DNA from: a bacterium
GTDB taxonomy: Bacteria > Patescibacteriota > Minisyncoccia > Phycocordibacterales > UBA2100
Assembly: GCA_030674455.1 (NCBI GenBank)
Contig: JAUSGQ010000035.1
Coordinates: 1 to 61,653, forward strand
DNA: 61,653 bases
Direction of reading: 5' to 3'
Shown: positions 1 to 61,653 of the stretch, piece by piece
Numbering within the stretch: position 1 is the stretch's first letter
Layout: each line of letters starts with the position of its first letter
Made by a program: the position numbers and the translations under genes
The notes under the pieces: generated by a model
Seen by the model: the letters and a program-made list of their open reading frames with translations, nothing else
What the model was told of the DNA's origin: nothing
Database searches by the model: none

Positions 1-1
1 A

Positions 2-1135
2 GTAGGCCTGTAAGCCGCAGTTGGAAAGAATGGAAGCGCGAAGCGGGGCCGAAAGCTGGGCGAGATTTTGGTGCGCCAAAATAAGCGACAGCTTATACTT
101 GCGCGCCTCGGCGAGTATCTCCGTGAAGCTCTCGGTGGCGAAATTCTGAAACTCGTCTATGTAGAGATAGAACGGCACACGCTTGGAAGCTGGTATATCG
201 GTGCGGGAAAAAGCCGCCATTTGAATTTTCGCCAAGAGAAGCGCGCCCAATAAGTCCGCATTGCCTTTCAAGTGTCCGCGATCTAACTTCACTAAAAGTA
301 TTTTCTTATCGTCCATCACGTCGCGGAGATTGAAAGTGCTTTTAGGAGAAACGAACATTTGCCGCACGTTGTCGTCGGAGAGGAACGCATTAACTTTGTT
401 GAGAGTGGATTCTATCCACTCGTTGCGCGTATGCGGAGCAAGCGTATCAAAGCGTTCAAAATACTGGCGGCTGATGGGGTGTTTCACTTTCTCCAAAACA
501 AGCTTGCGGAAATTGAAGTCCGTTAGAAATAGCGGCACTTCGGCCAGCGTAAGATCGTTTTCAATGAGCGCGATAAGCGTATTTTTGAGCAAGTCCTCCA
601 TACGCGCGCCCCAAGAATCTTTCCAAATTTTCTTAAAGACCTCCACCAGCTCGCTCGCTACTCCCGCCGGAGATATGCCCTCCGTTTTTTCAAGCACATT
701 GAAACAAACTGTGTTGTCGGGGTCGGTCGGGTCAATCAGTATGACGCGCTTTCTCAAAAAATCCGGCTCGTCTTTTTTGAGCAGATACAGATAGCCCTTC
801 ACGTCTTCCGTCAGGTCGCCGTGCGCGTCTATGATCCCTAAGCCGTCGTCATTTTCAATATCCTGTTTCGCCAGCGACTCCAAAAACTTCGTCTTGCCTG
901 ACCCTGAAGCCCCGACGACGTAAAAGTGCGTTGAGCGATGTTCCTGCAAAACGCCTTTTAATACCCACTCCTCGTTCCCGTCGGCGTTTTCGGTCTGGGC
1001 GAAGCCCAGCGCCAATTCGTCGGGGTTAGGCACGCGCTGAATTATGACGGGCTCTTTCTTTTCGGGCTTGGGAGCAGGGGGCCGCTTCGGTTCAATTATT
1101 CCTACGCCCACCAGAAAATCATTCCACCACCCCAT
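2..1135 (-). CDS. VirD4/TraD/TrwB-like type IV coupling ATPase, 3' end runs off the window (absent from ORF track)
   Basis: Manual translation from ATG at 1135: MGWWNDFLVG...HRSTHFYVVGASGSGKT (Walker A)...IIDAHGD...WGARMEDLL...FYLYIDEFQNF (Walker B)...LAEARKYKLSLILAHQ. Open to the window edge and clearly paralogous to 13609-15351. Confidence 0.9.
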   Translation of the reverse strand, partial: MGWWNDFLVGVGIIEPKRPPAPKPEKKEPVIIQRVPNPDELALGFAQTENADGNEEWVLKGVLQEHRSTHFYVVGASGSGKTKFLESLAKQDIENDDGLGIIDAHGDLTEDVKGYLYLLKKDEPDFLRKRVILIDPTDPDNTVCFNVLEKTEGISPAGVASELVEVFKKIWKDSWGARMEDLLKNTLIALIENDLTLAEVPLFLTDFNFRKLVLEKVKHPISRQYFERFDTLAPHTRNEWIESTLNKVNAFLSDDNVRQMFVSPKSTFNLRDVMDDKKILLVKLDRGHLKGNADLLGALLLAKIQMAAFSRTDIPASKRVPFYLYIDEFQNFATESFTEILAEARKYKLSLILAHQNLAQLSAPLRASILSNCGLQAY

Positions 1136-1137
1136 AC

Positions 1138-1650
1138 TCAGACAATATTCAACATTCCCTTGGCCTGTGTATTTATCTTGGAGAAGTCCTGCTGGAGGTC
1201 GGTTGTAATTTGCTCTACCGAGCCGACGACGACACTATGGGCAATGCTCAGATAGGCCGAAATTATTTCTTTTTCAAAAATATTGCATATCGTCAGGTGT
1301 TCCTTTAAATTCGGCGCTAAGAGCCAGCGAGAAACAAGCAGATATGTACCGTAGTCGTGCGCGCCCACTACCGTTATATAAGGGCCGCCGATCATTTTCT
1401 CCTGATTGGTAAAATAAAAACATGGCCGCGAACCCTGCCCAGAGGTTTTAGTATCTCCAAAGAATCCGTCCACCTGCTCCCTCCCATACAGAAGGTTGGG
1501 AATTTCCTTCTCCTTCATTCGGCGTTCTATTTCTTCCCAAAGTTTTTCCGCTTTCCCTTTGGCTTCCGGCACAACTGCCTCCCAAGAACTAATAACCATA
1601 TTTGGCCCCATTCTGATGACACCTTCGGGGCGCGATGTGAAAAGTCCCAT
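1138..1650 (-). CDS. hypothetical protein (170 aa) between relaxase and coupling ATPase
   Basis: ORF tightly packed with neighbours on the same strand (2 bp and 28 bp gaps); no recognisable motif. Confidence 0.7.
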   Translation of the reverse strand: MGLFTSRPEGVIRMGPNMVISSWEAVVPEAKGKAEKLWEEIERRMKEKEIPNLLYGREQVDGFFGDTKTSGQGSRPCFYFTNQEKMIGGPYITVVGAHDYGTYLLVSRWLLAPNLKEHLTICNIFEKEIISAYLSIAHSVVVGSVEQITTDLQQDFSKINTQAKGMLNIV

Positions 1651-1678
1651 ACAAAGTTATAAATAAGCTGATAATGGT

Positions 1679-2548
1679 CTAGTAAACTATTGCCTGCGGC
1701 TCGTCGTTTTTGGGCGACTGCCACACAGCCGTTAGCAGGGCTTCCGGCGTAGCCGTATTGTATCGTGTTTCCGAAAGGAACAGATACATAGGGCTACCTT
1801 TGCGGCTGTCGTCCGCGTCCTTGGCCACACGGCAAAGGTTCCTCGCCCGACCTTCGTTGGGCGTTATCGTTAGCACGCGGAAATTGGAAATGCCGATTGT
1901 GTTTTTGAAGCTCTCCTCGCGGTTGTGCCGCCAATACATTTTCAATTTAGATAAGAATCTCGGCTCGTTCTCCGTTGCTCGGTCAGCTTCTAAAAAACAC
2001 GGATACTTGGCCGCCGCCGTTTCCAACACGAAAAAAGCGTCCGGCACTAACGGGGGATTTCCGCCGCGCTGCGATAACACCTTTTTCAAATCATATCCCT
2101 GCACCCAACGAGTAAGCTCCACATCAGGACGTTTTTTCAACGCGAGCATAAGACACACGCGGAATTGTGAAATCATCTGCGAGTGGGCGATGAGCGGCAG
2201 AGTGTGTTCGTTCTCTCGCACGCGGCGCAATATCCCTTCGCGCTCCTCCGCGTTTTTCGCCAATGTCTCCGCGCCTTTGCGACCGAGAGAATAGATAATA
2301 TGAGAGGAGGTGAGGTTCGCGGTTTTCTGAATTGCGGGGCGATCAAGATAGCCGTGCTGATAAAGCAAGCTCAATCGCTGTTTGATATTGCGAACTCCGC
2401 CAGTATGAAGTGAAAGAAGTTGCTCCGTGTTCAAAAACCGGAACTCCCACACATCGCGGAGGAGCGCAATGTCGCGGGGCTGTAATCGGAGGGGGTCGGC
2501 CACCCCACCACGAGAGAACTTTTGAAGACGAGGGTTAGGCTCACTCAT
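1679..2548 (-). CDS. Replication-relaxation (Replic_Relax) family protein, putative PD-(D/E)XK-fold relaxase
   Basis: N-terminal wHTH-like RDIALL..RFLNTEQL..RLSLL..GYL..YSLG, a conserved His (LIAHS), and VPDAFF...FLEADRATE...KLKMY nuclease-like motif; located upstream of a coupling ATPase. Confidence 0.8.
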   Translation of the reverse strand: MSEPNPRLQKFSRGGVADPLRLQPRDIALLRDVWEFRFLNTEQLLSLHTGGVRNIKQRLSLLYQHGYLDRPAIQKTANLTSSHIIYSLGRKGAETLAKNAEEREGILRRVRENEHTLPLIAHSQMISQFRVCLMLALKKRPDVELTRWVQGYDLKKVLSQRGGNPPLVPDAFFVLETAAAKYPCFLEADRATENEPRFLSKLKMYWRHNREESFKNTIGISNFRVLTITPNEGRARNLCRVAKDADDSRKGSPMYLFLSETRYNTATPEALLTAVWQSPKNDEPQAIVY

Positions 2549-2807
2549 TACCCTAAATTATACGCTTATCCGACCCCCGTTTCCGAGGCCTTCTTCCTTC
2601 CCGTCCTATCCTTTTATCCAGTCAGAACCCCCCCCGACTTGAAAAAAGAAACAGCAGGACGGAAGGAGAAGGCCGAGCCACCAGACGCGGCCCCCGCGAC
2701 ATTTCACGGAGCGCGGCCCAGCAGGGCGCGCGGAGTGAAGTAGGACTGCTGGTTTGAGAGGAGGCAGGGGTGCAAACGCCAGTGTTGAAGCCAGAAACGG
2801 AGAGACG

Positions 2808-2856
2808 TACCCCATCACTCCGAGGGTAGCCGCATGATGGGGTGAATGATGGGGTA
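2808..2856. repeat. TGATGGGGT motif x3 (one inverted, two direct), candidate oriT/operator
   Basis: TACCCCATCA at 2808-2817 is the reverse complement of TGATGGGGTA at 2847-2856; ATGATGGGGT is direct at 2834-2843 and 2846-2855. Confidence 0.55.
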
Positions 2857-3024
2857 AACGTCAGCAATTTTTGGTAAAATAAGTGCGCGCAAAGGTATAC
2901 TTAAGCACATCGGAAATTGTGATATTCTGAACTTAGGCTGTGTCGATAAAGACTGCAAAAGAACCGGGAGAAAGAACGGTCCGAACCATATTTTAATTTT
3001 GGAGGAAGAAAATCTTTTAATCAT

Positions 3025-3675
3025 ATGAATCAAAAAGGATTTTCAAATACATTGATTATTATTTTAGCTCTCGTCGTAATTGGCGGTATTGCCAGTTATT
3101 TTGTTTTCAATAAGACTTTCAATAATCCCCCGTGTCAATCATCAGATTACTGTAAAGACAGTTCATTCGTTCCAAGTGGACATGGCCGCGTGCCCGGCTG
3201 TGTTAATGTTCTGTTTGCTGGAGGTACTCGAAGAGAACAGGTGAAATCGCTACTCCAACAATTAAAACTAAAAGAACCGGCGGCTTTGTCTGAAGATGCT
3301 AAACCGTTCGGCGCTTTTGTGCCGACGCTAGAAGTGATCGTACATGATTTTGAACAAACCGCAGCTCTTCTTAAAAAGGATTCTAACGTGGTTGATGTTC
3401 AACTTCTTTATCGTTCACTAAATCCTGAGTCAGCGGACTATGGTGATTATCATATCTACGTACTCTTTATTGATTCAATGACACCTAGTCGGGCACGTCG
3501 GTTACTTAGCGATACCTATAAATTGCAAGCGAACCCTGGTATCCCAGACGGTGTTCCACTCAGGCTAGAGGTTCCCCCATGGTCAGTAAACTCAACGGTA
3601 AGAGCTTTGTGGTCATCCTCGATTGTTCAATTTGTCTTACAGTGTCCTGTTCAGGGCCCAGCACGCGCTAATTGA
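3025..3675 (+). CDS. membrane-anchored/secreted protein with prepilin-like (class III) N-terminus
   Basis: MNQKGF followed by a hydrophobic helix (TLIIILALVVIGGIASYFVF); lacks the canonical Glu5. Confidence 0.7.
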   Translation: MNQKGFSNTLIIILALVVIGGIASYFVFNKTFNNPPCQSSDYCKDSSFVPSGHGRVPGCVNVLFAGGTRREQVKSLLQQLKLKEPAALSEDAKPFGAFVPTLEVIVHDFEQTAALLKKDSNVVDVQLLYRSLNPESADYGDYHIYVLFIDSMTPSRARRLLSDTYKLQANPGIPDGVPLRLEVPPWSVNSTVRALWSSSIVQFVLQCPVQGPARAN

Positions 3676-3806
3676 TTTGAAAAGAGCTTTTTAAATTTAA
3701 AAGAACAAAGAGTATACTGCCAAAGAAAAATTGGAAATTGTTAAATCTTGCGGGGTGACGAGCCCCTACACAGGTGCAAACGGCTAGGAAGTGTATTATT
3801 GTAGGC

Positions 3807-4364
3807 ATGGCTTTCTACACAGGTAAGGGCGACAGCGGCACCACGAAACTTTTTGATTCTCCAAAGGGAAAGCGGGTCTCAAAATCCGCGCCGATTTTTG
3901 AGACCCTCGGAATGCTGGATGAATTAAATACGCTCACGGGTTGGTGCAGAGTTGCGGCGCCGAAGAAGCTCAAGGGAGGAGGGAAAACCGTTCTCGATAT
4001 TTTGCTTGACGTTCAGAATCATTTGTTTACTTTGCAGGCGGAAGTCGCCGGAGCACCGAAATCTGTTCCGCAAGAAAGTGTTGAATCTATGAACATGCTC
4101 ATCAACGAAATTGAGAAATCTTTGCCGGAAGTCAAAACGTTTCTTGTGCCAGGCGGGACGGAGTTCTCGGCTCGGCTCGATATCGCGCGTGCGGTTTCGC
4201 GTCGCGTCGAGCGCCGTCTCGTGCAGCTCCACGAATCAGAAGACCGCGCGATTTCCGATTCCAGCCGCGCATATGCCAACCGTCTCTCCTCGCTCTTTTA
4301 CGCATTAGTCCGGCTCGAAAATAATCGCGCGGGAGTTTCGGAACGGCCTCCGCAGTATCCATGA
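3807..4364 (+). CDS. pduO: PduO-type ATP:cob(I)alamin adenosyltransferase
   Basis: YTGKGDSGTT, GMLDELN, VQNHLF, FLVPGG, RAVSRRVERR and YANRLSSLFY motifs; start reassigned to ATG 3807. Confidence 0.92.
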   Translation: MAFYTGKGDSGTTKLFDSPKGKRVSKSAPIFETLGMLDELNTLTGWCRVAAPKKLKGGGKTVLDILLDVQNHLFTLQAEVAGAPKSVPQESVESMNMLINEIEKSLPEVKTFLVPGGTEFSARLDIARAVSRRVERRLVQLHESEDRAISDSSRAYANRLSSLFYALVRLENNRAGVSERPPQYP

Positions 4365-4397
4365 ACATCCTTACATACTTGAGAATGTAAGGATGTT
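4364..4397. repeat. 28-bp 11-6-11 palindrome family copy A inside a 13-bp-stem hairpin (possible terminator/operator)
   Basis: AACATCCTTACAT-acttgaga-ATGTAAGGATGTT; core 4367-4394 is ATCCTTACATA-CTTGAG-AATGTAAGGAT. Confidence 0.75.
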
Positions 4398-4424
4398 ATT
4401 AAAAATTAATTCAAAGGAAACATT

Positions 4425-5522
4425 ATGAGAAGATATCTGCCGAAAAATACACAGGAACTCATTAGGTGGTATGAGCGATACGTCTCACCCATCGCCCTCG
4501 TCGCGGGCTTTTTGGCGGATAACTACATTCTTCTGCGCCGCGTTGACCTTTGGACAAGCAATTTGCTTCTCTTTTTCTACCTTGCCGTCGCCGCGCTCTG
4601 CGTCGCGTTAAGCAATTTAATTGCGACAGGCCGACTGCAAAAACCTTTCTTGGTGAAAGCCGCTCCATTCATACCGGTTGTCGCGCAATTCGCCTTCGGC
4701 GGTCTTTTCAGCGGGTACGTAAGTTTGTACAGCAGAAGCGCTGCGTACTCCGCAAGTTGGATATTCGTCGTTCTTCTCGCGGCACTTTTACTTGGTAACG
4801 AGCGCTTCACGAGATTTTACGCACGGTTCACGTTTCAGACAGGCATTCTTTTTACCGTCTTGTTTTCGTTCCTCATTTTCTATCTGCCGGTCGTTCTTGG
4901 AAGCATCGGCCCGAGCATTTTTATCGCGAGCGGCATCTTGAGTTTGGGTATCATGACGTTGTTCATGAGACTGCTTGCGCATTTTATGCCGGAACATGTG
5001 CGGGCGCATCGCACGAAAATCGCACGCAGTATTGCAGTCATCTTCATCACATTCAACGTTCTCTATTTCTCTCACGCAATTCCTCCACTGCCCTTGGCGC
5101 TTAAATCAGCGGGCGTATATCACGACATAAAGAAAGAGGGCGATGCATATATCCTGCGCGCCGAGCCCGTTCCTTGGTATGAATCGTATCTTCGCTACAA
5201 CACTATCTATCACAAGACTGCGGATGAAACAGTGTTCGTATATTCCGCTGTATTTGCCCCCTCGAAATTCTCGACCACGATTCTTCACGAATGGGAGTAT
5301 TACGACGAGAACTCGAAGTCGTGGATTAAAACATCGACCTTCGGATTTCCCATCACGGGCGGACGAGACGGAGGATATCGCGGATTTTCACTCCGTGAAA
5401 GTATAAATGAGGGCAAATGGCGCGTGAATGTTAAAACCGGCAATGGGCTTATTATCGGACGTATTGCGTTTACGATTGAGGATGTTGATGTCCCTGTAAA
5501 GACCGTCGAAATTCGGAATTAA
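4425..5522 (+). CDS. DUF2914-domain multi-pass membrane protein
   Basis: About 7 TM helices then IPPLPLALK...VFVYSAVFAP...HEW...ITGGRDGGYRGFS...GKWRVNV, typical of DUF2914. Confidence 0.85.
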   Translation: MRRYLPKNTQELIRWYERYVSPIALVAGFLADNYILLRRVDLWTSNLLLFFYLAVAALCVALSNLIATGRLQKPFLVKAAPFIPVVAQFAFGGLFSGYVSLYSRSAAYSASWIFVVLLAALLLGNERFTRFYARFTFQTGILFTVLFSFLIFYLPVVLGSIGPSIFIASGILSLGIMTLFMRLLAHFMPEHVRAHRTKIARSIAVIFITFNVLYFSHAIPPLPLALKSAGVYHDIKKEGDAYILRAEPVPWYESYLRYNTIYHKTADETVFVYSAVFAPSKFSTTILHEWEYYDENSKSWIKTSTFGFPITGGRDGGYRGFSLRESINEGKWRVNVKTGNGLIIGRIAFTIEDVDVPVKTVEIRN

Positions 5523-5546
5523 ATATCACAGACATTTCAAAAAGCA

Positions 5547-5574
5547 TTGCGATTTCTTGGTTCATGGTTATGAT
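5547..5574 (+). promoter_or_regulatory. putative sigma70 promoter for tRNA-His
   Basis: TTGCGA-16 nt-TATGAT, ending 27 bp upstream of the tRNA. Confidence 0.45.
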
Positions 5575-5601
5575 GCGTGGTGCTACGCGCGTGGGCTGTA
5601 T

Positions 5602-5677
5602 GGCGGCTGTGGTGTAACGGTTAACATTGGAGCTTGTGGAGCTCTCGATTCGGGTTCGATTCCCGACAGCCGCCCCA
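5602..5677 (+). tRNA. tRNA-His (GTG)
   Basis: Acceptor GCGGCTG/CAGCCGC with G-1 and C73, anticodon loop TTGTGGA, T-loop GGTTCGATT, encoded CCA. Confidence 0.95.
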
Positions 5678-5755
5678 AAATAATTAAGTGAATGTCCCGC
5701 GAAATCGACTGTTAGAATGTTTTTGCAATTGTGGGATTGGGGTTACACTTTGTGT

Positions 5756-6247
5756 ATGAAAGGACTCGGACAAAGACCGCGAATGAATCCACTGTATGAG
5801 AAGCATAGAACTGTGCAAGTGGAAAATAGGGTCATTCGCTCTATTGCAGAAGATTATGCTAAAAGGGAGGGGCGCACCAAACCAATAATAAGGGATCGCA
5901 AGCACGCGAGGAATCTACTAAGCCGTGCGAGAGAGAATACCAATAGAATAATTCAAGAGGAACTTGTAGATACGGAGTTCAAACGGGATCCAAAATTACG
6001 TAAGGCATGGAATGATGCCCTAAAAAAGTCGGTAAAGAAGGTCAAACAAGCTCAAGCGGGTGGTAAAAGTGAGCTGGAAGTAAACTATAAGTTGATTGAC
6101 GAAATAATTGATTACATGCAGCGTAATGGCGATTTGCACGATGCGTTTAAAAACAGGGGAGACTTGCTCAATAAATTTATCGAACATCTGCAAAAACAGG
6201 CACCCTCAATTACGGAAAAAGAACTTCAAGAGCTCATTCATATTTAG
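5756..6247 (+). CDS. hypothetical charged helical protein downstream of tRNA-His
   Basis: ORF, AT-richer than flanks; start 5756 chosen because TACACT lies 6 nt upstream. Confidence 0.6.
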   Translation: MKGLGQRPRMNPLYEKHRTVQVENRVIRSIAEDYAKREGRTKPIIRDRKHARNLLSRARENTNRIIQEELVDTEFKRDPKLRKAWNDALKKSVKKVKQAQAGGKSELEVNYKLIDEIIDYMQRNGDLHDAFKNRGDLLNKFIEHLQKQAPSITEKELQELIHI

Positions 6248-6255
6248 GCATCTTT

Positions 6256-6801
6256 ATGACCGAAGAATCAAATGTCATGCAATCCGAAAATATTGCTGAA
6301 GTAAAGCATCACGCAGAAGTAGTGGAAAAGCGCGAGCATGCGATTTACGAGGTTTTTATCGGCGCCATAGTGATAAAGGGGGTGAATGCGACGCTCGAAA
6401 TTATCCTTGGCACGCTCCTATTGTTCACGGATGTTGTGGAAGACATCGTTTCTTTTCTAGTGCAGAAAGAGCTCATAGAGGACCCGAACAGCTTTGTCGC
6501 GACATACATTCAATCGCTTCTTTCGACAACGCCGCAGGCGCAATCATTCGGGGCGCTATACCTACTTAGTCACGGCATCGTGAAAGTATTTTTGATCATA
6601 GGACTTCTGCGGAACAAAGTATGGGCATACCCGGCGACGATGGCGGTGCTCACTCTCTTCATCGCGTATCAGCTCATTCGGTACCTTAATACGCATTCCA
6701 TTCTTCTTATTTTCCTTTCGATATTCGATGCGACGGTCATATGGCTCGTGTGGCACGAATACAAACGCCTTCAGCCGAAAGTTGTTGCAGGGAAATGCTG
6801 A
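6256..6801 (+). CDS. DUF2127 family membrane protein
   Basis: IKGVNATLEIILG...ALYLLSHGIVKVFL..GLLRNKVWAYP...D..VIWLVWHEY pattern. Confidence 0.8.
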   Translation: MTEESNVMQSENIAEVKHHAEVVEKREHAIYEVFIGAIVIKGVNATLEIILGTLLLFTDVVEDIVSFLVQKELIEDPNSFVATYIQSLLSTTPQAQSFGALYLLSHGIVKVFLIIGLLRNKVWAYPATMAVLTLFIAYQLIRYLNTHSILLIFLSIFDATVIWLVWHEYKRLQPKVVAGKC

Positions 6802-6814
6802 TATACTTATAGAC

Positions 6815-7021
6815 ATGTCGGAACAGGAAATAATACAGCGCCTTAATGCGCTCCAGCAAAAAATTGACGCCACATATATTTCCGCTGAAAAAACGCGCAA
6901 ATATTTTCTGACTGTTATTATTGTTTCGGTAATTGCATTTGTCTTGCCGCTAGTGGGTCTTTTCTTAGCAATTCCGTCATTTCTTTCGACGTACAGCGAC
7001 ATTAGCGGTCTGATCCAGTAG
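6815..7021 (+). CDS. small single-TM hypothetical protein
   Basis: MSEQEII...KIDATYISAEKTRKYF then a TM helix; TATACT 7 nt upstream of ATG 6815. Confidence 0.7.
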   Translation: MSEQEIIQRLNALQQKIDATYISAEKTRKYFLTVIIVSVIAFVLPLVGLFLAIPSFLSTYSDISGLIQ

Positions 7022-7130
7022 ACCGGGACTTCCCACACCTCTCGCCCTACGTTGCCAGTAAGAGGAAGTGATATAATTCGTCTAACATATTAATAGAGTA
7101 CTAACTGCGTGCCATTAACTTATAAAATAT

Positions 7131-7949
7131 ATGGAACAGCAATCTGTGCAGGAGATTATCAAGGCAACTCACAGGCCGCGCCAGGCGGCGGCTTGGGCTT
7201 TAGGGTTTTTGGCCCTTTTTTTGCTGGTTTCAACGATAACCGAGCTAAAGGGTTTGCGATACATAGGCAGCGGCGTTTCCGCGAGCAATACGATAAGTGT
7301 GAGCGGGGAAGGAGAAGTTTTTGCGGTTCCGGACACTGCAACATTTTCAGTAACAGTTCTTGAGAAAGCGAAAGAGGTGAAAGATGCGCAGGACGCTGCT
7401 ACCAAGAAAGTAAACGACATAATCGCATACCTAAAACAAGGCGGTATTGAGGAAAAAGATATCAAAACGACGGACTACAATATCAACCCCGATTATGAGT
7501 GGAAGCAGAGCGCATGTCCGCAGGGCGTCTTTTGCCCGCCGGGCAATCAGGTACTCGTTGGCTTTCAAGTTTCGCAGACACTTTCCGTGAAAGTACGCGA
7601 CACGAAGAAGGCCGGTGATTTGCTCTCGGGCGTGGGTTCGCGCGGAGCCACGCAAGTGAGCGGATTATCCTTTACGATAGACGATGAAGATGCGCTCAAA
7701 GCGCAGGCGCGCGATAAGGCGATAGCAGAGGCAAAGGAGAAGGCAAAAGCGCTTGCCAAATCTCTCGGCGTATCGCTTGTGCGCGTTGTCGGATTCAGCG
7801 AGAGCGGAGCAGGCGGCCCGATTTACTACGCGAAAGCTGCAATGTCGCTCGGACGCGGTGGCGCAGAGGATGCTTCTGTGGCTCCGGAAATTCCTGTGGG
7901 GGAAAATAAGATAGTCTCAAACGTTAACATTGTGTACGAGATTCGATAG
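7131..7949 (+). CDS. SIMPL domain (DUF541) protein
   Basis: TISVSGEGEVFAVPDTA, GIEEKDIKT, YNINPDY, ARDKAIAEAKEKA and IPVGE motifs. Confidence 0.92.
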   Translation: MEQQSVQEIIKATHRPRQAAAWALGFLALFLLVSTITELKGLRYIGSGVSASNTISVSGEGEVFAVPDTATFSVTVLEKAKEVKDAQDAATKKVNDIIAYLKQGGIEEKDIKTTDYNINPDYEWKQSACPQGVFCPPGNQVLVGFQVSQTLSVKVRDTKKAGDLLSGVGSRGATQVSGLSFTIDDEDALKAQARDKAIAEAKEKAKALAKSLGVSLVRVVGFSESGAGGPIYYAKAAMSLGRGGAEDASVAPEIPVGENKIVSNVNIVYEIR

Positions 7950-7961
7950 GAGGGACGTTCA

Positions 7962-8051
7962 AAGACCGGATGTTTTTTAACGGCCTATCGGGTAATGATA
8001 GGCACCTGTAGACGGGACAAATCACTCAAACCGTTAAAAACACCCGGTCTT
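7962..8051. repeat. long hairpin with shared core (copy 1), downstream of SIMPL gene
   Basis: About 21-bp outer inverted repeat AAGACCGG(A/G)TGTTTTTAACGG enclosing a core related to 16824-16921. Confidence 0.75.
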
Positions 8052-8138
8052 CTCTCTGAGGTTAGTAAAATACCAATCGCACGGTTTGTTGCGTGATTTC
8101 TCATAACGCGTTAGGGTGAATCAGCAAAACAATATCCT

Positions 8139-9653
8139 ATGAAAAATCGGATTATCCCAGCTACGATGGCTACCCAGCATCCGGATAATGCTAACGGACC
8201 CTTTTGGGAAAAAGGCGACGGGTTCGTGAGCGTTTCGGAAGAGCCGGAAGAATGCGTGGTGTGCCTGCGCGATTTGGACGTTCAGGAATACATGTGGGAT
8301 TGGGAAGGCAAGTATGCCGATGAGGCGGTAATAGAGAAATTATTTTCTAATCATTACAAATACTTCAGAAAGAACCTCCTCGGCAAAGATAAGTTCCTCA
8401 CGTTCCGCCTTCCGAATGTTTGGAAAGAGAAGGGGTACAGCCTCATCCGCGCCCTCATGGTGATTCTTACCAGTGAAGATTTCGCGCACGACCTCGCTTT
8501 CAAATCCCGCCCTTTGTTTGAGGCAATTTTGCCCATGACGGAAAAGGCGGAGCAGCTCATGTACATCCAAAAATCTTTTCAAAAACTCGCGCGATTTAAG
8601 GCAAAAGTATTCAGCCACAGCACAAATAGCAATACAGATTACGTAGAAATCATCCCCCTCATAGAAGGCGTGGAAGATCAAATACATGTAAAGACCCTGC
8701 TTTCCAGATACATTGCTTTGCACGAGAAATTCTTTCACCGCAAACCGGCATATCTGCGGCCGTTTCTCGCCCGTTCAGACCCCGCGCTCAACAGCGGCTT
8801 TGTGCCGAATGTACTCGCAAACAAAATCGCTCTGTCGGATATATATGAATTTGGGAAAAAAAGCGGCGTACACATGCATCCAATTATTGGAGCTGGAAGC
8901 TTGATTTTCCGCGGCGGTGTAAGCCCGGCGCGAAGCGAGAAGTTCGTTCGTGAATATGGCGGCGTCCGCACCGTTACCGTTCAATCCGGTTTCAGATACG
9001 ACTACCCTCTTCATCAGGTTAAAAAGGCAATCAATTATTTTAATAAAGCTCTTCCAAAAAGTCGTGTCCAAAAAGTTGAGAAGAAGGACTACCCGGTGCT
9101 TCTAAAGATTATTGAGACTTTTTCTAAGGCATACCACTCAACGCTTGCCGAATTACTGGAAGATATGAACCCATTTTTCCAAGCGGTCCCGAAAAGAAGA
9201 GAGCGCCGCCAGCACGTCGGCTTTTTGGCATATCAGCGGCACATGGGAAAAAGTTCGCTTCCGCGCGCCATTAATTTTACGGCGGCCTGGTATTCTTTAG
9301 GCGTGCCGCCGGAATTCATCGGTTTGGGCAGAAGCCTTAAATCGTTAGATAAGAATGAAATTGAAATTCTGAAGAAATATTACATACATTTCAAAGATGA
9401 TGTGGAGGAGGCGGGAAGGTACATTAATCGCGAGAATATCAGGATGCTTGGGAAGACCAACGGCAAGTGGCAAGCAATTATGGAAGATATCGAATTAGCC
9501 GGGGAATTTTTGGGGGTCCGCTTCGGCCCAAAAAGCAACAAAGAAATGCTCCACCGAAGCCTTTCTTTTCAACTGCTCTTGCAGAGAAAGAATCGCGCGG
9601 AGATGAGCCGGCTCATTACCGAGACCGGCAAATTGCGGAGAAGCCTCGGTTGA
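8139..9653 (+). CDS. ppcA: archaeal-type phosphoenolpyruvate carboxylase (PEPcase_2)
   Basis: IPATMATQHPDNA, MWDWEGK, LTFRLPN, FEAILPMT, RPFLARSDPA, PIIGAGS.FRGG, TVQSGFRYDY, LPRAINFTAA.YSLGVPPE; 504 aa. Confidence 0.93.
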   Translation: MKNRIIPATMATQHPDNANGPFWEKGDGFVSVSEEPEECVVCLRDLDVQEYMWDWEGKYADEAVIEKLFSNHYKYFRKNLLGKDKFLTFRLPNVWKEKGYSLIRALMVILTSEDFAHDLAFKSRPLFEAILPMTEKAEQLMYIQKSFQKLARFKAKVFSHSTNSNTDYVEIIPLIEGVEDQIHVKTLLSRYIALHEKFFHRKPAYLRPFLARSDPALNSGFVPNVLANKIALSDIYEFGKKSGVHMHPIIGAGSLIFRGGVSPARSEKFVREYGGVRTVTVQSGFRYDYPLHQVKKAINYFNKALPKSRVQKVEKKDYPVLLKIIETFSKAYHSTLAELLEDMNPFFQAVPKRRERRQHVGFLAYQRHMGKSSLPRAINFTAAWYSLGVPPEFIGLGRSLKSLDKNEIEILKKYYIHFKDDVEEAGRYINRENIRMLGKTNGKWQAIMEDIELAGEFLGVRFGPKSNKEMLHRSLSFQLLLQRKNRAEMSRLITETGKLRRSLG

Positions 9654-9667
9654 TGCCGGTGCGTGCA

Positions 9668-9695
9668 ATTCCTAAATTCTTGAGAATTTAAGAAT
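9668..9695. repeat. 28-bp 11-6-11 palindrome family copy B (upstream of ArsR-like gene)
   Basis: ATTCCTAAATT-CTTGAG-AATTTAAGAAT. Confidence 0.75.
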
Positions 9696-9713
9696 AGATG
9701 GTACGATAGAAGC

Positions 9714-9986
9714 ATGACACTTAATCACACAAGACTCGAAAGAACGGTAAAGGGATTTGCTAACCATCGGCGCATTCAAATGCTCGATCTATTGCAAAAA
9801 ACACCCGAGCTTTCTGTTGATGAAATCGCAACAATACTCAAAATCAATTTTAAAACGGCATCAGAACACATTCGTCGACTTGCTATTTCGGGATTAGTGT
9901 TGAAACGGCATGCAGGGAACGAGGTGCGGCACAAGCTCACGGACAAAGCGGTAAGTATTCTCAAATTCTTGAGAATACTAGAATAG
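9714..9986 (+). CDS. ArsR/SmtB-like winged-helix DNA-binding protein
   Basis: KGFANHRRIQML.LL...ELSVDEIA..L......ASEHIRRL..SGLV HTH_20-like pattern. Confidence 0.85.
   Translation: MTLNHTRLERTVKGFANHRRIQMLDLLQKTPELSVDEIATILKINFKTASEHIRRLAISGLVLKRHAGNEVRHKLTDKAVSILKFLRILE
9957..9984. repeat. 28-bp 11-6-11 palindrome family copy C (encodes the C-terminus ILKFLRILE)
   Basis: ATTCTCAAATT-CTTGAG-AATACTAGAAT. Confidence 0.7.
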
Positions 9987-9988
9987 CT

Positions 9989-10711
9989 ATGAATAAGGGA
10001 TTAATAATAGAAGGCAGGCTTTCAATCGTTGCGACGCCAATAGGCAATTTGGAAGACATAACGCTGCGCGCCCTGCGCACTTTTAAGGAATGCGATGTGA
10101 TATATGCGGAGGACACGCGCGTGATATCTAAATTACTATCCCGATATGAGATAAAGAAACCGCTTCAGCGGCTTGACGCGGCCACTGAACTAAAAAAAGC
10201 GGAAGAAATACTTGCGAGAATGGAAGCAGGCGAGCATGTCGTGTTCGTATCAGACGCCGGAACTCCCGGAATCTCCGACCCCGGCGCACGTCTTGTTCGG
10301 CATATTCGCACGTCCGCCAAAGGCGGATCCGCCTCCGGCGGAAATGGCAGCGAAATAAAGATTGAGGCAATCCCCGGGCCTTCCGCTCTAACAACAGCGC
10401 TTTCTATCGCAGGAATAGATGCGACGGAGTTTACATTTTTAGGATTTTTACCACACAAAAAAGGCCGTCAAACGGCCATAAAAAGGATGGTCGCGAGCGA
10501 GATTCCCGTTGTACTCTACGAATCACCTCATCGGATATTGAAATTGATGAAAGAACTTTCGGCCGCCGCGCCCGAATGTCGAGTTACCGTCGCGCGCGAG
10601 CTGACTAAAATCTACGAAGAAATAATTGCTGGGACCCCGCAAGAACTAATTGAGCAGCTCGAATCAAAGAAATCCGCGCGAGGCGAATTTGTCGTGATAA
10701 TTAGTCAGTAG
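9989..10711 (+). CDS. rsmI: 16S rRNA (cytidine1402-2'-O)-methyltransferase
   Basis: VATPIGNLEDITLRAL, AEDTR, VSDAGTPGISDPG, IPGPSA, FLGFLP, YESPHR, ARELTKIYEE, RGEFV. Confidence 0.96.
   Translation: MNKGLIIEGRLSIVATPIGNLEDITLRALRTFKECDVIYAEDTRVISKLLSRYEIKKPLQRLDAATELKKAEEILARMEAGEHVVFVSDAGTPGISDPGARLVRHIRTSAKGGSASGGNGSEIKIEAIPGPSALTTALSIAGIDATEFTFLGFLPHKKGRQTAIKRMVASEIPVVLYESPHRILKLMKELSAAAPECRVTVARELTKIYEEIIAGTPQELIEQLESKKSARGEFVVIISQ
10313..10342 (+). repeat. 30-bp double-hairpin palindromic element in frame inside rsmI (SAKGGSASGG)
   Basis: TCCGCC-aaa-GGCGGA-TCCGCC-tcc-GGCGGA; second copy at 13006-13035. Confidence 0.8.
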
Positions 10712-10729
10712 TCAGTAGTCAGTAGCTAG
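10702..10729. repeat. heptamer tandem repeat TAGTCAG x3 + TAGCTAG at the convergent rsmI/pyrD junction
   Basis: Direct inspection; the array contains both stop codons. Confidence 0.75.
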
Positions 10730-11781
10730 GAGCTTGGAGCCAATGATTTGGCGTATGCATTGCAGATTCTTTTTATTAGACCCGGGCCTTCGAATATCAT
10801 TCCCGTCACGAGCTGAACAAGGTCGGCGCCCGCGCGGAATTTCACGAGCGCGTCTTCGGGAGAAAAGATACCCCCGACTCCGATTATGGTGAAGCGTTTG
10901 CCATAGGCGGCGCGCGTTTTGCGGATAAGTTCGTTGGAAAGTTCAAAGCATGATTTTCCGGAAAGGCCGCCGCGCCACTCTTTTGGCGCGTCTTCAGGGA
11001 AGTCAATAAGCGAATATTTCTTGTTCAAGTTGCCGATGATGACGCCGTTGTATCCGAATCTGTCAATAATATCCAGAAGTTTTTTAAAATCGTCCCACGA
11101 AAGATTGATGGGCATTTTAATATAGCGCGGTTTACGGCACGGAACTGTCGAAAGTTTCGTAAGCAGGCGCGTTAATAGTTCAGGCGTCGCGAATGTTTCT
11201 CCACCGAATGTGTTGGGGCATGAGATGTTGATTGTGTAGTAATCGCCGACATTCAACTCGTTCATTATTTTGAATGTCGCGTGATAGTCTGCGAGGCCCG
11301 CTTCAGCATCGCTCACGCGTTCATCGTTCGTCTGTGCGATAGAAATTCCCACGATAAATTTCTCACGGCTGTTTCTATTGGCGAGACGCTCGGCGATTTG
11401 CACCACACCTTGATTCTTCAGTCCTTTATAAACCACGAGGCTCTTATTGCGGATGAGGCGCGTGAGCTGTGGTTTGGGGTTGCCCTGGCATGGCCTGGCT
11501 GTTACAGAGCCGACCTCTTCTCCGCCAAAAGAAATACACGGAAGAATGCGCGTGAGTTCGCCGTTACAATCGAAGCCGGCAGACAAAAGCACGGGCCGCT
11601 CAAAATGCAGGCCGTCAATGGTTTTAGAAATATCAGGGCCCCGATAACCCCAAACACTTTTTATGAGCCAGCGCGCGGGCGCGAGCGAGCCGAAAATTTG
11701 GCCGAAAAAGACCATAAAATCATGCATAAATTCCGGATTAAACTGAAAGAAAATCGGCCTCAAGATTCTTTTGTAGAACAT
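10726..11781 (-). CDS. pyrD: quinone-dependent (class 2-like) dihydroorotate dehydrogenase
   Basis: RPIFFQFNPEFMH, LSAGFD, EVGSVT...GNPKP, NISCPNT, GGLSGK, IIGVGGIFS, GADLVQLVTG; start reassigned to 11781. Confidence 0.9.
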   Translation of the reverse strand: MFYKRILRPIFFQFNPEFMHDFMVFFGQIFGSLAPARWLIKSVWGYRGPDISKTIDGLHFERPVLLSAGFDCNGELTRILPCISFGGEEVGSVTARPCQGNPKPQLTRLIRNKSLVVYKGLKNQGVVQIAERLANRNSREKFIVGISIAQTNDERVSDAEAGLADYHATFKIMNELNVGDYYTINISCPNTFGGETFATPELLTRLLTKLSTVPCRKPRYIKMPINLSWDDFKKLLDIIDRFGYNGVIIGNLNKKYSLIDFPEDAPKEWRGGLSGKSCFELSNELIRKTRAAYGKRFTIIGVGGIFSPEDALVKFRAGADLVQLVTGMIFEGPGLIKRICNAYAKSLAPSS

Positions 11782-11882
11782 ACAATTCCCATAATACCAG
11801 CAATTCTCTATCGAGTCTGTGGATTTAAACATGATTTGGAACTACTCAAGAACCTCAAGAGACAGAGTAAACCGAGCTTTCC

Positions 11883-11959
11883 GTCTTTGCGAGCGGAGCG
11901 AAACAATCCAGGTTCTACGCCTCTAACCCTAGATTGCTTCGGCAAAGCCTCGCAAAGAC
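11883..11959. repeat. REP-like composite hairpin
   Basis: GTCTTTGCGAG...GAAACAATC...GATTGCTTC...CTCGCAAAGAC nested inverted repeats. Confidence 0.7.
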
Positions 11960-11986
11960 AATTCAGATGTTGCGTGAGTCCTAATG

Positions 11987-12014
11987 ATACTAAATACAAG
12001 ATACTGTATACTGT
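11987..12014 (+). repeat. ATACnnn heptamer array x4 containing TATACT
   Basis: ATACTAA ATACAAG ATACTGT ATACTGT, just upstream of ATG 12021. Confidence 0.7.
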
Positions 12015-12020
12015 GGCGGT

Positions 12021-12254
12021 ATGACCCTAGACACACTCGTCATGCTCGCCGGTGCTTTTGTCGCCACGCTTCCTTTCTTAGGCTTCCCGAACAGCTGGGA
12101 TAAGGCGCTCTTTCTCCTTGCGGGCATCTTTGTCATTTCACTTGGCATAATTGTGCGGAGGAGGGAGGCGCATTCGGCAAATCCGGGACAAAAGAATAAC
12201 GAAGGAGCGTTTGCAGATACTAATCCGTTTTCAACACCGCATGAAAATGCGTAA
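12021..12254 (+). CDS. small two-TM hypothetical protein
   Basis: LPFLGFPNSWD motif between two hydrophobic helices. Confidence 0.75.
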   Translation: MTLDTLVMLAGAFVATLPFLGFPNSWDKALFLLAGIFVISLGIIVRRREAHSANPGQKNNEGAFADTNPFSTPHENA

Positions 12255-13533
12255 GTACGCCGGCAGATACGCGCTCTTTTTTAGCGCTTTTGCCATCGCG
12301 GCGATTTTGATTATTTGGGGAGCAGACATAGTGAAAGCGAGCGGAATCAAGTTCCCTGGGCGGTCACTCACATTCGCACGCGCCACAACGACAGCACCTT
12401 CCATTCCGGAAAAGCCGAAAGTGGCGCATATCGAGACGCCGAGTTCAGTGCGTGCGATTTATATGACGCAATGCGTTGTGGGAACCCCCAGCATGAGAGA
12501 TGACCTTGTAAAACTGATAGACGCAACACCATTAAATTCCGTCGTGATAGATATCAAAGATTACGCGGGCAAACTTGCCTTTACTCCGGAAGACCCGTCG
12601 CTTCGAGATTCCGTTTCAGATGCGTGCGGTGCGCGGGACATGAAAGAGTTCATTAGTAAACTGCACCAGAAGAATATTTACGTCATCGGACGCATTACCG
12701 TTTTCCAAGACCCGTATTACACAAAGTTGCATCCGGAGCTTGCAGTAAAAAGACTTTCCAACAAAGAAGCGAACTGGAAAGACCACAAAGGCCTTTCATT
12801 TATCGATGTGAGCGCGAAACCGTACTGGGATTATATTGTAAAAATCTCGAAAGCTTCGTATGACATCGGTTTTGACGAACTGAATTTTGACTACATACGT
12901 TTTCCTTCCGATGGAAATATGAAAGACACCTTTTACACATGGAACCCAAAAATGGAAAAAAGCGAGGCGCTCGAAAGATTTTACATATACTTGAGCGAGC
13001 AATTATCCGCCAAAGGCGGACCCGCCTCCGTCGGAAAATCGGCTGAAGGTCAATGGACGCCCGTTATATCAGTTGACTTGTTCGGCATGGTGACGACGAA
13101 TTACGACGACCTGAATATCGGGCAGGTTCTCGAGCGCGCCATGCCGTATTTCGATTTTATCGACCCGATGGTCTATCCTTCCCATTACCCGACGGGATTC
13201 AACGGATACAAAAAAGTAAACGAGCATTCCTACGACATCGTTAATTTCTCTTTGCTACATGCGGTGGAGAGAACCGTAGCGACTTCAACGTCTATAAATG
13301 GTCTCGCATTTCAAAGGATTGGCACCACAACTCCGGCAATTTATGCAAAGCCGTCGTATCCCGCTTCAAAAATCAGGCCGTGGCTGCAGAGCTTTGATTA
13401 TCCCGTCACATACACGCCGGCCATGGTTTCCGCACAAATCAAGGCCAATACCGACGCAGGCCTTGACTCGTATCTTTTCTGGGACCCGGCTAATAAATAC
13501 AGGAGCTTGCGAGCAGTCTTGCAGGCGGAGTAG
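12241..13533 (+). CDS. putative glycoside hydrolase (DUF4015-like), N-terminally anchored
   Basis: VRAIYMT, NSVVIDIKD..G, IGRITVFQDP, GFDELNFDYIRFPSDG, PMVYPSHY, IRPWLQ; start 12241 or 12247. Confidence 0.85.
   Translation: MKMRKYAGRYALFFSAFAIAAILIIWGADIVKASGIKFPGRSLTFARATTTAPSIPEKPKVAHIETPSSVRAIYMTQCVVGTPSMRDDLVKLIDATPLNSVVIDIKDYAGKLAFTPEDPSLRDSVSDACGARDMKEFISKLHQKNIYVIGRITVFQDPYYTKLHPELAVKRLSNKEANWKDHKGLSFIDVSAKPYWDYIVKISKASYDIGFDELNFDYIRFPSDGNMKDTFYTWNPKMEKSEALERFYIYLSEQLSAKGGPASVGKSAEGQWTPVISVDLFGMVTTNYDDLNIGQVLERAMPYFDFIDPMVYPSHYPTGFNGYKKVNEHSYDIVNFSLLHAVERTVATSTSINGLAFQRIGTTTPAIYAKPSYPASKIRPWLQSFDYPVTYTPAMVSAQIKANTDAGLDSYLFWDPANKYRSLRAVLQAE
13006..13035 (+). repeat. 30-bp double-hairpin element in frame (SAKGGPASVG)
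   Basis: TCCGCCAAAGGCGGACCCGCCTCCGTCGGA, 28/30 identical to 10313-10342 and read in the same frame. Confidence 0.8.
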
Positions 13534-13569
13534 TTGCGATATAGATAGACAAGGCAAGGTTCGGTTTCC

Positions 13570-13604
13570 ATACCAGATACCCTATACAAGATACGGTATA
13601 CTAA
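13570..13604 (+). repeat. ATACnnn heptamer array x5 containing TATACT
   Basis: ATACCAG ATACCCT ATACAAG ATACGGT ATACTAA, just upstream of ATG 13609. Confidence 0.75.
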
Positions 13605-13608
13605 TAAC

Positions 13609-15351
13609 ATGCACCCGGATGCGAACGACCCGGACCGCCGCATCACCTACTTTGCGGCCACTCATACGCGGGGAAAACGCGATATTTTTGGTATTCGCGG
13701 GGATGACCGCGGAAAACATATTTATGTCATCGGAAAAACCGGCATGGGCAAATCTACCATGTTGGAAAATATGGCGATTCAAGATATCCAGAACGGCGAG
13801 GGAATCGCGTTCATCGACCCTCACGGAGCGACAGCGGAAAAACTTCTCAATTTTGTTCCGCACAATCGTATAAAAGATGTCGTGTATTTCGCGCCATTTG
13901 ACACAGATAATCCTATAGGGTTCAACATCATGGAAGACGTCGGCTTCGACAAACGCCACCTTGTCGTTTCCGGTCTCATGGGAGCCTTGAAGCGCATCTG
14001 GGTAGACGCGTGGAGCGCGAGAATGGAATACATTTTGCAAAACACTCTGCTCGCGCTTTTGGAATATCCGGGCTCCACGCTATTGGACGTGAACCGCATG
14101 CTCACCAATAAAGCGTTCCGCGCCGACGTTGTGACGAAAATAACCGACCCGCTTGTGAAGTCATTTTGGACGGAAGAATTCGCGGCGTTCACCGATACGT
14201 ATACGCGCGAGGCGACGCCGGCAATTCAAAATAAAGTCGGCCAGTTCACCGCGAATCCACTCATCCGAAATATCGTCGGACAGCCAAAATCCACATTCGA
14301 CCTGCGAAAGATAATGGATGACAAGAAGATATTCATCGTGAACCTTTCCAAGGGAAGAATGGGAGAGACCAATGCGAGCCTTTTGGGAAGCATGCTCGTG
14401 GTGAAGATTTATCTCGCGGCGATGTCGCGCGCCGACGAGCCGCCTATCCGCATGGCGAAGTTGCCGCGATTTTATTTTTACGTGGACGAATTCCAGTCCA
14501 TGATGAACGAGGCGTTTGCCGACATTCTTTCTGAATCGCGCAAATATAAATTGGCGCTTACGCTCGCGAACCAATACATCGAACAGATGGAAGAAAATGT
14601 CCGCGATGCGGTTTTCGGCAACGTCGGCACCCTCATTGTATTTCGCGTCGGTCCTTTTGATGCGGATGTTTTGGAGACCGTATTTGACCCGACGTTTACA
14701 CCCGAAGATTTGGTGGGCCTCGGAATCGGGCAAATTTACCTCACTCTCATGATAGACGGAGTCGGCTCGCGGCCATTTTCTGCGGAGACAATTCCTCCGA
14801 TTGAGCCGCCGAGTATTTCGTACAGGGACGATGTCATCGAAAACTCTCGCGCGCAGTACTCACGACCGCGCGCGGAGGTTGATGCGGCCGTGCAGAAACG
14901 CCAGACAGAATTCGTTCAGCCTCCGAAACAGAAAGCACCGCGTAAGGAATACGGAAATTCACAAAACAGAACATCAGGTAATAGCAATGATTTCCATCGT
15001 TCGGTAGGAGTCTCTAACCGTGCGCACCCACACCCGCCTGCCCCGAGAGTCAGCGAAGAGAAAATTGCAATTTCTCCCGCCCACGATAACAAAGAAGAAG
15101 TCAGAAAATCGGCTTTACGCGCGGCTCTGGAGAGGGCGCGCGAAAGCACATATTCTGCCAAGATGCATGATGTTCCCCAACAGACGCTGTCGCCGGCGGA
15201 AATCTTGCGCACGCGCATGTCTGCGGGCAAAACGCAGGACAGGCCGAAAGAAAAAGTTACTCAAGAAAACAGCAGAAGCGGAAAGTTGTCCGGCGAAGTG
15301 TCTAACGAAACTTTGCGCGAGGTTCTTCTCTCCGGAGACGAAGACAGATAA
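13609..15351 (+). CDS. VirD4/TraD-like ATPase (chromosomal copy) with low-complexity C-terminal tail
   Basis: HIYVIGKTGMGKST, FIDPHG, WSARMEYIL, FYFYVDEFQ, ILSESRKYKL..ANQY, FGNVGTLIVFRVG. Confidence 0.9.
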   Translation: MHPDANDPDRRITYFAATHTRGKRDIFGIRGDDRGKHIYVIGKTGMGKSTMLENMAIQDIQNGEGIAFIDPHGATAEKLLNFVPHNRIKDVVYFAPFDTDNPIGFNIMEDVGFDKRHLVVSGLMGALKRIWVDAWSARMEYILQNTLLALLEYPGSTLLDVNRMLTNKAFRADVVTKITDPLVKSFWTEEFAAFTDTYTREATPAIQNKVGQFTANPLIRNIVGQPKSTFDLRKIMDDKKIFIVNLSKGRMGETNASLLGSMLVVKIYLAAMSRADEPPIRMAKLPRFYFYVDEFQSMMNEAFADILSESRKYKLALTLANQYIEQMEENVRDAVFGNVGTLIVFRVGPFDADVLETVFDPTFTPEDLVGLGIGQIYLTLMIDGVGSRPFSAETIPPIEPPSISYRDDVIENSRAQYSRPRAEVDAAVQKRQTEFVQPPKQKAPRKEYGNSQNRTSGNSNDFHRSVGVSNRAHPHPPAPRVSEEKIAISPAHDNKEEVRKSALRAALERARESTYSAKMHDVPQQTLSPAEILRTRMSAGKTQDRPKEKVTQENSRSGKLSGEVSNETLREVLLSGDEDR

Positions 15352-15375
15352 GAAATTGAAAGTAATTGAAATTGT

Positions 15376-16824
15376 ATGACTGCTATCCAGATCATACCCT
15401 TCCAAAGACTTGTGGGAATGGCTGCAGCAGCTTCTCTTACCATCTTTCCGCTCGGAGTATATGCTGACGCGATTGGAAAGATTTCTTTTACAACAGATGC
15501 GCAGAGTATTGCAGTCGGAACGAGCTCGAGCCAAATAACGCTTGAAACAGAAGACGTTAATGGGGTTCCAGTGAAGGGTAATACCGTTTGCGTTCAGATT
15601 ACATCGTCTTCTCAAAGCGGCGAATTTTCCACGAACACGACATGGGGCACGGACTCAATACGTACTCTTTCGCTCACCATCGCCTCTAACCAATACCGGC
15701 GCAACTTTTATTATCGCGATGGGGCGGCCGGTTCCTATTCATTGAGCGCGAAAGCCGCGATTAAGCCCGGCGAGACATGCACCACATGGTCTCCGGACAC
15801 AGGAGTTCAATGGACAGCGACGCAAAATATTATAATTGGAAGCGTTTCCCCTCCTTTAAATGAAGAAAGTAGCACGCAGACAAACACACAGACTACGACA
15901 ACCACGACACCATCACCCGCAAGCGCACCGGTCTCATCCTATGTTGCGCCGCCGGAGCCGCAAATCTTTGCGGACGGGGGAGAGAATCGGACGGTAATCG
16001 TCGCGGCGGATACGGAATTTCTTGCACGCGCGTATAATCGGAATAAAGAAACTATCTCGGGCAACATTAGATTCTCATGGAACTTCGGCGACGGCTCAAC
16101 CGGCGAGGGTCAAAGCGTCCTGCATCATTTTGAATATCCGGGAAAGTACGCTGTGGTTTTAAACATTGCGGACAACCGCGACGCGGCATCGGACAGAATA
16201 ATTGTTACTGCAGAACCTGCGAAACTAGCCTTTAGCACATATCCGGACGGCAGCATCATGATTGAGAATCATGCCGGACGCGACCTCAATCTGTCGAGCT
16301 GGCTAGTGCGTTCCTTTGGGCGCGTATTTATGGTGCCGAAGGATTCTATTATTCTCGCGGGCGAAACTTTGCGCATAGGCGAAAAAACGCTTGGCTTCAG
16401 AAGCTCCGCTGAAACGGAATTAGACTATCCGAATGGCGTGCTGGCGCTTCGCGCGGGAACCGCAAATGAAGCTTCGGATTCCGTGAAGGCAAACGTAGCG
16501 GCGGCGTCCGCAGTCGCGAAACCTCGCTCCATCCCCGTTTCAGCAATAGTCGTTCAAGCAGAAAAAGAGCGCGTAGTTGCTTCCATAGCGTCGGATGTTT
16601 CAGATGTGACTCTTGCAATGGAAGAAATTGCTACTGACTCGGACGATGAATCAGGCAGAAGCGCGCAGACAGCATCAGTAGAAGAGCCAGGGTCTGGCGG
16701 AACGGGTGGATACATGTGGTGGCTCGGCGCTCTTGGCCTGGCTGTTGTCGGTACCGGCGCGGTTTTGGCTTCTCGCCGCGCGCTAAAAAAGGAATGGGAC
16801 ATCATTGAAGAAAAGGAGGGGTGA
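15376..16824 (+). CDS. surface protein with PKD domain, possible lamin-tail-like domain and C-terminal TM anchor
   Basis: Signal peptide, Thr-rich linker, FSWNFGDG...HHFEYPGKYAV PKD motif, IEN..GRDLNLSSW, C-terminal hydrophobic helix followed by RRALKK. Confidence 0.8.
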   Translation: MTAIQIIPFQRLVGMAAAASLTIFPLGVYADAIGKISFTTDAQSIAVGTSSSQITLETEDVNGVPVKGNTVCVQITSSSQSGEFSTNTTWGTDSIRTLSLTIASNQYRRNFYYRDGAAGSYSLSAKAAIKPGETCTTWSPDTGVQWTATQNIIIGSVSPPLNEESSTQTNTQTTTTTTPSPASAPVSSYVAPPEPQIFADGGENRTVIVAADTEFLARAYNRNKETISGNIRFSWNFGDGSTGEGQSVLHHFEYPGKYAVVLNIADNRDAASDRIIVTAEPAKLAFSTYPDGSIMIENHAGRDLNLSSWLVRSFGRVFMVPKDSIILAGETLRIGEKTLGFRSSAETELDYPNGVLALRAGTANEASDSVKANVAAASAVAKPRSIPVSAIVVQAEKERVVASIASDVSDVTLAMEEIATDSDDESGRSAQTASVEEPGSGGTGGYMWWLGALGLAVVGTGAVLASRRALKKEWDIIEEKEG

Positions 16825-16921
16825 GGACAGCAGCACCTATTTTGGACGGCGGAATCACTCAAACCGTCTACAGGTGTCTATCATGAACGATAGACCCGTC
16901 CAAAATAGGTGTTACTGTCCT
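16824..16921. repeat. long hairpin with shared core (copy 2), downstream of PKD gene
   Basis: 26-bp outer inverted repeat AGGACAG(C/T)A(G/A)CACCTATTTTGGACGG enclosing a core related to 7962-8051. Confidence 0.75.
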
Positions 16922-16990
16922 GCGTAAGAAGCTGGGGTAACATACTTCACGCGCCTCGACGAGTTTTTCTATTGGTGTAATGTATGGCTA

Positions 16991-17875
16991 ATGGCAAGCA
17001 TAAAAAAGACAGTAATTGTGACGGGCGGCGCAGGCCTCATTGGGCCTTCTTTGATAGAGCTTTTGCTCGAGAAATATAGGGTAGTTTCTCTGGACAGTTA
17101 CTTCATCGGCTCCGAGAGAAATCACATAGAAGGCGCTACATACATTAAGGGACATACCAAAGACATCGCAACGCTTCTCGCGAACGAAAAACCGTCGATA
17201 ATTTTTCATCTCGGAGAATACTCGCGCGTTGAGCAGAGTTTTAAGGACATAGAATTCGTGTGGGAATCGAATGTCGCGGGTACATTTCGAGTTCTTGAAT
17301 ACTGGAGAAAGCTCAATCAGGCGGGCAATGAATGCAAACTGGTGTACGCCGGCTCAAGCACAAAATTTGCGGACGGCGGATTGGGGCGCGACCAAAGCCC
17401 CTATGCGTGGATGAAAGCGAGCAATACCGAGCTCGTGAGCAATTACGGAGATTGGTTCGGCCTGCCATTCGCGATTACCTATTTCTACAACGGATATGGA
17501 CCGCGCGAACTTTCTGAAGGGCCATACGCGAGCGTGATGGGAATATTCAAAAAGAAATATGCCGCAGGGAAGCCAATTACCGTCGTTGCTCCCGGGACGC
17601 AGCGCCGCAATTTCACCCATGCAGATGACCTGGCGCGCGGGCTTTTTATGGTCGGAGAAAAGGGGCAGGGAGACGAATACGGTTTGGGAAGCCCCGAATC
17701 ATATTCTCTTCTTGAGATTGCACAGATGTTCGGCGGAACAATAGAAATGCTGCCGGAGCGAAAAGGTAATCGCATGGAATCGGTGATGGACACCTCGAGA
17801 GCGGAAAAAGAATTCGGCTGGAAGCCGGAACATACCGTTAAGGAATATATAGAATCGTTGAAGCATGCCCGGTAG
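16991..17875 (+). CDS. NAD-dependent nucleotide-sugar epimerase/dehydratase (extended SDR)
   Basis: VTGGAGLIG, YAGSS, SPYAWMK (YxxxK), FYNGYGP, RNFTH.DD. Confidence 0.88.
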   Translation: MASIKKTVIVTGGAGLIGPSLIELLLEKYRVVSLDSYFIGSERNHIEGATYIKGHTKDIATLLANEKPSIIFHLGEYSRVEQSFKDIEFVWESNVAGTFRVLEYWRKLNQAGNECKLVYAGSSTKFADGGLGRDQSPYAWMKASNTELVSNYGDWFGLPFAITYFYNGYGPRELSEGPYASVMGIFKKKYAAGKPITVVAPGTQRRNFTHADDLARGLFMVGEKGQGDEYGLGSPESYSLLEIAQMFGGTIEMLPERKGNRMESVMDTSRAEKEFGWKPEHTVKEYIESLKHAR

Positions 17876-18000
17876 GACAATTTCAAATTGCCTTGTATGA
17901 ATATCTATCAGCGGATAATAATAAAGTGTTTTCAGAATGGTTTGCAAAACATCCCCTGTTCGACCTGCGGCAGAAATTATTTGAAATTGTACTAACCGGG
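17868..18000 (+). mobile_element. MITE-like element family A copy 1 (133 bp, 4-bp TSD CATG)
   Basis: CATG|CCCGGTAGGACAATTTCAAAT...ATTTGAAATTGTACTAACCGGG|CATG. Confidence 0.85.
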
Positions 18001-18001
18001 C

Positions 18002-19234
18002 ATGACATACGAAAATAAAAAAAAGAGGATTTTAATCTTCTCTCTCACGTATCATCCATTCATTGGAGGAGCTGAACTTGCGATTAAAGAAATTACCGAC
18101 CGTATTCCCGCGAGCGAATACGAGTTCGACATGATAACTCTCCGATTCGACAAGAATTTACCGGAGATCGAGCGCATTGGGAACGTAACCGTGCACCGCA
18201 TCGGAATAACGACTGACTCGCCGCGCATATCCGACAGGAATATCCCTTTTGCGGCGAAGCTCGCGAAAATCCTTTTTCCGTTCTCGTCGTTCTTCAAAGC
18301 GCGCGCACTTCACAAAGAGCGCGCATACGATATGACGTGGGCGATGATGGCGAATTATGCCGCTTTCGGCGCGCTACTTTTTAAATACGCGAATCCGCAG
18401 ATTCCATATTTTCTTGAGCTTCAGGACGGCAACACGTTAGCGCAAGTAAAAGCGAGGCAGCCGATTTTGCGCTTATTATGGCCGTTTTATAGGAATATTT
18501 ACCTGAAAGCCGACATCATCAAGGCCATCTCGCATTTTATTGAAAAGCTGGCACGCGGAATCGGTTTTACAGGGCCGATTGTAGTAATCCCGAACGCGGT
18601 AGATGTCGCAAGGTTCTCTGCCGAAGTGCCGAAAGAAATGGAGGTGGAACTAAAATCAAAGTTCGGCAAGAAGTTAGGAGATGTCTTTTTGTTCACTGCC
18701 TCGCGGCTCGTTCTTTCCCGCGGAGTGGAGGACGTTATACGCGCGCTCGCGCATTTGCCGCAGAACGTAAAACTTCTGGTGGCGGGCTCCGGCGATGAGA
18801 AAGCGAAACTGGATAGTATCGCAAAAAAATCCGGAGTTCAAAGCAGAGTGATTTTTGCAGGTCAGGTTTCTCATTCGGAACTTCCCGCATATTACAAAAT
18901 ATCCGACATTTTTGTGCGTCCTTCCATCATCGAAGGGTTTGGAAGCTCGTTCGTGGAAGCATTTGCCGCGGGAATTCCCGTCGTAGCTACGCCCGTCGGG
19001 GGAATTAACGATTTTCTTTTTGATCCGGAGAGAAGTCCTGATAAGCCGGCAACCGGATTGTTTTGCGAAGTTAGGAATCCGGAATCAATTGCGCGCGCAG
19101 TCACTCGCTACATGAAAGAGCCGGTACTCGTCGCTGAAGTGGTGCAAAACGCGCGCACATTGGCGGAAAAAGATTATGATTGGGAAACCATCGCGAAAGA
19201 CGTAAAAACAAAGATATTTGACGCTCTAGTATGA
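18002..19234 (+). CDS. glycosyltransferase family 4
   Basis: GGAE, IPNAVD, ASRL, RPSIIEGFGSSFVEAFAAGIPVVATPVGG. Confidence 0.92.
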   Translation: MTYENKKKRILIFSLTYHPFIGGAELAIKEITDRIPASEYEFDMITLRFDKNLPEIERIGNVTVHRIGITTDSPRISDRNIPFAAKLAKILFPFSSFFKARALHKERAYDMTWAMMANYAAFGALLFKYANPQIPYFLELQDGNTLAQVKARQPILRLLWPFYRNIYLKADIIKAISHFIEKLARGIGFTGPIVVIPNAVDVARFSAEVPKEMEVELKSKFGKKLGDVFLFTASRLVLSRGVEDVIRALAHLPQNVKLLVAGSGDEKAKLDSIAKKSGVQSRVIFAGQVSHSELPAYYKISDIFVRPSIIEGFGSSFVEAFAAGIPVVATPVGGINDFLFDPERSPDKPATGLFCEVRNPESIARAVTRYMKEPVLVAEVVQNARTLAEKDYDWETIAKDVKTKIFDALV

Positions 19235-20373
19235 GAATTCTCATTGTCACTGGGATATTTGAGCCGGAAAGCGGAGGTCCGGCCGTTTACGCGCCGAACA
19301 TTGCGGGAAAACTTGTCGAAGCGGGGAATCAAGTTTCCGTGCTTACGTATTCTTCCAAACCCGGCGTAGATGCTGATACACGATATCCGTTCGCGCTCAC
19401 GCGGGTTGTCCGTGGAAATAAATTCCTAAATCGGTTCAGAATGTTCTTTGCCGTGCTTAGGCTCGCAAAAGATGCCGACCTTGTGTACATGCTCGATTGG
19501 TTCGCCGCGGGGTTTCCGGCGGCGCTCGCCGCGCGCTTGCGCGGCATTCCGTATGTCGTCCGCGTCGGAGGAGATTACTTGTGGGAGCAGAAATATCTTG
19601 AATCCGATGCCCCGCCTATTTCGCTTTCCGATTTTTATGAACGCGGCGTGTACAAGAGAATTTCGTACAAGCCGTTTTTCTGGATTATCCGCTCTGTATT
19701 AAATAATGCCGCAAAAGTTATCTTTAATTCCGATAAGCAGAAAGAGCTGTACCAGAAATTCTATGGGTTAAAGAGTGCTGTTACCATTTGCAATCCTGTT
19801 CCGCGCGTGGAAACGCAAGGAATCGTTCGTGGCGCTGTCACAAAAGAATTCGTTTACTGGGGCCGTTTTATCGTGATGAAAAATCTGGGAACATTGATTC
19901 GCGCGTTCGCAAAAGCGCGGATTCCCGAGGAATACAAGATTGCGCTCATCGGTGACGGCCCGCGCAAAGCGGAGATACTCTCGCTCATCGAAAAACTCGG
20001 CCTCTCGTCGCGCGTTCGCGTGGAACCCAGCATTCCGTTTTATGCTGCAATGGAGCGAATAAAGAATTGCCGAGCGTTTATTCTGCCGAGCTGGACTGAT
20101 ATTTCTCCCAATCAGGTATATGAGGCGCTTGCCATCGGACTTCCCGCAGTTGTCACAAAAGAAAATTATTTGAGCATCCGTAATCAACTGCCGGAGATGA
20201 TAGACCCTAATTCTATCGAGGACATTGGCTCGAAACTCGAAATGCTTGCGGATGACGCGAAGTATCAATCTTTCGCGGAGAAGTTTAGGACCATATCGTT
20301 CAAGAATACATGGGATGATGTAGCCCGAGAGCATCTTGCTGTTTTTGGCAGCGTGGTACATAAAAAGAATTAA
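19231..20373 (+). CDS. glycosyltransferase family 4
   Basis: FEPESGGPA, WGRF..MKNL, GDGP, LPSWTDISPNQVYEALAIGLP. Confidence 0.9.
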   Translation: MRILIVTGIFEPESGGPAVYAPNIAGKLVEAGNQVSVLTYSSKPGVDADTRYPFALTRVVRGNKFLNRFRMFFAVLRLAKDADLVYMLDWFAAGFPAALAARLRGIPYVVRVGGDYLWEQKYLESDAPPISLSDFYERGVYKRISYKPFFWIIRSVLNNAAKVIFNSDKQKELYQKFYGLKSAVTICNPVPRVETQGIVRGAVTKEFVYWGRFIVMKNLGTLIRAFAKARIPEEYKIALIGDGPRKAEILSLIEKLGLSSRVRVEPSIPFYAAMERIKNCRAFILPSWTDISPNQVYEALAIGLPAVVTKENYLSIRNQLPEMIDPNSIEDIGSKLEMLADDAKYQSFAEKFRTISFKNTWDDVAREHLAVFGSVVHKKN

Positions 20374-20374
20374 T

Positions 20375-21526
20375 ATGCGCGTGTTACAAATAGGAACAGA
20401 CAGGACAATATTTGATTCCAACAGCGCATCCGCTTCGCGTATGCGCGCATACGGAAAACGCTTCGGAGGGCTTGATATCATCGTTTTTTCGCTGATAAAG
20501 CACGGAGTTCAAGACACAAATTTGAGTGAACACGTGCGTGTGCACGCGACCAATTCCTTCTTTCGTTTTATGTACGTGTGGGGCGCGGTATGGCTTTCGT
20601 TCAAATTGCCGAAGCCGGATGTGGTTTCCGTTCAAGACCCTTTTGAGACCGGGATTGCGGGATGGCTCATAGCACGATTGCGAGGCTCGGCGCTTCACGT
20701 GCAGTTACACACCGATTTTCTTTCCCCGGAATTCTCTCGGCTCTCGCTCCTCAACAGGTTGCGTGTCCAGATTGCGGGATTTGTTTTACGGCGCGCGTCC
20801 CGCATCCGCGTTGTTTCTGAGCGAATCAAACGCTCACTCAAAACTAAAAACTATAAACTAAAAACTGAACCTACGGTGCTGCCGATTTTCGTCGATGTAG
20901 AGAAATATCGCAACGCTCAAGTTAGCCCCAAGCTTGCGGCGCACGAGCATTTATTCCGGACGAAGTTGCTCGTGGTCTCGCGGCTCGAACCCGAGAAGAA
21001 TGTAGGGCTCGCGATACACGCATTCGCCAAAGCCGCATTGGAAAATTCTTGCCTCATTATTATCGGCGAGGGCAGAGAGGGCGAGAAGCTTCACCAGATG
21101 GCTATCCAAAGGGGAGTATCAAAATGGGTGTTTTTCGAAGGGCAAACTGATCCCGCGCAATATTACAAAATTGCGGATTTATTGCTCGCGCCTTCGCGAT
21201 ACGAAGGGTACGGCATGGTCGTAGTCGAAGCGCTTGCAGCCGGCACGCCCGTCATTTCGACAGATGTCGGTGTCGCGCGAGAAGCAGGAGCGATTATCGC
21301 AGAAGAAGACGATTTCGCGAAAGCGATTACCAACTGGTTCGCGAATGGCTCGTCCACAGGCGAATCAGCAGATTTCGTGGCTAGGCCTGCCGCCACAACC
21401 GGCGGCTCGTCCACAGATGCCGCCACAACCGGCGGCCCGAAAGAAGGAAAGCTCCTGAACTACCCGTACAAGAATTTTGAGGAATACGTCAAGGCGTACT
21501 GTAAGGACATCGAATCCTCTACCTGA
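20375..21526 (+). CDS. glycosyltransferase family 4
   Basis: QDPFETG, VSRLEPEKN, PSRYEGYGMVVVEALAAGTPVISTDVG; start reassigned to 20375. Confidence 0.9.
   Translation: MRVLQIGTDRTIFDSNSASASRMRAYGKRFGGLDIIVFSLIKHGVQDTNLSEHVRVHATNSFFRFMYVWGAVWLSFKLPKPDVVSVQDPFETGIAGWLIARLRGSALHVQLHTDFLSPEFSRLSLLNRLRVQIAGFVLRRASRIRVVSERIKRSLKTKNYKLKTEPTVLPIFVDVEKYRNAQVSPKLAAHEHLFRTKLLVVSRLEPEKNVGLAIHAFAKAALENSCLIIIGEGREGEKLHQMAIQRGVSKWVFFEGQTDPAQYYKIADLLLAPSRYEGYGMVVVEALAAGTPVISTDVGVAREAGAIIAEEDDFAKAITNWFANGSSTGESADFVARPAATTGGSSTDAATTGGPKEGKLLNYPYKNFEEYVKAYCKDIESST
21347..21436 (+). repeat. in-frame duplicated hairpin insert near the GT4 C-terminus
   Basis: TGCCGCCACAACCGGCGGC at 21388 and 21418 (period 30); GGCTCGTCCACAG at 21347 and 21404. 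Confidence 0.7.
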
Positions 21527-21597
21527 AACATTTGCATGGGAAATACACAGGCCTATGCTTCTTAACGTATATTGGCACACATCAATATTTGTTTTCG

Positions 21598-21641
21598 ATA
21601 TCCTTAATACCTCACCATGGCGGATTGGTAAGTAAGGATAT
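21598..21641. repeat. palindromic flank repeat 1 of the PaaX/Cas2-like gene
   Basis: ATATCCTTAATACCTCACCATGGCGGATTGGTAAGTAAGGATAT; ends are a 9-bp inverted repeat. Confidence 0.7.
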
Positions 21642-21657
21642 GGGCATGGGAGCGGAA

Positions 21658-22236
21658 TTACTTAAGTTTAAAATGGCGTTTAATCCACGCGTCATTTTCT
21701 ACACTTTCTACCACAGCATAAAGCACGTCTTTCCCTATACGCAGGTCTGCTTTAATGAGCACGACCAACTCCTCGCAATCATGTGGGAATATCCATACGC
21801 TGTCCTGCAATCGCAAGAATCCACACTCGCGCATAATTCCTCGCAAGCGGTCGCGCGTGGCTCTGCGGTATTGAGGCACATCAAACATAACGAGGCGGTA
21901 TCGTTTGTCCCAGTGGCGCGTTATATCTGATTGATTAGCGATTTTCATCTTGTTCAGCGCAAGCGTCTGCCGACCCTTTTCCGTGAGTTCGGCGCATCGG
22001 ACTCCGTTGCGCCTAACGAAGCGAAGAAGCCCCCTTTTTGCAAGCTGGCCAGATGCTGTCTTGACTTTATCTCCAAGTTTATATTTGTCGCCGAGCAGGC
22101 GGGGAAGCATCTGAAAAATGTTCGGAGCAATCATTGCAATGGCAAGAACTCCCGCAGTGCCGACTGTCGAAAGTACAGCTCCCTGAATATCCCTTCTCCT
22201 CCTCCTCATTCTTGCCTCCGATTCGACTTTTCCCAT
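21658..22236 (-). CDS. PaaX-like protein (wHTH + Cas2-like domain), not CRISPR-linked
   Basis: LTEKG wing then WDKRYRLVMFDVP..RR..RD.LR..GF.RLQDSVW..PHDC; start reassigned to ATG 22236. Confidence 0.82.
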   Translation of the reverse strand: MGKVESEARMRRRRRDIQGAVLSTVGTAGVLAIAMIAPNIFQMLPRLLGDKYKLGDKVKTASGQLAKRGLLRFVRRNGVRCAELTEKGRQTLALNKMKIANQSDITRHWDKRYRLVMFDVPQYRRATRDRLRGIMRECGFLRLQDSVWIFPHDCEELVVLIKADLRIGKDVLYAVVESVENDAWIKRHFKLK

Positions 22237-22274
22237 GTCCTTAATAATACACCATAGCGAGGTGGTAAGGATAT
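22235..22274. repeat. palindromic flank repeat 2 of the PaaX/Cas2-like gene
   Basis: ATGTCCTTAATAATACACCATAGCGAGGTGGTAAGGATAT, a direct homolog of 21598-21641 that overlaps the start codon. Confidence 0.7.
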
Positions 22275-22421
22275 TTGTAATACGTATAGTATAATATGGG
22301 CAGAATAATGGGAGTGGAGCGTCAGGGTTCGAGATTTGGGCTGGAAAATTGGAGTTGAAAATGTTGTATTTTAGGTGTGGAAAACATAAACACATGGGAA
22401 AAGCGATGCAATAATGGCAGT

Positions 22422-25292
22422 ATGCTCTTTTCTTCCAAGGCTATTTCTGAATATTCGACTGTCATAATATTTTGTTTGTTATTGGCATCTGGTTTGTCTA
22501 TGATGCCGGGTATCGCAGGAGCGCAGGATATGGATGCTCCCCCATTGCCGCCAGCGACCTTTCGTGCGGAACATGACGGAATTTCTGTTTACAATGGCAA
22601 TTTTGGCGATGATGACCCTTTTTTGCCTCCCGAAATAACGACATACCGTTCTTCGCAACTTTCTGCAGTAGATGGCAGTTGGATTATTGAAACGTTTCCA
22701 TGGGAACACTATATCCCTCTTGAAAGAGGAGCGTTTCTTCTCGAACGTATAGATCCGGACACGAATGGATTTGAGGGAGGCACCGGTATACGCGGACAGA
22801 ATTACGACTTCGCTCATGCAAGTATTAATACTGCAACGACAACGAGTACAGTTGCTTTCTCGATTCCGTATCTCGGTTCATCCGGACTAGAATCAGGCCA
22901 GTATGCCATCTATCCGGTGGAATTGCCTCAAACAAAAGTAGTATATGACGGTCCCGCAGCGAACGAATCAGTATTTACCGACGAAGATTTGGAAAAAATC
23001 ATTGAGGAAGATCCTTGGTACAGCAATAATGTCAGAGCCGACATTACATACGGGTTTTCAGCAATATTTAATTACGTAAATGACGGTCCGCCTCCATGCA
23101 CGCAGGATTGTTTTTCCAACGTTCTTTTTCTTCCGGGGATTAAAGCGAGCCGTCTGTATAAGTCACGTCCGCCGGGTTGCGTGACCGATTGCGAAGACCA
23201 GCTTTGGGAGCCAAACGCCAACAGCGATGTCGAAGATTTGTTCTTGAATTCGGACGGTACGAGCATTCGCGATGACATCTACACGCGGGATATTATGGAC
23301 GAGCATACGTCGACGGGAAATGGCGACGTATACGGGACGTTTGCCGCATTTATGGGCAATGAGGTGAGCGCGGGAGTCATAAAGGATTGGGTGGCGATTC
23401 CCTATGATTGGCGGCTCGACCTTGAGTACGTGGTCGAAAACGGAACGTCGCTGGACGGAAATCTTTCATACATTGGTGCGGCGGCATCCTCCTACGCGGT
23501 GAACCAGGTTCTTCGTCTCGCAGAAAGCTCAAAGAGCGGGAAGGTGACAATCGTTGCCCACTCAAACGGCGGATTATTCGCAAAGCTTCTGGTTAACAAG
23601 CTCAAAGAAATGGGCAAGGAAAATCTTATCGACAAGATAGTATTTGTCGCCGTTCCACAGACGGGGACTCCGAAGGCAATCGGAACCCTGCTCCATGGTT
23701 ACGAGGAAGCAATTCTTTCGGGCATTATCACCAAAGCATCTACCGCGAGAATACTCGCAGGCAATACTCCAGAAGCATACAACCTGCTTCCTTCGGAGGA
23801 ATATTTCAACGGCGTAGTTACGCCGCCAGTTCTCTTTCCTTTCGAAACTGCGACAGCTCAGAATCTTCGCGCCGCCTATGGCGTTTCAATCGGGTCATAC
23901 GAAGCTCTCCACAGATTCCTGCTCGGGCTTGAAGGACGCCCGAAACCATCTGCAGACGAAACGAATCTTCCCGATGTACTGAATTATGACCTGCTGACTC
24001 GGGCCGAAGCATTACATGCGAAGCTCGATGTATGGACGCCACCCGATGGGGTGGCGCTCTATGAAGTGGCGGGAGTCGGACTTCTCACGCCGTCGGGAAT
24101 CAAATATGTCGACGATTGCCCGATTTTCTGTCCAATGAGAAGCCCGTATTTAGATTTTGAGCCAGAGAATGTGATTGAAGGGGATGGCACGGTGGTTGAT
24201 GCGAGCGCGCTTGCGGGAACTGGGACTAATTATTATTTCAATGTGGACAGATACAATGCCACTAACGGATCATTACCGTCGGTTCAGCACGCCTCTCTAA
24301 TGGGGGCTTCCGACATCACTTCATTTATTGCTCAAATTATTAAGAAGGAAATAGGTGATTCACTCCCCAGCACCATTACAACCACTAAACCGTATTTTGC
24401 CAACGCCAAACATCTCATCTATCGCGTTCACTCACCCGTTTCTCTAGACCTATACGACAGTTTGGGTAATCACACGGGCGTTGCTACGACGACTCTATCT
24501 GATGGGACGGTCGTGAGTTATGTCGAAAACAATATTCCAGGCTCCTACTACGATGAATTCGGGGAAGTGAAATATATCTTCTCTGATGGCTCGGAGCAGG
24601 TAAATATCGTACTCAATGGATTAGGTTCCGGCGTTGCAACGTTTGATATCAACGAAATGACGGGCAACACGTTCGTCGCTTCTACAACATTCGTCAATAT
24701 CGCTGTCATTCCGCAGACGCGAATTACTATGGGTATACAGGCGGGAGGAACTATTTCCGGAGCGTCAGCTCTTCAAGTTGATGAGGATGGAGACGGGACG
24801 GTGGACTCCGAGCTTCCTGCGGGAGGCACGGTAATGTATGACGATTTTGTCAAAGATGACACAGAAGAAGTTTTAGAGACGGTGGTTACTGCGCCGGCCC
24901 AACCTGCTCCATCAGGGGGCGGCAACGGGCCGATAGTAGTTGCGCCGAGCTTCACCCCAAGCATCTCGGTAGCCACGACCACCGTATTGCCCGAGATTGC
25001 CACGAGTACACCCATGCAGATTGTTGCGGCTGCCAGCACTACATCAGTTGCCACCACTACAGTTACTCAAGAATTCCAAGCAGGAACATCCTCAGTCAAA
25101 ATTGCTCGAACCATAGTTGCCCCGAAAGTCACACAGAAAAGAAACAGTGCGACAAGTACGAACAATGTTAGACTAGTCGCAGGCGCGGCGGCGAGTCTTC
25201 CCGCCCCCATTAACCCCCAAGGCGGGGAGAGGTGGTGGTCGAACATATATAAAATGGCGAGAAACATTATTCGCTTAATTATCGGTCTATGA
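22422..25292 (+). CDS. large secreted LCAT/PLA2-like alpha/beta-hydrolase (lipase/acyltransferase)
   Basis: Signal peptide; VLFLPGIKAS, PYDWRL, IVAHSNGG nucleophile elbow, PQTGTPKA, GDGTV and QHASL (Asp/His); Thr-rich tail; start 22422 inferred. Confidence 0.82.
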   Translation: MLFSSKAISEYSTVIIFCLLLASGLSMMPGIAGAQDMDAPPLPPATFRAEHDGISVYNGNFGDDDPFLPPEITTYRSSQLSAVDGSWIIETFPWEHYIPLERGAFLLERIDPDTNGFEGGTGIRGQNYDFAHASINTATTTSTVAFSIPYLGSSGLESGQYAIYPVELPQTKVVYDGPAANESVFTDEDLEKIIEEDPWYSNNVRADITYGFSAIFNYVNDGPPPCTQDCFSNVLFLPGIKASRLYKSRPPGCVTDCEDQLWEPNANSDVEDLFLNSDGTSIRDDIYTRDIMDEHTSTGNGDVYGTFAAFMGNEVSAGVIKDWVAIPYDWRLDLEYVVENGTSLDGNLSYIGAAASSYAVNQVLRLAESSKSGKVTIVAHSNGGLFAKLLVNKLKEMGKENLIDKIVFVAVPQTGTPKAIGTLLHGYEEAILSGIITKASTARILAGNTPEAYNLLPSEEYFNGVVTPPVLFPFETATAQNLRAAYGVSIGSYEALHRFLLGLEGRPKPSADETNLPDVLNYDLLTRAEALHAKLDVWTPPDGVALYEVAGVGLLTPSGIKYVDDCPIFCPMRSPYLDFEPENVIEGDGTVVDASALAGTGTNYYFNVDRYNATNGSLPSVQHASLMGASDITSFIAQIIKKEIGDSLPSTITTTKPYFANAKHLIYRVHSPVSLDLYDSLGNHTGVATTTLSDGTVVSYVENNIPGSYYDEFGEVKYIFSDGSEQVNIVLNGLGSGVATFDINEMTGNTFVASTTFVNIAVIPQTRITMGIQAGGTISGASALQVDEDGDGTVDSELPAGGTVMYDDFVKDDTEEVLETVVTAPAQPAPSGGGNGPIVVAPSFTPSISVATTTVLPEIATSTPMQIVAAASTTSVATTTVTQEFQAGTSSVKIARTIVAPKVTQKRNSATSTNNVRLVAGAAASLPAPINPQGGERWWSNIYKMARNIIRLIIGL

Positions 25293-25726
25293 TTTTTCTA
25301 AGAAATAATATTTGGAGAATTTTGCCACTGCTTGTTGCGGGAGCGGTCTGGACAATCGGTTATATATACATGCACCAGTTAGCGTTCGGTATTTGCGACA
25401 GTCCCTACACCGACAATGGATATTCTGGTTGTACCGACAGCACTTTCTATTCTATCGGTGAGCCTGCGATTGCCTATAGCCAATGGCTGATAGCATCTGC
25501 CATAATCACATTATTTGTACGACTCGAGACCTTAAAACGTTGGGGTATTTTTGCAATCGCGTATCTTATCGCGACAACCGTCGCGCTTGCGTTTACGCAA
25601 GTGTCGTCAGGCGGAATCGGATTTCAGGAACGATTGACCGTGGCGCATTTCTTCGGCATTCTTTTCCTCGCCATCACCATCCTCTGGGTCGTCATCCACG
25701 CCATCATCCTCCGGCGCAGGTCGTGA
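25289..25726 (+). CDS. small four-TM membrane protein, translationally coupled to the lipase
   Basis: ATGA overlap with the lipase stop; four hydrophobic segments and a Cys pair in loop 1. Confidence 0.75.
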   Translation: MIFLRNNIWRILPLLVAGAVWTIGYIYMHQLAFGICDSPYTDNGYSGCTDSTFYSIGEPAIAYSQWLIASAIITLFVRLETLKRWGIFAIAYLIATTVALAFTQVSSGGIGFQERLTVAHFFGILFLAITILWVVIHAIILRRRS

Positions 25727-25792
25727 GGAATTGGAGGACATAACCAAAGTTTAAATGAGAGTTCGAGTATCTATTTCCTGGTACTTTGCTAG

Positions 25793-26623
25793 TTACTCGT
25801 TAGGGCAATTATTTCCACGAGCCCATGTTTTGTAGAACGGGTCAAAATTGCTACACCGAACATCGGTAACGCATGATTTTTTTAGCGGGACAGATGTTAC
25901 TCCATCGCAGATGGTTACATCATGTAATTTTAATGCATATGTCGATAAGCAAATATTCTTAGACGAAGGGAAAAAAGCATTTCCGCATTCTTGAATTGCC
26001 GTCACTTTATTTTTTACGAAGAAAGGATTAAAACTTTCGCGAATTTCTGTCTCATGCTCAATCATGCCGTTAACCGCATAGCCCATACCTACACATAAGA
26101 TGGAAACTGCGATGAACATTGTCATGGTTAGCATCTTGAGAGATACGCGCTTCCAGAACATCTGCAGGCACATTGACCAGCTTAAAGCATACAAAAACGT
26201 TGCCGAACAAAAGAGGGAGATTAAGATTCCTAGACCTCCGAAATCCGAACAGCTCCACGCAAAGCAGGTATTCACATTGTATCCGACATATATTAGCAAC
26301 ACTGAAACTGGGAGGATAAAAAGTAGACCCATCCAAAAGGCATGCAAGCGTCTTTTATCCTGGAGCAGTGAGTAGACGGCCGATAGCAAGCTAATAATGA
26401 AACTTGCGTACATTGATAGTGTTGCCCACTTTTGGTAAGAGTCACTGCATGCTTTTACTGCGGCAGATCCTTTGTTTAGGCAGATTATCCGAGAGCCCTC
26501 GTCTGCCAGAAAAAGTAGGATCACAGACAATATGAACAATGAAAATGAAAGCAACACGAATTTCTTGGGAGACAGCACCCGTATTCGTAAGAAGTCCATA
26601 GACACCATTACTATACTATCCAT
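25793..26623 (-). CDS. hypothetical multi-TM protein with Cys-rich C-terminal domain
   Basis: Five hydrophobic segments; C-terminal C..C..C repeats (ICL.......DVTICDGV....KKSC); AT-rich. Confidence 0.7.
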   Translation of the reverse strand: MDSIVMVSMDFLRIRVLSPKKFVLLSFSLFILSVILLFLADEGSRIICLNKGSAAVKACSDSYQKWATLSMYASFIISLLSAVYSLLQDKRRLHAFWMGLLFILPVSVLLIYVGYNVNTCFAWSCSDFGGLGILISLFCSATFLYALSWSMCLQMFWKRVSLKMLTMTMFIAVSILCVGMGYAVNGMIEHETEIRESFNPFFVKNKVTAIQECGNAFFPSSKNICLSTYALKLHDVTICDGVTSVPLKKSCVTDVRCSNFDPFYKTWARGNNCPNE

Positions 26624-26712
26624 TATCTGATTTTTTGAGTGTTCATGTCAGCTTGATAATCATCGCCGCCAAATATATTTCTTTGCGACGAAGCAGCACG
26701 CCGTAATCCGTT

Positions 26713-26754
26713 TTTTCTTATGCTAGTGTTTTGCAAAACACTAGCATAAGAAAA
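26713..26754. repeat. perfect 42-bp palindrome containing 28-bp family copy D
   Basis: TTTTCTTATGCTAGTGTTTTG|CAAAACACTAGCATAAGAAAA; core ATGCTAGTGTT-TTGCAA-AACACTAGCAT, right arm 9/11 identical to copy C. Confidence 0.8.
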
Positions 26755-26851
26755 CTGTTACTGGATGGGCAGTTTTCGAGAGACCTCGCACAAGCCAAGG
26801 AGTTGCCTCAATCTTGCGCGTTCGGGAAAAAACGGCAATAATGCTGGAACT

Positions 26852-27751
26852 ATGGCTGAAAACAAAAGAAAGAGTCCCCTTATTGGGTTCGTCGGGCAGG
26901 GCTTTGTCGGCAAGAACTATGCCGATGATATGGAGCAGCGCGGCTACACGACTATTCGTTACGCGCTTGAAGAGCCGTATAATCGCAACAAAGAAAAGAT
27001 AAAAGAAGCGGAGATTGTTTTTGTTTGCGTTCCAACGCCGACAAAGCCCGGGGGATTCGACTCGAGCATCGTGGAGGCGGGCGTCGGGCTCGTGGGCAAA
27101 GGCAAAATCGCGGTCATTAAATCCACGCTGCTTCCCGGAACAACGGAACGAATTCAGAAAAAATATCCCGACCGCATCGTCTTGTGTAGTCCTGAATTCT
27201 TGAGCGTCGCAACGGCTGCATGGGATGCCGCACACCCGTTCTCAAATATCGTTGGTATGCCAAAGGACACGCCTAAGCATCGCGCCGCGGCGAAGAAAGT
27301 TCATGCAGTTCTACCGCAAGTCCCGTACGCGGTAACCACAAAGAGCGTGGAGGCGGAAATAATTAAATATTCGCACAACGCGAGCGGGTACGTGCAAGTG
27401 GTTCTGTTCAACTTCATGTATGACCTCGCGCAAAAAATGGGCGCGACATGGGACGTTATACAGAAGGCTATTGAGGCAGACCCGATGGTATCAAACCGCT
27501 ACGCGAGGCCCCTGCACAAGAGCGGACGAGGCGCCGGCGGTTTCTGTTTTATTAAAGATTTTGCCGCTCTGCGCGAACTCTATGAAAAGAATCTTCCGCA
27601 TGACAAGGCGGGAAATGCCGCATTGCGCGCAATTGAGCTTAAAAACATCGCTCTTTTGAAGCAGACCAACAAAGACCTCGACCTTCTCCAAGGTGTTTAT
27701 GGTCCCGGTGTTGTCAAACATCAAACGCGGAAAGCGAAGGCGCGCCGCTAG
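26852..27751 (+). CDS. UDP-glucose/GDP-mannose dehydrogenase family protein (short form)
   Basis: GQGFVG, VCVPTP, IKST..PG, SPEFL, AEIIKY..N, GAGGFCFIKD; start reassigned to 26852. Confidence 0.88.
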   Translation: MAENKRKSPLIGFVGQGFVGKNYADDMEQRGYTTIRYALEEPYNRNKEKIKEAEIVFVCVPTPTKPGGFDSSIVEAGVGLVGKGKIAVIKSTLLPGTTERIQKKYPDRIVLCSPEFLSVATAAWDAAHPFSNIVGMPKDTPKHRAAAKKVHAVLPQVPYAVTTKSVEAEIIKYSHNASGYVQVVLFNFMYDLAQKMGATWDVIQKAIEADPMVSNRYARPLHKSGRGAGGFCFIKDFAALRELYEKNLPHDKAGNAALRAIELKNIALLKQTNKDLDLLQGVYGPGVVKHQTRKAKARR

Positions 27752-27754
27752 AGC

Positions 27755-28822
27755 ATGTATAAAAATATGCGGCTCCTGATCGCGACACAGGCAGTCGACC
27801 TTGATGACCCTGTGCTGGGATTTTTCCATTCTTGGATTCGGGAACTGGCAAAAAGCGCTAAGTCGGTACACGTCATTTGTCTCAAAGAGGGGAGGCACTC
27901 TTTGCCCGCGAATGTTTTTGTCCACACCTTGGGCAAGTCTTCGTTCCAAGGACTACCCTTGGAATCCAAGGGTAGTCCTTGGAAAGCGCGAATTCAGTAC
28001 ATTTGGCGCTTCTATAAATACATCTGGATTTTGCGAAACGAATACGATTCCGTATTTGTTCACATGAATCAGGAATATGTTGTGCTCGGTGGAAAGTTCT
28101 GGTGGCTGTGGGGAAAGCGCGTCGTACTGTGGCGCAACCACAAAATGGGTTCGATATTTACTCACATAGCCGCGGTTCTTTCGCATAAAGTCTGCTTCAC
28201 GTCCCCCTCGGCATATGTGGCGCATTTCAAGAACGCCGTTCAGATGCCGATTGGAATAGACATGGACTTGTTCAAGCCGAAAGGGAACGCTGACCCGAAT
28301 TCAATATTATTTCTCGGGCGTCTTGATGCCGTGAAGAAGCCAGAGATGTTATTGCAGGCACTCGACATTCTTGCAAAGCAGAAAATTACATTCAAGGCCG
28401 ACATTATCGGCGACCCGACTGCGGGCCGTGAAGGATTCGCACAGGAATTAAAGAAACGATTTTCATCAGTAGCGGGCGTTACATTCAAATCAGCCATTCG
28501 CAACGATGAGGCCGCAGCGGCATATGCGAGACATACGATATACGTCAACCTCACGCCTTCGGGCAGTTTTGATAAAACTATCGGGGAAGCGATGGCAAGC
28601 GGATGCATTACTGTTGTGGGCAACGACGCGGTGCGCTGCGAGGTGCCCAGCGAACTTTTCGTAGATGTGAACTCGGCGGATTCAGTCGCGCGCGGAATTA
28701 AGTTCGCACTTGGGATGGATGCGGTCGGGCGCGAGGCGTTGTCTATCAAATTGCGTTCATATATTCGGGAAAATCATTCTCTTGCGCTTCTCGCATCGCG
28801 GCTAAAGACGCTCTTTACATAA
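27755..28822 (+). CDS. glycosyltransferase family 4
   Basis: D.DDPVLGFFH.W, VFVHMN, LGRL.AVK, GSFDKTIGEAMASG. Confidence 0.88.
   Translation: MYKNMRLLIATQAVDLDDPVLGFFHSWIRELAKSAKSVHVICLKEGRHSLPANVFVHTLGKSSFQGLPLESKGSPWKARIQYIWRFYKYIWILRNEYDSVFVHMNQEYVVLGGKFWWLWGKRVVLWRNHKMGSIFTHIAAVLSHKVCFTSPSAYVAHFKNAVQMPIGIDMDLFKPKGNADPNSILFLGRLDAVKKPEMLLQALDILAKQKITFKADIIGDPTAGREGFAQELKKRFSSVAGVTFKSAIRNDEAAAAYARHTIYVNLTPSGSFDKTIGEAMASGCITVVGNDAVRCEVPSELFVDVNSADSVARGIKFALGMDAVGREALSIKLRSYIRENHSLALLASRLKTLFT
27944..27984. repeat. perfect 20-1-20 nested palindrome inside the GT4 coding sequence
   Basis: TTCCAAGGACTACCCTTGGA-a-TCCAAGGGTAGTCCTTGGAA; each arm is itself a TCCAAGG/CCTTGGA hairpin. Confidence 0.85.
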
Positions 28823-28826
28823 TATT

Positions 28827-29597
28827 ATGTCCATCTTAAAAAAAGTACTGGTATCGATTTTAGCCTTATTCCCAGCCAAACTCTCGGCACTTTCTATTCT
28901 CATGTATCACTCTGTATCGGATTCGGGTGCATTTTTTGCGGTGTCTCCCAAGAAATTCGAACAACAGATGAAATATACCCGCGACTCCGGATTCAATGTT
29001 ATCTTCGCGTCGGAAATAGATGAGCGCATGCGAGCGGGTAAACTGGCGCGCACTGTGTGCGTAACGTTTGACGACGGCTATGAAGATGTTTACCTGAACG
29101 CATATCCGATACTCAAAGCGCTCGGCATCAAAGCGACAGTTTTTCTCATTACGAATGAGATCGGCGGCACGTACACGAATAGCGAAGGGAAAACATTCCC
29201 GCTCCTTAAGCGCGAACAAATTGCACAGATGCGCGCGAGCGGTTTCATTGAATTCATGCCACACGGACATACGCACAAGAAGCTCCACCAGCTCACCGAA
29301 TCAGAACAGGAGAAGGAAATTATTTTGTCCAAAGGAGTTATCAGAGAACTTACAGGAGAAGAGCCGCGCGTATTTGCGTACCCAAGAGGGCGAACCACTC
29401 CCGCGATTGCGGAAATGCTGAAACGTTTTGGATTCGAGATTGCGCTTGGAGTGGTTCCCGGGTTAGTAAAAAGCGGATCAGATACGTATAATGTGCCGAG
29501 AAATGCAGTAGACAACCATGTCGGCTTCCAAGAATTTAAGCTTAAACTTTCTGATCGCGTAGAGTGGTACAACGCGATAGCCCGGCTTTTCCGATGA
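28827..29597 (+). CDS. polysaccharide deacetylase (NodB/CE4)
   Basis: ILMYHSV, VTFDDGY, HGHTH, FAYPRG. Confidence 0.92.
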   Translation: MSILKKVLVSILALFPAKLSALSILMYHSVSDSGAFFAVSPKKFEQQMKYTRDSGFNVIFASEIDERMRAGKLARTVCVTFDDGYEDVYLNAYPILKALGIKATVFLITNEIGGTYTNSEGKTFPLLKREQIAQMRASGFIEFMPHGHTHKKLHQLTESEQEKEIILSKGVIRELTGEEPRVFAYPRGRTTPAIAEMLKRFGFEIALGVVPGLVKSGSDTYNVPRNAVDNHVGFQEFKLKLSDRVEWYNAIARLFR

Positions 29598-29601
29598 GAT
29601 T

Positions 29602-30738
29602 ATGCGTGTACTTTATTTAGCTCCAATAAGATTGCCGACAGAAAAAGCGCACGGCATCCAGATTATGGAAACCTGCGCGGCTTTAACGCGGGCCGGTGCC
29701 GATGTTGAATTGGTAATTCCGAATCGCGAGACGCATATTAAAGAAAATGCTTTTGATTATTATTCAATCAAAGAAAGATTTCCGATAACAAGACTTCGTG
29801 TTCCCGATACGGTATCTTATGGGCGATTCGGATTTCTTTTTTACGCGGTGATTTTTGCGATTCGTGCGGCGCTGTACGCGCATCGCGCCAAGACGGATTT
29901 TGTGTACACGCGAGACCCGACCACTCTCTCGGTGTGCGCCATGCTCGGAGTCGGCCCTTTGGCGTGGGAGGTTCACACCGCGCACCCGGGTGTGCCGAAA
30001 TTTATTACTCGCCGTGTGAGCGCTCTCATTCCGATTACGCGCGGACTTGCCGATTGGTACAAGTCGCGCGGCGCGCCTGCTGGCGACATACATGTCGCGC
30101 CCGATGCGGTAGACCTCTCGATTTTCAAAGCGATAAAAGACCGTCAAAAGGAACGCTTGGCTTTGCGCGCGCGGCTCGGCGTTCCGGCGGGGGCGAAAAT
30201 AGCGCTCTATATCGGGAGTTTCGGGCTATACGCGTGGAAAGGTGTTGATATCGCGCGAAAAGCGGCAGAATACGCCCCCGATGTCATATGGCTTTTTGTT
30301 GGAGGAACCGAAAAGGAATGTGCGGAACTCACCCGTGGCGCGCCCACGCAGGTAAAGACTTTGCCGAGAGCGCGCCGGGAGGAAATAGCGGGGCTTCTAT
30401 GTGCTGCGGATGTACTTTTGCTTCCCAATAAAAGCGGAGACACTGCTTCCGAGCGCGATACATCTCCGATGAAACTTTTTGAATATATGGCAAGCGGGGT
30501 ACCGATAGTTTCTTCTGACGTGCCGAGCCTACGAGAAGTGTTGAATGAGCGCAATGCATTTCTGGTGCGACCGAACGATCCGAAAGCACTTGCAGAAAAA
30601 GTGCGCCATGTACTTGCATCGGGGCAAGAGGCGGGGCGCCGCGCGGGTGAAGCGCGCGCGGACGTCGAAGCGTACACGTGGGACAAGAGGGCAGAGGGCA
30701 TGTTGAATTTCTTGAAACTGCACGTTAAAACGATTTGA
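29602..30738 (+). CDS. glycosyltransferase family 4
   Basis: RLPTEKAHGIQ, WKGVD, TSPMKLFEYMASGVPIVSSD. Confidence 0.92.
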   Translation: MRVLYLAPIRLPTEKAHGIQIMETCAALTRAGADVELVIPNRETHIKENAFDYYSIKERFPITRLRVPDTVSYGRFGFLFYAVIFAIRAALYAHRAKTDFVYTRDPTTLSVCAMLGVGPLAWEVHTAHPGVPKFITRRVSALIPITRGLADWYKSRGAPAGDIHVAPDAVDLSIFKAIKDRQKERLALRARLGVPAGAKIALYIGSFGLYAWKGVDIARKAAEYAPDVIWLFVGGTEKECAELTRGAPTQVKTLPRARREEIAGLLCAADVLLLPNKSGDTASERDTSPMKLFEYMASGVPIVSSDVPSLREVLNERNAFLVRPNDPKALAEKVRHVLASGQEAGRRAGEARADVEAYTWDKRAEGMLNFLKLHVKTI

Positions 30739-30739
30739 T

Positions 30740-31543
30740 ATGGGATATTTCAATAGGTTAAGAGAACTTTTCTTCGCGATGCGCACGATTTCTACTGTTT
30801 ACGGGCGCGGTTCGCGAGCGCTCCTGTGGTTTAGGATGATGATGACTGTCATGCAGCCGCGTCTTCCGAAATCAATACGCAGAGCGCAACGGCTAGGCCT
30901 CGTTTTCGAGGGAACGCCATTCAGCGTCTGGATGTTGGACCGCACAAGCCTTGCCGCATTTGAAGAAGTGTTCATTCATGGAGAATATTTCGTGCCGGAT
31001 ATTCCCGCGCCTCGCATTGTCGTAGACGCGGGGGCGAACATCGGAGTCGCGAGCGTGTATTTTTGCCTACGGTATTCAGGCGCGCGAATTTACACCATAG
31101 AACCTAATCCTGAAGTATTAGATACATTGCGGAAAAATCTATCCGTCTTTCCTAACGCTTCGGTACATCAGTGCGCTCTCTCTGATGCTGATGGAACAAT
31201 AGATTTTCACATTCATCCGACGAGCAGTATCGCGTCCTCGCTTCAATCTCGCGTTTCCGGAGAGAGAATCGTGGCTGTACCCACCAAAAAACTCGATACA
31301 TTTATGAAAGAACAGAATATATCTGAAATTGACCTGCTCAAGTTTGACATTGAGGGTGCGGAAGGTCGCTTCCTGGGAGCGATAAAAAACAGGCAGGTTG
31401 TGCGAACGTATGTGGGAGAAATTCATCCCGATCTTATGCATGAATCGCTAGAAGAAATCCGGGCACTGTTTGCCGGATTCTCAGTTACGACCAATCCCGT
31501 TGGTTCAAAGCGGTTCTTGATTACGGCCGAGAGGAGTTCCTGA
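30740..31543 (+). CDS. FkbM family methyltransferase
   Basis: VVDAGANIG, IEPNP, IDLLKFDIEGAE. Confidence 0.9.
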   Translation: MGYFNRLRELFFAMRTISTVYGRGSRALLWFRMMMTVMQPRLPKSIRRAQRLGLVFEGTPFSVWMLDRTSLAAFEEVFIHGEYFVPDIPAPRIVVDAGANIGVASVYFCLRYSGARIYTIEPNPEVLDTLRKNLSVFPNASVHQCALSDADGTIDFHIHPTSSIASSLQSRVSGERIVAVPTKKLDTFMKEQNISEIDLLKFDIEGAEGRFLGAIKNRQVVRTYVGEIHPDLMHESLEEIRALFAGFSVTTNPVGSKRFLITAERSS

Positions 31544-32477
31544 TTTTTTGTATCAGCTCCTGCACACGCAACCCGTCCGCAAAAGACGGTTCCATTTGTT
31601 CCTTCCGCGTACATGCGACAACGAATTTCTTGGCTAACTTACGCACTATTTTCACTCTCTCGTCTTCCTGTTTTCGTCCGTTATCTTTCTTTATTTTTAC
31701 AGTCTTTTCTCCTTTTTCGTTTTGTATTTTAACGGCGAAATTATCGACTATCGCGTTCTTGTTTTCAAGCGTGATAATTCCTCTTTCGCAGACGAACATT
31801 AGACGATGCCGGATTATTCCTGGAGTATTGCACGACACATGCACGTCTCCGGTCGCCCCGTTTTGGAATTTCACGAGCATGTCAAGGCCGACTTCTCCGC
31901 CGTTCAAACTTTTTGGCGAGTGTGTAAATAACGTTTTTGTCTCGCGAATCTTGCCGGCGAAGTTCTCCAAATAATAAAGTCCGTGAGAGAAATAAAAGGA
32001 GAGCGCTCCGCCGCCGTCTTTAACGCTCGTCTTCCACGTTCTACGGCCGTAGCGAATGTCACCGCTCATCCAGTTCCAATTCACCGAGATATGCTTCAAG
32101 GCTCCGGACGTGTTTTTATCCAGAAGTTCTTTCACTTTTTTCCACTCAGCGATTTCCGGGAATATAAAGTCGATTCCAGTAATGACCTTTTTCTTCTTTG
32201 CGAGCGCATAAAGTTCCCGCGCCTGCTTGAGATTTGCTGCGAGCGGTTTTTCCGCAAAAACATGCAGCCCTTTTTTAATCGCGGCTTTGGCGATGATGTA
32301 TTGCGCCTGCGGAGGGACTGCAATTGCAATTGCGTCAATACTCTCGTTTTCCAAGAACGCGCGCCACTCATTTCTCCCCTCGCATACGCCAATAACCTTG
32401 CAGCCGCTTACGGACTCAAAAGCGGGCTTGAGGCCAATTACCCCAAAACCAGAGCCGATAATGCCGACCCTAAGCAT
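31521..32477 (-). CDS. Gfo/Idh/MocA family oxidoreductase
   Basis: VGIIGSGFG, DAIAIAVPP, GLHVFAEKP, GGGAL; start reassigned to 32477. Confidence 0.88.
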   Translation of the reverse strand: MLRVGIIGSGFGVIGLKPAFESVSGCKVIGVCEGRNEWRAFLENESIDAIAIAVPPQAQYIIAKAAIKKGLHVFAEKPLAANLKQARELYALAKKKKVITGIDFIFPEIAEWKKVKELLDKNTSGALKHISVNWNWMSGDIRYGRRTWKTSVKDGGGALSFYFSHGLYYLENFAGKIRETKTLFTHSPKSLNGGEVGLDMLVKFQNGATGDVHVSCNTPGIIRHRLMFVCERGIITLENKNAIVDNFAVKIQNEKGEKTVKIKKDNGRKQEDERVKIVRKLAKKFVVACTRKEQMEPSFADGLRVQELIQKIRNSSRP

Positions 32478-32895
32478 GTCGTTTTTTGTTGATGTATCCG
32501 AGAAATTCTTCATAGGAGCGAATGTAATCTCTCTCATCGTACAGTGTACTCGCAATCACCATGAGCACGGTTCCTTTTTTAAAGTCTTGCATCGTGTGCC
32601 ATACATAGGGAGGCAGGAGGACGCCAACATTCGGTTTATTAAGAGCCACTTTCATTCTTTCTTTTCCGTTGTCCAGCGCGATTGTGCAACCTCCAGCGAG
32701 AGCGACAAGAACATGTTCCGTTTTGTGATGGGTGTGGCCACCGCGCCTGCTTGTGGGACTCGTATTCGTTACAATGAAGACGCGTTTAATAGGAAAAGGT
32801 ATTGCCATGGCGCCAGTTCCCGCCTGCATCACCGTCAAGGCGCCATTACTATCGGCTTTTGTTGGAAAATTAATGAGTTCGTAGAGCGCATTCAT
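32470..32895 (-). CDS. fdtA: FdtA/QdtA-type dTDP-4-keto-6-deoxyglucose 3,4-ketoisomerase (cupin)
   Basis: DSNGAL, PFPIKRVF, RGGHTH, VWHTM, AST.YDERDYIRSY. Confidence 0.88.
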   Translation of the reverse strand: MNALYELINFPTKADSNGALTVMQAGTGAMAIPFPIKRVFIVTNTSPTSRRGGHTHHKTEHVLVALAGGCTIALDNGKERMKVALNKPNVGVLLPPYVWHTMQDFKKGTVLMVIASTLYDERDYIRSYEEFLGYINKKRHA

Positions 32896-32907
32896 ATACT
32901 CGTGATA

Positions 32908-33873
32908 TCAACCCGTTCTTTTTTTGAAATGAACCACGGTCCTTTTTATACCTTTGTCGAAAGAAACGCGGGGCTTCCATCCCAACTCGTTCTCGAGTTT
33001 CTGGCTCGAAAGAGCATATCTGAAATCGTGTCCCGGACGATCGGCCACATGCTCGATTTCCTTTTCGGTCTTTTTAAGGAGATGGAGCAACTTCTTTGTT
33101 ATTTCAAAGTTGGTATATTCCTCCCTGCTTCCGATATTGTATATTTCTCCCGCTTTTCCTTTTCGGAAAACAAGGTCTGTTGCTTTCACGTTATCCTCCA
33201 CATACAGCCAACTTCTGATATTTCCCCCCTTCGCGTATAGAGGGACTTTTTTCCCTTCAAGAAGGAAGGTGATGAATTTTGGTATGAGTTTTGTGGCGTC
33301 TTGCCCGGGACCGTAATTGTTTGAGCTTCGCGTTATCACTCCCTGCAGATTGTAGGTGTGTATGTAGGAAAGCAGAAGTAGTTCTGCGCTTGCTTTTGAA
33401 GCGCTGTATGGATTGCGTGGATTGTAGAGAGAGTCCTCGGTAAACGGCGGGGCGTACGCAGTCAGGTCCCCGTAAATTTCGTCGGTGGAAACGAGGTGGA
33501 ATCGGGAAAGTTTGTAGTCCAGCGCAAGCTGAAGAAGGTTATTAGTTCCTTCAACATTTGTTTTTATACAAATGCTTGGATTTTTGATGCTCTGGTCTAC
33601 ATGCGTTTCGGCTGCAAAGTGGATGAGATGCGTCGGCCTGTATTTGTTAAAAATATCGGTCATGGAGGCTACGTCGCAGATATCGGATTTCTCGAAAGCG
33701 TAATTCTTTCTATTCTCTACGGATACATTGCGCAAGTCGGCGGCGTAGGTTAGCGCATCGACATTTATAAAAAGCTCACGCGGATATTTCGTTACCGCGT
33801 AGTTGAGGTAATTACTGCCGATGAACCCCGCACCGCCGGTGACAATTGTCCTTCTATCGAACTTACTTTTCAT
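32908..33873 (-). CDS. rmlB: dTDP-glucose 4,6-dehydratase
   Basis: TGGAGFIGSN, DALTYA, HFAAETHVD.SI, STDEIYG, PYSASKA, NNYGP, DRPGHDFRY. Confidence 0.95.
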   Translation of the reverse strand: MKSKFDRRTIVTGGAGFIGSNYLNYAVTKYPRELFINVDALTYAADLRNVSVENRKNYAFEKSDICDVASMTDIFNKYRPTHLIHFAAETHVDQSIKNPSICIKTNVEGTNNLLQLALDYKLSRFHLVSTDEIYGDLTAYAPPFTEDSLYNPRNPYSASKASAELLLLSYIHTYNLQGVITRSSNNYGPGQDATKLIPKFITFLLEGKKVPLYAKGGNIRSWLYVEDNVKATDLVFRKGKAGEIYNIGSREEYTNFEITKKLLHLLKKTEKEIEHVADRPGHDFRYALSSQKLENELGWKPRVSFDKGIKRTVVHFKKRTG

Positions 33874-34606
33874 GGGATAAGCGTTTTTTCATAAACAGGG
33901 AAGCCTTGTGCAAGGCGTCTATGTTGCCGATATCAAACCATTCCTTCTTGAGCATGTGCGCGCGCAAAGTACCTTCTTCGAGATACAGGGAATTTACTGA
34001 AGTAATCTCATATTCCCCCCGCGCGCTTGGCGGGATTTTCCTGATTTTCTCAAACACCGTGTTGTCGTACACATATAGGCCGGTGACAGCCAAATTACTT
34101 TTTGGTTTCAGCGGCTTTTCCTCCAGCGAGAGAATGCTGCCTTTATTATTGACCTCCGCGATGCCAAAATGCTTTGGGTCCGGCACTTTCTTCAAGAACA
34201 CAGTTGAACCTTTCTTAAACGACTTAATGGCGGGAGTTATGTCGTCCAAAAATATGTTGTCGCCCAAAAATAGTACGCAATTGTCTTTGCCTACATAGTC
34301 TTCTGCGATAAAGAGGCCGTAGGCGATGCCGTTCGGTTCGTTTTGTATGCCGTATACGATTTGGATCTGTTTCGCGTGGGTCGATTTTGGGACGAAATGC
34401 TGCCCTGAGCCGAGCAATCTCACAAACGAATCAATATGGTGAGGGGAGGTGACTATCATTATCTTTGTTATGCCGGCATCGACCAGCTTTTCTATCGCGT
34501 AGTAAATGACCGGCTTGTTGAACACCGGCAATAAGTGCTTGTTTGTAACTAGCGTAAGCGGATGCAGTCTGGTGCCCGAACCGCCCGCTAGAATAACAGC
34601 TTTCAT
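33863..34606 (-). CDS. rmlA: glucose-1-phosphate thymidylyltransferase
   Basis: ILAGGSGTRLHPLT..NKHLLPV, LGDNIF, EEKP, TGLYVYD, SARGEYEIT, WFDIG. Confidence 0.92.
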   Translation of the reverse strand: MKAVILAGGSGTRLHPLTLVTNKHLLPVFNKPVIYYAIEKLVDAGITKIMIVTSPHHIDSFVRLLGSGQHFVPKSTHAKQIQIVYGIQNEPNGIAYGLFIAEDYVGKDNCVLFLGDNIFLDDITPAIKSFKKGSTVFLKKVPDPKHFGIAEVNNKGSILSLEEKPLKPKSNLAVTGLYVYDNTVFEKIRKIPPSARGEYEITSVNSLYLEEGTLRAHMLKKEWFDIGNIDALHKASLFMKKRLSHEK

Positions 34607-34727
34607 CCCGTTAGAGGCAGTCCGCCCACCGGCGGACCGTACCTGATTTATTGCTGATAATCGACCACACTGATTCTCTGCACAGATGTTCCATATGTAT
34701 AATTTGTCTTCCGCATCCTCTAACGGG
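34607..34727 (-). mobile_element. MITE-like element family B copy 1 (121 bp) at the rmlA start codon
   Basis: Minus strand: ATGAAT|CCCGTTAGAGG...CCTCTAACGGG|ATGAAA; 11-bp TIR, internal GTCCGCC/GGCGGAC hairpin. Confidence 0.8.
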
Positions 34728-34772
34728 ATTCATCCCAGCCATACTATACTCGCCGTGTTATAGTGTCCAATC

Positions 34773-35516
34773 ATGTCGGCAGAAGGCAAGAAATCTGTAT
34801 GTGTGATCCTTGCCTATAATTGCGCCAATCTGCTAGAGAATACCTACAAACGCATTCCCGCTGGCTCGGTAGACAGAATAATTCTCGTTGACGACGCATC
34901 AACGGACAATACGCTTGAAATCGCAAAGAAACTCGGTATTGAATGCTATACCCACCAGCATCTCGGGTATGGAGGCAACGTAAAATATTCCATCAAGAAA
35001 GGGATAGAACTAGGCGCCGAATATATCGTCGATTTGCACGGAGACGGTCAGTACGATCCGGCCGCAATTCCATCCGCCCTTGCGAAAGCAAAAGAAGGAT
35101 ATGACCTAGTCTTGGGCTCTAGGTTTTTTGATATAAAACAGCCTTTGCGCGACGGAATGCCTCTGAGCCGCTATCTTGCGAATATCGGCTTAAGCGCGAT
35201 TGAACGTTTTGTTCTCAAACTGCCGGTATCGGAGTTTCATACTGGATTTAGAGTTTATACAAAGACGCTCGCAGACACGGTCGCACTGGAAAACACGTCC
35301 AACAATTTCCTTTTTGGTTTCGAAATTATAGCGCAGACCGGATTCTGCGGGCTCAAGATAGGAGAGATACCCATTCGCTGCGATTACAAATCGGAACATA
35401 CGTCGATATCAATTCCCCAATCCACGGTATACGCATTTCAAACGTTCAAAACCTTGGCACTCTACCTGCTGGCGCGGCTTGGATTCAAAATAAAGTTATT
35501 CAAATGTGGAAAATAG
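34773..35516 (+). CDS. glycosyltransferase family 2 (polyprenol-phosphate sugar synthase-like)
   Basis: AYN, LVDDASTD, GYGG, HGDGQYDP, VLGSR, HTGFRVY. Confidence 0.9.
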   Translation: MSAEGKKSVCVILAYNCANLLENTYKRIPAGSVDRIILVDDASTDNTLEIAKKLGIECYTHQHLGYGGNVKYSIKKGIELGAEYIVDLHGDGQYDPAAIPSALAKAKEGYDLVLGSRFFDIKQPLRDGMPLSRYLANIGLSAIERFVLKLPVSEFHTGFRVYTKTLADTVALENTSNNFLFGFEIIAQTGFCGLKIGEIPIRCDYKSEHTSISIPQSTVYAFQTFKTLALYLLARLGFKIKLFKCGK

Positions 35517-35528
35517 ACATTAACGAGC

Positions 35529-35951
35529 ATGATAAAGAAACTGCTTGAATTGGTACAAAGGCATCAGCAGATATTTAAATTCCTGATAGCGGGCGGGTTC
35601 GCATTTGCCGTGAACATCGTCGTGCTGTATGTACTCACGGACATTTTCGACATTTACTATCTGGTTTCCACAGTGGTGGCGTTCCTCATTTCATTCTTGG
35701 TCAGCTTCGTTCTCCAAAAGTTCTGGACATTTCAAGATGCATCTAAGGACAACTTACATCTTCAGCTCCCTCTGTATTTAAGTATGCAAGTCGCGAATCT
35801 GGGACTCAATGCGTCCCTCATGTATGCGTTCGTGGAATATCTCCATCTCTGGTACATCCTTTCTCAAGTTATTATTTCTCTCGTTCTTGCGGTCATTGCT
35901 TTTATTATAAACAAAAAGTACATCTTCAAACCTCAAGACATCCCCGCTTAA
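35529..35951 (+). CDS. GtrA family flippase-like protein
   Basis: QIFKFLIAGG, four TM helices, SFVLQKFWTF, FIINKKYIF. Confidence 0.92.
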   Translation: MIKKLLELVQRHQQIFKFLIAGGFAFAVNIVVLYVLTDIFDIYYLVSTVVAFLISFLVSFVLQKFWTFQDASKDNLHLQLPLYLSMQVANLGLNASLMYAFVEYLHLWYILSQVIISLVLAVIAFIINKKYIFKPQDIPA

Positions 35952-37627
35952 CGGATCTTGCGCACGATATAGGAATTGCCGAGTTGCTTAGATGAGAAAA
36001 AGTCCGGGAGAGCGTTTGTGTCTTGGGGGGCCACGAAGCAAGCTTCCATGTGAATTTGAAAACATGTTCCCGCTCTAATCTCATCCGCTGTGCACGGGTT
36101 CGCGCAGTTGCGCTTAATCATCCATATCGAATGTGTGCCGGCAAAACGCTCGATGTAGGCGGCATCTTCTTCATCAGAATATGTAATGAAAGCAAGAGGT
36201 TTGAATACAGGGTCTTTTGGCAGAATATCGCGATTTTCCAATAGAAACTTGAACCTGCCCATATCGCTTCTCGTTTCACCCAATAGCGGCAGTGATTCAT
36301 AGTTAACCGGCAGAGTCAGTCGTTTCGCCGTGTGGTCGGCGATAAAAACGTTAGCGGGCGAATTATATTTCTCCATAATCGTTGCCAGCAATACAGTTTC
36401 CGAAGAAGGCCGCCAGAATAGTTGTATAGCGTGGACGCCTATGGCAAAAAATAATACGCCAGAGAGTACGAGCGCGCCCCTCACCGCCTTCGGACTAAGC
36501 TCGCTGAGAAGAATTGCTGCGGAGAAACTGCAGGCAATCGTAAGAATAATCGCGTATCGCGCGCCGGCGTCAAGACCGATGCCCGCATGAAAAATAAGGT
36601 ATGTCAGAACCGGATGCAGGCATGCGATTGCAATCCACAGGCGTTTACGCGAATCCGCAAGAATCGATTTGCAATAATATATCAAGAAAAGCAGCACAAT
36701 CGCTGCGGCAATGTAGAGCAACGAAAGCGGCTGTGTGGTAACGGTAAAGATAAGCGGCTTCGTGAGGCGCGCGAACCAATCAATGGCGCCCTCGGCCGTT
36801 CTCGATGTCGTTTCTTTTAATTGAGCAGATATCGTATATGCCCGCCATACGAATGATATCTGGGTAGCGGAGAATAAGACAATCAGATACCAATACTTCA
36901 AGCAGTAACTCCACAGGTCGCGAAAACTGACATGCCGAAGCAGAATCGCGTAAAGCGCGAGTAGCGCGATAGAAAATACTCCGAACCAGCTTTGGAAGAA
37001 GGTAAGCACGCCACTCCAGACGAAAAGCACTATGTAATATTTTTTGTCTATGAACGGGCGCCCCAGGCGTGCGAGATAATATTCCTGTGCGATAAAAATG
37101 GCGCTCATCGCGGAAACAAAGATGATGTAGAACACCCACATCTTCGCAGTGTGCAGAAATTCAATCACCAGAACATTGCTCAAAAGCAAAAAAAGAAAAA
37201 GTATCAGCGTGAGAGCAAGCTCGCGCGGAATTTCTCTCTTCTTGAAATAAAAGAAGAAGAAAAGGATAGTTGCAAGAGCAGAGATTCCATTAACCAGCCG
37301 AAGTATATGCAGCAGTTCTCCGGTATTCTGCGCTACCCAAAGCTTTGCCGCCATTATTGAAAAGTCCGAAGCTGCGACTACCGCGCCCAAAACAGGCAGC
37401 ATCACGAGCGTGTCAATGTACGTTTGCGGACCGCCGTAATAGGCGCCCGATGGAGTAAACTCCCAGCCAGGGATAGTGTGTTTCTCTATGGAGAACAGGG
37501 AAGTGCTTAAAAAATAGCTTTCGTCTCCGATAATATCCGGATTATTTCCGAACGGATTCGGGTTCAAAATAGCGAACGAGAGAAATATGAAAAGGCCGAT
37601 CAGGACTATCTTCTTTACTGCAGTCAT
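35948..37627 (-). CDS. multi-TM protein, probable GT-C fold glycosyltransferase
   Basis: Acidic DE motif after TM1 (IIGDESYF), about 11 TM helices, RY motif, soluble C-terminus; next to GT2 and GtrA. Confidence 0.65.
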   Translation of the reverse strand: MTAVKKIVLIGLFIFLSFAILNPNPFGNNPDIIGDESYFLSTSLFSIEKHTIPGWEFTPSGAYYGGPQTYIDTLVMLPVLGAVVAASDFSIMAAKLWVAQNTGELLHILRLVNGISALATILFFFFYFKKREIPRELALTLILFLFLLLSNVLVIEFLHTAKMWVFYIIFVSAMSAIFIAQEYYLARLGRPFIDKKYYIVLFVWSGVLTFFQSWFGVFSIALLALYAILLRHVSFRDLWSYCLKYWYLIVLFSATQISFVWRAYTISAQLKETTSRTAEGAIDWFARLTKPLIFTVTTQPLSLLYIAAAIVLLFLIYYCKSILADSRKRLWIAIACLHPVLTYLIFHAGIGLDAGARYAIILTIACSFSAAILLSELSPKAVRGALVLSGVLFFAIGVHAIQLFWRPSSETVLLATIMEKYNSPANVFIADHTAKRLTLPVNYESLPLLGETRSDMGRFKFLLENRDILPKDPVFKPLAFITYSDEEDAAYIERFAGTHSIWMIKRNCANPCTADEIRAGTCFQIHMEACFVAPQDTNALPDFFSSKQLGNSYIVRKIR

Positions 37628-37669
37628 TGGTGCAGTATATAACGCAGAATACAGTTGAGTCGAAAGCTT

Positions 37670-37820
37670 ATCTGTCGAGGATAGTGAGGGGAATGAAAGA
37701 GTACGCTCTTTTATGCCCGAGCGGCGCAGACAGCAAAGATGGGGTATCTTTCATCTGTCGAGGATAGTGAGGGGAATGAAAGAGTACGCTCTTTTATGCC
37801 CGAGCGGCGCAGACAGCAAA
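37670..37820. repeat. two identical 68-bp structured direct repeats separated by 15 bp
   Basis: 37670-37737 equals 37753-37820; internal AAAGAG-TACG-CTCTTT hairpin. Confidence 0.85.
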
Positions 37821-37860
37821 AGTTATCTAACTTTTCCCCATTCTTCAACTATCGGGTACA

Positions 37861-38535
37861 ATGACCGAAATAGCAGCTATGGACCGTGTAAAAATCCCAA
37901 TTTTGAGCGCAATTTCTGGGGCGTTATCCGGTAAGACCATTGGCAGGGTGTATTTTAACGAAGCGGTTCGCGGGGTAGTCCCTGGGCTTTCCGGGCGCGT
38001 TCTTGACCTTGCAGGAGGCAAAAGCCCCAGTTACTTACCGCTTCTGCCGAATTCGATTGAGCTTGTGCGAACGGATATAACAGCTTCCCCCGGCGTCACG
38101 AAAGTGGATATCAACGAGCCGCTTCCATTTCCCGACAAATCATTTGATGCTGTCTTTCTATTTAATGCGCTTTATGCAACAGAAGACCCTTCTAGGCTTG
38201 CAGGAGAAATCCATCGCGTCCTGAAACCCGGAGGTTCCTGGTATCTCGCGTCTCCTTTTGTTGCAAATGAGATGCCCGAGCCGCACGACTATCTCCGCTT
38301 TACCGCCGAGGGGTTGGAGCGGCTTTGTCATAGTGCAGGATTTTCTTCAGTGGAAATTGTGAGACTGGGGGAGCGTGCAACTGCCGCCACACAGCTTCTG
38401 CACCCGTTTTTTCTTTTTAATGTTATTAGGGCACTCGTATATTCTCTGGCGCTTCTTTTCGACATGCTTATTCCCAGCTCTGTTAAAACGACACACCCAT
38501 CGCCCATCGGTTATTTTGTACGTGCAACGAAATGA
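37861..38535 (+). CDS. class I SAM-dependent methyltransferase
   Basis: VLDLAGG, LPFPDKSFDAV, EIHRVLKPGG, PHDYLRFT. Confidence 0.9.
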   Translation: MTEIAAMDRVKIPILSAISGALSGKTIGRVYFNEAVRGVVPGLSGRVLDLAGGKSPSYLPLLPNSIELVRTDITASPGVTKVDINEPLPFPDKSFDAVFLFNALYATEDPSRLAGEIHRVLKPGGSWYLASPFVANEMPEPHDYLRFTAEGLERLCHSAGFSSVEIVRLGERATAATQLLHPFFLFNVIRALVYSLALLFDMLIPSSVKTTHPSPIGYFVRATK

Positions 38536-38659
38536 ATACACATCATGAGCAAGAGTGTTATTGAATCCGCAAAATCATATATAAGCGAGCGAGCAACCGC
38601 TGCACATGAACAGCTCTCTTCGAAGTTTTGGGCAATGATAAGCTCTTTGGAAGACAGGT

Positions 38660-39832
38660 CTACGTCGTCTCCATCTCAAATATGAGAGGATGTTTCACCC
38701 CGGCAAGTTCCTTGTACAAAGCAATTGTGTTGTCCAGTGTCCTTGTCATCGTAAAGAATTGAGCGCGCGCGAAACCGCGTTTGATGAGGGTTGCCCGCAC
38801 GGGCGCTTTACAGACAAGCGCGAGTGCCTCCGCAATCGCATTGGTGTCTAACGGATTGACAATGATAGCGGCGTTACCTACTACCTCTGGAAGCGATGTC
38901 ACAGAGGACGCGATAACTGGTGTGCCACATGCCATAGCTTCAATTAAAGGGACTCCGAAGCCCTCATTAATTGATACGAAAGCAAGAGCGGCTGCTCCTC
39001 GGTAGAGTGCCGGAAGATTTTCTGTCGGTATATAGCCGAGAAAATGGATATCTGCGCTGAAGGGTGACAGCGGAAGCGCTCCAAATGTTTTCTCGTATTT
39101 TGTTTTGACGCTGCCGCCCAAGGCCAAAATCTCTTTACTTTTTGGATTGCGTTCTCGGTACTTCACGTATGCAGATACAAGATTCCCAACATTTTTGTGT
39201 AATTCGGGGCGGCCGAGAAAGAGAAAGTACGTATGAGCTTTTATATGGTATTGATTGAGTATGCGAGATACTGTCTCATCACTTGGTAGGGATTCATATA
39301 CTGGGTCAAGGCCGTTATAGATGGTGCGGACTTTTTCAGGGGGCATGCGATAGGCATATATGATTTCTTTGTTTGCATATTCAGAAACGGCAATCATCGT
39401 ATCAACATATTTCTGGAACCAGGTAAGCGTGTAGTTGAATACGCGGCGAGAGAACGTCCATGTGCCCCCCTGAACGAGAACGTCGCCACCACCGTGCGCC
39501 ATGACGAGGGTGCGTCGAGCCGGAAACAGCCAAAAGAACGGGAATATCCGTGGCTTAAGCCAATGCACGACGTCAAACCTCTCTTTGGTTGTCAGGCAAA
39601 ATCGTATGAACGACACAAAGCGCGTGGCGTATGGCAGTGGAATCTGGTGGAGCAATATCTCGCGGGCTTTTTTGTAGAGCGGTTCTTCCGGCATGGGCTT
39701 TGAATGGATAAGCGTGAGCTCTATCTCATTTTCCGTAACGAGCCGCTCAATGAGGCGGCGAAAAAAAAGCGTGCGCTCCGGCCGCAGGTCAAAATCATCT
39801 GCCATGATGGCCACGCGAATTTTCTTTTGCAT
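38660..39832 (-). CDS. glycosyltransferase family 4
   Basis: [35 protein letters not shown]. Confidence 0.92.
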
Positions 39833-39884
39833 CGAGTTGCAGTATACGGGCTTAAAGGAAAATTTCCATATACTCGAAAAGCTC

Positions 39885-40667
39885 TCACGTAACCTCTCCC
39901 TTCACCTCGTGGAAATCAAGACCTACTTCCTCGGCGATTTTCTTCTTGCAGGCAACACGAACCTTACTCAGTTCCCGAAGGTCAAGAGTGCGGCGCCCCA
40001 TTTCTTCCAGACCGAATTCATCCTCTCGCCCTTGGCGTATCGCAGATTCTATATCCCATACGTGGCCGTTAATCTCTTTCATTTCTTCAACCCACGCATC
40101 CTTGACGTCAATGCCTTCATTGCGGTAGCTATCAAGCACCTTTCGATAGAATGTGTATTCTTTTTTGATAAAAGCGCGGTTATTGTCGTGATGCAACCGC
40201 TCAAGCTTGAGCATGGCGATGGTGACTCTATCAATAGCTTCAGGGAGCGGCAGTTTGAGACTGGTGTCGGAGGCGCTGGATTCAATCGGCACCTCGTAGA
40301 AATCAATCTTTACCTCACCGGCGATTTGACCCTTAATGATATTTCTTTCATTGTTCTTGTCGCGGAGTTGCACGGCAAGACGCCCGACATCTTCAAGCGT
40401 CAGCTTGTTTTTTCTCGCCTCCCGTATGGCGGCCTCCACATCCCATAGCGCGGCGTTAGTCTCTTTCATGCGCGTAATCCATTCGTCCTTGATGACGAGA
40501 CCGTCATCTCGGTAGCTGTCCAACACTTTCCGATAGAAATCGTATTCCTTCTCGGCGATGATGCGGGATTGTTCGTCGGTCAGCCGTTCCCGCTTGAGCA
40601 TGAGGATAGTAATTCTATCGATAGCTTCAAGGAGAGGGACTTTGAGGTTGGTGTTTACGTAGCGCAT
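39885..40667 (-). CDS. tandem-duplicated DUF6165-like helical protein
   Basis: Two ~130-aa repeats: EAIDR(I/V)TI.MLK.ERL...KEY.FYRKVLDSYR...MKE.N...WD.E.AIR. Confidence 0.7.
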   Translation of the reverse strand: MRYVNTNLKVPLLEAIDRITILMLKRERLTDEQSRIIAEKEYDFYRKVLDSYRDDGLVIKDEWITRMKETNAALWDVEAAIREARKNKLTLEDVGRLAVQLRDKNNERNIIKGQIAGEVKIDFYEVPIESSASDTSLKLPLPEAIDRVTIAMLKLERLHHDNNRAFIKKEYTFYRKVLDSYRNEGIDVKDAWVEEMKEINGHVWDIESAIRQGREDEFGLEEMGRRTLDLRELSKVRVACKKKIAEEVGLDFHEVKGEVT

Positions 40668-40741
40668 CGGATGAGTATATCAGGCCGCTTCCTGCTGTGC
40701 GCGAAAGGAGGTCTTTTTTTGAGTGAGTTATAATTATCGCT

Positions 40742-41623
40742 ATGCCACTTCTTGTTGCGGTTTTATATAATCTTGCGTTGCCCTACTGGGACACGCTTAG
40801 GAAAAATCTTGCGCAAAAGGGAGTCTCATCGCTGACGATTCTTCACGCACCCAATCTCATCGGCCACCCCATAGGGATAGCGGTTCTATTCGCGCTCGGA
40901 CTTTTTGCGATGCCATCCGACCCCACCTTTTTCTTATTTTGGTTCGGAATGATAGTGATTGCGTCCGTGGCGCAAACTTTCAACATCTGGGGATTGCTTG
41001 AGACGAAATTTTTTGGCGTACAAGTCCTCAATAGCTTGGGATTTCTCGTCAACAGTATCGCGGCGGTGATCCTTGTTGGAGAACATCTGAACTCTATTCA
41101 ACTCATAGCAATCGCACTCGCTACTATCGGAGTGGTTTGTTTTGCTTGGCCGCAACGCATGGCGCCCGGTACCTTCAAGTGGGACAGAGGCGTCATGTTC
41201 GTCATCCTGTATCTCGTACTTTCTGGGTTCTCGGCGGCACTCTATAAGCTCGCCACATTTCACACGCCCGATTACAACACGTTTCTTACGGGCCGTTTTG
41301 TTGGCGACCTAATCGGATGGACGATTGTCTGGGTCATCGGTCTTACTTTAATCAGCCATCGCAGTCCTGCCGCAGAATTAGTTCGCTGTGTGAGCAATCC
41401 TTCGGGGCAGAAAATGATAGCGGGTATTATTCTCTCAACGTTGGTAAGTTCGTGGCTGATATACACGTTGCCGCTCTCAACGGTCGCAATGCTCGGGACT
41501 CTCACGATTCCGAGCGCGTATTTGTACGGACGCTTCAAATATAATGACAAGGTAACAACGCGAATGTGGGCAGGAACTGCTCTTATTGTTCCGGCGGTGC
41601 TACTTTTTATTTATTTCCGATAG
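40742..41623 (+). CDS. DMT/EamA-like ten-TM transporter
   Basis: About 10 TM helices in two halves; AVILVGEHLN..Q pattern. Confidence 0.7.
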   Translation: MPLLVAVLYNLALPYWDTLRKNLAQKGVSSLTILHAPNLIGHPIGIAVLFALGLFAMPSDPTFFLFWFGMIVIASVAQTFNIWGLLETKFFGVQVLNSLGFLVNSIAAVILVGEHLNSIQLIAIALATIGVVCFAWPQRMAPGTFKWDRGVMFVILYLVLSGFSAALYKLATFHTPDYNTFLTGRFVGDLIGWTIVWVIGLTLISHRSPAAELVRCVSNPSGQKMIAGIILSTLVSSWLIYTLPLSTVAMLGTLTIPSAYLYGRFKYNDKVTTRMWAGTALIVPAVLLFIYFR

Positions 41624-42370
41624 TGTCGGTTTATGTATGACGGAGACGCCGCGTTGCTGGACGACCTGCGTAGTGCAAATATTCGCAAACCGGATGGCAT
41701 CTTCAATATTGCCAGTCTCTGCATACCGCACCAAGAGAGCGGCGAAGAAGCTGTCTCCTGCACCTGAAGAATCTTTTGTTTCTATTCTTTCTACGGGGTA
41801 CATCTTTCCTTTAAAATTGGCGCCATGCTCGCCTTTGGTGCAGATTATTTTCCTCGCGATATCCTTCGCGATTGGCCACGAGCGGTCGTACTCGTAGGCG
41901 TTTATTTTAATGAATTTTGCGCGCCGCAGGAAGGCACCAACGGGCTTTTTCGTATCTACGAAGACGCAATCGTGATGCTCGCAAATATACTGCATGTCCT
42001 CTTTGGTCAAGAATCCTTTGTTGTAATCCGATATCGCGATGATATCGTATTTCTTTAAAGGGAGCTGGCGCACATTTATACGCTTCATGGTGTGGTCCGC
42101 ATCCACTCTGAAAAAGCCCTGGTTGGTTCTGTGGTGCATGTAGCGTATTTTGGTGACCTTGCGCCAATTTGTGTTTGTCACAATGTCGCACAACTTGTAA
42201 AGCGCCTTCACGTTGCGCTCCACGTTCTTCGCCATGCCTGGGTTCTCTGTCTCTTCAACTATTTCCAGGATTGGCACAGGAATATCCGGCGCTAGTCGAA
42301 GGCTGTTGCAATACACGAATATGTCGTAGCAACTCTCACCGACGACGAGTATTTTTTTATGGTTTTTCAT
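41600..42370 (-). CDS. PfkB-family kinase, HldE/RfaE domain I-like (heptose 7-phosphate kinase)
   Basis: ILVVGE..DIFVY...RLAPDIPVP, PGMAKNV, ISDYNKG, VDTK, DSSGAGDSF. Confidence 0.82.
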   Translation of the reverse strand: MKNHKKILVVGESCYDIFVYCNSLRLAPDIPVPILEIVEETENPGMAKNVERNVKALYKLCDIVTNTNWRKVTKIRYMHHRTNQGFFRVDADHTMKRINVRQLPLKKYDIIAISDYNKGFLTKEDMQYICEHHDCVFVDTKKPVGAFLRRAKFIKINAYEYDRSWPIAKDIARKIICTKGEHGANFKGKMYPVERIETKDSSGAGDSFFAALLVRYAETGNIEDAIRFANICTTQVVQQRGVSVIHKPTLSEINKK

Positions 42371-43404
42371 GAAAGTGTGATTGAGGGCGCCAGATGCAAC
42401 TCTTCAAACGTCAGCACGTGCTTAATATCAGGTTTCTTCATGGCTCGCAAGACAGCGTTCGCGATGTCCACTTTTGTCGGATAGTAGCTCTCGGTCAGCG
42501 CGGTGGAGGTCGGGCAGGGGACTGCGGGAGTGCAAAGAGCAACCGGCTTGTTTTTAAGCGGCATGACTTTTGCTACAGCCGCGATAATTTCAGAACCGAT
42601 TGAAAACGCGGCTGGCGCCGTATCCACACATAGGAGGCGTCCAGTCTTTGCCACTGACTTAGCGATAGTTTCGTTGTCAACGGGATTAATGCTCACAACA
42701 TCAATCAGTTCTATGCCCGCGGATTTTCCGACCAGGTCATATGCTTCAAGCGCAGATACCAGCCCATCGCCGTATGCAACCACTGTTATATCAGCCCCCT
42801 TTTTCAGCACTTTTGCCTTATCAAGCGGCTCCTCCCACATTTCTGCAGGCACGTCTTGTTTTACCTTGTAGAGCCAGCGCGACTCTAGAATAATTACGGG
42901 ATTGTTATCGCGAACTGCCGAGATGAGGAGCCCCTTTGCCATTCGCGGTGTTGACGGTATGACGACCTTAAGCCCCGGGGTTCCTCCGAACAGGCCGTAT
43001 AGCGATTGCGTATGCTGCGGCCCGTTGCCCCATTGCCGACCGACAGCGATGCGTAATGTAATCGGCACGGGGTTTCCCCCACCGAACATGTAATTCCATT
43101 TTGCAGCTTGAGTGAGGATTGGGTCCATCGCTAGCAAACTGAACTCGACTCGCCCATGGTGCACGATAGGCCGTAGACCGCTAAATGCCGCGCCGACCGC
43201 CATTCCGGTGAATGCATTTTCTGACACGGGGACGTCCAGCACTCTTTTTGGATATTTCATCGCAAGACCGGAGGTTGTTCCGTCTGCTGCACCGTCTTTA
43301 TATGAGACGCCGAGTCCAACAACGAAGACCGACGAGTCTTTTTCTAAGAGTTGGTCGGTTGCTTCTCGGACCGCATCTGTATATTTAAGTATTCTTTCAG
43401 ACAT
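42367..43404 (-). CDS. TPP-dependent 2-oxoacid dehydrogenase E1 beta-like subunit
   Basis: DVPVSEN..TG.AVGAA..GLRP, GPQHTQ, PGLKVV.P, DNNPVI; start reassigned to 43404. Confidence 0.88.
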   Translation of the reverse strand: MSERILKYTDAVREATDQLLEKDSSVFVVGLGVSYKDGAADGTTSGLAMKYPKRVLDVPVSENAFTGMAVGAAFSGLRPIVHHGRVEFSLLAMDPILTQAAKWNYMFGGGNPVPITLRIAVGRQWGNGPQHTQSLYGLFGGTPGLKVVIPSTPRMAKGLLISAVRDNNPVIILESRWLYKVKQDVPAEMWEEPLDKAKVLKKGADITVVAYGDGLVSALEAYDLVGKSAGIELIDVVSINPVDNETIAKSVAKTGRLLCVDTAPAAFSIGSEIIAAVAKVMPLKNKPVALCTPAVPCPTSTALTESYYPTKVDIANAVLRAMKKPDIKHVLTFEELHLAPSITLS

Positions 43405-43421
43405 ACAATGAATCAGGCAAA

Positions 43422-43550
43422 CCCGGTTAGTACAATTTCGAATAATTCTTGCGGCTGCTGGTTCGAACAAAAACTGGTCGTTCGCATCAGCACGCTTGTG
43501 TTTTCAGTGTATGTGTTCATATCAGAGTAATTCGAAATTGTCCTACCGGG
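43422..43550 (-). mobile_element. MITE-like element family A copy 2 (129 bp, TSD TTTG on minus strand)
   Basis: Minus strand: TTTG|CCCGGTAGGACAATTTCGAAT...ATTCGAAATTGTACTAACCGGG|TTTG; internal similarity to 17868-18000. Confidence 0.85.
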
Positions 43551-44544
43551 CAAACACGTTAGTATAAAGTGTTTCCGGTTTCGGATACGGAGCCGCAAAC
43601 GCAAAAGCGATGCTTTCATCGGCGTATCTGATTTTCTCGCTTTCGATCGATGCGAGTTTCTTCTCGGACACGCCTGCACGCCGAAGTTCCGATCGAAGTC
43701 TTTTAATCGAATCTTGCTGCAATCGTTTTTCCAGCACATCCTCTTTTCGGCTGCTTTCGTCGAAGATCGGAGCGCTATGCGCCATGTGGCGGTGCGTGAA
43801 GCACTCCAACACCCCCGGACCGTTGCCCTTTCGCAAATACGCGACCATTTTTCCGGCTTTTACGCGGACGTCGCGATAATTCTTTCCGTCTGCCTTAATA
43901 TATTTTGCGCCAAATCCTCTAACGATTTTGGCAACGTTATGTCCCTCGGCTCGCCTGTCTTTGAGCGGAGAATTGACTGAATATAAATTATTCTCCACGA
44001 CTATAAGAAGCGGAAGCTTGAAAAGCCCGGCAAGGTTAATGGTTTCGTAGATAACGCCTTCTTCAAAAGCGCCGTCTCCCAAGAACGCAACAGTGACACT
44101 TTTTCTCTTATTGTATTTTTGTTCAAAGGCTACCCCGCAAGATAATGGAACTACGCTTCCAAGAATAGGCGTTGAGCCGACAAAATTAACCGAGCGGTCA
44201 ACCATGTGCATTGACCCGCCCTTGCCTTTGGCGAGTCCGCCTTCTTTCCCGAGCAATTCGCATACCATGCGCTTGAGATCGCCTCCTTTTGCGAGATAGT
44301 GCCCGTGTGAGCGGTGATTGCCGAGCATCTTGTCCTTGAGTCCAATACTGTCTGCAACGCCGACCGCTACGGCCTCCTGCCCTATGTAGAAATGAACGAA
44401 GCTCATTATTTTGTTCTTCAAATACAGGGCGGCTATCTTTTCTTCCGCAACACGTATAAGAAACATTTTCTCGTATGCGCGCAGAAGAGCGCCGGTTGAT
44501 AGCGCCACGTCTTGCCTTTTATTCTTGCGCGATATTATTGCCAT
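43543..44544 (-). CDS. TPP-dependent 2-oxoacid dehydrogenase E1 alpha-like subunit
   Basis: HFYIGQEAVAVG, HRSHGH, KGKGGSMH, LGDGA.EEG...ENN (TPP motif). Confidence 0.9.
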   Translation of the reverse strand: MAIISRKNKRQDVALSTGALLRAYEKMFLIRVAEEKIAALYLKNKIMSFVHFYIGQEAVAVGVADSIGLKDKMLGNHRSHGHYLAKGGDLKRMVCELLGKEGGLAKGKGGSMHMVDRSVNFVGSTPILGSVVPLSCGVAFEQKYNKRKSVTVAFLGDGAFEEGVIYETINLAGLFKLPLLIVVENNLYSVNSPLKDRRAEGHNVAKIVRGFGAKYIKADGKNYRDVRVKAGKMVAYLRKGNGPGVLECFTHRHMAHSAPIFDESSRKEDVLEKRLQQDSIKRLRSELRRAGVSEKKLASIESEKIRYADESIAFAFAAPYPKPETLYTNVFAR

Positions 44545-44545
44545 A

Positions 44546-44679
44546 CCCGGTTAGTAGAATTTCGGCTTGCCGAAGGCGAAAGCTGAGAATAATAGACGAA
44601 GTATACACATCTGTACTGCGTGGTCGACCTTACCCATCTCAGGGGCGGCAAAAAACATAGCCGAAATTACACTACCGGG
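44546..44679 (-). mobile_element. MITE-like element family A copy 3 (134 bp, TSD TATG on minus strand)
   Basis: Minus strand: TATG|CCCGGTAGTGTAATTTCGGCT...AGCCGAAATTCTACTAACCGGG|TATG. Confidence 0.8.
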
Positions 44680-45713
44680 CATATATCTATCATGATTCTG
44701 TTTGCCTTACCGTCTCTCATGAGAGCGATGGCCTCGTTTATGTTTTCGAGCGATGTGCGGTGCGTGACGAAGTCGTCTGCCTTCAATTTGCCTGAACGAT
44801 ATAAATCAATATATCGCGGTATATCGCGCGCAGGTGAGAATTGTCCGCCCTGCGTTGCTTTGATCATTTTGCCCTCTCCGCCGAATAAGTGAAGCGCGTC
44901 CACCAGACCAACGCTCTCTCCAGGTTTAGGTTGGCCCACCATAATGTAGCGACCAGAACCAGCCAAGAGGGGAATGGTATCCTCAATACTCTTGCTATTC
45001 CCGGAGGTCTCCACAATAACATTGACCCCCTTGCTTCCGCATACCCTTTCAACAGCTTCTCGTACATTTTCTTTTGCACTGTTTATGAATATGTTTGCCC
45101 CGAGGGATAATGCGGCATCCTTTTTACGGTCGTGTATATCGACTGCGATTATCGGGTTTGCCTGCGCAAGAACTGCGGCCTTTATGAAACAAGCGCCTAG
45201 CCCGCCCAATCCTACTATCATGACACTTTCTCCGGGCTGTACCCGTGCTTCATTCTCTATGGTCGCGAGAGCGGTTGAGAGGCCGCATCCGAGCAATGCG
45301 CAGAAATCATTTGGAATATCCGCCGGCACTTTAGTAATCCGATTTTCCGACACGACAGAATATTCGCTGAATGTCGTTACCTTGCCGCTCGGCATCTTTT
45401 TCCCTTTATATGTATACGTGGGAAAGTCTGATTCAATACCGTCTCCCTTGCGCCAGTGCAACACTACTTTGTCGCCCTTTTGCACTTTTGTTACATCTGC
45501 GCCCACATCAGCGACTTCTCCGCATCCTTCGTGTCCGAGAAGGTGAGGCACGAATTTCCCATTGCCTTTGTTGCCGGCGATTTCTTGAAGCTGGGATCCG
45601 CATATTCCGCTTACGAGGATTTTTACCAGCACCTGACCGCGCCCTAGCGCTCCGAGTTCAACATCGGCAATGACGAGCGGAGCGTTGATTGTCTCTAATA
45701 TGGCGGCTTTCAT
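44667..45713 (-). CDS. zinc-binding alcohol dehydrogenase (MDR family)
   Basis: SGICGS, LGHEGCG, LLGCG, GLGGLG; structural-Zn cysteine loop absent. Confidence 0.9.
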   Translation of the reverse strand: MKAAILETINAPLVIADVELGALGRGQVLVKILVSGICGSQLQEIAGNKGNGKFVPHLLGHEGCGEVADVGADVTKVQKGDKVVLHWRKGDGIESDFPTYTYKGKKMPSGKVTTFSEYSVVSENRITKVPADIPNDFCALLGCGLSTALATIENEARVQPGESVMIVGLGGLGACFIKAAVLAQANPIIAVDIHDRKKDAALSLGANIFINSAKENVREAVERVCGSKGVNVIVETSGNSKSIEDTIPLLAGSGRYIMVGQPKPGESVGLVDALHLFGGEGKMIKATQGGQFSPARDIPRYIDLYRSGKLKADDFVTHRTSLENINEAIALMRDGKANRIMIDICPVV

Positions 45714-46480
45714 AGACGATTTCCGGTTTTTTGCACGTTCAATTCCCGCACGAAAAGACTTTCTGTTTTGCAGAGTCCAACGAGGAATTCCGCCAGCTCC
45801 GACGGGTCAATAAGCCCCGCCACATCCGCTCGGTGCGAGGACATGCCGGTCGCTATCGCGCCCGAATATACATCAATCATACGCACGCCCCGCTTCAGCC
45901 ATTCGTCTTTTACCGCTTCGGAGAAGCCGCGCAAACCGAACTTTGATGCAGAATACACCGCCTCATGATAATTGCCTTTAAGACCGGCGACAGAATTTAT
46001 GTTTATTATTGTGCCTCCGCCGCGCGCCGAGAAATATTCGTATGCGCTTGTGCACAGAGCGATGACGGAGGACAAATTGGTATGAATGACGTTCTGTATG
46101 TCGGATACTTCACTCATAGCATTGTGTCCCTGCAGTTCAGGATTTACGCCGGCATTGTTTATGAGCACATCAACATTCTGTTTAGCGAGTGCTGCCTTGA
46201 TTTCTTCCAAGCCCTCGGCACTTCGGATGTCGGCAATGACCCCGACGAACTTTGAGTCCCTCGATTTTTCTAAGGCGCTTTTTAATGTGGCGAGTTTTGC
46301 TTCATCTCTCGCATTAGCGACTAAGTTGTAACCGGCGCTCGCGAAAGCTTTTGCCAGGTGTGTTCCGAATCCTGAAGAGGCACCTGTTATCATTACAGTA
46401 TGTTTCGCATCTGTCCCTCGGTGCGGTGTTTTTCCGCCGTGAGCCTTGTTTTTTTCTTGCGGACTTGCCATTTGCGTCAT
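45710..46480 (-). CDS. short-chain dehydrogenase/reductase
   Basis: ITGASSGFG, LINNAG, INSVAG, YSASK. Confidence 0.92.
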   Translation of the reverse strand: MTQMASPQEKNKAHGGKTPHRGTDAKHTVMITGASSGFGTHLAKAFASAGYNLVANARDEAKLATLKSALEKSRDSKFVGVIADIRSAEGLEEIKAALAKQNVDVLINNAGVNPELQGHNAMSEVSDIQNVIHTNLSSVIALCTSAYEYFSARGGGTIININSVAGLKGNYHEAVYSASKFGLRGFSEAVKDEWLKRGVRMIDVYSGAIATGMSSHRADVAGLIDPSELAEFLVGLCKTESLFVRELNVQKTGNRL

Positions 46481-46538
46481 AGTATAGCAAGCATCGTGTT
46501 TTGTTAAGTTGTATGGAAATTTTCATCCGATTGGAGCT

Positions 46539-47438
46539 ATGAGAGTGCTCGTCACCGGCGGCACGGGATTCATCGGCTCAAATATTGTGATTGAGCTCAT
46601 TCGGCGCGGGCACGACGTTGTAATAACGGGTTCTGACGCCGAACAGAAGATTTCGGGTTTCACCGGCAAGTATCTACAGCCGGGCTTGGACGGCATAGAT
46701 TGGGGAGCGGTAGGAGTGTTTGATGCCGTATTTCACGAGGCCGCAATCAACGATACTCAATCGAAAGATACGCGAGAGATGATGCGTGCGAATGTGGGCG
46801 CGTCGATGTCCCTTTTTGAGTACGCGGTGAAAAATGGCTGCAAACATATTGTGTACGCCTCCTCGACCGCCGTCTATGGCGATGGGGCGACGCCTTACCG
46901 CGAGGACCAGAATCTGAAACCTCTCACCCCGTATGCGGAATCTAAAAAAATACTTGAAGAAAAAGCTGCTGCGTTCGGCGCCGAAAATCCGGACGTCGTC
47001 ATAGTCGGACTTCGCTACTGCAACGTTTACGGCCCCGGCGAATCGCACAAGGGCAAGCGCGCGAGCATGATTTACCAAATCGCACAGCAGATGAAAAAAG
47101 GGAACCCGCGGCTCTTTAGAGGAGGCGAGCAGAAGCGCGATTACATTTATGTGAAAGACGCCGTGCGAGCCAATATGCTCGCCCTTGAAGCGAAAGAGAA
47201 CATGGTGCTGAATTGCGGGTCGGGGACAGCGACACCGTTCAACGACCTCGTGCGCATTTTGAATGGCGCTCTCGGAACGGACAGGAAACCCGAATATTTT
47301 GAGAACCCGTTCGCTTCATCCTACCAAAATCACACCGAATGCGACATGTCGCTCGCGAAAGACAAACTCGGATTTGTTCCCGAATTCAATGTAGAGCGCG
47401 GTATCGCGGATTATTCCGCGAGCGGATTCCTGGCCTGA
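46539..47438 (+). CDS. hldD: ADP-L-glycero-D-manno-heptose 6-epimerase-like extended SDR
   Basis: TGGTGFIGS, FHEAAINDT, YASSTAVYG, YAESK, GLRYCNVYGPGESHKG.RASM, QKRDYIYVKD, YQNHT.CD. Confidence 0.78.
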   Translation: MRVLVTGGTGFIGSNIVIELIRRGHDVVITGSDAEQKISGFTGKYLQPGLDGIDWGAVGVFDAVFHEAAINDTQSKDTREMMRANVGASMSLFEYAVKNGCKHIVYASSTAVYGDGATPYREDQNLKPLTPYAESKKILEEKAAAFGAENPDVVIVGLRYCNVYGPGESHKGKRASMIYQIAQQMKKGNPRLFRGGEQKRDYIYVKDAVRANMLALEAKENMVLNCGSGTATPFNDLVRILNGALGTDRKPEYFENPFASSYQNHTECDMSLAKDKLGFVPEFNVERGIADYSASGFLA

Positions 47439-48010
47439 AGCGCGCGCATGCGCGCAATTATAGCGGTAGTGGAATGTCCTTTGATGAGCGGTATCAGAAC
47501 TAGGCGCCCGCCTCCCGCCTCAACAACTTTTTTCTCTACAATCTGGCCGGCTGTTCGGTCTTGCCCTTTTGCGTGCACGTTCGGCTTGAGTTTTTTTATC
47601 CACGCGTCTGGGGTCGTTTCGTCAAATATGAATACGGCATCAACCGATTTTAGCGACGCAACCACTTCCGCGCGCTCACGCTCTGGAATTATTGGCCGAG
47701 AATTCCCTTTATTGCGCCGGACAGAATTGTCGGAATTAACACCAACGATGAGCATGTCTCCATAGCTTTTTGCAGTTTTCAGATTAAGCACATGTCCGAT
47801 GTGCAGAATGTCAAAACAGCCGTTTGTGGAGACGATTGTCAACCCTGATTTCTTGGCCATACGCGTTATTTTGAGGATTTCGGCAAATGAAAGCACCTTG
47901 CTATACGCGCCTTTCTTAGGCAGTGCTTTTGAGGTATTCTTCAGACGCGGCTTTGTCGCGATACTATGGACCCTAAAACTAGTCTTTTTTTGTCGGCGTT
48001 TCGTCGGCAT
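47411..48010 (-). CDS. heptose 1-phosphate adenylyltransferase (HldE/RfaE domain II, HldC-like); start uncertain
   Basis: TNGCFDILHIGH, LIVGVNSDNSVRRNKG.SRPI, ERAEVV, FDETTP, KG.D, STTAII. Confidence 0.85.
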   Translation of the reverse strand: MPTKRRQKKTSFRVHSIATKPRLKNTSKALPKKGAYSKVLSFAEILKITRMAKKSGLTIVSTNGCFDILHIGHVLNLKTAKSYGDMLIVGVNSDNSVRRNKGNSRPIIPERERAEVVASLKSVDAVFIFDETTPDAWIKKLKPNVHAKGQDRTAGQIVEKKVVEAGGGRLVLIPLIKGHSTTAIIARMRALQARNPLAE

Positions 48011-48541
48011 AGCGATGTTATAGAAGAGAGTATGCGGCACATTTTGCCGGATGTCGAACGCGGTGCCACGATACTCGTTGCCGCATTGCGGCGCGGCAAG
48101 AAGGTGCTTATCTGCGGCAACGGTGGCTCGGCGGCCGATAGCCAGCACTTCGCGGCAGAGCTCGTCGGAAGATATAAGGATGATCGCCCTCCGCTTCCGG
48201 CGCTCGCGCTCACGACCGATTCGTCCGCGCTAACCGCCATCGGCAATGATTACGGCTTTGAGGATATTTTTAAACGGCAAGTCGCAGCACTTGGGAAAAG
48301 CGGCGATGTCCTTGTCGTGTTTTCCACGAGCGGTGCGTCAAAGAATGTGCTTGCCGCAATCTCGGAGGCGCGATTGAGAAAAATCAAAGTGATCGCACTT
48401 ACCGGAACACGGGGGAGTGGTTTGCGCCGCCGCGCGGACGCAGTCATTGTTGTGCCGACCAAAGAAACGGCACGCATTCAGGAGGTTCATCAGCTTGTAT
48501 ACCACTCGTGGTGCGAATACATAGATGCGACGCATGTCTAA
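47966..48541 (+). CDS. gmhA: sedoheptulose 7-phosphate isomerase
   Basis: CGNGGSAADSQHFAAELVGR, LTAIGNDYGF..IF.RQV, STSG.S.NV, TARIQEVH. Confidence 0.95.
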   Translation: MDPKTSLFLSAFRRHSDVIEESMRHILPDVERGATILVAALRRGKKVLICGNGGSAADSQHFAAELVGRYKDDRPPLPALALTTDSSALTAIGNDYGFEDIFKRQVAALGKSGDVLVVFSTSGASKNVLAAISEARLRKIKVIALTGTRGSGLRRRADAVIVVPTKETARIQEVHQLVYHSWCEYIDATHV

Positions 48542-49109
48542 AAGATCTACCGCTATAGCAGCTGTTTTTCTTGATCGCGACGGAGTCATAAATGAAGAAG
48601 TGGAGTACCTAAGCGATTCTTCAAAACTGCGTCTGGTGCCTGGTTCTGCGCGCGCGATACGCCTCTTAAACGAACGCGCAATACCCGTTATTGTTGTTAC
48701 CAATCAGTCTGGTGTTGCACGCGGGTATTACCCGGAATCGCGGATTGCACACTTGCATCACGCGCTTGATGAAAGTTTGAAGGATGAGGGAGCGCATATC
48801 GACCGGTTTTACTATTGCCCGCATCATCCGGAAGGACTGGGAAAATATCGCATTGACTGCGAGTGCCGTAAACCGAAACCGGGACTCCTTCACGAAGCCG
48901 CGAAAGATTTCAGCCTAAATCTCAAAAATTGCATCATCATCGGCGATAAGGCGAGCGATATTGGCGCAGGCATTGCGGCCGGATGCCGGACGATTTTGGT
49001 AATGACCGGATACGGGAAAAAAGAATTGGCATCTTGGAATCAGCCATTCCAGCCAGGCCACGTTGCGGAAGATTTGCAAGGGTCAGTCGAATGGCTGCTT
49101 CGCGACTGA
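48525..49109 (+). CDS. gmhB: D,D-heptose 1,7-bisphosphate phosphatase
   Basis: FLDRDGVIN, VTNQSGVARG, YCPHHP...CECRKP.PG, IGDK.SD; start may be 48534. Confidence 0.93.
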   Translation: MRRMSKRSTAIAAVFLDRDGVINEEVEYLSDSSKLRLVPGSARAIRLLNERAIPVIVVTNQSGVARGYYPESRIAHLHHALDESLKDEGAHIDRFYYCPHHPEGLGKYRIDCECRKPKPGLLHEAAKDFSLNLKNCIIIGDKASDIGAGIAAGCRTILVMTGYGKKELASWNQPFQPGHVAEDLQGSVEWLLRD

Positions 49110-49150
49110 GCCATATGATTTTTTGGATGCTCTGAATAGCCTACTATTTT

Positions 49151-50767
49151 TTACCGGACTTTCGTGTTGGTGACGCTAAGCACGATCTGAAGCTTTTCCG
49201 CCGCGGCGAGGCGAAGCTGGTCAGTACTTCTGAAGAGCTCTGTGTATTTCAGATACAGCCAATCCGTGACACGCGGATCGTCCTTGCGCCCCGCGGTGAC
49301 GGTAATCGCGGCAGTCGATGTTGCCGTAAACCCCCGGTCATCTTTGCCCGCGCCGTGATACTCGCGCGTGCCAGTTAACAGCTCAAAATATCCGTCGTAT
49401 TCCTGACGCGAGATAGTGCGGTTGTTCCAGTTGAGACCCTTCATTTCGTCATCAAAGACAAAGAACGTGTCTCGTGGCGCATCTCTGATTATGGCAGGCA
49501 ATTCATGCAGAATCGCCTGCTGTTTGTACCAGTCCATATCAAGGAGGAAGAAGTTGTACCAGATAAAGGCAATGCAGAGAGAAAGAAGCGCAATATGAGC
49601 GCCTTTCTGCATGTTTTTGCGAATGAGGACAACAACGGCGCCATATATGAATAATGCACTGCCAAGCGGAAACAACAGGGAATGTCTGAGTCCGAATCCA
49701 TAACCGTAAATATGTGGCGGTTTTCCGACCGCGACATACGGAAAAAGCGCAAGGAAACAGAGCGCCACACCCGCGATAAGGATCGCAGCACTTTTTGATA
49801 TACAGATCCTCCCGAAATTGAAATCAGAATCGGCCTCCGTGTCATGTAGAAGGGCGCGGTATCTGCGGAATAGGAAAAAAACCAGGACGGCAGCGATAAT
49901 GAGTCCGACCGCAAAATATTTACGCTCGAGAAGGACGATAGAATGTGCAAATGGCCAGAGTATACCGGTGTACATACCGCCCCAGTAGCCACTGATGAAG
50001 CTTGAAATTGTTGATAGTAACGTCGCCCCTTCCCGGAAAATAATCGGTTCGTTATACCCAATGCGGTCGCCGAACGGTTTGAAATACATGAGTTTAATTG
50101 CAAGGAACGCGACAGGGAGAATCAACAGATAAAAATAACGCTTGAGCCACGCGAATACTGTTGTTCGGGCGAATTTATGCACGTGTTGTTGCGCGAAAAG
50201 GTACATATGCAATGCAAGGAACGAAAAAAAGAAAACCGGGAATGAATTGACGAGAAACGACAAGACAAATAATATACAGGCGCCTATTTCGCGTACGGCA
50301 CGTTGGAATCCTCGTCTGGATATGTCAAGCGAGAGAGAACACGCGATTAGGAATAAAAGATTAGCCAGAGAGTAATACGCGAGGAACAATTCAAATCGTA
50401 CAAAAAACGTTGGGATGATGAGGTAATATAAGACGAGAAGTATTGCTGCTGCATCATTCCACTTGAGGTACCGCCGTAGTATGTGCAGAAGTACCAGGCC
50501 GGATATAAGCCACGACGCAAATATGATTATCCGAGTCGCCAATAACGGATCAGGAAAAAGCATGGTAAAGCGAATCAGTGCGTAGTAGTGATACAGTCGT
50601 TGCGGATCAATGTCCGAGAGATACAGCCAATTGAAGTCAGGTCGAACAAACTGGTTTAACAATCTCCACCCATCCCAATAATCGCCGCGCAACAAAAGCA
50701 TCGGACCCCATGCGATCGTGTAGAGTGTGGTGAGAAGAATCGCCGGTTTTTCAAGAAATCTTTGCAT
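49151..50767 (-). CDS. multi-TM membrane protein, possible GT-C glycosyltransferase
   Basis: Acidic DYWD motif after TM1, about 12 TM helices, RH motif, soluble tail; lies in the glycan locus. Confidence 0.55.
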   Translation of the reverse strand: MQRFLEKPAILLTTLYTIAWGPMLLLRGDYWDGWRLLNQFVRPDFNWLYLSDIDPQRLYHYYALIRFTMLFPDPLLATRIIIFASWLISGLVLLHILRRYLKWNDAAAILLVLYYLIIPTFFVRFELFLAYYSLANLLFLIACSLSLDISRRGFQRAVREIGACILFVLSFLVNSFPVFFFSFLALHMYLFAQQHVHKFARTTVFAWLKRYFYLLILPVAFLAIKLMYFKPFGDRIGYNEPIIFREGATLLSTISSFISGYWGGMYTGILWPFAHSIVLLERKYFAVGLIIAAVLVFFLFRRYRALLHDTEADSDFNFGRICISKSAAILIAGVALCFLALFPYVAVGKPPHIYGYGFGLRHSLLFPLGSALFIYGAVVVLIRKNMQKGAHIALLSLCIAFIWYNFFLLDMDWYKQQAILHELPAIIRDAPRDTFFVFDDEMKGLNWNNRTISRQEYDGYFELLTGTREYHGAGKDDRGFTATSTAAITVTAGRKDDPRVTDWLYLKYTELFRSTDQLRLAAAEKLQIVLSVTNTKVR

Positions 50768-50893
50768 ACCTTGTCAAACGCTACTTTCGGAAACAGTATA
50801 TATTGACCGAACCTTCTTTCATAATGTCGTTGCCAAAGCATGGGCTACTCTCTATAATGCGCATTTCTACGTATAAATCCCGTTAAAGACCGC

Positions 50894-52120
50894 ATGACTA
50901 CATTAGCTACCGATAACACACGACTGCGAGATGTCTCTAACAGGGTGAAGCGAACTGGCAAACTCAAAGTGGCGATTGTGGTCAATGATCTCTTGCGGGG
51001 AGGGGCGCAGAGGATAATTCTAGATATCGTGCGCAACGCGCCGTCTCATTTCGAGTTTGTGGTTATTGCAATGAAAGCGGACGATGTTTTTACAGAACAT
51101 GCAACCTCAACTCTACGCAAGGATGTCGAAGAAGCCGGGGCTCGAGTTTTCAACATTTCACATACGCGGCGCTTCAAGCTCGGCGATGTATGGAAGCTTC
51201 GCGCGCTTTTGCGAAGCGAGCGTCCCGACATAGTGCATACGTTCCTTCCTCACGCGGGAACTCTGGGTCGTATTGCTGCGCGCATGGCCGGAGTCCGTGC
51301 AATTGTTACCACACAGTGCAATGTCCGCGTCGCGTATGATTTCTGGCGCTATTGGATCGATCGGTTAACGCTTATTCTGGCGCATGCATGGACGGGATCG
51401 ACGGAAGGAATTGAACTCGAATATGGAGGATCAATCGCGTACTTTAGCAATGCAGAGTGGAGACGTGGGCGCCGTCATTTCACTATCCCTTCCGGCGCGG
51501 ACTTAAATGCGATTACGGCATCGCGAGCGCACCTCGATCGCGAAAAGAAGCGAAAAGAACTTGGCCTGCCCGCGGATGGAGTGATGATTCTTATGACGGC
51601 GCGTCTCATCAGGTGGAAGGGGCACACCGATCTCGTGCGGGCGCTCGTTCATCTGCCGCCTTCTGTGCACGTTTTTTGCGCCGGATGGGGTCCGCTTCAC
51701 GAGGAATTATTACGGCTCGCACAAGATCTTGGTGTTTCTAATCGCTATCATCTTCTCGGATCGCGTCAAGATACTCACGAGCTCCTTGGAGCCACCGATG
51801 TCTACGTCCAAGTCCACAGTACGGCTTCTGACGGCCGAATATGGATGGGACCGAATATCTCGCAGACGGAGGCTTGTGCTGCAGGCGTACCATCGGTCTC
51901 CACGCGCGTCCCGCTCATAGAATATTTGATAGAAGATGGCATCACGGGGAAACTTGCGGAGCCTAATAATCCGCGGAGCCTTGCGGCTGCGATTACGTGG
52001 GTCATAGACCATCCGAAAGAGGCTCGTACTATGGCGAAGGCCGCTCAAGAGCGCGTGCGCGAACGCTACACTGTGGAGCATATGGTGAGTCAGTATGCGG
52101 ACATGTATCTTTCTTTGTAG
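50894..52120 (+). CDS. glycosyltransferase family 4
   Basis: GGAQR, PDIVHT, TARL..WKGH, EACAAGVP. Confidence 0.88.
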   Translation: MTTLATDNTRLRDVSNRVKRTGKLKVAIVVNDLLRGGAQRIILDIVRNAPSHFEFVVIAMKADDVFTEHATSTLRKDVEEAGARVFNISHTRRFKLGDVWKLRALLRSERPDIVHTFLPHAGTLGRIAARMAGVRAIVTTQCNVRVAYDFWRYWIDRLTLILAHAWTGSTEGIELEYGGSIAYFSNAEWRRGRRHFTIPSGADLNAITASRAHLDREKKRKELGLPADGVMILMTARLIRWKGHTDLVRALVHLPPSVHVFCAGWGPLHEELLRLAQDLGVSNRYHLLGSRQDTHELLGATDVYVQVHSTASDGRIWMGPNISQTEACAAGVPSVSTRVPLIEYLIEDGITGKLAEPNNPRSLAAAITWVIDHPKEARTMAKAAQERVRERYTVEHMVSQYADMYLSL

Positions 52121-52166
52121 CGGAATAGTATTATGACCGCGCCGTAAGGATTTTTGCGCAACAGAT

Positions 52167-53981
52167 ATGAAAGTACTTGGAATAAAAATGACGGGACACG
52201 ATACGGGTGCGGCCCTTATAGCGGATGACAGAGTGGTCGCTATATCCGAGGAGCGTCTCAATCGCATTAAATACAGCCCGCATCTGTTCCCGAAACTTTC
52301 CATTGACTATTGCTTGAAGGCGCTCAATATTTCTCCAGAGGAGCTTGACCTTGTCGTCTACGATCCGGCTGGCACTGAAGATATAGACATACCAGATTAC
52401 ACTGTGGAGGATGTGCACATGAAATTGGGCAGCCGCTTCGCGAAAGTCCGTCTTGAGTATGTCAACCATCACGCCGCGCACGCGGCGACGGCCTTCTTCT
52501 GTTCCCCGTTCCGCGAATCCGCAGTGCTTGTTTATGACGGCTCCGGTGAAGTATTTAAAACCCATTTTGGGGTTACCGCTGCCGAAACAGAATCGTTTTA
52601 TCACGGTTTGAACGCGGAACTTACGCTCATAAATAAGACGCTTCATGCACGCTCAGGGCCCGGGCGCTATCCATACACAGTAGGTATCGGCAGGCTCTAT
52701 GCACTGCTCTCCATGGGTTATTTGTCGTTCGGCCGCTATAACGAAGGAAAGATGATGGGCTTGGCCGCGTACGGGGACGACTCGTTTCTCAAGCAGTTTC
52801 CATATGAGCGCTGGGTCGGGGGTAGGGCAGGGCAACTCGTTTGTAATGGTTCGCTCGTCATACCGCGGAGCGGACTCGCGTCCCGTACAAGTCGTGCAGA
52901 TTTAATTCGCCTGCCAAGACGCATTGCAAGTGCGTTGTATGTTCGCGCAGGTCGCGCCATTGAGAGGTTTGCCATGTTTCTTATTAGAAAAAACGGACGT
53001 CTTTTTATAGCTCCTAACATATTTGAGCCGATTGTCATGCCGCGGCCTGCACGGGACCCTAAACGAGATTCGCTCCCCGACGACTATTTCAGCTCGGTCG
53101 CGTTTGCCGGGCAGAAAATATTTGAACGTTTCGCGCTGGACACTGCCAAACGCCTGCGCGGTGCGACGGGAAGCGATAATCTGTGCGTGGCTGGCGGATG
53201 CGGGCTCAATATTGACGCGAACCTGAGTTTTCTTAAAGACGCGGGATTCAAGAATCTATTTGTTCAGCCGGCTTCGTCGGATTCCGGCATACCGCTGGGC
53301 GCGGCGCTTCATGGATACCATGTTATTTTGAAGCGCCCTCGCGAGTGGGAAATGAAGAGCGCTTCTCTTGGGCGAGCGTATTCGGAAAGCGAGATAAAAT
53401 CTGCGATTTCTGAATTCGAAAGCAAGATAATCGCGCGGAAATCTAGTCGCGTGTGCGAAGAGGCAGCGAAGTTTCTTGCCGATGGGAAAATAATAGGATG
53501 GTTCCATGGAGGTTCGGAATATGGCCCGCGCGCTCTCGGAAATCGGTCAATCCTTTCCGACGCGCGCTCACCCGAAGCAAAGGATATTCTTAACGAGCGG
53601 GTGAAACATCGGGAATTGTGGCGGCCTTTCGCCGCTTCCGTACTTGAGGAGAAAATGGGTGAATTGTTCGACCCAGCTATTCCAAGTCCGTTTATGCTGC
53701 TTACATCCCGCGTTCGCGAAGACAAGCAAGCGGTCATTCCATCCCTCGTACACAAAGACGGCACTTGCCGCACTCAATCCGTGACGCCCCAGTCAAATAA
53801 AAAATATTATGAACTCATCAAAGCATACGACGCGATTACGGGCGTTCCCGCTATTCTGAACACATCGTTCAATCTCGGCGGCGAGCCGATTATTGAGTCG
53901 CCGCACGACGCGCTTGACACATTTACGCGGACCAGCATGGACTACCTAATTCTCGAAGATTATATCATTACGAAACGATAG
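52167..53981 (+). CDS. NodU/CmcH family O-carbamoyltransferase
   Basis: HDTGAAL, EERLNRIK, HHAAHA, DGSGE, EGKMMGLAAYG, AGGCGLN, E.GPRALGNRSIL, VKHRE.WRPFA, LNTSFN. Confidence 0.94.
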   Translation: MKVLGIKMTGHDTGAALIADDRVVAISEERLNRIKYSPHLFPKLSIDYCLKALNISPEELDLVVYDPAGTEDIDIPDYTVEDVHMKLGSRFAKVRLEYVNHHAAHAATAFFCSPFRESAVLVYDGSGEVFKTHFGVTAAETESFYHGLNAELTLINKTLHARSGPGRYPYTVGIGRLYALLSMGYLSFGRYNEGKMMGLAAYGDDSFLKQFPYERWVGGRAGQLVCNGSLVIPRSGLASRTSRADLIRLPRRIASALYVRAGRAIERFAMFLIRKNGRLFIAPNIFEPIVMPRPARDPKRDSLPDDYFSSVAFAGQKIFERFALDTAKRLRGATGSDNLCVAGGCGLNIDANLSFLKDAGFKNLFVQPASSDSGIPLGAALHGYHVILKRPREWEMKSASLGRAYSESEIKSAISEFESKIIARKSSRVCEEAAKFLADGKIIGWFHGGSEYGPRALGNRSILSDARSPEAKDILNERVKHRELWRPFAASVLEEKMGELFDPAIPSPFMLLTSRVREDKQAVIPSLVHKDGTCRTQSVTPQSNKKYYELIKAYDAITGVPAILNTSFNLGGEPIIESPHDALDTFTRTSMDYLILEDYIITKR

Positions 53982-54037
53982 AATTCTTCGGTGCAACTCA
54001 CTTATCTTTTCCTGCATTAACGGAGGACGAAAGTCAA

Positions 54038-55264
54038 TCAGTGGACCATCTCTTTTATGAATTTCGTTACGGTCTCTGTCACGTAGCGTATATGTTCATC
54101 GCGAAGGCCATGATGACAGCCGATTAATAGACTGCGCTCCAATACCATGTCCGCATTCGTCAGTTTGCCGTGGATTCTAAACGGCGTTTCTTTATACGCC
54201 GGGTGACGGGCGATGTTGCCAGCGAAGAGAACGCGGGTTTGGATTTTATGCTCCTCAAGGTAGCGCATGAAATTGACCCGCTTAATTGGCGATTCCCTCC
54301 GTAGTGTAATTGGATATGCCAGCCATCGCACGTCGGAATCGGGCAGTTCGCGAGGAAGCGCGAAATGTTCAGGATATGTCTTGAAAAAAGCATTGAGCGC
54401 CAAGAAATTCTTCCTGCGTATACGCGCGAATTCCGGCAATCGCTCGAGTTGTACAAGGCCGAATGCCGCCTGAAGGTCAATTGGCTTAAGGTTGTATCCT
54501 ATCCGATTGAATACGAACTTTCCGTCATGCGCGATTCCCTGAAGCGAGAAAGAGAAGCGCTTATCGGTAGATTCATCAAATGCTTCTGGCAGTGCCCGTC
54601 CCCAATCGCGCCGCATCTTTGCATCGTCGGCGAATTCTTTATTTTTGCACATGAGCATGCCGCCTCCGCCAGCCGCAGTGATTATGTGCGAAGCGTAAAA
54701 ACTTGTGGTAGAAGCATCCGCGTACGCGCCAGTTGGTTTGCCATCTATGCAGGCACCTATTGTATCGCAACTGTCCTCAATAAGTTTAAGTTTGTGCTTG
54801 TCGGCTATAGCACGCAGGCGTTTCATGTCATTCAGATTGCCGACGAGATGCGGAATCATGAGTACCTTCGTTTTCTTTGTGATTGCCTTTTCCAACTTGT
54901 CGATGTCTATGTTGAATGTATCCGCTTCGATATCTACTAATACTGGAATCAGACCGCATTGGAGAAGTGGATTTACTGTCGTAGCAAACGTGCAAGCCGG
55001 AGTTATTACTTCCGAACCTCTTGGAATCTGAAGTGTGTCAATCGCGAGCAAGTTTGCCGATGACCCGGAATTTACGAACAGTCCGAATTTTTGCCCGAAT
55101 ACTTTTGCAACCGCGACCTCAAAACGGCGCGTATATTCACCCGGCCCGAGCCAATCTGAATTCAAAGATTCGAGAACGGCGGCGATTTCGCGCTTGCCGT
55201 AAACCGCTCGGCTGTACCAGACCCAATCCTTACCCGGAATAAATGACGATTTTGTTTCTGCCAT
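54038..55264 (-). CDS. DegT-family PLP/PMP enzyme of the DdhC(RfbH)/ColD 3-dehydrase type
   Basis: VNSGSSANL, EDSCD, TSFYASHIIT (His at the usual Lys position), RDWGR, GYNLKP, QTR.LFAGN. Confidence 0.82.
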   Translation of the reverse strand: MAETKSSFIPGKDWVWYSRAVYGKREIAAVLESLNSDWLGPGEYTRRFEVAVAKVFGQKFGLFVNSGSSANLLAIDTLQIPRGSEVITPACTFATTVNPLLQCGLIPVLVDIEADTFNIDIDKLEKAITKKTKVLMIPHLVGNLNDMKRLRAIADKHKLKLIEDSCDTIGACIDGKPTGAYADASTTSFYASHIITAAGGGGMLMCKNKEFADDAKMRRDWGRALPEAFDESTDKRFSFSLQGIAHDGKFVFNRIGYNLKPIDLQAAFGLVQLERLPEFARIRRKNFLALNAFFKTYPEHFALPRELPDSDVRWLAYPITLRRESPIKRVNFMRYLEEHKIQTRVLFAGNIARHPAYKETPFRIHGKLTNADMVLERSLLIGCHHGLRDEHIRYVTETVTKFIKEMVH

Positions 55265-55318
55265 GGGTCAGATTATAACCTAAAAAATGACTGTTTGTCG
55301 CGCGGCAAACGTGAAGCA

Positions 55319-56488
55319 TCAGGCACTTTTCTTGTTTGCGAGGGACTCAAGGTTTTCAACGAATTGCCGTGATACAACGTCCGCGTCAAAAACGCGCACG
55401 CGCTCTACAGCTCTTTTCGCGTACGCATTGCGTTCATTGGGATTGTTGAAGAAAAACAGAATGCATTTCACGAGGCCCGCGATGTCTTCTTTTGGGAACG
55501 TCATACCGGCATCTCCCGCGACCCACGCAGGGGCGGTATTCTCGGTCGAGATTATTGGTAGACCGCAACCAAGCGCGTCCGCTACTACTCTTGAGAATGG
55601 GTCAGGCCAGCGGGAAGGATGGACGAATACATGCGCGTTTTTGTAGAAGCCGAGCAGTTCTTCTCGGCTTTTCCATCCGTGCAGGAAGACTCGTTCGGTG
55701 AGGCCGTTATCTCGGATAAAATCTTTCAATCGTTCCTCCTCGTTTCCGCGTCCGATTATGTGTATGTGAATGGCATTCGGCAATTGGAGAGCCGCTTTGA
55801 CAATCAGGTCGGGTCCCTTATCCGCTATTAAGCGCCCAGCGAATATCACACGGAACGATTTTGTGTCATTGCCGAACGGCGTAGGCGCTTCTTTGTTCGT
55901 TACTCGCTCTATTGGAGCGGGAAGGACAATGGATGAACGCGCCCTGTATCCGAATCGCTCAAAACATTCTTTTATAGTTGGCGAGTCAAAGAAAAGAAGG
56001 TCAACGCTTCGCATGAGCGGGATGCCGATAAGCTTTTGCCACAGGTACCATTTGATTGTGTGGATGCGATGGCGCGCGCGACCAAATAGGCGTGTAAGAA
56101 TATTTCCTGAAAAGGGGGGGGGACTAGTGAAACCCATGCCAGGCGCGTAATTGTTAATGCTTGCTACTACCGGAGCCGTTCCTCCTCTTTGCTTGTATAT
56201 TCCTCCAGCCCACATCACAGTCGGCCCGTAGAGGTGGTGGATGTCGGCGTCCGCGTTCTCGCTCATCATCTTTGCAATGTGCCGCTGGAGTGCCAGAAAG
56301 CCGCCGCTGAAATTTTCCTCGCGCATCTCGCAAGGTTTTTGCGCGTAGTTGTTATCGTCGGAGGAAAAAGTAGTTAGTATTGGAATATGACCTTGCGTGA
56401 TAAGCGCGCGAATAAAAATCTCTAGCGAATGATGCGAGCCCCCGCCGGAAACCGTGTTGTATCTCAACGTGTAAATATAGACTCGCAT
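55319..56488 (-). CDS. glycosyltransferase family 4
   Basis: FAGRL..DKG, HPSRWPDPFSRVVADALGCGLP. Confidence 0.88.
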   Translation of the reverse strand: MRVYIYTLRYNTVSGGGSHHSLEIFIRALITQGHIPILTTFSSDDNNYAQKPCEMREENFSGGFLALQRHIAKMMSENADADIHHLYGPTVMWAGGIYKQRGGTAPVVASINNYAPGMGFTSPPPFSGNILTRLFGRARHRIHTIKWYLWQKLIGIPLMRSVDLLFFDSPTIKECFERFGYRARSSIVLPAPIERVTNKEAPTPFGNDTKSFRVIFAGRLIADKGPDLIVKAALQLPNAIHIHIIGRGNEEERLKDFIRDNGLTERVFLHGWKSREELLGFYKNAHVFVHPSRWPDPFSRVVADALGCGLPIISTENTAPAWVAGDAGMTFPKEDIAGLVKCILFFFNNPNERNAYAKRAVERVRVFDADVVSRQFVENLESLANKKSA

Positions 56489-56623
56489 ACCCGCACACTA
56501 AGTGTGCCTTAATTTTATGCCGAGGCAATTCCAGATGCACCAAAGCTTTTCTCCCATTATTGCAAGGTCATGCATAGCGACTGGGTTCATAATAAGAGGC
56601 GAAGGCATACTTAGTGTGCGGGT
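56489..56623 (-). mobile_element. MITE-like element family C (135 bp, 22-bp TIR) abutting a GT4 start codon
   Basis: ACCCGCACACTAAGTGTGCCTT...AAGGCATACTTAGTGTGCGGGT (1 mismatch); no clear TSD. Confidence 0.65.
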
Positions 56624-56760
56624 GGGTGGGTTTAGCGTTCATAAATCCACGGCATCTCTGATAGGATTCGGCATGACAACATGGCTTGAATACTTGATTA
56701 TAGGGATGAAAGAAGCTAGTATCACACTGTACTGTTGCCCCCGAGTCCCCTCAATGTAGC

Positions 56761-58506
56761 ATGCCCTCACATCCTAACAAATTCACGAATGTGGTACGTC
56801 TCCTCATATCAGCGTTTGGGTCGTATTACAAGCATCTCATCGTAATCCTAGTTCTCGGCTTTTTTGCGAGCCTTCTTGAAGGGCTTGGAATCAGCGCGGT
56901 AATCCCGCTTTTTTCATTCGTGACCGGAGGCGGAGGATTTACGGCCGACACGGTCACGCAAGTATTTTCAACAATCTTTGGGTTCTTCGGATTACCCTAC
57001 ACCTTCCGATACTTGCTCTTTTTCGTAGGCGTTTTGTTTGTCGTAAGAATTGTATCGCTGTTCGCGATTCAGAATGTAACCGCCCGCATTGTACTTGGAT
57101 ATGAGCGCGACACGCGCAAGCGCATGTTTAATGCGACGGTACAGAGCCGCTGGCCGTTTCTGTCAATGCAAAAAGTCGGGCATTTAGACCAGCTTCTCAT
57201 AACTAATACAGCCATCACCGCCGGTTTTTTCGGAATATTTTCTACGGCTATCCTCATTATCACGAAAACGATTGCGTACATCGTTATTGCACTAAACATT
57301 TCGCATATCATCGCGCTCTTGAGCATTGCTGTTGGTGCCGTGCTTTTTTTCGTACTTCAGCCTCTTTTCCGCATAAACAAAAGATCTTCAACAGAAGCCG
57401 AACGGCTGAATCGTTCACTCGCGCATTTTGTAAGCCAGCACATTTTGGGAATGAAATCTGTAAAATCAGCCGGCGTGGAACCCCCCGTGTCTCTTGAGGC
57501 CTTGTCATATTTTGACAATATACGAAAAATGCATGTGAATATCGTGACGATACGAGGATTTTTGGAAATGGGCATCCAATTTGCCGGACTCGCGTTTGTC
57601 GCCGGCGTGTTTACGTACATGTACAGAATGCCGGGGTTCAACTTCGCGTCGTTTGCTGTCATCGTATACGCGGTGAATCAGATTTTTACACAGATACAAA
57701 CGGCGCAAATTCAACTTCACGCGCTTTCCGAGATGCTCCCGTATCTCTCGCGGGTGCGCGCGTACCAGAACGATGCTGAAGCGAATGCCGAACCTATGGG
57801 AGGCACTGATTCTGCCGCCATCGCGGAAGGAATAGAGTTCCGGAATGTCTCGTTCTCGTATCCCAAACGGGGGGAGGTTTTGGGCGATGTGTCCTTCTCT
57901 GTAAAGCAGGGACAGATTGCCGTAATTGTGGGTCCGTCAGGCGTTGGCAAATCCACTATCGCAGATTTATTATTGCGTCTCATAGAGCCGACCTCCGGTA
58001 CCGTCCTTGTGGACAACAAAGATGTTCGCACGGTCTCTGTTGTGAAGTGGCGCAAAACTCTGGGTTACATACCGCAGGACCCTTTTCTTCTTAATGATTC
58101 AATCCGCAACAACATCGCTTTTTACAATCCATCAATGACGGACGATATGATTAGCGATGCCGCGAAGCGTGCGAATATCAACGAATTCATAGAATCGTTA
58201 CCAGAAAAATATGACACGCATATAGGTGATCGTGGCGTTCTTGTCTCCGGCGGTCAGAGGCAGAGAATTGTCTTGGCACGGCTCCTCGCGCGGAATCCGA
58301 AAGTTCTGATACTGGATGAAGCAACAAGCGCCTTGGACCCAGAATCCGAGCGCGCCATCATTCGATCAATCGAAAATCTGCGAGGGAAAGTTACCGTTTT
58401 CATCATCGCGCATGGCGGGGAGATGCATGCCTCGGCTGATATCACGATCAAGCTTTCAAATGAGCGTGTTGCCTCAGTAACAGAGACCTCTTCTGTACGT
58501 GGATAA
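56761..58506 (+). CDS. ABC transporter, fused TMD-NBD (PglK/MsbA-like flippase)
   Basis: LEGLGIS..IP N-terminus, six TM helices, GPSGVGKST, VSGGQRQR, LILDEATSALD. Confidence 0.9.
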   Translation: MPSHPNKFTNVVRLLISAFGSYYKHLIVILVLGFFASLLEGLGISAVIPLFSFVTGGGGFTADTVTQVFSTIFGFFGLPYTFRYLLFFVGVLFVVRIVSLFAIQNVTARIVLGYERDTRKRMFNATVQSRWPFLSMQKVGHLDQLLITNTAITAGFFGIFSTAILIITKTIAYIVIALNISHIIALLSIAVGAVLFFVLQPLFRINKRSSTEAERLNRSLAHFVSQHILGMKSVKSAGVEPPVSLEALSYFDNIRKMHVNIVTIRGFLEMGIQFAGLAFVAGVFTYMYRMPGFNFASFAVIVYAVNQIFTQIQTAQIQLHALSEMLPYLSRVRAYQNDAEANAEPMGGTDSAAIAEGIEFRNVSFSYPKRGEVLGDVSFSVKQGQIAVIVGPSGVGKSTIADLLLRLIEPTSGTVLVDNKDVRTVSVVKWRKTLGYIPQDPFLLNDSIRNNIAFYNPSMTDDMISDAAKRANINEFIESLPEKYDTHIGDRGVLVSGGQRQRIVLARLLARNPKVLILDEATSALDPESERAIIRSIENLRGKVTVFIIAHGGEMHASADITIKLSNERVASVTETSSVRG

Positions 58507-58508
58507 CT

Positions 58509-59930
58509 ATGCGGCTCTTCCTAATCAATTTGGGGGGTAAGCGGCGCCGCCAGATAGATGCGGCGCGAGAACTGCAAAAGAAACACACAATACAGTATTG
58601 GACCCGTAATGACACTCATTTCCTAATGGACGAAAGCGAGTTCCCCGGCACGGTCTTTCACGTGTATCGAGATGCACTGCAAGGCATACCTGCAAAAAAT
58701 ATTGATGCCGCCAGTTTTGAACCGTGGAGTGCCGAGGATATCGCAGAATACGCTGAAACAGAATGTGAGTTTATAACCATGGCCGATAAGTGGTATCCGG
58801 ATTGGTCTGTCAACCGGCGTAAGGATTTGTATTACGACATGCTCCGATATTGGGGAGGAGTGCTGGATAAGTTCAGGCCCGACTGCATCATTCTGCTCGG
58901 GGTTCCGCACGAAATGTTTACCTTTGTGTTGTATCGGATAGCCAAGCATCGTGGAATACGAACAATCATCCTTGATAACACTGTATTGGATACTGACCGC
59001 TACGTCTTGATAGATGACTACACGGTCGGAAATACAACTCTCGCGAAGGCGAGAGAAAGCGATCGGCTCGTTACCATTGATGATCTATCGCCTGACATGC
59101 GCGACTATTATCTGCGGCGTTCACAATCCGAGAACCCGCTTCCTCCGTATATGCAAGAATTTAAGAAAGACCATACTCTGTGGCAAAGTGTGCGCCGCTT
59201 CATCCGCGTATCTATTGCATTCGTAAAAGACGGTACAATCGTCGAGCGTGGAGTATTGAAATTGCTAAAGATGTTTAAATCGAGTCTCAAGGACGAGCAT
59301 CATTCGAACGAGCGTCTGGCAGATTTCGGAAAACCGTATGTATATTTCCCGCTCCAGTATCAACCAGAACTTACGACATCTCCTTTAGGCGGCGTGTACG
59401 TCGACCAGTTGCTCGCGATAAAAACGGTCGCCGCCGCGTTGCCGGAAGGATGGGAACTCTATGTGAAAGAGCACCCTGCTCAAATCGGTGTCCATGGAGG
59501 GAACACGACACCGGCCCGCTATACCGGCTTCTATAAATCTATTGCCGAGATTCCTCATACACGCCTCGTTCCTGTTGCTACAAATACATTTAAGCTGATG
59601 GATAATGCACAAACAACTTCTGCTCTGACAGGTACGGCGGCATGGGAGAGTGTCCTGCGTGGCAAACCCGCGGTAGTATTCGGGTACCCGTGGTTCATGA
59701 ATGCGCCGGGTATAATTCGGGTTGGGAGCGCGGAGGATTGCCGAAAGACATACGAGAAAATCGCACATGGATTTAAGCCGCAGGAAGCCGATACGCTTCG
59801 ATATTTGCAGGCTGTAGACGAAGTTAGCGTTAAGGAACATCTCTATACAAACGCTCCTGACAGGGAAGGAGAGGGGCTCGCAATGTACCGAGCGATAGAG
59901 GGTGCCCTCAACATAAAACCAAATAAATAA
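58509..59930 (+). CDS. capsule polysaccharide biosynthesis protein (KpsS/KpsC-like)
   Basis: YVYFPLQYQPE, LYVKEHP, TGTAAWES..RGKP..VFG.PW. Confidence 0.78.
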   Translation: MRLFLINLGGKRRRQIDAARELQKKHTIQYWTRNDTHFLMDESEFPGTVFHVYRDALQGIPAKNIDAASFEPWSAEDIAEYAETECEFITMADKWYPDWSVNRRKDLYYDMLRYWGGVLDKFRPDCIILLGVPHEMFTFVLYRIAKHRGIRTIILDNTVLDTDRYVLIDDYTVGNTTLAKARESDRLVTIDDLSPDMRDYYLRRSQSENPLPPYMQEFKKDHTLWQSVRRFIRVSIAFVKDGTIVERGVLKLLKMFKSSLKDEHHSNERLADFGKPYVYFPLQYQPELTTSPLGGVYVDQLLAIKTVAAALPEGWELYVKEHPAQIGVHGGNTTPARYTGFYKSIAEIPHTRLVPVATNTFKLMDNAQTTSALTGTAAWESVLRGKPAVVFGYPWFMNAPGIIRVGSAEDCRKTYEKIAHGFKPQEADTLRYLQAVDEVSVKEHLYTNAPDREGEGLAMYRAIEGALNIKPNK

Positions 59931-59932
59931 CC

Positions 59933-60655
59933 ATGACTAAAAAAAGCCCGCTCTCTCGGCGCGACATCCAGTCCTTTACGCAAGAAATCGGGAAGTACGG
60001 TCTTCCGCCGAGGAAAAAAGATTATTACGGAATAATTTATAGGATTCTCGAGAAAAATAACATAAAGTCAGTGTTGGATATTGGAACAGCATCTGGCGAT
60101 TTCTTGTATTTTATGCCGGAGACAATTAAAGGACTGGGAATAGATAAGAGCAAAGACTTGATTAAAATAGCAAAGGACACCCGCAAGAAAAAGAATCTTA
60201 AATTTGAATGCGCCGACATTCTTTCGGATAAATTTGATAAGAAATACGAATGCATAACCATACTCGGAACTCTGCTGACTTTTTTAGATTTTCGTCCAGC
60301 GCTTGAAGCTTGTTTTAATTTGCACCCGAAGCTTATCATTATCAATGATTTTTTTAATACAGATGGAATTGATATACAACTTGGCTTTCGGTATGCCAAC
60401 AAACCAAAAAACGCATATCAATTTGCCTACAATATTGTTTCGTTAGCCACAATGAAAAGTTTTCTTGAAGAAAAATCTGCGCAATTCTCGTTTGAGGAAT
60501 ATAAACTTAAGACAAGACTACATAGAGATGAGGCACATCCGATGTACAATTACCACGCTGAATTAAATGGGGAGACAATTATTACCAATGGTATGGGCTT
60601 AATCCTTCGGGGCTATAACTTAATAATAATTCCCAAAGGGAATTATGGAGTATAA
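59933..60655 (+). CDS. class I SAM-dependent methyltransferase
   Basis: SVLDIGTASG, GIDKS..LI..A; visibly AT-rich. Confidence 0.85.
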   Translation: MTKKSPLSRRDIQSFTQEIGKYGLPPRKKDYYGIIYRILEKNNIKSVLDIGTASGDFLYFMPETIKGLGIDKSKDLIKIAKDTRKKKNLKFECADILSDKFDKKYECITILGTLLTFLDFRPALEACFNLHPKLIIINDFFNTDGIDIQLGFRYANKPKNAYQFAYNIVSLATMKSFLEEKSAQFSFEEYKLKTRLHRDEAHPMYNYHAELNGETIITNGMGLILRGYNLIIIPKGNYGV

Positions 60656-60683
60656 TCAGACCATTAGTAAATAATTAAACTAT

Positions 60684-61370
60684 ATGGATTATCTAGAAAA
60701 GAATAAGGATTTTTGGGATAGTGGATGCCCTGCGGAGAATCCCGAAAGCCATGTATTCAGAACATACGGCCGTATTCTAAAACCCGAACTTGGTATTACA
60801 GGAGAAAAACATGAGAAACTTCTTGACTTTGCCTGCGGAGAAGGAGCTAACATGCTGTTCTTCAAGAAAAAAGGCCTCGATGTGTACGGGGTAGAGATTT
60901 CAGAATCTAATTTAAAGAAGTGCCGCGAAAAGATGTCCGACATCGCAGACCATTTTCAGATGATTGACCCCAAGCCGTCGAAAGGTGATATGTGGTATGG
61001 GGGGGGTTTTGATGTCGTCATAGGAAATCATGCTTTTTATTACTACAACGACACAGATCTGGAAATCCGATTAGAAACAATATATAACATGCTCAAACCT
61101 GGCGGGATAATTTACGCCACTATGATGGGTACGAAAATGACGCAGTTCTACGATAACTCTAAGGAAGTCGGGGATGGATTGAGCGTGGTGAACTTCAAGC
61201 ACTCGCGTTTTGAGATTAAGGATTACTATATGAACTTTATGGAGTCGGAGCAGGATTTATTACATCACTTCAAACTATTCAAGAAATTACATCTCGGCTG
61301 GTATGCGGATAAGTATAGAGAGGATGAGAAAGAAAATTTCCACTATAACTTTGTTGGGATAAAAGAATGA
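60684..61370 (+). CDS. class I SAM-dependent methyltransferase
   Basis: LLDFACGEG, YGVEIS, FDVVI, MLKPGG. Confidence 0.88.
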   Translation: MDYLEKNKDFWDSGCPAENPESHVFRTYGRILKPELGITGEKHEKLLDFACGEGANMLFFKKKGLDVYGVEISESNLKKCREKMSDIADHFQMIDPKPSKGDMWYGGGFDVVIGNHAFYYYNDTDLEIRLETIYNMLKPGGIIYATMMGTKMTQFYDNSKEVGDGLSVVNFKHSRFEIKDYYMNFMESEQDLLHHFKLFKKLHLGWYADKYREDEKENFHYNFVGIKE

Positions 61371-61436
61371 TAAGTGTTGTGTGTGAGTGTGTGGCGCAGA
61401 CTTTATGTCCGTGATAGGATTTATTTTCATATGAAT

Positions 61437-61636
61437 CCCATTAGAAGCCATCTTTCGGGAGCAGATATAGGATCGAGGTAGTAAAACAGAAATCAACATT
61501 ACTTATGCAGAAAAAAGCCTGCCCGCCAAAGCCAGAGCGATGCAAGTTATACTTAAAATAAATGTTATGTATTTACTAACTAATCAAGTCAGTAACCATC
61601 GCAACTTTAGGCGATGGCAGGCGGGCTTCTAACGGG
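61437..61636 (+). mobile_element. MITE-like element family B copy 2 (200 bp, TSD ATGAAT) before a probable start codon at 61637
   Basis: ATGAAT|CCCATTAGAAGCC...GGCTTCTAACGGG|ATGAAT; nested GCCTGCCCGCCA/TGGCAGGCGGGC stem. Confidence 0.78.
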
Positions 61637-61653
61637 ATGAATTACGACACGAC

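Follow-up and report, generated by a model that had tools for sequence, protein, structure and literature searches.

What are the three short repeats that lie between genes in this stretch of DNA, how did they get there, and how are they tolerated by the genes beside them? The window (the whole stretch analysed, 61,653 nucleotides) comes from the genome of an ultra-small groundwater bacterium, which is 1.25 Mb in size and 97.8% complete. The repeats had been picked out from the sequence as a family of inverted-repeat elements inserted at operon junctions, and we assessed each part of that original prediction against this genome and its relatives.

Three inverted-repeat elements at gene junctions

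The elements, their flanking repeats and the adjoining genes are arranged as follows, with left and right given in gene orientation.

16991–17875, + strand: NAD-dependent epimerase/dehydratase gene (PF01370, E 1.3e-35), upstream of copy 1
17864–17867, + strand: left CATG duplication of copy 1
17868–18000, + strand: copy 1, short element of 133 bp, with arms at about 17868–17888 (left) and 17979–18000 (right)
18001–18004, + strand: right CATG duplication of copy 1; the ATG at 18002–18004 is the start of the GT4 gene
18002–19234, + strand: GT4 glycosyltransferase gene (PF00534, E 1.7e-36), downstream of copy 1
44667–45713, − strand: Zn-dependent dehydrogenase gene (PF00107 and PF08240), upstream of copy 3
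44680–44683, − strand: left TATG duplication of copy 3; the ATG at 44682–44680 opens a frame that spans the element
44546–44679, − strand: copy 3, short element of 134 bp, subfamily CCCGGTAGTGTAATTTCGGCT
44542–44545, − strand: right TATG duplication of copy 3; the ATG at 44544–44542 is the start of the E1-alpha-type gene
43543–44544, − strand: E1-alpha-type dehydrogenase gene (PF00676, E 6.2e-59), between copies 3 and 2
43551–43554, − strand: left TTTG duplication of copy 2
43422–43550, − strand: copy 2, short element of 129 bp, within the final codons of the E1-alpha gene
43418–43421, − strand: right TTTG duplication of copy 2
42367–43404, − strand: E1-beta (transketolase-like) gene (PF02779 and PF02780), downstream of copy 2

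All three elements have the predicted inverted ends and 4-bp repeats at the predicted positions, and the flanking tetramers are identical at 4/4 bases in each case (CATG, TTTG and TATG in gene orientation for copies 1, 2 and 3). Their termini read CCCGGTAG(GAC/TGT)AATTTC... on the left and ...GAAATT(G/C)TACTAACCGGG on the right. The 18-mer of the right end occurs three times in the window at up to three mismatches, compared with 0.07 occurrences expected from shuffles. The two arms pair over about 21–25 nt, interrupted by a single bulged A and a single G.A mismatch. In copy 3, a change of GAAT to GGCT in one arm is matched by ATTC to AGCC in the opposite arm; these paired changes are real, as had been noticed, but they are the mark of a subfamily that other species also carry and did not arise within copy 3. 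Apart from a tRNA at 5603–5674, no Rfam family matched the window at gathering score.

As predicted, copies 1, 2 and 3 all share the orientation of the neighbouring genes, and in each the upstream gene stops inside the left end. In the left arm of copy 1 lies the TAG (17873–17875; ...KHAR*) of the epimerase/dehydratase gene, in that of copy 2 the TAG of the E1-alpha gene (FAR*), and in that of copy 3 the TAA (44669–44667; ...CPVV*) of the Zn-dehydrogenase gene. Supply of the upstream stop is not a trait of the family as a whole, since the element provides it at only 6 of 22 host sites. The right duplication carries the ATG of the next gene at copies 1 (18002) and 3 (44544), again as predicted; at copy 2 the next gene starts at 43404, 14 nt beyond.

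Each element is predicted to fold into a strong RNA hairpin, with energies of −45.2 kcal/mol for copy 1 (z −4.8; 0 of 200 shuffles as stable), −46.2 kcal/mol for copy 2 (z −5.1) and −51.7 kcal/mol for copy 3 (z −4.5). Across 54 copies from eight genomes, 92.5% of arm cells are paired, compared with 77.9% in shuffles and 30–44% in slid controls. Changes occur on both sides at 16 of 25 pairs, and the 179 compensatory cells compare with 69 in shuffles, none of 500 of which scored as high. In this pattern, compensatory changes keep the ends in the form of a bulged hairpin.

A mobile family and its 302-bp member

Orthologous junctions in relatives contain the tetramer once where an element is missing, and the tight junctions that had been reconstructed by removing each element in silico are found as real empty sites. 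For copy 1, 7 of 10 syntenic junctions lack the element; the sites in genomes G060 and G046 read ...AAGCATG... once, with upstream genes ending like HD(I/A)RK* and overlapping the ATG. The copy 3 site is empty in all four syntenic relatives, reading GACATATGGCAGTAA (DIWQ*) in G016. Three of four relatives (G016, G069 and G061) are empty at the copy 2 junction, and the fourth, G014, carries an element in the corresponding place, flanked by a TACG duplication where G016 has TACG once. At this shared junction the element ends are identical between G014 and the present genome, and the interiors differ. One copy elsewhere in the genome is nested in an internal TATG of another (C11:21092–21359). Flanks are perfect at 4/4 bases at 15 of 23 sites in this genome, representing eight different tetramers that include TGGA, ATAA and CAAG; in relatives, 20 of 33 sites have perfect 4-bp flanks and a further seven have 5-bp duplications as judged by eye. 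With true duplications, a fixed orientation, empty sites, a nested copy and eight perfect tetramers, the family is mobile, as the original prediction held for a non-autonomous element.

In this genome the family comprises 21 intact short copies, an interrupted copy, a fragment of an end and a single full-length copy. The short copies are 129–137 bp long, with longest internal frames of 32–46 codons. The full-length copy lies on another contig.

C15:59946–60247: full-length copy of 302 bp, with ends identical to those of the short copies and TATG flanks

The only gene of the 302-bp element encodes a 99-residue GIY-YIG nuclease, and its coding frame runs across both ends. From its start at the duplicated host ATG it crosses the left end (MPGRTISN...), and it terminates at a TAA within the right end (...SKLY*), 6 nt ahead of the ATG of the host gene. 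The product matches the Pfam GIY-YIG family PF01541 with 53.5 bits (E 3e-14), and its nearest solved structures are the UPF0213 proteins 1zg2 (E 1e-5) and 1ywl (E 1e-4); the only NCBIfam match, to TIGR01453, is sub-threshold at 18.4 bits (cut-off 56). Full-length copies of 302–303 bp are also present in four other species; every one occupies a different start codon, is flanked by YATG/TATG and has compensatory variants of the ends. Comparisons among full-length copies give 23–39 differences at third codon positions and 3–23 at positions 1 or 2, an excess that indicates purifying selection on the nuclease gene. Other GIY-YIG lineages of the genus each have inverted ends of their own. The original prediction saw no transposase in the window, and indeed no GIY-YIG gene is present there; the partner is not missing, however, but sits on contig C15, and the long copies that had been envisaged, here and in the four species, encode a candidate mobilising enzyme. 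Neither of the two DDE families searched (PF01609 and PF00665) has a match in the 97.8%-complete genome, and no match was found to the TnpB-type family PF07282.

The short copies combine terminal inverted repeats, a target duplication, small size, multiple copies with no mobilising gene inside, and ends shared with a longer coding element. The three repeats of the window are gene-less, MITE-type miniatures of the 302-bp GIY-YIG element.

The distribution of the ends follows the full-length copies. Among the short copies here, the end variant is CCCGGTAG in 20 of 21 and CCCAGTAG in one, and in genome G070 it is CCCGGCAG in 21 of 25, matching the full-length copy of G070; in both genomes the variant of the short copies agrees with that of the resident full-length copy. 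A survey of 24 genomes of the same genus found short copies in seven and none in 17. A GIY-YIG homologue of at least 60% identity is present in two of the seven and in none of the 17; the remaining five have no close full-length copy, and four of those five are 77–83% complete. No full-length copy in this genome is cognate to the subfamily of copy 3, whose interior is conserved and whose members in relatives lie mostly off start codons.

Insertion sites and frames through the elements

The target duplication is 4–5 bp long and mostly YATG(A), the orientation of insertion relative to the YATG is fixed, and beyond these 4–5 bp the flanking sequences of different sites are unrelated. At 13 of the 22 host sites here, and at 20 of 33 in relatives, the ATG in the right duplication begins a gene, taken as an ORF of 73 codons or more. 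Considering only host sites with YATG flanks, 12 of 13 are gene starts, compared with 3.4% of all YATG sites (binomial 3e-17) and 17.8% of YATG sites outside crude gene calls (binomial 1e-8). The majority of surviving copies coincide exactly with a start codon and run in the direction of its gene. This association may come partly from the survival of harmless insertions rather than from targeting. The predicted targeting of junctions stands as a strong association with gene junctions, but a better description of the pattern is insertion at YATG(A) in a fixed orientation, together with survival of the insertions that spare genes.

Where the flanks do not match, the mismatch runs one way: left CATG with right TATG was seen five times (three here and two in relatives) and the reverse never, a bias that is not predicted by simple duplication.

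Each window copy also carries an open frame that closes at the junction.

17897–17995, + strand: internal frame of copy 1, 32 codons from an ATG at element position 30 to a TAA 6 nt before the host ATG
43413–43520, − strand: internal frame of copy 2, 35 codons from the ATG at 43520–43518 through the right arm
44551–44682, − strand: frame of copy 3, 43 codons from the left duplicated ATG across the whole element

In copy 1, a TTG at element position 21 is in frame with the internal ATG. The copy 2 frame ends at the original TGA of the E1-alpha gene (43415–43413), 8 nt short of where E1-beta starts (43404), and that of copy 3 ends at a TAA (44553–44551) 6 nt ahead of the host ATG. A start-to-stop frame that closes at the junction is present in 17 of 21 copies here (4.5 ± 1.8 in shuffles; 0 of 2000) and in 23 of 33 copies in relatives (9.2 ± 2.4; 0 of 1000), and a hand tally places such a frame in 29 of 31 copies on starts compared with 11 of 23 elsewhere (Fisher 3e-4), although the copies are related by descent and both the shuffle and Fisher tests overstate their independence. 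For this genome alone the difference is not significant (10 of 11 on starts, 7 of 10 elsewhere; p 0.31). The frame in use shifts with the length class of the element and is nonetheless open. The reverse strand is also somewhat stop-poor, with an open frame in 14 copies compared with 9.8 expected. The elements had been proposed to uncouple translation of the genes on either side; these junction frames suggest the opposite.

Mobilisation, persistence and related systems

We propose, with a probability of roughly 0.6, that the short copies derive from the 302-bp element, that its nuclease mobilises both forms, and that the copies persist by a translational relay. The resident GIY-YIG nuclease would recognise the paired ends and mobilise full-length and short copies alike. 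At the insertion site, a short frame that begins with either the duplicated ATG or a conserved ATG or TTG inside the element would be translated through the hairpin and end at or beside the host ATG. Ribosomes would then re-initiate on the host gene, which would be neither blocked nor uncoupled, and the copies would persist as a result. To our knowledge GIY-YIG enzymes are hydrolytic nucleases, and we know of no strand-transfer or joining activity among them; the nuclease therefore does not account for the 4–5-bp duplication.

The elements might instead spread by homing, the nuclease cutting empty YATG sites and host repair copying the element in through a few shared flank bases; the enzyme would then be no transposase working on the ends of its own element. 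Known GIY-YIG enzymes of mobile DNA are homing endonucleases, and in free-standing and intron-borne genes such as I-TevI and T4 Seg the nuclease is likewise the only protein of a selfish DNA. The variable duplication length (4 or 5 bp) and the one-way flank mismatch, as if a donor base travelled along, are also in keeping with such copying. Homing endonucleases, however, have extra DNA-binding domains and long specific targets and rely on homology-driven repair into one allelic site, whereas here a bare 99-residue domain goes with inverted ends and short duplications at dozens of sites that are unrelated to one another. With flanks unrelated past 4–5 bp, there is no basis for ordinary homing driven by homology. 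The precise duplication of eight tetramers fits a staggered target cut better than donor-templated copying, and a pure homing gene has no need of ends conserved as a paired structure. We consider homing unlikely.

It is more doubtful still that a Y1 enzyme of the IS200/RAYT (HUH) type moves the short copies in the manner of REPINs, leaving the GIY-YIG gene as a passenger or a separate occupant. The 1.25-Mb genome has 16 Y1_Tnp matches, and such enzymes could act on hairpins. REP/REPIN-RAYT and IS200/IS605 systems resemble the present family in that hairpin repeats are dispersed in compact genomes and their proposed mover is a small nuclease that works on folded single-stranded DNA. IS200/IS605 elements insert in one orientation, 3' of a specific tetra- or pentanucleotide, and insertion here is likewise oriented relative to a tetranucleotide. 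The present ends contain GTAG, and the whole element is one long hairpin. According to PMC3733652, RAYT genes can have long inverted repeats on both sides. Yet within 1.5 kb of the 16 Y1 genes there are no convincing termini of this family: of two weak matches (2–3 mismatches), the one inspected, on C45, lies in coding sequence and lacks a partner, and the other, near the C60 gene, has three mismatches. Y1 matches occur in 22 of 24 genomes of the genus regardless of the presence of the family (7 of 24), and the variants of the ends follow the GIY-YIG copy. REPINs and IS200/IS605 elements leave no target duplication, unlike the elements here; the GTAG that is an unpaired tag at one end of the REPIN palindrome lies here within the paired stem (positions 5–8); and IS200/IS605 elements lack the inverted ends seen here.

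Equally improbable, in our estimate, is a host function in which the hairpins act as intercistronic RNA that uncouples translation or sets processing or termination, and so tunes operons. In its favour are the strength of the predicted hairpins (−45 to −52 kcal/mol, z −4.5 to −5.1), the identity of the ends between G014 and this genome despite different interiors, which could mean selection after insertion, and the copy 3 subfamily, which has a conserved interior and in relatives lies mostly off starts. Against this, most orthologous junctions work without an element, open frames would melt the hairpin when translated, and mobility equally predicts conserved ends. The suggested tuning of glycan genes finds no support in location, as only copy 1 (epimerase and GT4) has such a setting and the other two of the three copies adjoin the Zn-dehydrogenase, E1-alpha and E1-beta genes. 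Finally, the 32–50-codon frames open in most copies are most improbably genes for functional small proteins, which would make the elements mobile mini-genes, since there is no peptide conservation between copies, the frame in use varies with length class, and the sole preserved trait is the absence of stops.

Literature searches found no published description of this family, in line with the prediction that it was uncharacterised. The closest published system is the family of Ssn nucleases, whose genes are flanked by NTS/SRM hairpin repeats (Chenal et al. 2025, Nat Commun 16:2388; PMC11893778). As described there, Ssn proteins (clade cd10448 of CDD) are single-domain GIY-YIG proteins of about 100 residues (99 here), their repeats bracket the gene and are also scattered through the genome as many gene-less copies, the layout is likened by the authors to an insertion sequence, and the enzymes cleave single-stranded DNA beside their own hairpin. 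Each Ssn flank is a self-contained hairpin of 20–50 nt, whereas here the two ends pair across the element, and the portions cited make no mention of a duplicated target, of empty sites, of a location at start codons or of a frame that reads through the repeats (PMC11893778). The published SRM motif occurs in 0 of 22 elements and nowhere within 500 nt of the four small GIY-YIG genes of the genome; genome-wide it has 4 matches, compared with 11 in a shuffled genome.

A bolder version of the proposed mechanism, which we hold tentatively and at somewhat below even odds, is that the 302-bp element is a complete autonomous transposon of a class unrecognised in prokaryotes, with a bare GIY-YIG domain of about 100 residues as its sole protein. 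If so, the nuclease would be partly encoded by its own inverted ends and would act on their folded hairpin form. One-way insertion at YATG would capture the start codon and translation signals of the host, and the host gene would be repaid by the rebuilding of its ATG and by translation that stops and restarts. On this view the widespread pairs of Ssn-type nucleases and repeats would be related to such transposons or be domesticated versions of them.

Among gene-less elements, the Correia elements of Neisseria (CREE/NEMIS) and other bacterial MITEs are similar in size (100–150 bp), have inverted ends of roughly 25 bp, duplicate their target, and are multi-copy, co-transcribed with their neighbours and folded into long hairpins. 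Correia elements duplicate TA, and we know of no autonomous partner for them and no tie to start codons. The present family differs from them in its 4–5-bp (YATG) duplication, its full-length partner and the translatable frames that its short copies retain.

Three short elements in the window

Re-examination of the window confirmed the three elements of the original prediction, in place and with exact 4-bp flanks; the interpretation attached to them is partly supported. Flanks are given in gene orientation, left before right.

Short family-A elements in the window and the genes beside them
17868-18000 (+): copy 1, 133 bp, flanks CATG/CATG, exact; flanking genes encode an epimerase/dehydratase and a GT4 glycosyltransferase
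43422-43550 (-): copy 2, 129 bp, flanks TTTG/TTTG, exact
44546-44679 (-): copy 3, 134 bp, flanks TATG/TATG, exact; genes flanking copies 2 and 3 encode a Zn-dehydrogenase, an E1-alpha-type subunit and an E1-beta-type subunit

The window has three occurrences of the right-end 18-mer, where 0.07 are expected. Within each copy ~21-25 nt of the two arms pair, interrupted by a conserved bulged A and, in copies of the main subfamily, by a G.A mismatch. Predicted RNA folding energies are -45 to -52 kcal/mol, and none of 200 shuffled sequences was equally stable. Each upstream ORF has its stop within the left arm (HAR*, FAR* and CPVV* at copies 1, 2 and 3, the asterisk marking the stop). At copies 1 and 3 the following gene starts at the ATG in the right repeat; copy 2 lies five codons before the end of the upstream gene, and the next start is 14 nt further on. 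Insertions of this kind displace the apparent ends and starts of genes, which matters for annotation: in the window they produce these three tails together with spurious short ORFs. Because the genes beside copies 2 and 3 are of dehydrogenase and E1 type, the glycan-gene setting originally proposed applies to copy 1 alone.

An Rfam scan of the whole window matched only a tRNA. Integron attC sites were considered and rejected: the elements do not match the attC core motifs, they are scattered, and they carry duplications. Separately, two 26-nt inverted repeats with 92% complementarity and a 46-nt spacing occupy 16824-16921, between an ORF end at 16824 and the epimerase start at 16991; they may represent a terminator or a further small element.

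Target sites, empty junctions and paired ends

We searched all contigs of the genome (1.25 Mb in 66 contigs, of which the window is the whole of C12; 50% G+C, completeness score 97.8%) for family-A termini. There are 21 intact short copies of 129-137 bp, a further short copy split by a second one (C11:21092-21359), one right-end fragment on contig C27, and a single 302-bp copy with TATG flanks whose ends are identical to those of the short copies (C15:59946-60247). Flanks match perfectly at 15 of 23 sites and represent eight tetramers (TATG, CATG, TTTG, TGGA, ATAA, CAAG, TACG and TACA); the other sites have a 5-bp TATGA (one), a 3/4 match (six) or a 2/4 match (one). Polarity relative to the flank is the same in every copy, and CATA-CCCGG, for example, is never seen. 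The one public run listed as containing the stretch is a DNA run labelled groundwater metagenome (X1), which may be its source; no RNA run is listed. When contigs of this run were aligned to window positions 42900-45200, depth rose to ~3-10 times that of the flanks over 43362-43592 (copy 2) and 44517-44593 (an arm of copy 3). The alignments there also contain numerous joints to other interiors, as well as loose ends stemming from other copies; family-A ends are therefore abundant in the groundwater community. None of these contigs, from which rare variants are dropped, joined across an empty site in this interval, and they are uninformative on polymorphism.

At 13 of 22 host sites the right-flank ATG begins an ORF of at least 73 codons, and 12 of 13 host insertions flanked by YATG are on starts. 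Judged by crude gene calls, start codons account for 3.4% of YATG sites overall and for 17.8% when sites within genes are left out. Part of the excess must reflect survival of harmless insertions. The inner element on contig C11 is inserted at an internal TATG of the outer one and has TATG flanks of its own, so a gene start is not required for insertion.

The family-A pattern occurs in 7 of 24 other genomes of the genus and was not found in any of 16 genomes of other families in the order. Among 33 copies fetched from the seven relatives, 20 have perfect 4-bp flanks and seven, judged by eye, a 5-bp TATGA or TACAA. In 20 of the 33, the ORF beginning at the right-flank ATG has 74 or more codons or extends beyond the 300-nt flank.

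Ten syntenic epimerase-GT4 junctions were compared for copy 1. In genomes G060 and G046, whose GT4 proteins are 83% and 75% identical, the junction reads ...AAGCATG... with a single tetramer, and the upstream gene ends in HD(I/A)RK* across the ATG, exactly as reconstructed by in-silico removal of the element in the original prediction. Five further junctions also lack the element, and three are occupied by a different inverted-end family. Copy 3 is missing from all four syntenic relatives, one of which, G016, reads GACATATGGCAGTAA (DIWQ*) with a single TATG, and copy 2 from three of four. The fourth, G014, has a family-A element with TACG flanks at the homologous position, where G016 has TACG once. 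The single tetramer at orthologous empty sites is what target duplication predicts, and this part of the original prediction stands. The different family at the copy 1 junction, present in three other species (L013 in G048, L015 in G051 and L023 in G074), has ends CCCCGTTAGAAG...CTTCTAACGGGG. In G051 the glycosyltransferase frame opens at an ATG within the element and runs through its right end; the element therefore provides the new start and first residues of the gene.

To assess the arms, we analyzed 54 copies from eight genomes under a pairing that we specified. Pairing was retained in 92.5% of cells; shuffles gave 77.9% and slid controls 30-44%. In 16 of 25 pairs both sides had changed. 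Compensatory cells numbered 179 against 69 in shuffles, a count reached by none of 500. The pairing could reflect a requirement for folding, whether of single-stranded DNA or of RNA, or the reading of both ends by a single protein; one pair with 24 G.U cells tips the balance slightly towards folding.

A GIY-YIG nuclease as the candidate mover

The frame of the 302-bp copy opens at the ATG of the left duplication, encodes MPGRTISNR across the left arm and continues into a typical GIY-YIG domain (YYVYVL...YIGYT...). It closes with ...SKLY* at a TAA in the right arm, 6 nt upstream of the ATG of a 236-codon host ORF. The product matches Pfam GIY-YIG at 53.5 bits, the closest solved structures are two UPF0213 proteins, and an NCBIfam scan gave no match above cut-off. 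Full-length copies of 302-303 bp are present in four more species of the genus, at a different start codon in each, with YATG/TATG flanks. Their nuclease genes differ mostly at third codon positions, and their arms carry compensatory variants (ACAATTT/AAATTGT to AAAGTTT/AAACTTT, and T6/A to C6/G). Short and full-length copies share variants within genomes: in G070 one full-length copy has the C6 variant, as do 21 of 25 short copies, and in the genome under study the full-length copy and 20 of 21 short copies carry CCCGGTAG, and the last short copy has CCCAGTAG. The short elements are a MITE with a putative autonomous partner. Their interiors were also considered as remnants of the nuclease gene; this was rejected, since likeness to the full-length copy, judged by eye, is confined to ~33 nt of the left side and ~38 nt of the right.

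Of 116 genomes in the genus, 87 carry small GIY-YIG genes. Almost all of the 28 loci examined lie within lineage-specific inverted ends, often between ATG repeats, with end types CCC(G/C)GT(T)AG, CCCGCAC and CCCTGTTAA. We put at about 40% the probability that these elements belong to a previously unrecognised, minimal class of transposon that relies on a GIY-YIG nuclease and takes over start codons. If the nuclease does move them, at ~300 bp they would rank with the smallest self-contained mobile elements so far described, and the nuclease would be a fourth or fifth kind of enzyme driving bacterial transposition. The genome under study has a further small GIY-YIG gene (C10:72102-72323, minus strand; 102-codon frame) within a perfect 18-19-nt inverted repeat, ACCCAGCACCTTGTTTGT / ACAAACAAGGTGCTGGGT, which looks like another element of the same kind with ends unrelated to family A. 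The window itself holds a second inverted-end family at 56490-56622 (sense strand minus), with ends CCCGCACACT... / ...AGTGTGCGGG. It adjoins the TATG that starts a 389-codon ORF (55319..56488, minus strand), its flanks CCCA / TATG show no duplication, and its end type is also found around GIY-YIG genes of two other species (L059, L064).

Homing-type copying by the nuclease through repair is an improbable alternative to transposition, and it would account for one asymmetry. Where flanks are mismatched, left CATG with right TATG is found in five cases (C37:17068, C37:25691 and C56:106419 in this genome; L070 and L093 in relatives) and the reverse never. Either a base is carried along with the right end, or the position just before the host ATG is under selection. 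Movement of the short copies by a Y1 (HUH) enzyme of the genome is very unlikely: Y1_Tnp (IS200/RAYT-type) has 16 matches in the 1.25 Mb, but these genes have no convincing family-A ends within 1.5 kb (there are two weak hits at 2-3 mismatches, near genes on C45 and C60, and the one inspected, on C45, is coding sequence), and in a survey of 40 relatives the family was present in 22 of 24 same-genus genomes irrespective of family A and so did not discriminate. The Y1_Tnp matches lie on C19, C45, C56, C11, C59, C44, C63, C60, C1, C24 and C10, mostly in frames of 225-306 codons. The DDE and TnpB families PF01609, PF00665 and PF07282 had no match in the genome.

The closest published system is the Ssn family of small GIY-YIG nucleases, whose genes are flanked by hairpin repeats next to which the enzymes cleave single-stranded DNA, and whose IS-like layout its authors remark on as a hypothesis only (PMC11893778). 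Family A departs from that description in that its two ends pair with one another, the elements and their surroundings lack the published SRM motif, targets are duplicated and have empty counterparts, copies occupy start codons, and the frame reads across the ends. In literature outside subscription-only papers, no description was found of prokaryotic elements that combine a GIY-YIG gene, inverted ends and target duplications. Movement by the nuclease would supply a biological rationale for the layout of the Ssn nucleases, which are of interest as single-strand DNA tools.

Frames that run through the elements to host starts

Each copy in the window has a frame through its right arm with a stop at the host start.

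Frames through the window copies
17897 to 17993-17995 (+): copy 1, internal ATG to TAA
43520 to 43415-43413 (-): copy 2, internal ATG to the original TGA of the upstream gene, 8 nt before the next ATG
44682 to 44553-44551 (-): copy 3, duplicated ATG to TAA

Such frames are present in 17 of 21 short copies of the genome (4.5 +/- 1.8 with interiors shuffled; 0/2000) and in 23 of 33 copies from relatives (9.2 +/- 2.4 shuffled; 0/1000). Their form follows element length. Lengths leaving a remainder of 2 on division by 3 have a frame from the duplicated ATG to the TAA of the arm, copies of 132 or 135 bp one from a conserved internal ATG to the TGA of TATGA, and copies of 133 bp one from the internal ATG to TAA. 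By hand tally, 29 of 31 copies on starts have the frame compared with 11 of 23 elsewhere (Fisher 3e-4, with copies not independent); in this genome alone the difference is not significant (p 0.31). The reverse strand of the short copies is mildly stop-poor as well. Since the interior sequence is otherwise free, the preserved frames point to selection that avoids stop codons rather than one that maintains a peptide.

The original prediction held that the elements uncouple translation. From the stop-free frames ending at host starts, we infer instead that they may re-couple it, in a relay that would pass ribosomes on to the host start. In relatives the copies occupy dozens of start codons. Position on start codons together with preserved frames would indicate how a parasite inhabits the densest part of a minimal genome while its genes are kept on, and would offer a natural test system for translational restart and hairpin melting in unculturable bacteria. 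The subfamily of copy 3 (CCCGGTAGTGTAATTTCGGCT) has an interior block, GGTCGACCACGCAG, conserved across species (L068, L069, L094, L095 and L098; G021, G010 and G017). In relatives it lies mostly off start codons and lacks the relay frame, and it may have a different role or history.

Follow-up and report, generated by a model that had tools for sequence, protein, structure and literature searches.

Short elements at start codons in a Phycocordibacterales genome are probably derivatives of a ~275-bp GIY-YIG element

The window, that is, the whole 61,653-nt stretch that was analysed, carries on its minus strand a 247-aa ORF resembling glucose-1-phosphate thymidylyltransferase (33863..34606), named rmlA in the first-pass annotation, and directly upstream of it lies a 121-bp element core, copy 1 of what was termed family B (34607-34727, minus; 34606..34728 with the end bases, T..A in gene orientation). 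The terminal inverted repeats (TIRs) of copy 1 pair perfectly over 11 nt, or over 13 bp when the flanking T/A is counted in the fold, a GC-rich hairpin adjoins its right TIR (GTCCGCC-CACC-GGCGGAC, 34620..34637), and none of 200 shuffled sequences folded equally well (z -3.55). The flanks of copy 1 read ATGAAT and ATGAAA. The first contains the original start ATGAA (34729..34733, minus; ATG 34731-34733, TGAA 34729-34732), which follows a -10-like TATAGT box (34743..34748, minus) at a distance of 9 nt, and the second contains the ATG that opens the RmlA-like ORF, a rebuilt start (34602..34606, minus) made up of the A at 34606 from the element end and the downstream TGAA copy (34602-34605). As had been annotated, the upstream ATG (first base 34733) also opens a 40-codon uORF (MNPVRG...ADCL; 34611..34733, minus) ending at a TAA inside the right TIR; 4 nt separate this stop codon from the rmlA ATG, the first base of the stop being 7 nt ahead of that start.

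The second annotated element, copy 2, was likewise found where it had been placed, with a 200-bp core (61437-61636, plus; 61436..61637 with end bases T..A), TIRs of 13 nt with one mismatch, and ATGAAT on either side. Its upstream ATGAA occupies 61431..61435 (duplicated TGAA 61432-61435), and the rebuilt start with the first codons of an ORF occupies 61637..61653 (TGAA 61638-61641). The window ends 17 nt past copy 2, and its final 141 nt are identical to the end of a second contig, C15, on which the downstream ATGAAT opens a 220-aa ORF; the start that had been called probable at this copy was thus borne out, and an orthologue of this gene was looked for and not found. The interiors of copies 1 and 2 represent different subfamilies, and within copy 2 there is a nested self-pairing module (GCCTGCCCGCC...GGCAGGCGGGC, ~61517..61626, plus) that is common to copies of 225-226 bp. 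A decayed third copy of 66 bp had been missed (50879..50944, plus; ends CCCGTTAAAGAC and GTCTCTAACAGG, flanks ATAAAT and GTGAAG). Copy 3 adjoins a 391-aa ORF at its GTG start, and a reading that begins at an ATG within the element (50894) is in frame and 408 aa long, its N-terminal extension ending ..SNR-V, an example of the in-frame extensions that the annotation had foreseen. The motif CCCRTTAGA occurs five times in the window versus 0.70 expected, a count that none of 100 shuffles reached.

TIR pairs were sought across the genome (1.25 Mb), and 39, on 16 contigs, were retained. Twenty-six of them have repeats that match perfectly for 9-13 nt, the other 13 have a mismatch no more than 4 nt from the end, and the element ends can be written Y-CCCGTTAGA...TCTAACGGG-R. 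The base outside the CCC/GGG ends belongs to the element, since it is complementary between the two sides (T..A or C..G) in 31 of the 34 copies of 50 bp or more, to which the counts of duplications also refer. An exact target duplication of 4 nt flanks 15 of these 34 copies; two copies have 5 nt, two have 3 nt, and none is visible in 11. Lengths of 6 or 7 nt also occur in some family-B copies. The duplicated sequences vary (TGAA, TGTA, TGGA, TGCG, TCAA), nearly all of them being T..A. The annotated duplication of ATGAA(T) was therefore correct in that a duplication flanks the copies, but its length is 4 nt (TGAA) accompanied by end bases borne by the element, rather than 5-6 nt. The proposal that an element rebuilds the start codon it enters was upheld: the last purine of the element together with the duplicated TG forms ATG or GTG, and in three copies the start is ATG upstream and GTG where rebuilt.

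The interiors are far less uniform than the ends. Among 23 aligned copies, a 70% consensus is reached only at the termini, and in the six copies of 200-226 bp all six reading frames are closed. The copies fold into long hairpins of ~115 nt with conserved feet and variable loops, and solo palindromes of 27 bp are also present. TIRs, target duplications of varied sequence, dispersed non-coding copies and the empty orthologous sites described below are the traits of MITEs, and the presence of subfamilies with related interiors at several loci and in other species indicates, on comparison of their sequences, that they moved as MITEs. The suggestion that upstream ATGs create uORFs holds for copy 1. 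Of the 13 copies that keep an upstream start, however, only three have a uORF extending as far as the right TIR, where chance predicts ~2, and stop-start coupling is accordingly not kept in the MITEs.

Insertion is evident from orthologous loci. The rmlA site is empty in three close relatives (G047, G004 and G006), each having a single ATGAA(A/G) and the same TATAGT-like box upstream, while the same codon is filled by different family-B elements in two other relatives (G044 and G009); overall, 14 of the 16 orthologous rmlA loci that include the N-terminus are without an element and two are filled. Empty sites with a single start, ATGTAT, ATGAAA/G and ATGGAC, were identified at three more loci, C27:57510 (3/3), C10:54965 (3/3) and C27:67778 (G044 and G004), and the last of these has been filled independently in G047 (GTGGAT|..|ATGGAC). 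The predicted association with starts also holds genome-wide. Eighteen of the 39 copies, or 19 with copy 2, adjoin ORFs of at least 127 aa opened by RTG or TTG, versus 622 of 40,000 random sites (1.6%; P ~1e-22). Several of the targeted genes are glycan genes. RTGAA is present at 13 of the 19 host starts, versus ATGAA at the start of 141 of 780 long ORFs. In five other genomes, RTG directly follows 114 of 322 TCTAACGGG ends, for which chance predicts 3%.

Such a bias could arise without active targeting, if a weak sequence preference (TNNA, best TGAA) were combined with purifying selection. The genome is 86% coding, and the surviving insertions would then be those that rebuilt a start codon, a promoter box or a tRNA end. 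Consistent with this explanation, nearly all duplications are T..A, the intergenic fraction is merely 13.5%, and, from our reading of the flanks, copies away from starts also rebuild functional sites, namely TTGAC(A) -35-like boxes (C36:1093 and C44:18404), TGnTATAAT boxes (C19:13246 and C59:29711) and a tRNA 3' end (C56:55527). By the same reading, roughly one in two targeted starts has no clear -10 box close by, a finding that counts against guidance by promoters. Conversely, all seven scorable copies flanked by ATGAA are at starts, where sequence preference plus selection alone predicts ~27%, given 550 intergenic ATGAA versus 206 at predicted starts (~1e-4, a figure that depends on crude gene calls). 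The same bias is seen in MITE subfamilies that spread once the gene had been lost and, as these are gene-less, selection for nuclease expression cannot explain it. We regard selection alone as a possibility to be taken seriously, albeit one that is less likely than not.

No peak of GGAG, AGGA or GAGG, and hence no Shine-Dalgarno signal, was found upstream of 774 long ORFs of this genome, whereas TANAAT peaks 12 nt before the ATG (32 occurrences versus a background of 0-5). Because of this combination the genes look leaderless, as judged from motif positions only; the 3' end of the 16S rRNA is absent from the assembly. The commonest junction between same-strand neighbours is a 4-nt ATGA overlap (41 cases).

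The first-pass annotation had suggested looking for autonomous copies, and candidates with exact family-B termini 235-330 nt apart were identified in 12 of 201 genomes belonging to the order, though not in the genome under study. The full form, which occurs in other genera, is 269-280 bp long, has the same ends (T-CCCGTTAGA...TCTAACGGG-A) and encodes as its sole gene a GIY-YIG nuclease of 86-95 aa. A nuclease ORF is present in 13 of the 15 loci that were fetched, among which there was no longer unit with family-B ends. All 13 copies have T..A end bases and nine have a 4-nt duplication. The coding frame runs through both element ends, often beginning MNPVR... via the left end, and seven of the 13 ORFs are read from the host ATG; in 12 of the 13 the TGA stop shares bases with the rebuilt host ATG (ATGA), and these copies adjoin ORFs of at least 191 aa. 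Proteins starting MNPVR had been predicted, and six of the best 150 homologues begin MNPVR or MSPVR, some having internal PVR...SNG stretches. The GIY-YIG domain PF01541 was matched by all six proteins scanned (four from family B and two from G000; E 1.7e-10 to 6.2e-18), spanning residues 10-77 of a 95-aa protein with no second domain. The best PDB sequence match was the UPF0213 protein 1zg2 (E 3.5e-5), and scores against the homing-endonuclease profile TIGR01453 were 17.5-24.8 bits (proteins of 86-99 aa), below the cut-off of 56. Hosts of the element are ultra-small groundwater bacteria.

In the genome under study, which is represented by a 97.8%-complete assembly, a family-B nuclease gene was not found, and the best match to that nuclease was the nuclease of family A, at 43-54% identity. 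The likeness between the two families that had been noted from their termini extends to content, as C15:59954-60250 holds a complete family-A element that encodes a related nuclease. Given that no cognate nuclease gene is present, the family-B copies would be relics unless the nuclease of family A, a related enzyme, moves them; current mobility of family B here is no more than a possibility.

Taken together, we consider it probable that the two annotated copies and the decayed third are non-autonomous deletion derivatives (MITEs) of a ~275-bp GIY-YIG element that lands on start codons. Insertion duplicates 4 nt of the target, usually TNNA and most often TGAA, and in surviving copies lies directly after the first base of the start codon, so that the host A-TG stays upstream while the last base of the element (A or G) and the duplicated TG create a new ATG or GTG downstream. 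In the full form, the captured host ATG often opens the nuclease frame, which then passes through the left end; the element would thereby borrow the host promoter and leaderless start, and ribosomes may pass from nuclease to host gene by stop-start coupling at ATGA. The MITEs retain only the ends, their uORFs being leftovers. The insertions, their duplications and rebuilt starts, the nuclease-coding relatives and the site bias are observed; that the nuclease mobilises family B is a supposition, as are the chemistry of insertion and the way in which host genes remain translated. More tentatively, the parent may be a self-sufficient DNA transposon with a ~90-aa GIY-YIG "transposase" that seeks the first base of leaderless starts, as well as -35 and extended -10 boxes, captures a promoter and ATG to express its own gene and sends ribosomes back to the host gene via the ATGA overlap, its MITEs having rewritten the starts (sometimes ATG to GTG) of ~1.6% of genes in this bacterium; we find this fuller version almost as credible as its negation. 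A literature search found no description of such an element. GIY-YIG enzymes are hydrolytic nucleases. A counter-point is that excision, joining and a 4-nt duplication, the length of which is inconstant, are hard to account for by one 90-aa protein of hydrolytic type.

Instead of being selfish DNA, the hairpin and uORF might serve the host as a regulatory leader that attenuates or switches the translation of sugar-nucleotide genes and others. A stable stem does close right beside the start codon, the uORF ends next to the rmlA start and several targets are glycan genes, but presence varies among close relatives at the same codon, where different elements fill the same site, the interiors are not conserved, uORF length and frame are random, the same ends bracket a nuclease gene elsewhere, and further copies occur within promoters and at the end of a tRNA, all of which makes this reading very unlikely. 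Even less probable is that these are MITEs of a classical DDE transposon with the GIY-YIG genes as passengers. The CCC ends and 4-5 nt duplication may resemble those of IS1380 and piggyBac, which have CC.. ends and 4-5 bp duplications, but no IS1380-family transposase was found in the genome (no NF033539 match), the nuclease is the only ORF between exact termini in 12 genomes, in a 269-280-bp unit with its frame through both ends, and the fetched loci held no longer unit with the same ends. Equally far-fetched are single-strand hairpin elements of the REP/REPIN or IS200/IS605 type moved by an HUH enzyme (RAYT/TnpA), which the ~115-nt hairpins with conserved feet and variable loops and the 27-bp solo palindromes recall, as IS200/IS605 make no target duplication, whereas 15 of 34 copies here have an exact one of 4 nt, its sequence varying between copies, and the associated gene is GIY-YIG rather than HUH.

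If the nuclease does move these units, they would form a new class, by enzyme, among prokaryotic cut- or copy-and-paste elements and would be smaller than any on record; they would exemplify a natural parasite made nearly harmless by rebuilding the signal it interrupts, and would offer a possible selfish origin for published Ssn-type nucleases. The design of the element also suggests that these bacteria normally initiate translation on leaderless messages and by stop-start coupling. For annotation of candidate phyla, start codons, N-terminal extensions (MNPVR...SNG-M) and spurious fused proteins can arise from these insertions.

Several known systems share features with family B. Correia elements, MITEs of Neisseria, are similar in their size (~100-160 bp), TIRs, target duplication, many gene-less copies and gene-adjacent positions affecting expression signals. 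They duplicate TA, and we know of no identified parent gene, whereas family B has a 4-nt duplication after the first base of the start codon, an end base that rebuilds the codon and a 275-bp GIY-YIG parent. Homing endonucleases such as I-TevI and the Seg proteins of phage T4 likewise owe their selfish spread to a GIY-YIG nuclease, and their genes sit where they leave the host gene intact in function. However, these are proteins of ~250 aa with a separate DNA-binding domain that use one cognate site and recombination, in contrast to the 86-95 aa proteins, many unrelated target genes, TIRs and target duplications of family B. IS200/IS605 with their PATEs, and REP/REPIN with RAYT, are comparable in being very small, with ends that form hairpins, a single small protein of nuclease type and plentiful derivatives that lack the gene. 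These systems rely on a tyrosine enzyme of the HUH type and do not duplicate their target, and IS200 is ~700 bp, whereas family B has a GIY-YIG gene, a 4-nt duplication and a full form of ~275 bp, less than half the length of IS200. IS200/IS605 and REP/RAYT are also discussed in section 12 of the report on Ssn nucleases with their NTS/SRM hairpin repeats (Chenal et al. 2025, Nat Commun 16:2388, PMC11893778), the authors of which themselves note that NTS-ssnA-NTS resembles an insertion sequence. Ssn and family B alike have a single-domain GIY-YIG protein of ~90-100 aa, a gene bracketed by short inverted repeats, and many gene-less repeats genome-wide. The Ssn system is further characterised by assignment of the nuclease to CDD cd10448 (GIY-YIG_unchar_3) and by site-specific cutting of single-stranded DNA close to the hairpin. 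In the sections of that paper considered here, neither duplicated targets nor siting on start codons nor polymorphism of empty sites is described, and none of 52 family-B elements, taken with flanks of 30 nt, fits the published SRM motif (PMC11893778), which has four matches in the whole genome. Family B further differs from Ssn in that its ends pair mutually and lie within the nuclease frame, and in its 4-nt target duplication and start-codon siting.

The window is contig C12 of a genome (G000) of 1,254,426 bases in 66 contigs, with a G+C content of 50%, and the sequencing runs containing this genome are groundwater metagenomes. On re-reading of the sequence, the two short elements with terminal inverted repeats (TIRs) that the first-pass annotation had termed family B were borne out at 34607-34727 on the minus strand (copy 1) and 61437-61636 on the plus strand (copy 2), and a third, decayed copy of 66 bp lies at 50879-50944 on the plus strand (copy 3). 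The motif CCCRTTAGA occurs five times in the window versus 0.70 expected, a number reached by none of 100 shuffles. The termini of copy 1, whose gene is on the minus strand, pair over 13 bp including the flanking T/A, a GC-rich hairpin adjoins its right end (folding, z -3.55) and its flanks are ATGAAT and ATGAAA. Its downstream ATG is the start of a 247-aa RmlA-like ORF (rmlA, 33863-34606, minus strand), and its upstream ATG, as had been noticed earlier, starts a 40-codon frame whose stop is a TAA within the right end. Copy 2 has ATGAAT at either side, and the start suspected beside it proved real in that the downstream ATGAAT opens a 220-aa ORF on contig C15. The final 141 nt of the window (61513-61653) are the end of C15, an overlap of 141 identical bases inside copy 2, and the assembly therefore broke at the family-B repeat. 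Copy 3 adjoins the GTG of a 391-aa ORF, and from an ATG within the element the same frame can be read as 408 aa, with ...SNR-V at the junction.

Comparison with relatives identified empty sites. Within the genus, 16 loci orthologous to rmlA include the N-terminus, and 14 of them are without an element; the three closest syntenic loci (genomes G047, G004 and G006) have the single ATGAA(G/A) predicted for an empty site, with the same TATAGT-like box before it. The rmlA codon is filled by different family-B elements in two relatives, G044 and G009, and in G009 the elements are in tandem with a 27-bp palindrome nested. At three further loci the empty sites hold just one ATGTAT, ATGAAA/G or ATGGAC, and at the locus of C27:67778, G004 is empty (GTGGAC) and G047 is independently filled (GTGGAT, element, ATGGAC). 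A search of 40 further genomes of the genus (E 1e-30) gave neither an orthologue of the 220-aa host protein of copy 2 nor an empty site. Contigs of three groundwater runs aligned to 34000-35300 showed no empty form, though this is not evidence of absence; the filled site was spanned by one contig, possibly the source, and the remaining pieces share termini only.

A search of G000 allowing one mismatch per 9-nt terminus gave 42 pairs, from which C12:34584, C27:60157 and C37:18840 were dropped as overlapping or spurious, leaving 39 elements of 27-226 bp. Eighteen of these (19 with copy 2) adjoin an ATG, GTG or TTG starting an ORF of 127-758 aa, a position reached by random sites in 622 of 40000 trials (1.6%; binomial P ~1e-22). 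The host start reads RTGAA in 13 of the 19, and 141 of 780 long ORFs start with ATGAA. The same bias is seen in five genomes besides G000, drawn from three genera: RTG stands directly after 114 of 322 TCTAACGGG ends, where chance is 3%, and pairs of exact termini are present in 15 of the 31 sampled relatives, G000 included, among which a reversed-pattern control gave no pair.

This bias could reflect survival by selection alone, with no targeting of start codons, and copies that are not at starts likewise rebuild, by our own reading, the site they entered, be it a -35-like TTGAC(A), a TGnTATAAT extended -10 box or a tRNA 3' end. All seven of the scorable ATGAA-flanked copies are nevertheless at starts, although by crude gene calls ATGAA is commoner between genes (550) and inside genes (2681) than at predicted starts (206), which speaks for more than survival. 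Because the gene calls behind this site census are crude, we keep selection alone as a possible, though the less favored, explanation. Targeting of RNA-polymerase open complexes is unsupported, with about half of the targeted starts having no -10-like box nearby. Copies of this kind are at C36:1093, C44:18404, C19:13246, C59:29711 and C56:55527, and in each the duplication restores the box or end, again as we read it.

Outside the CCC/GGG ends, the bases are T..A or C..G in 31 of the 34 copies of at least 50 bp, a count that omits five solo palindromes of 27-37 bp. With these end bases given to the element, an exact duplication of 4 nt is apparent in 15 of the 34 copies, of 5 nt in two and of 3 nt in two, and none is visible in 11; without this assignment, a 5-6-nt repeat is seen in six copies only. 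The earlier proposal of an ATGAA(T) duplication that restores the start thus stands as to restoration and fails as to a direct 6-nt duplication, by which flanks such as ATGAAC and GTGAAG, found three times, are inexplicable. From these flanks it follows that the start is rebuilt from the terminal purine of the element and a duplicated TG, at times turning ATG into GTG. The duplications are nearly all T..A (TGAA, TGTA, TGGA, TCAA, TCCA, TGTTA, TGGTA). Translational bypassing, a hop from the upstream to the downstream codon, was considered since some flanks differ at the third codon base only, and was ruled out given that the complementary end bases account for the differences and the upstream codon is not followed by a stop or take-off signal. 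Instead of a duplication, flanks of ACCTGY before the element and RCAGGT or GCAAGC after it were found at C10:7876, C37:44166, C10:24200, C27:49724, C49:12567, C63:64070 and one further locus (L036), which suggests a longer-TIR variant, nesting in other copies or recombination between copies.

Gene-less copies (MITEs) form subfamilies with related interiors at several G000 loci and at rmlA in G044, and therefore moved after gene loss. The copies of 200-226 bp are composites: close to one of its ends, a family-B MITE is split by a self-pairing module (~108 bp, GCCTGCCCGCC...GGCAGGCGGGC), which was observed at 61517-61626 of the window and at C27:57510, C10:54965, C27:67778, C59:29711 and C63:25461; its translation LPARQSQSG is found again at the terminus of P0004, a public homologue of the nuclease. 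Solo palindromes of 27 bp, in which the two family-B ends enclose a 3-nt loop, are at C45:25151, C49:12668, C59:70562, C60:37573 and L014 (G009). Two of these palindromes lie within other copies and have 4-nt duplications, so 27 bp may be the smallest mobile unit.

In G000, all six frames are closed in the six copies of 200-226 bp, and none of the four small GIY-YIG ORFs is enclosed by family-B ends. One of these ORFs, of 99 aa and read from the host ATG, is in a full element of the related family A (C15:59954-60250; CCCGGTAGG...CTAACCGGG) with a TATG duplication; a 133-bp family-A copy with the same ends and a CATG duplication is in the window at 17868-18000. A second small GIY-YIG gene, C10:72066-72326, lies between the arms of a 23-bp inverted repeat of unrelated sequence, ACCCAGCACCTTGTTTGTTTATG, and probably represents a third element family, and no inverted repeat was seen around the remaining two ORFs. 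Candidates for the autonomous copies that had been anticipated were encountered among relatives: of 201 genomes sampled across the order, 12 have exact family-B termini separated by 235-330 nt. Thirteen of 15 fetched loci, a set that excludes two further G168 matches, are units of 269-280 bp with a single ORF of 86-95 aa, T..A end bases (13/13) and in nine cases a 4-nt duplication. Seven of the 13 nuclease ORFs begin at the host ATG and read on across the left end (MNPVR.., MSNPVR..), and six start at an ATG ~20 nt inside the element; 12 end in ...LTG followed by a TGA overlapping the rebuilt host ATG, and adjoin ORFs of at least 191 aa. All six proteins scanned matched PF01541 GIY-YIG (E 1.7e-10 to 6.2e-18), a family of hydrolytic enzymes. 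The family-B nucleases score under the cut-off of a homing-endonuclease model, their best solved relative is the UPF0213 protein 1zg2 (E 3.5e-5), and their identity is 66-73% among themselves and 43-54% with the family-A nuclease of G000, their best match in that genome. Of 1.84 billion representative proteins in a library, 9040 matched at E 0.001 and 1059 did so at 1e-10; in the 150 best homologues, the MNPVR-type start predicted earlier was recovered, as M(x0-3)P[VGILA]R, in eight, an L[TS]G end was present in 14, and several were nuclease-host fusions or had PVR...SNG stretches of inserted mini-palindromes. In some public predicted proteins (P0008, P0016, P0017, P0066 and P0116) the nuclease is joined in frame to a pilin-like protein with a GFTLIE motif, which reflects either gene calls that read through or genuine fusions at pilin genes that were targeted. 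The ESM Atlas gave nothing more specific than generic clusters of small GIY-YIG proteins, automatically named excinuclease C-like.

No Shine-Dalgarno peak precedes the 774 long ORFs (at any one position GGAG, AGGA and GAGG each number 7 or fewer), and the 16S 3' end, with which the anti-Shine-Dalgarno would be checked, is absent from the G000 assembly. TANAAT peaks at -12 of these ORFs (32 versus a background of 0-5), a position that puts transcription initiation at, or close to, the A of ATG, and from such upstream patterns the genes of G000 look mostly leaderless. The commonest same-strand gene junction is a 4-nt ATGA overlap (41 cases). We infer that the full element captures a leaderless promoter and ATG for its own nuclease; the ATGA overlap would hand ribosomes back to the host gene, and the TGAA preference would be useful for start and stop alike. 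In the MITEs, uORFs reach the right end in three of 13 copies with an upstream start, where chance is ~2, and a 'ribosome relay' kept in MITEs by selection was rejected at this near-chance level; start-stop coupling is not kept in MITEs. A promoter inside the right end, with TACTTCTAAC at -13 to -4 before the host start or TATCTC at -13 to -8, was ruled out, as by our reading there is no TANNNT at the preferred -12 of the genome.

With respect to known systems, the half-sites of integron attC sites are in the opposite order to those of family B, and an attC assignment was rejected, the family-B copies being dispersed and without arrays. An IS1380-type element was likewise set aside, with no IS1380 transposase in G000. 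A full-text literature search, judged largely at summary level, found no account of such a GIY-YIG/start-codon element. Among published systems, the nearest is the Ssn nuclease family, with its NTS/SRM repeats (PMC11893778). The SRM motif matches none of 52 family-B elements, and the sections of that article consulted describe no target duplication or start-codon siting, unlike what we find for family B; the Ssn authors do remark on an IS-like layout (PMC11893778).
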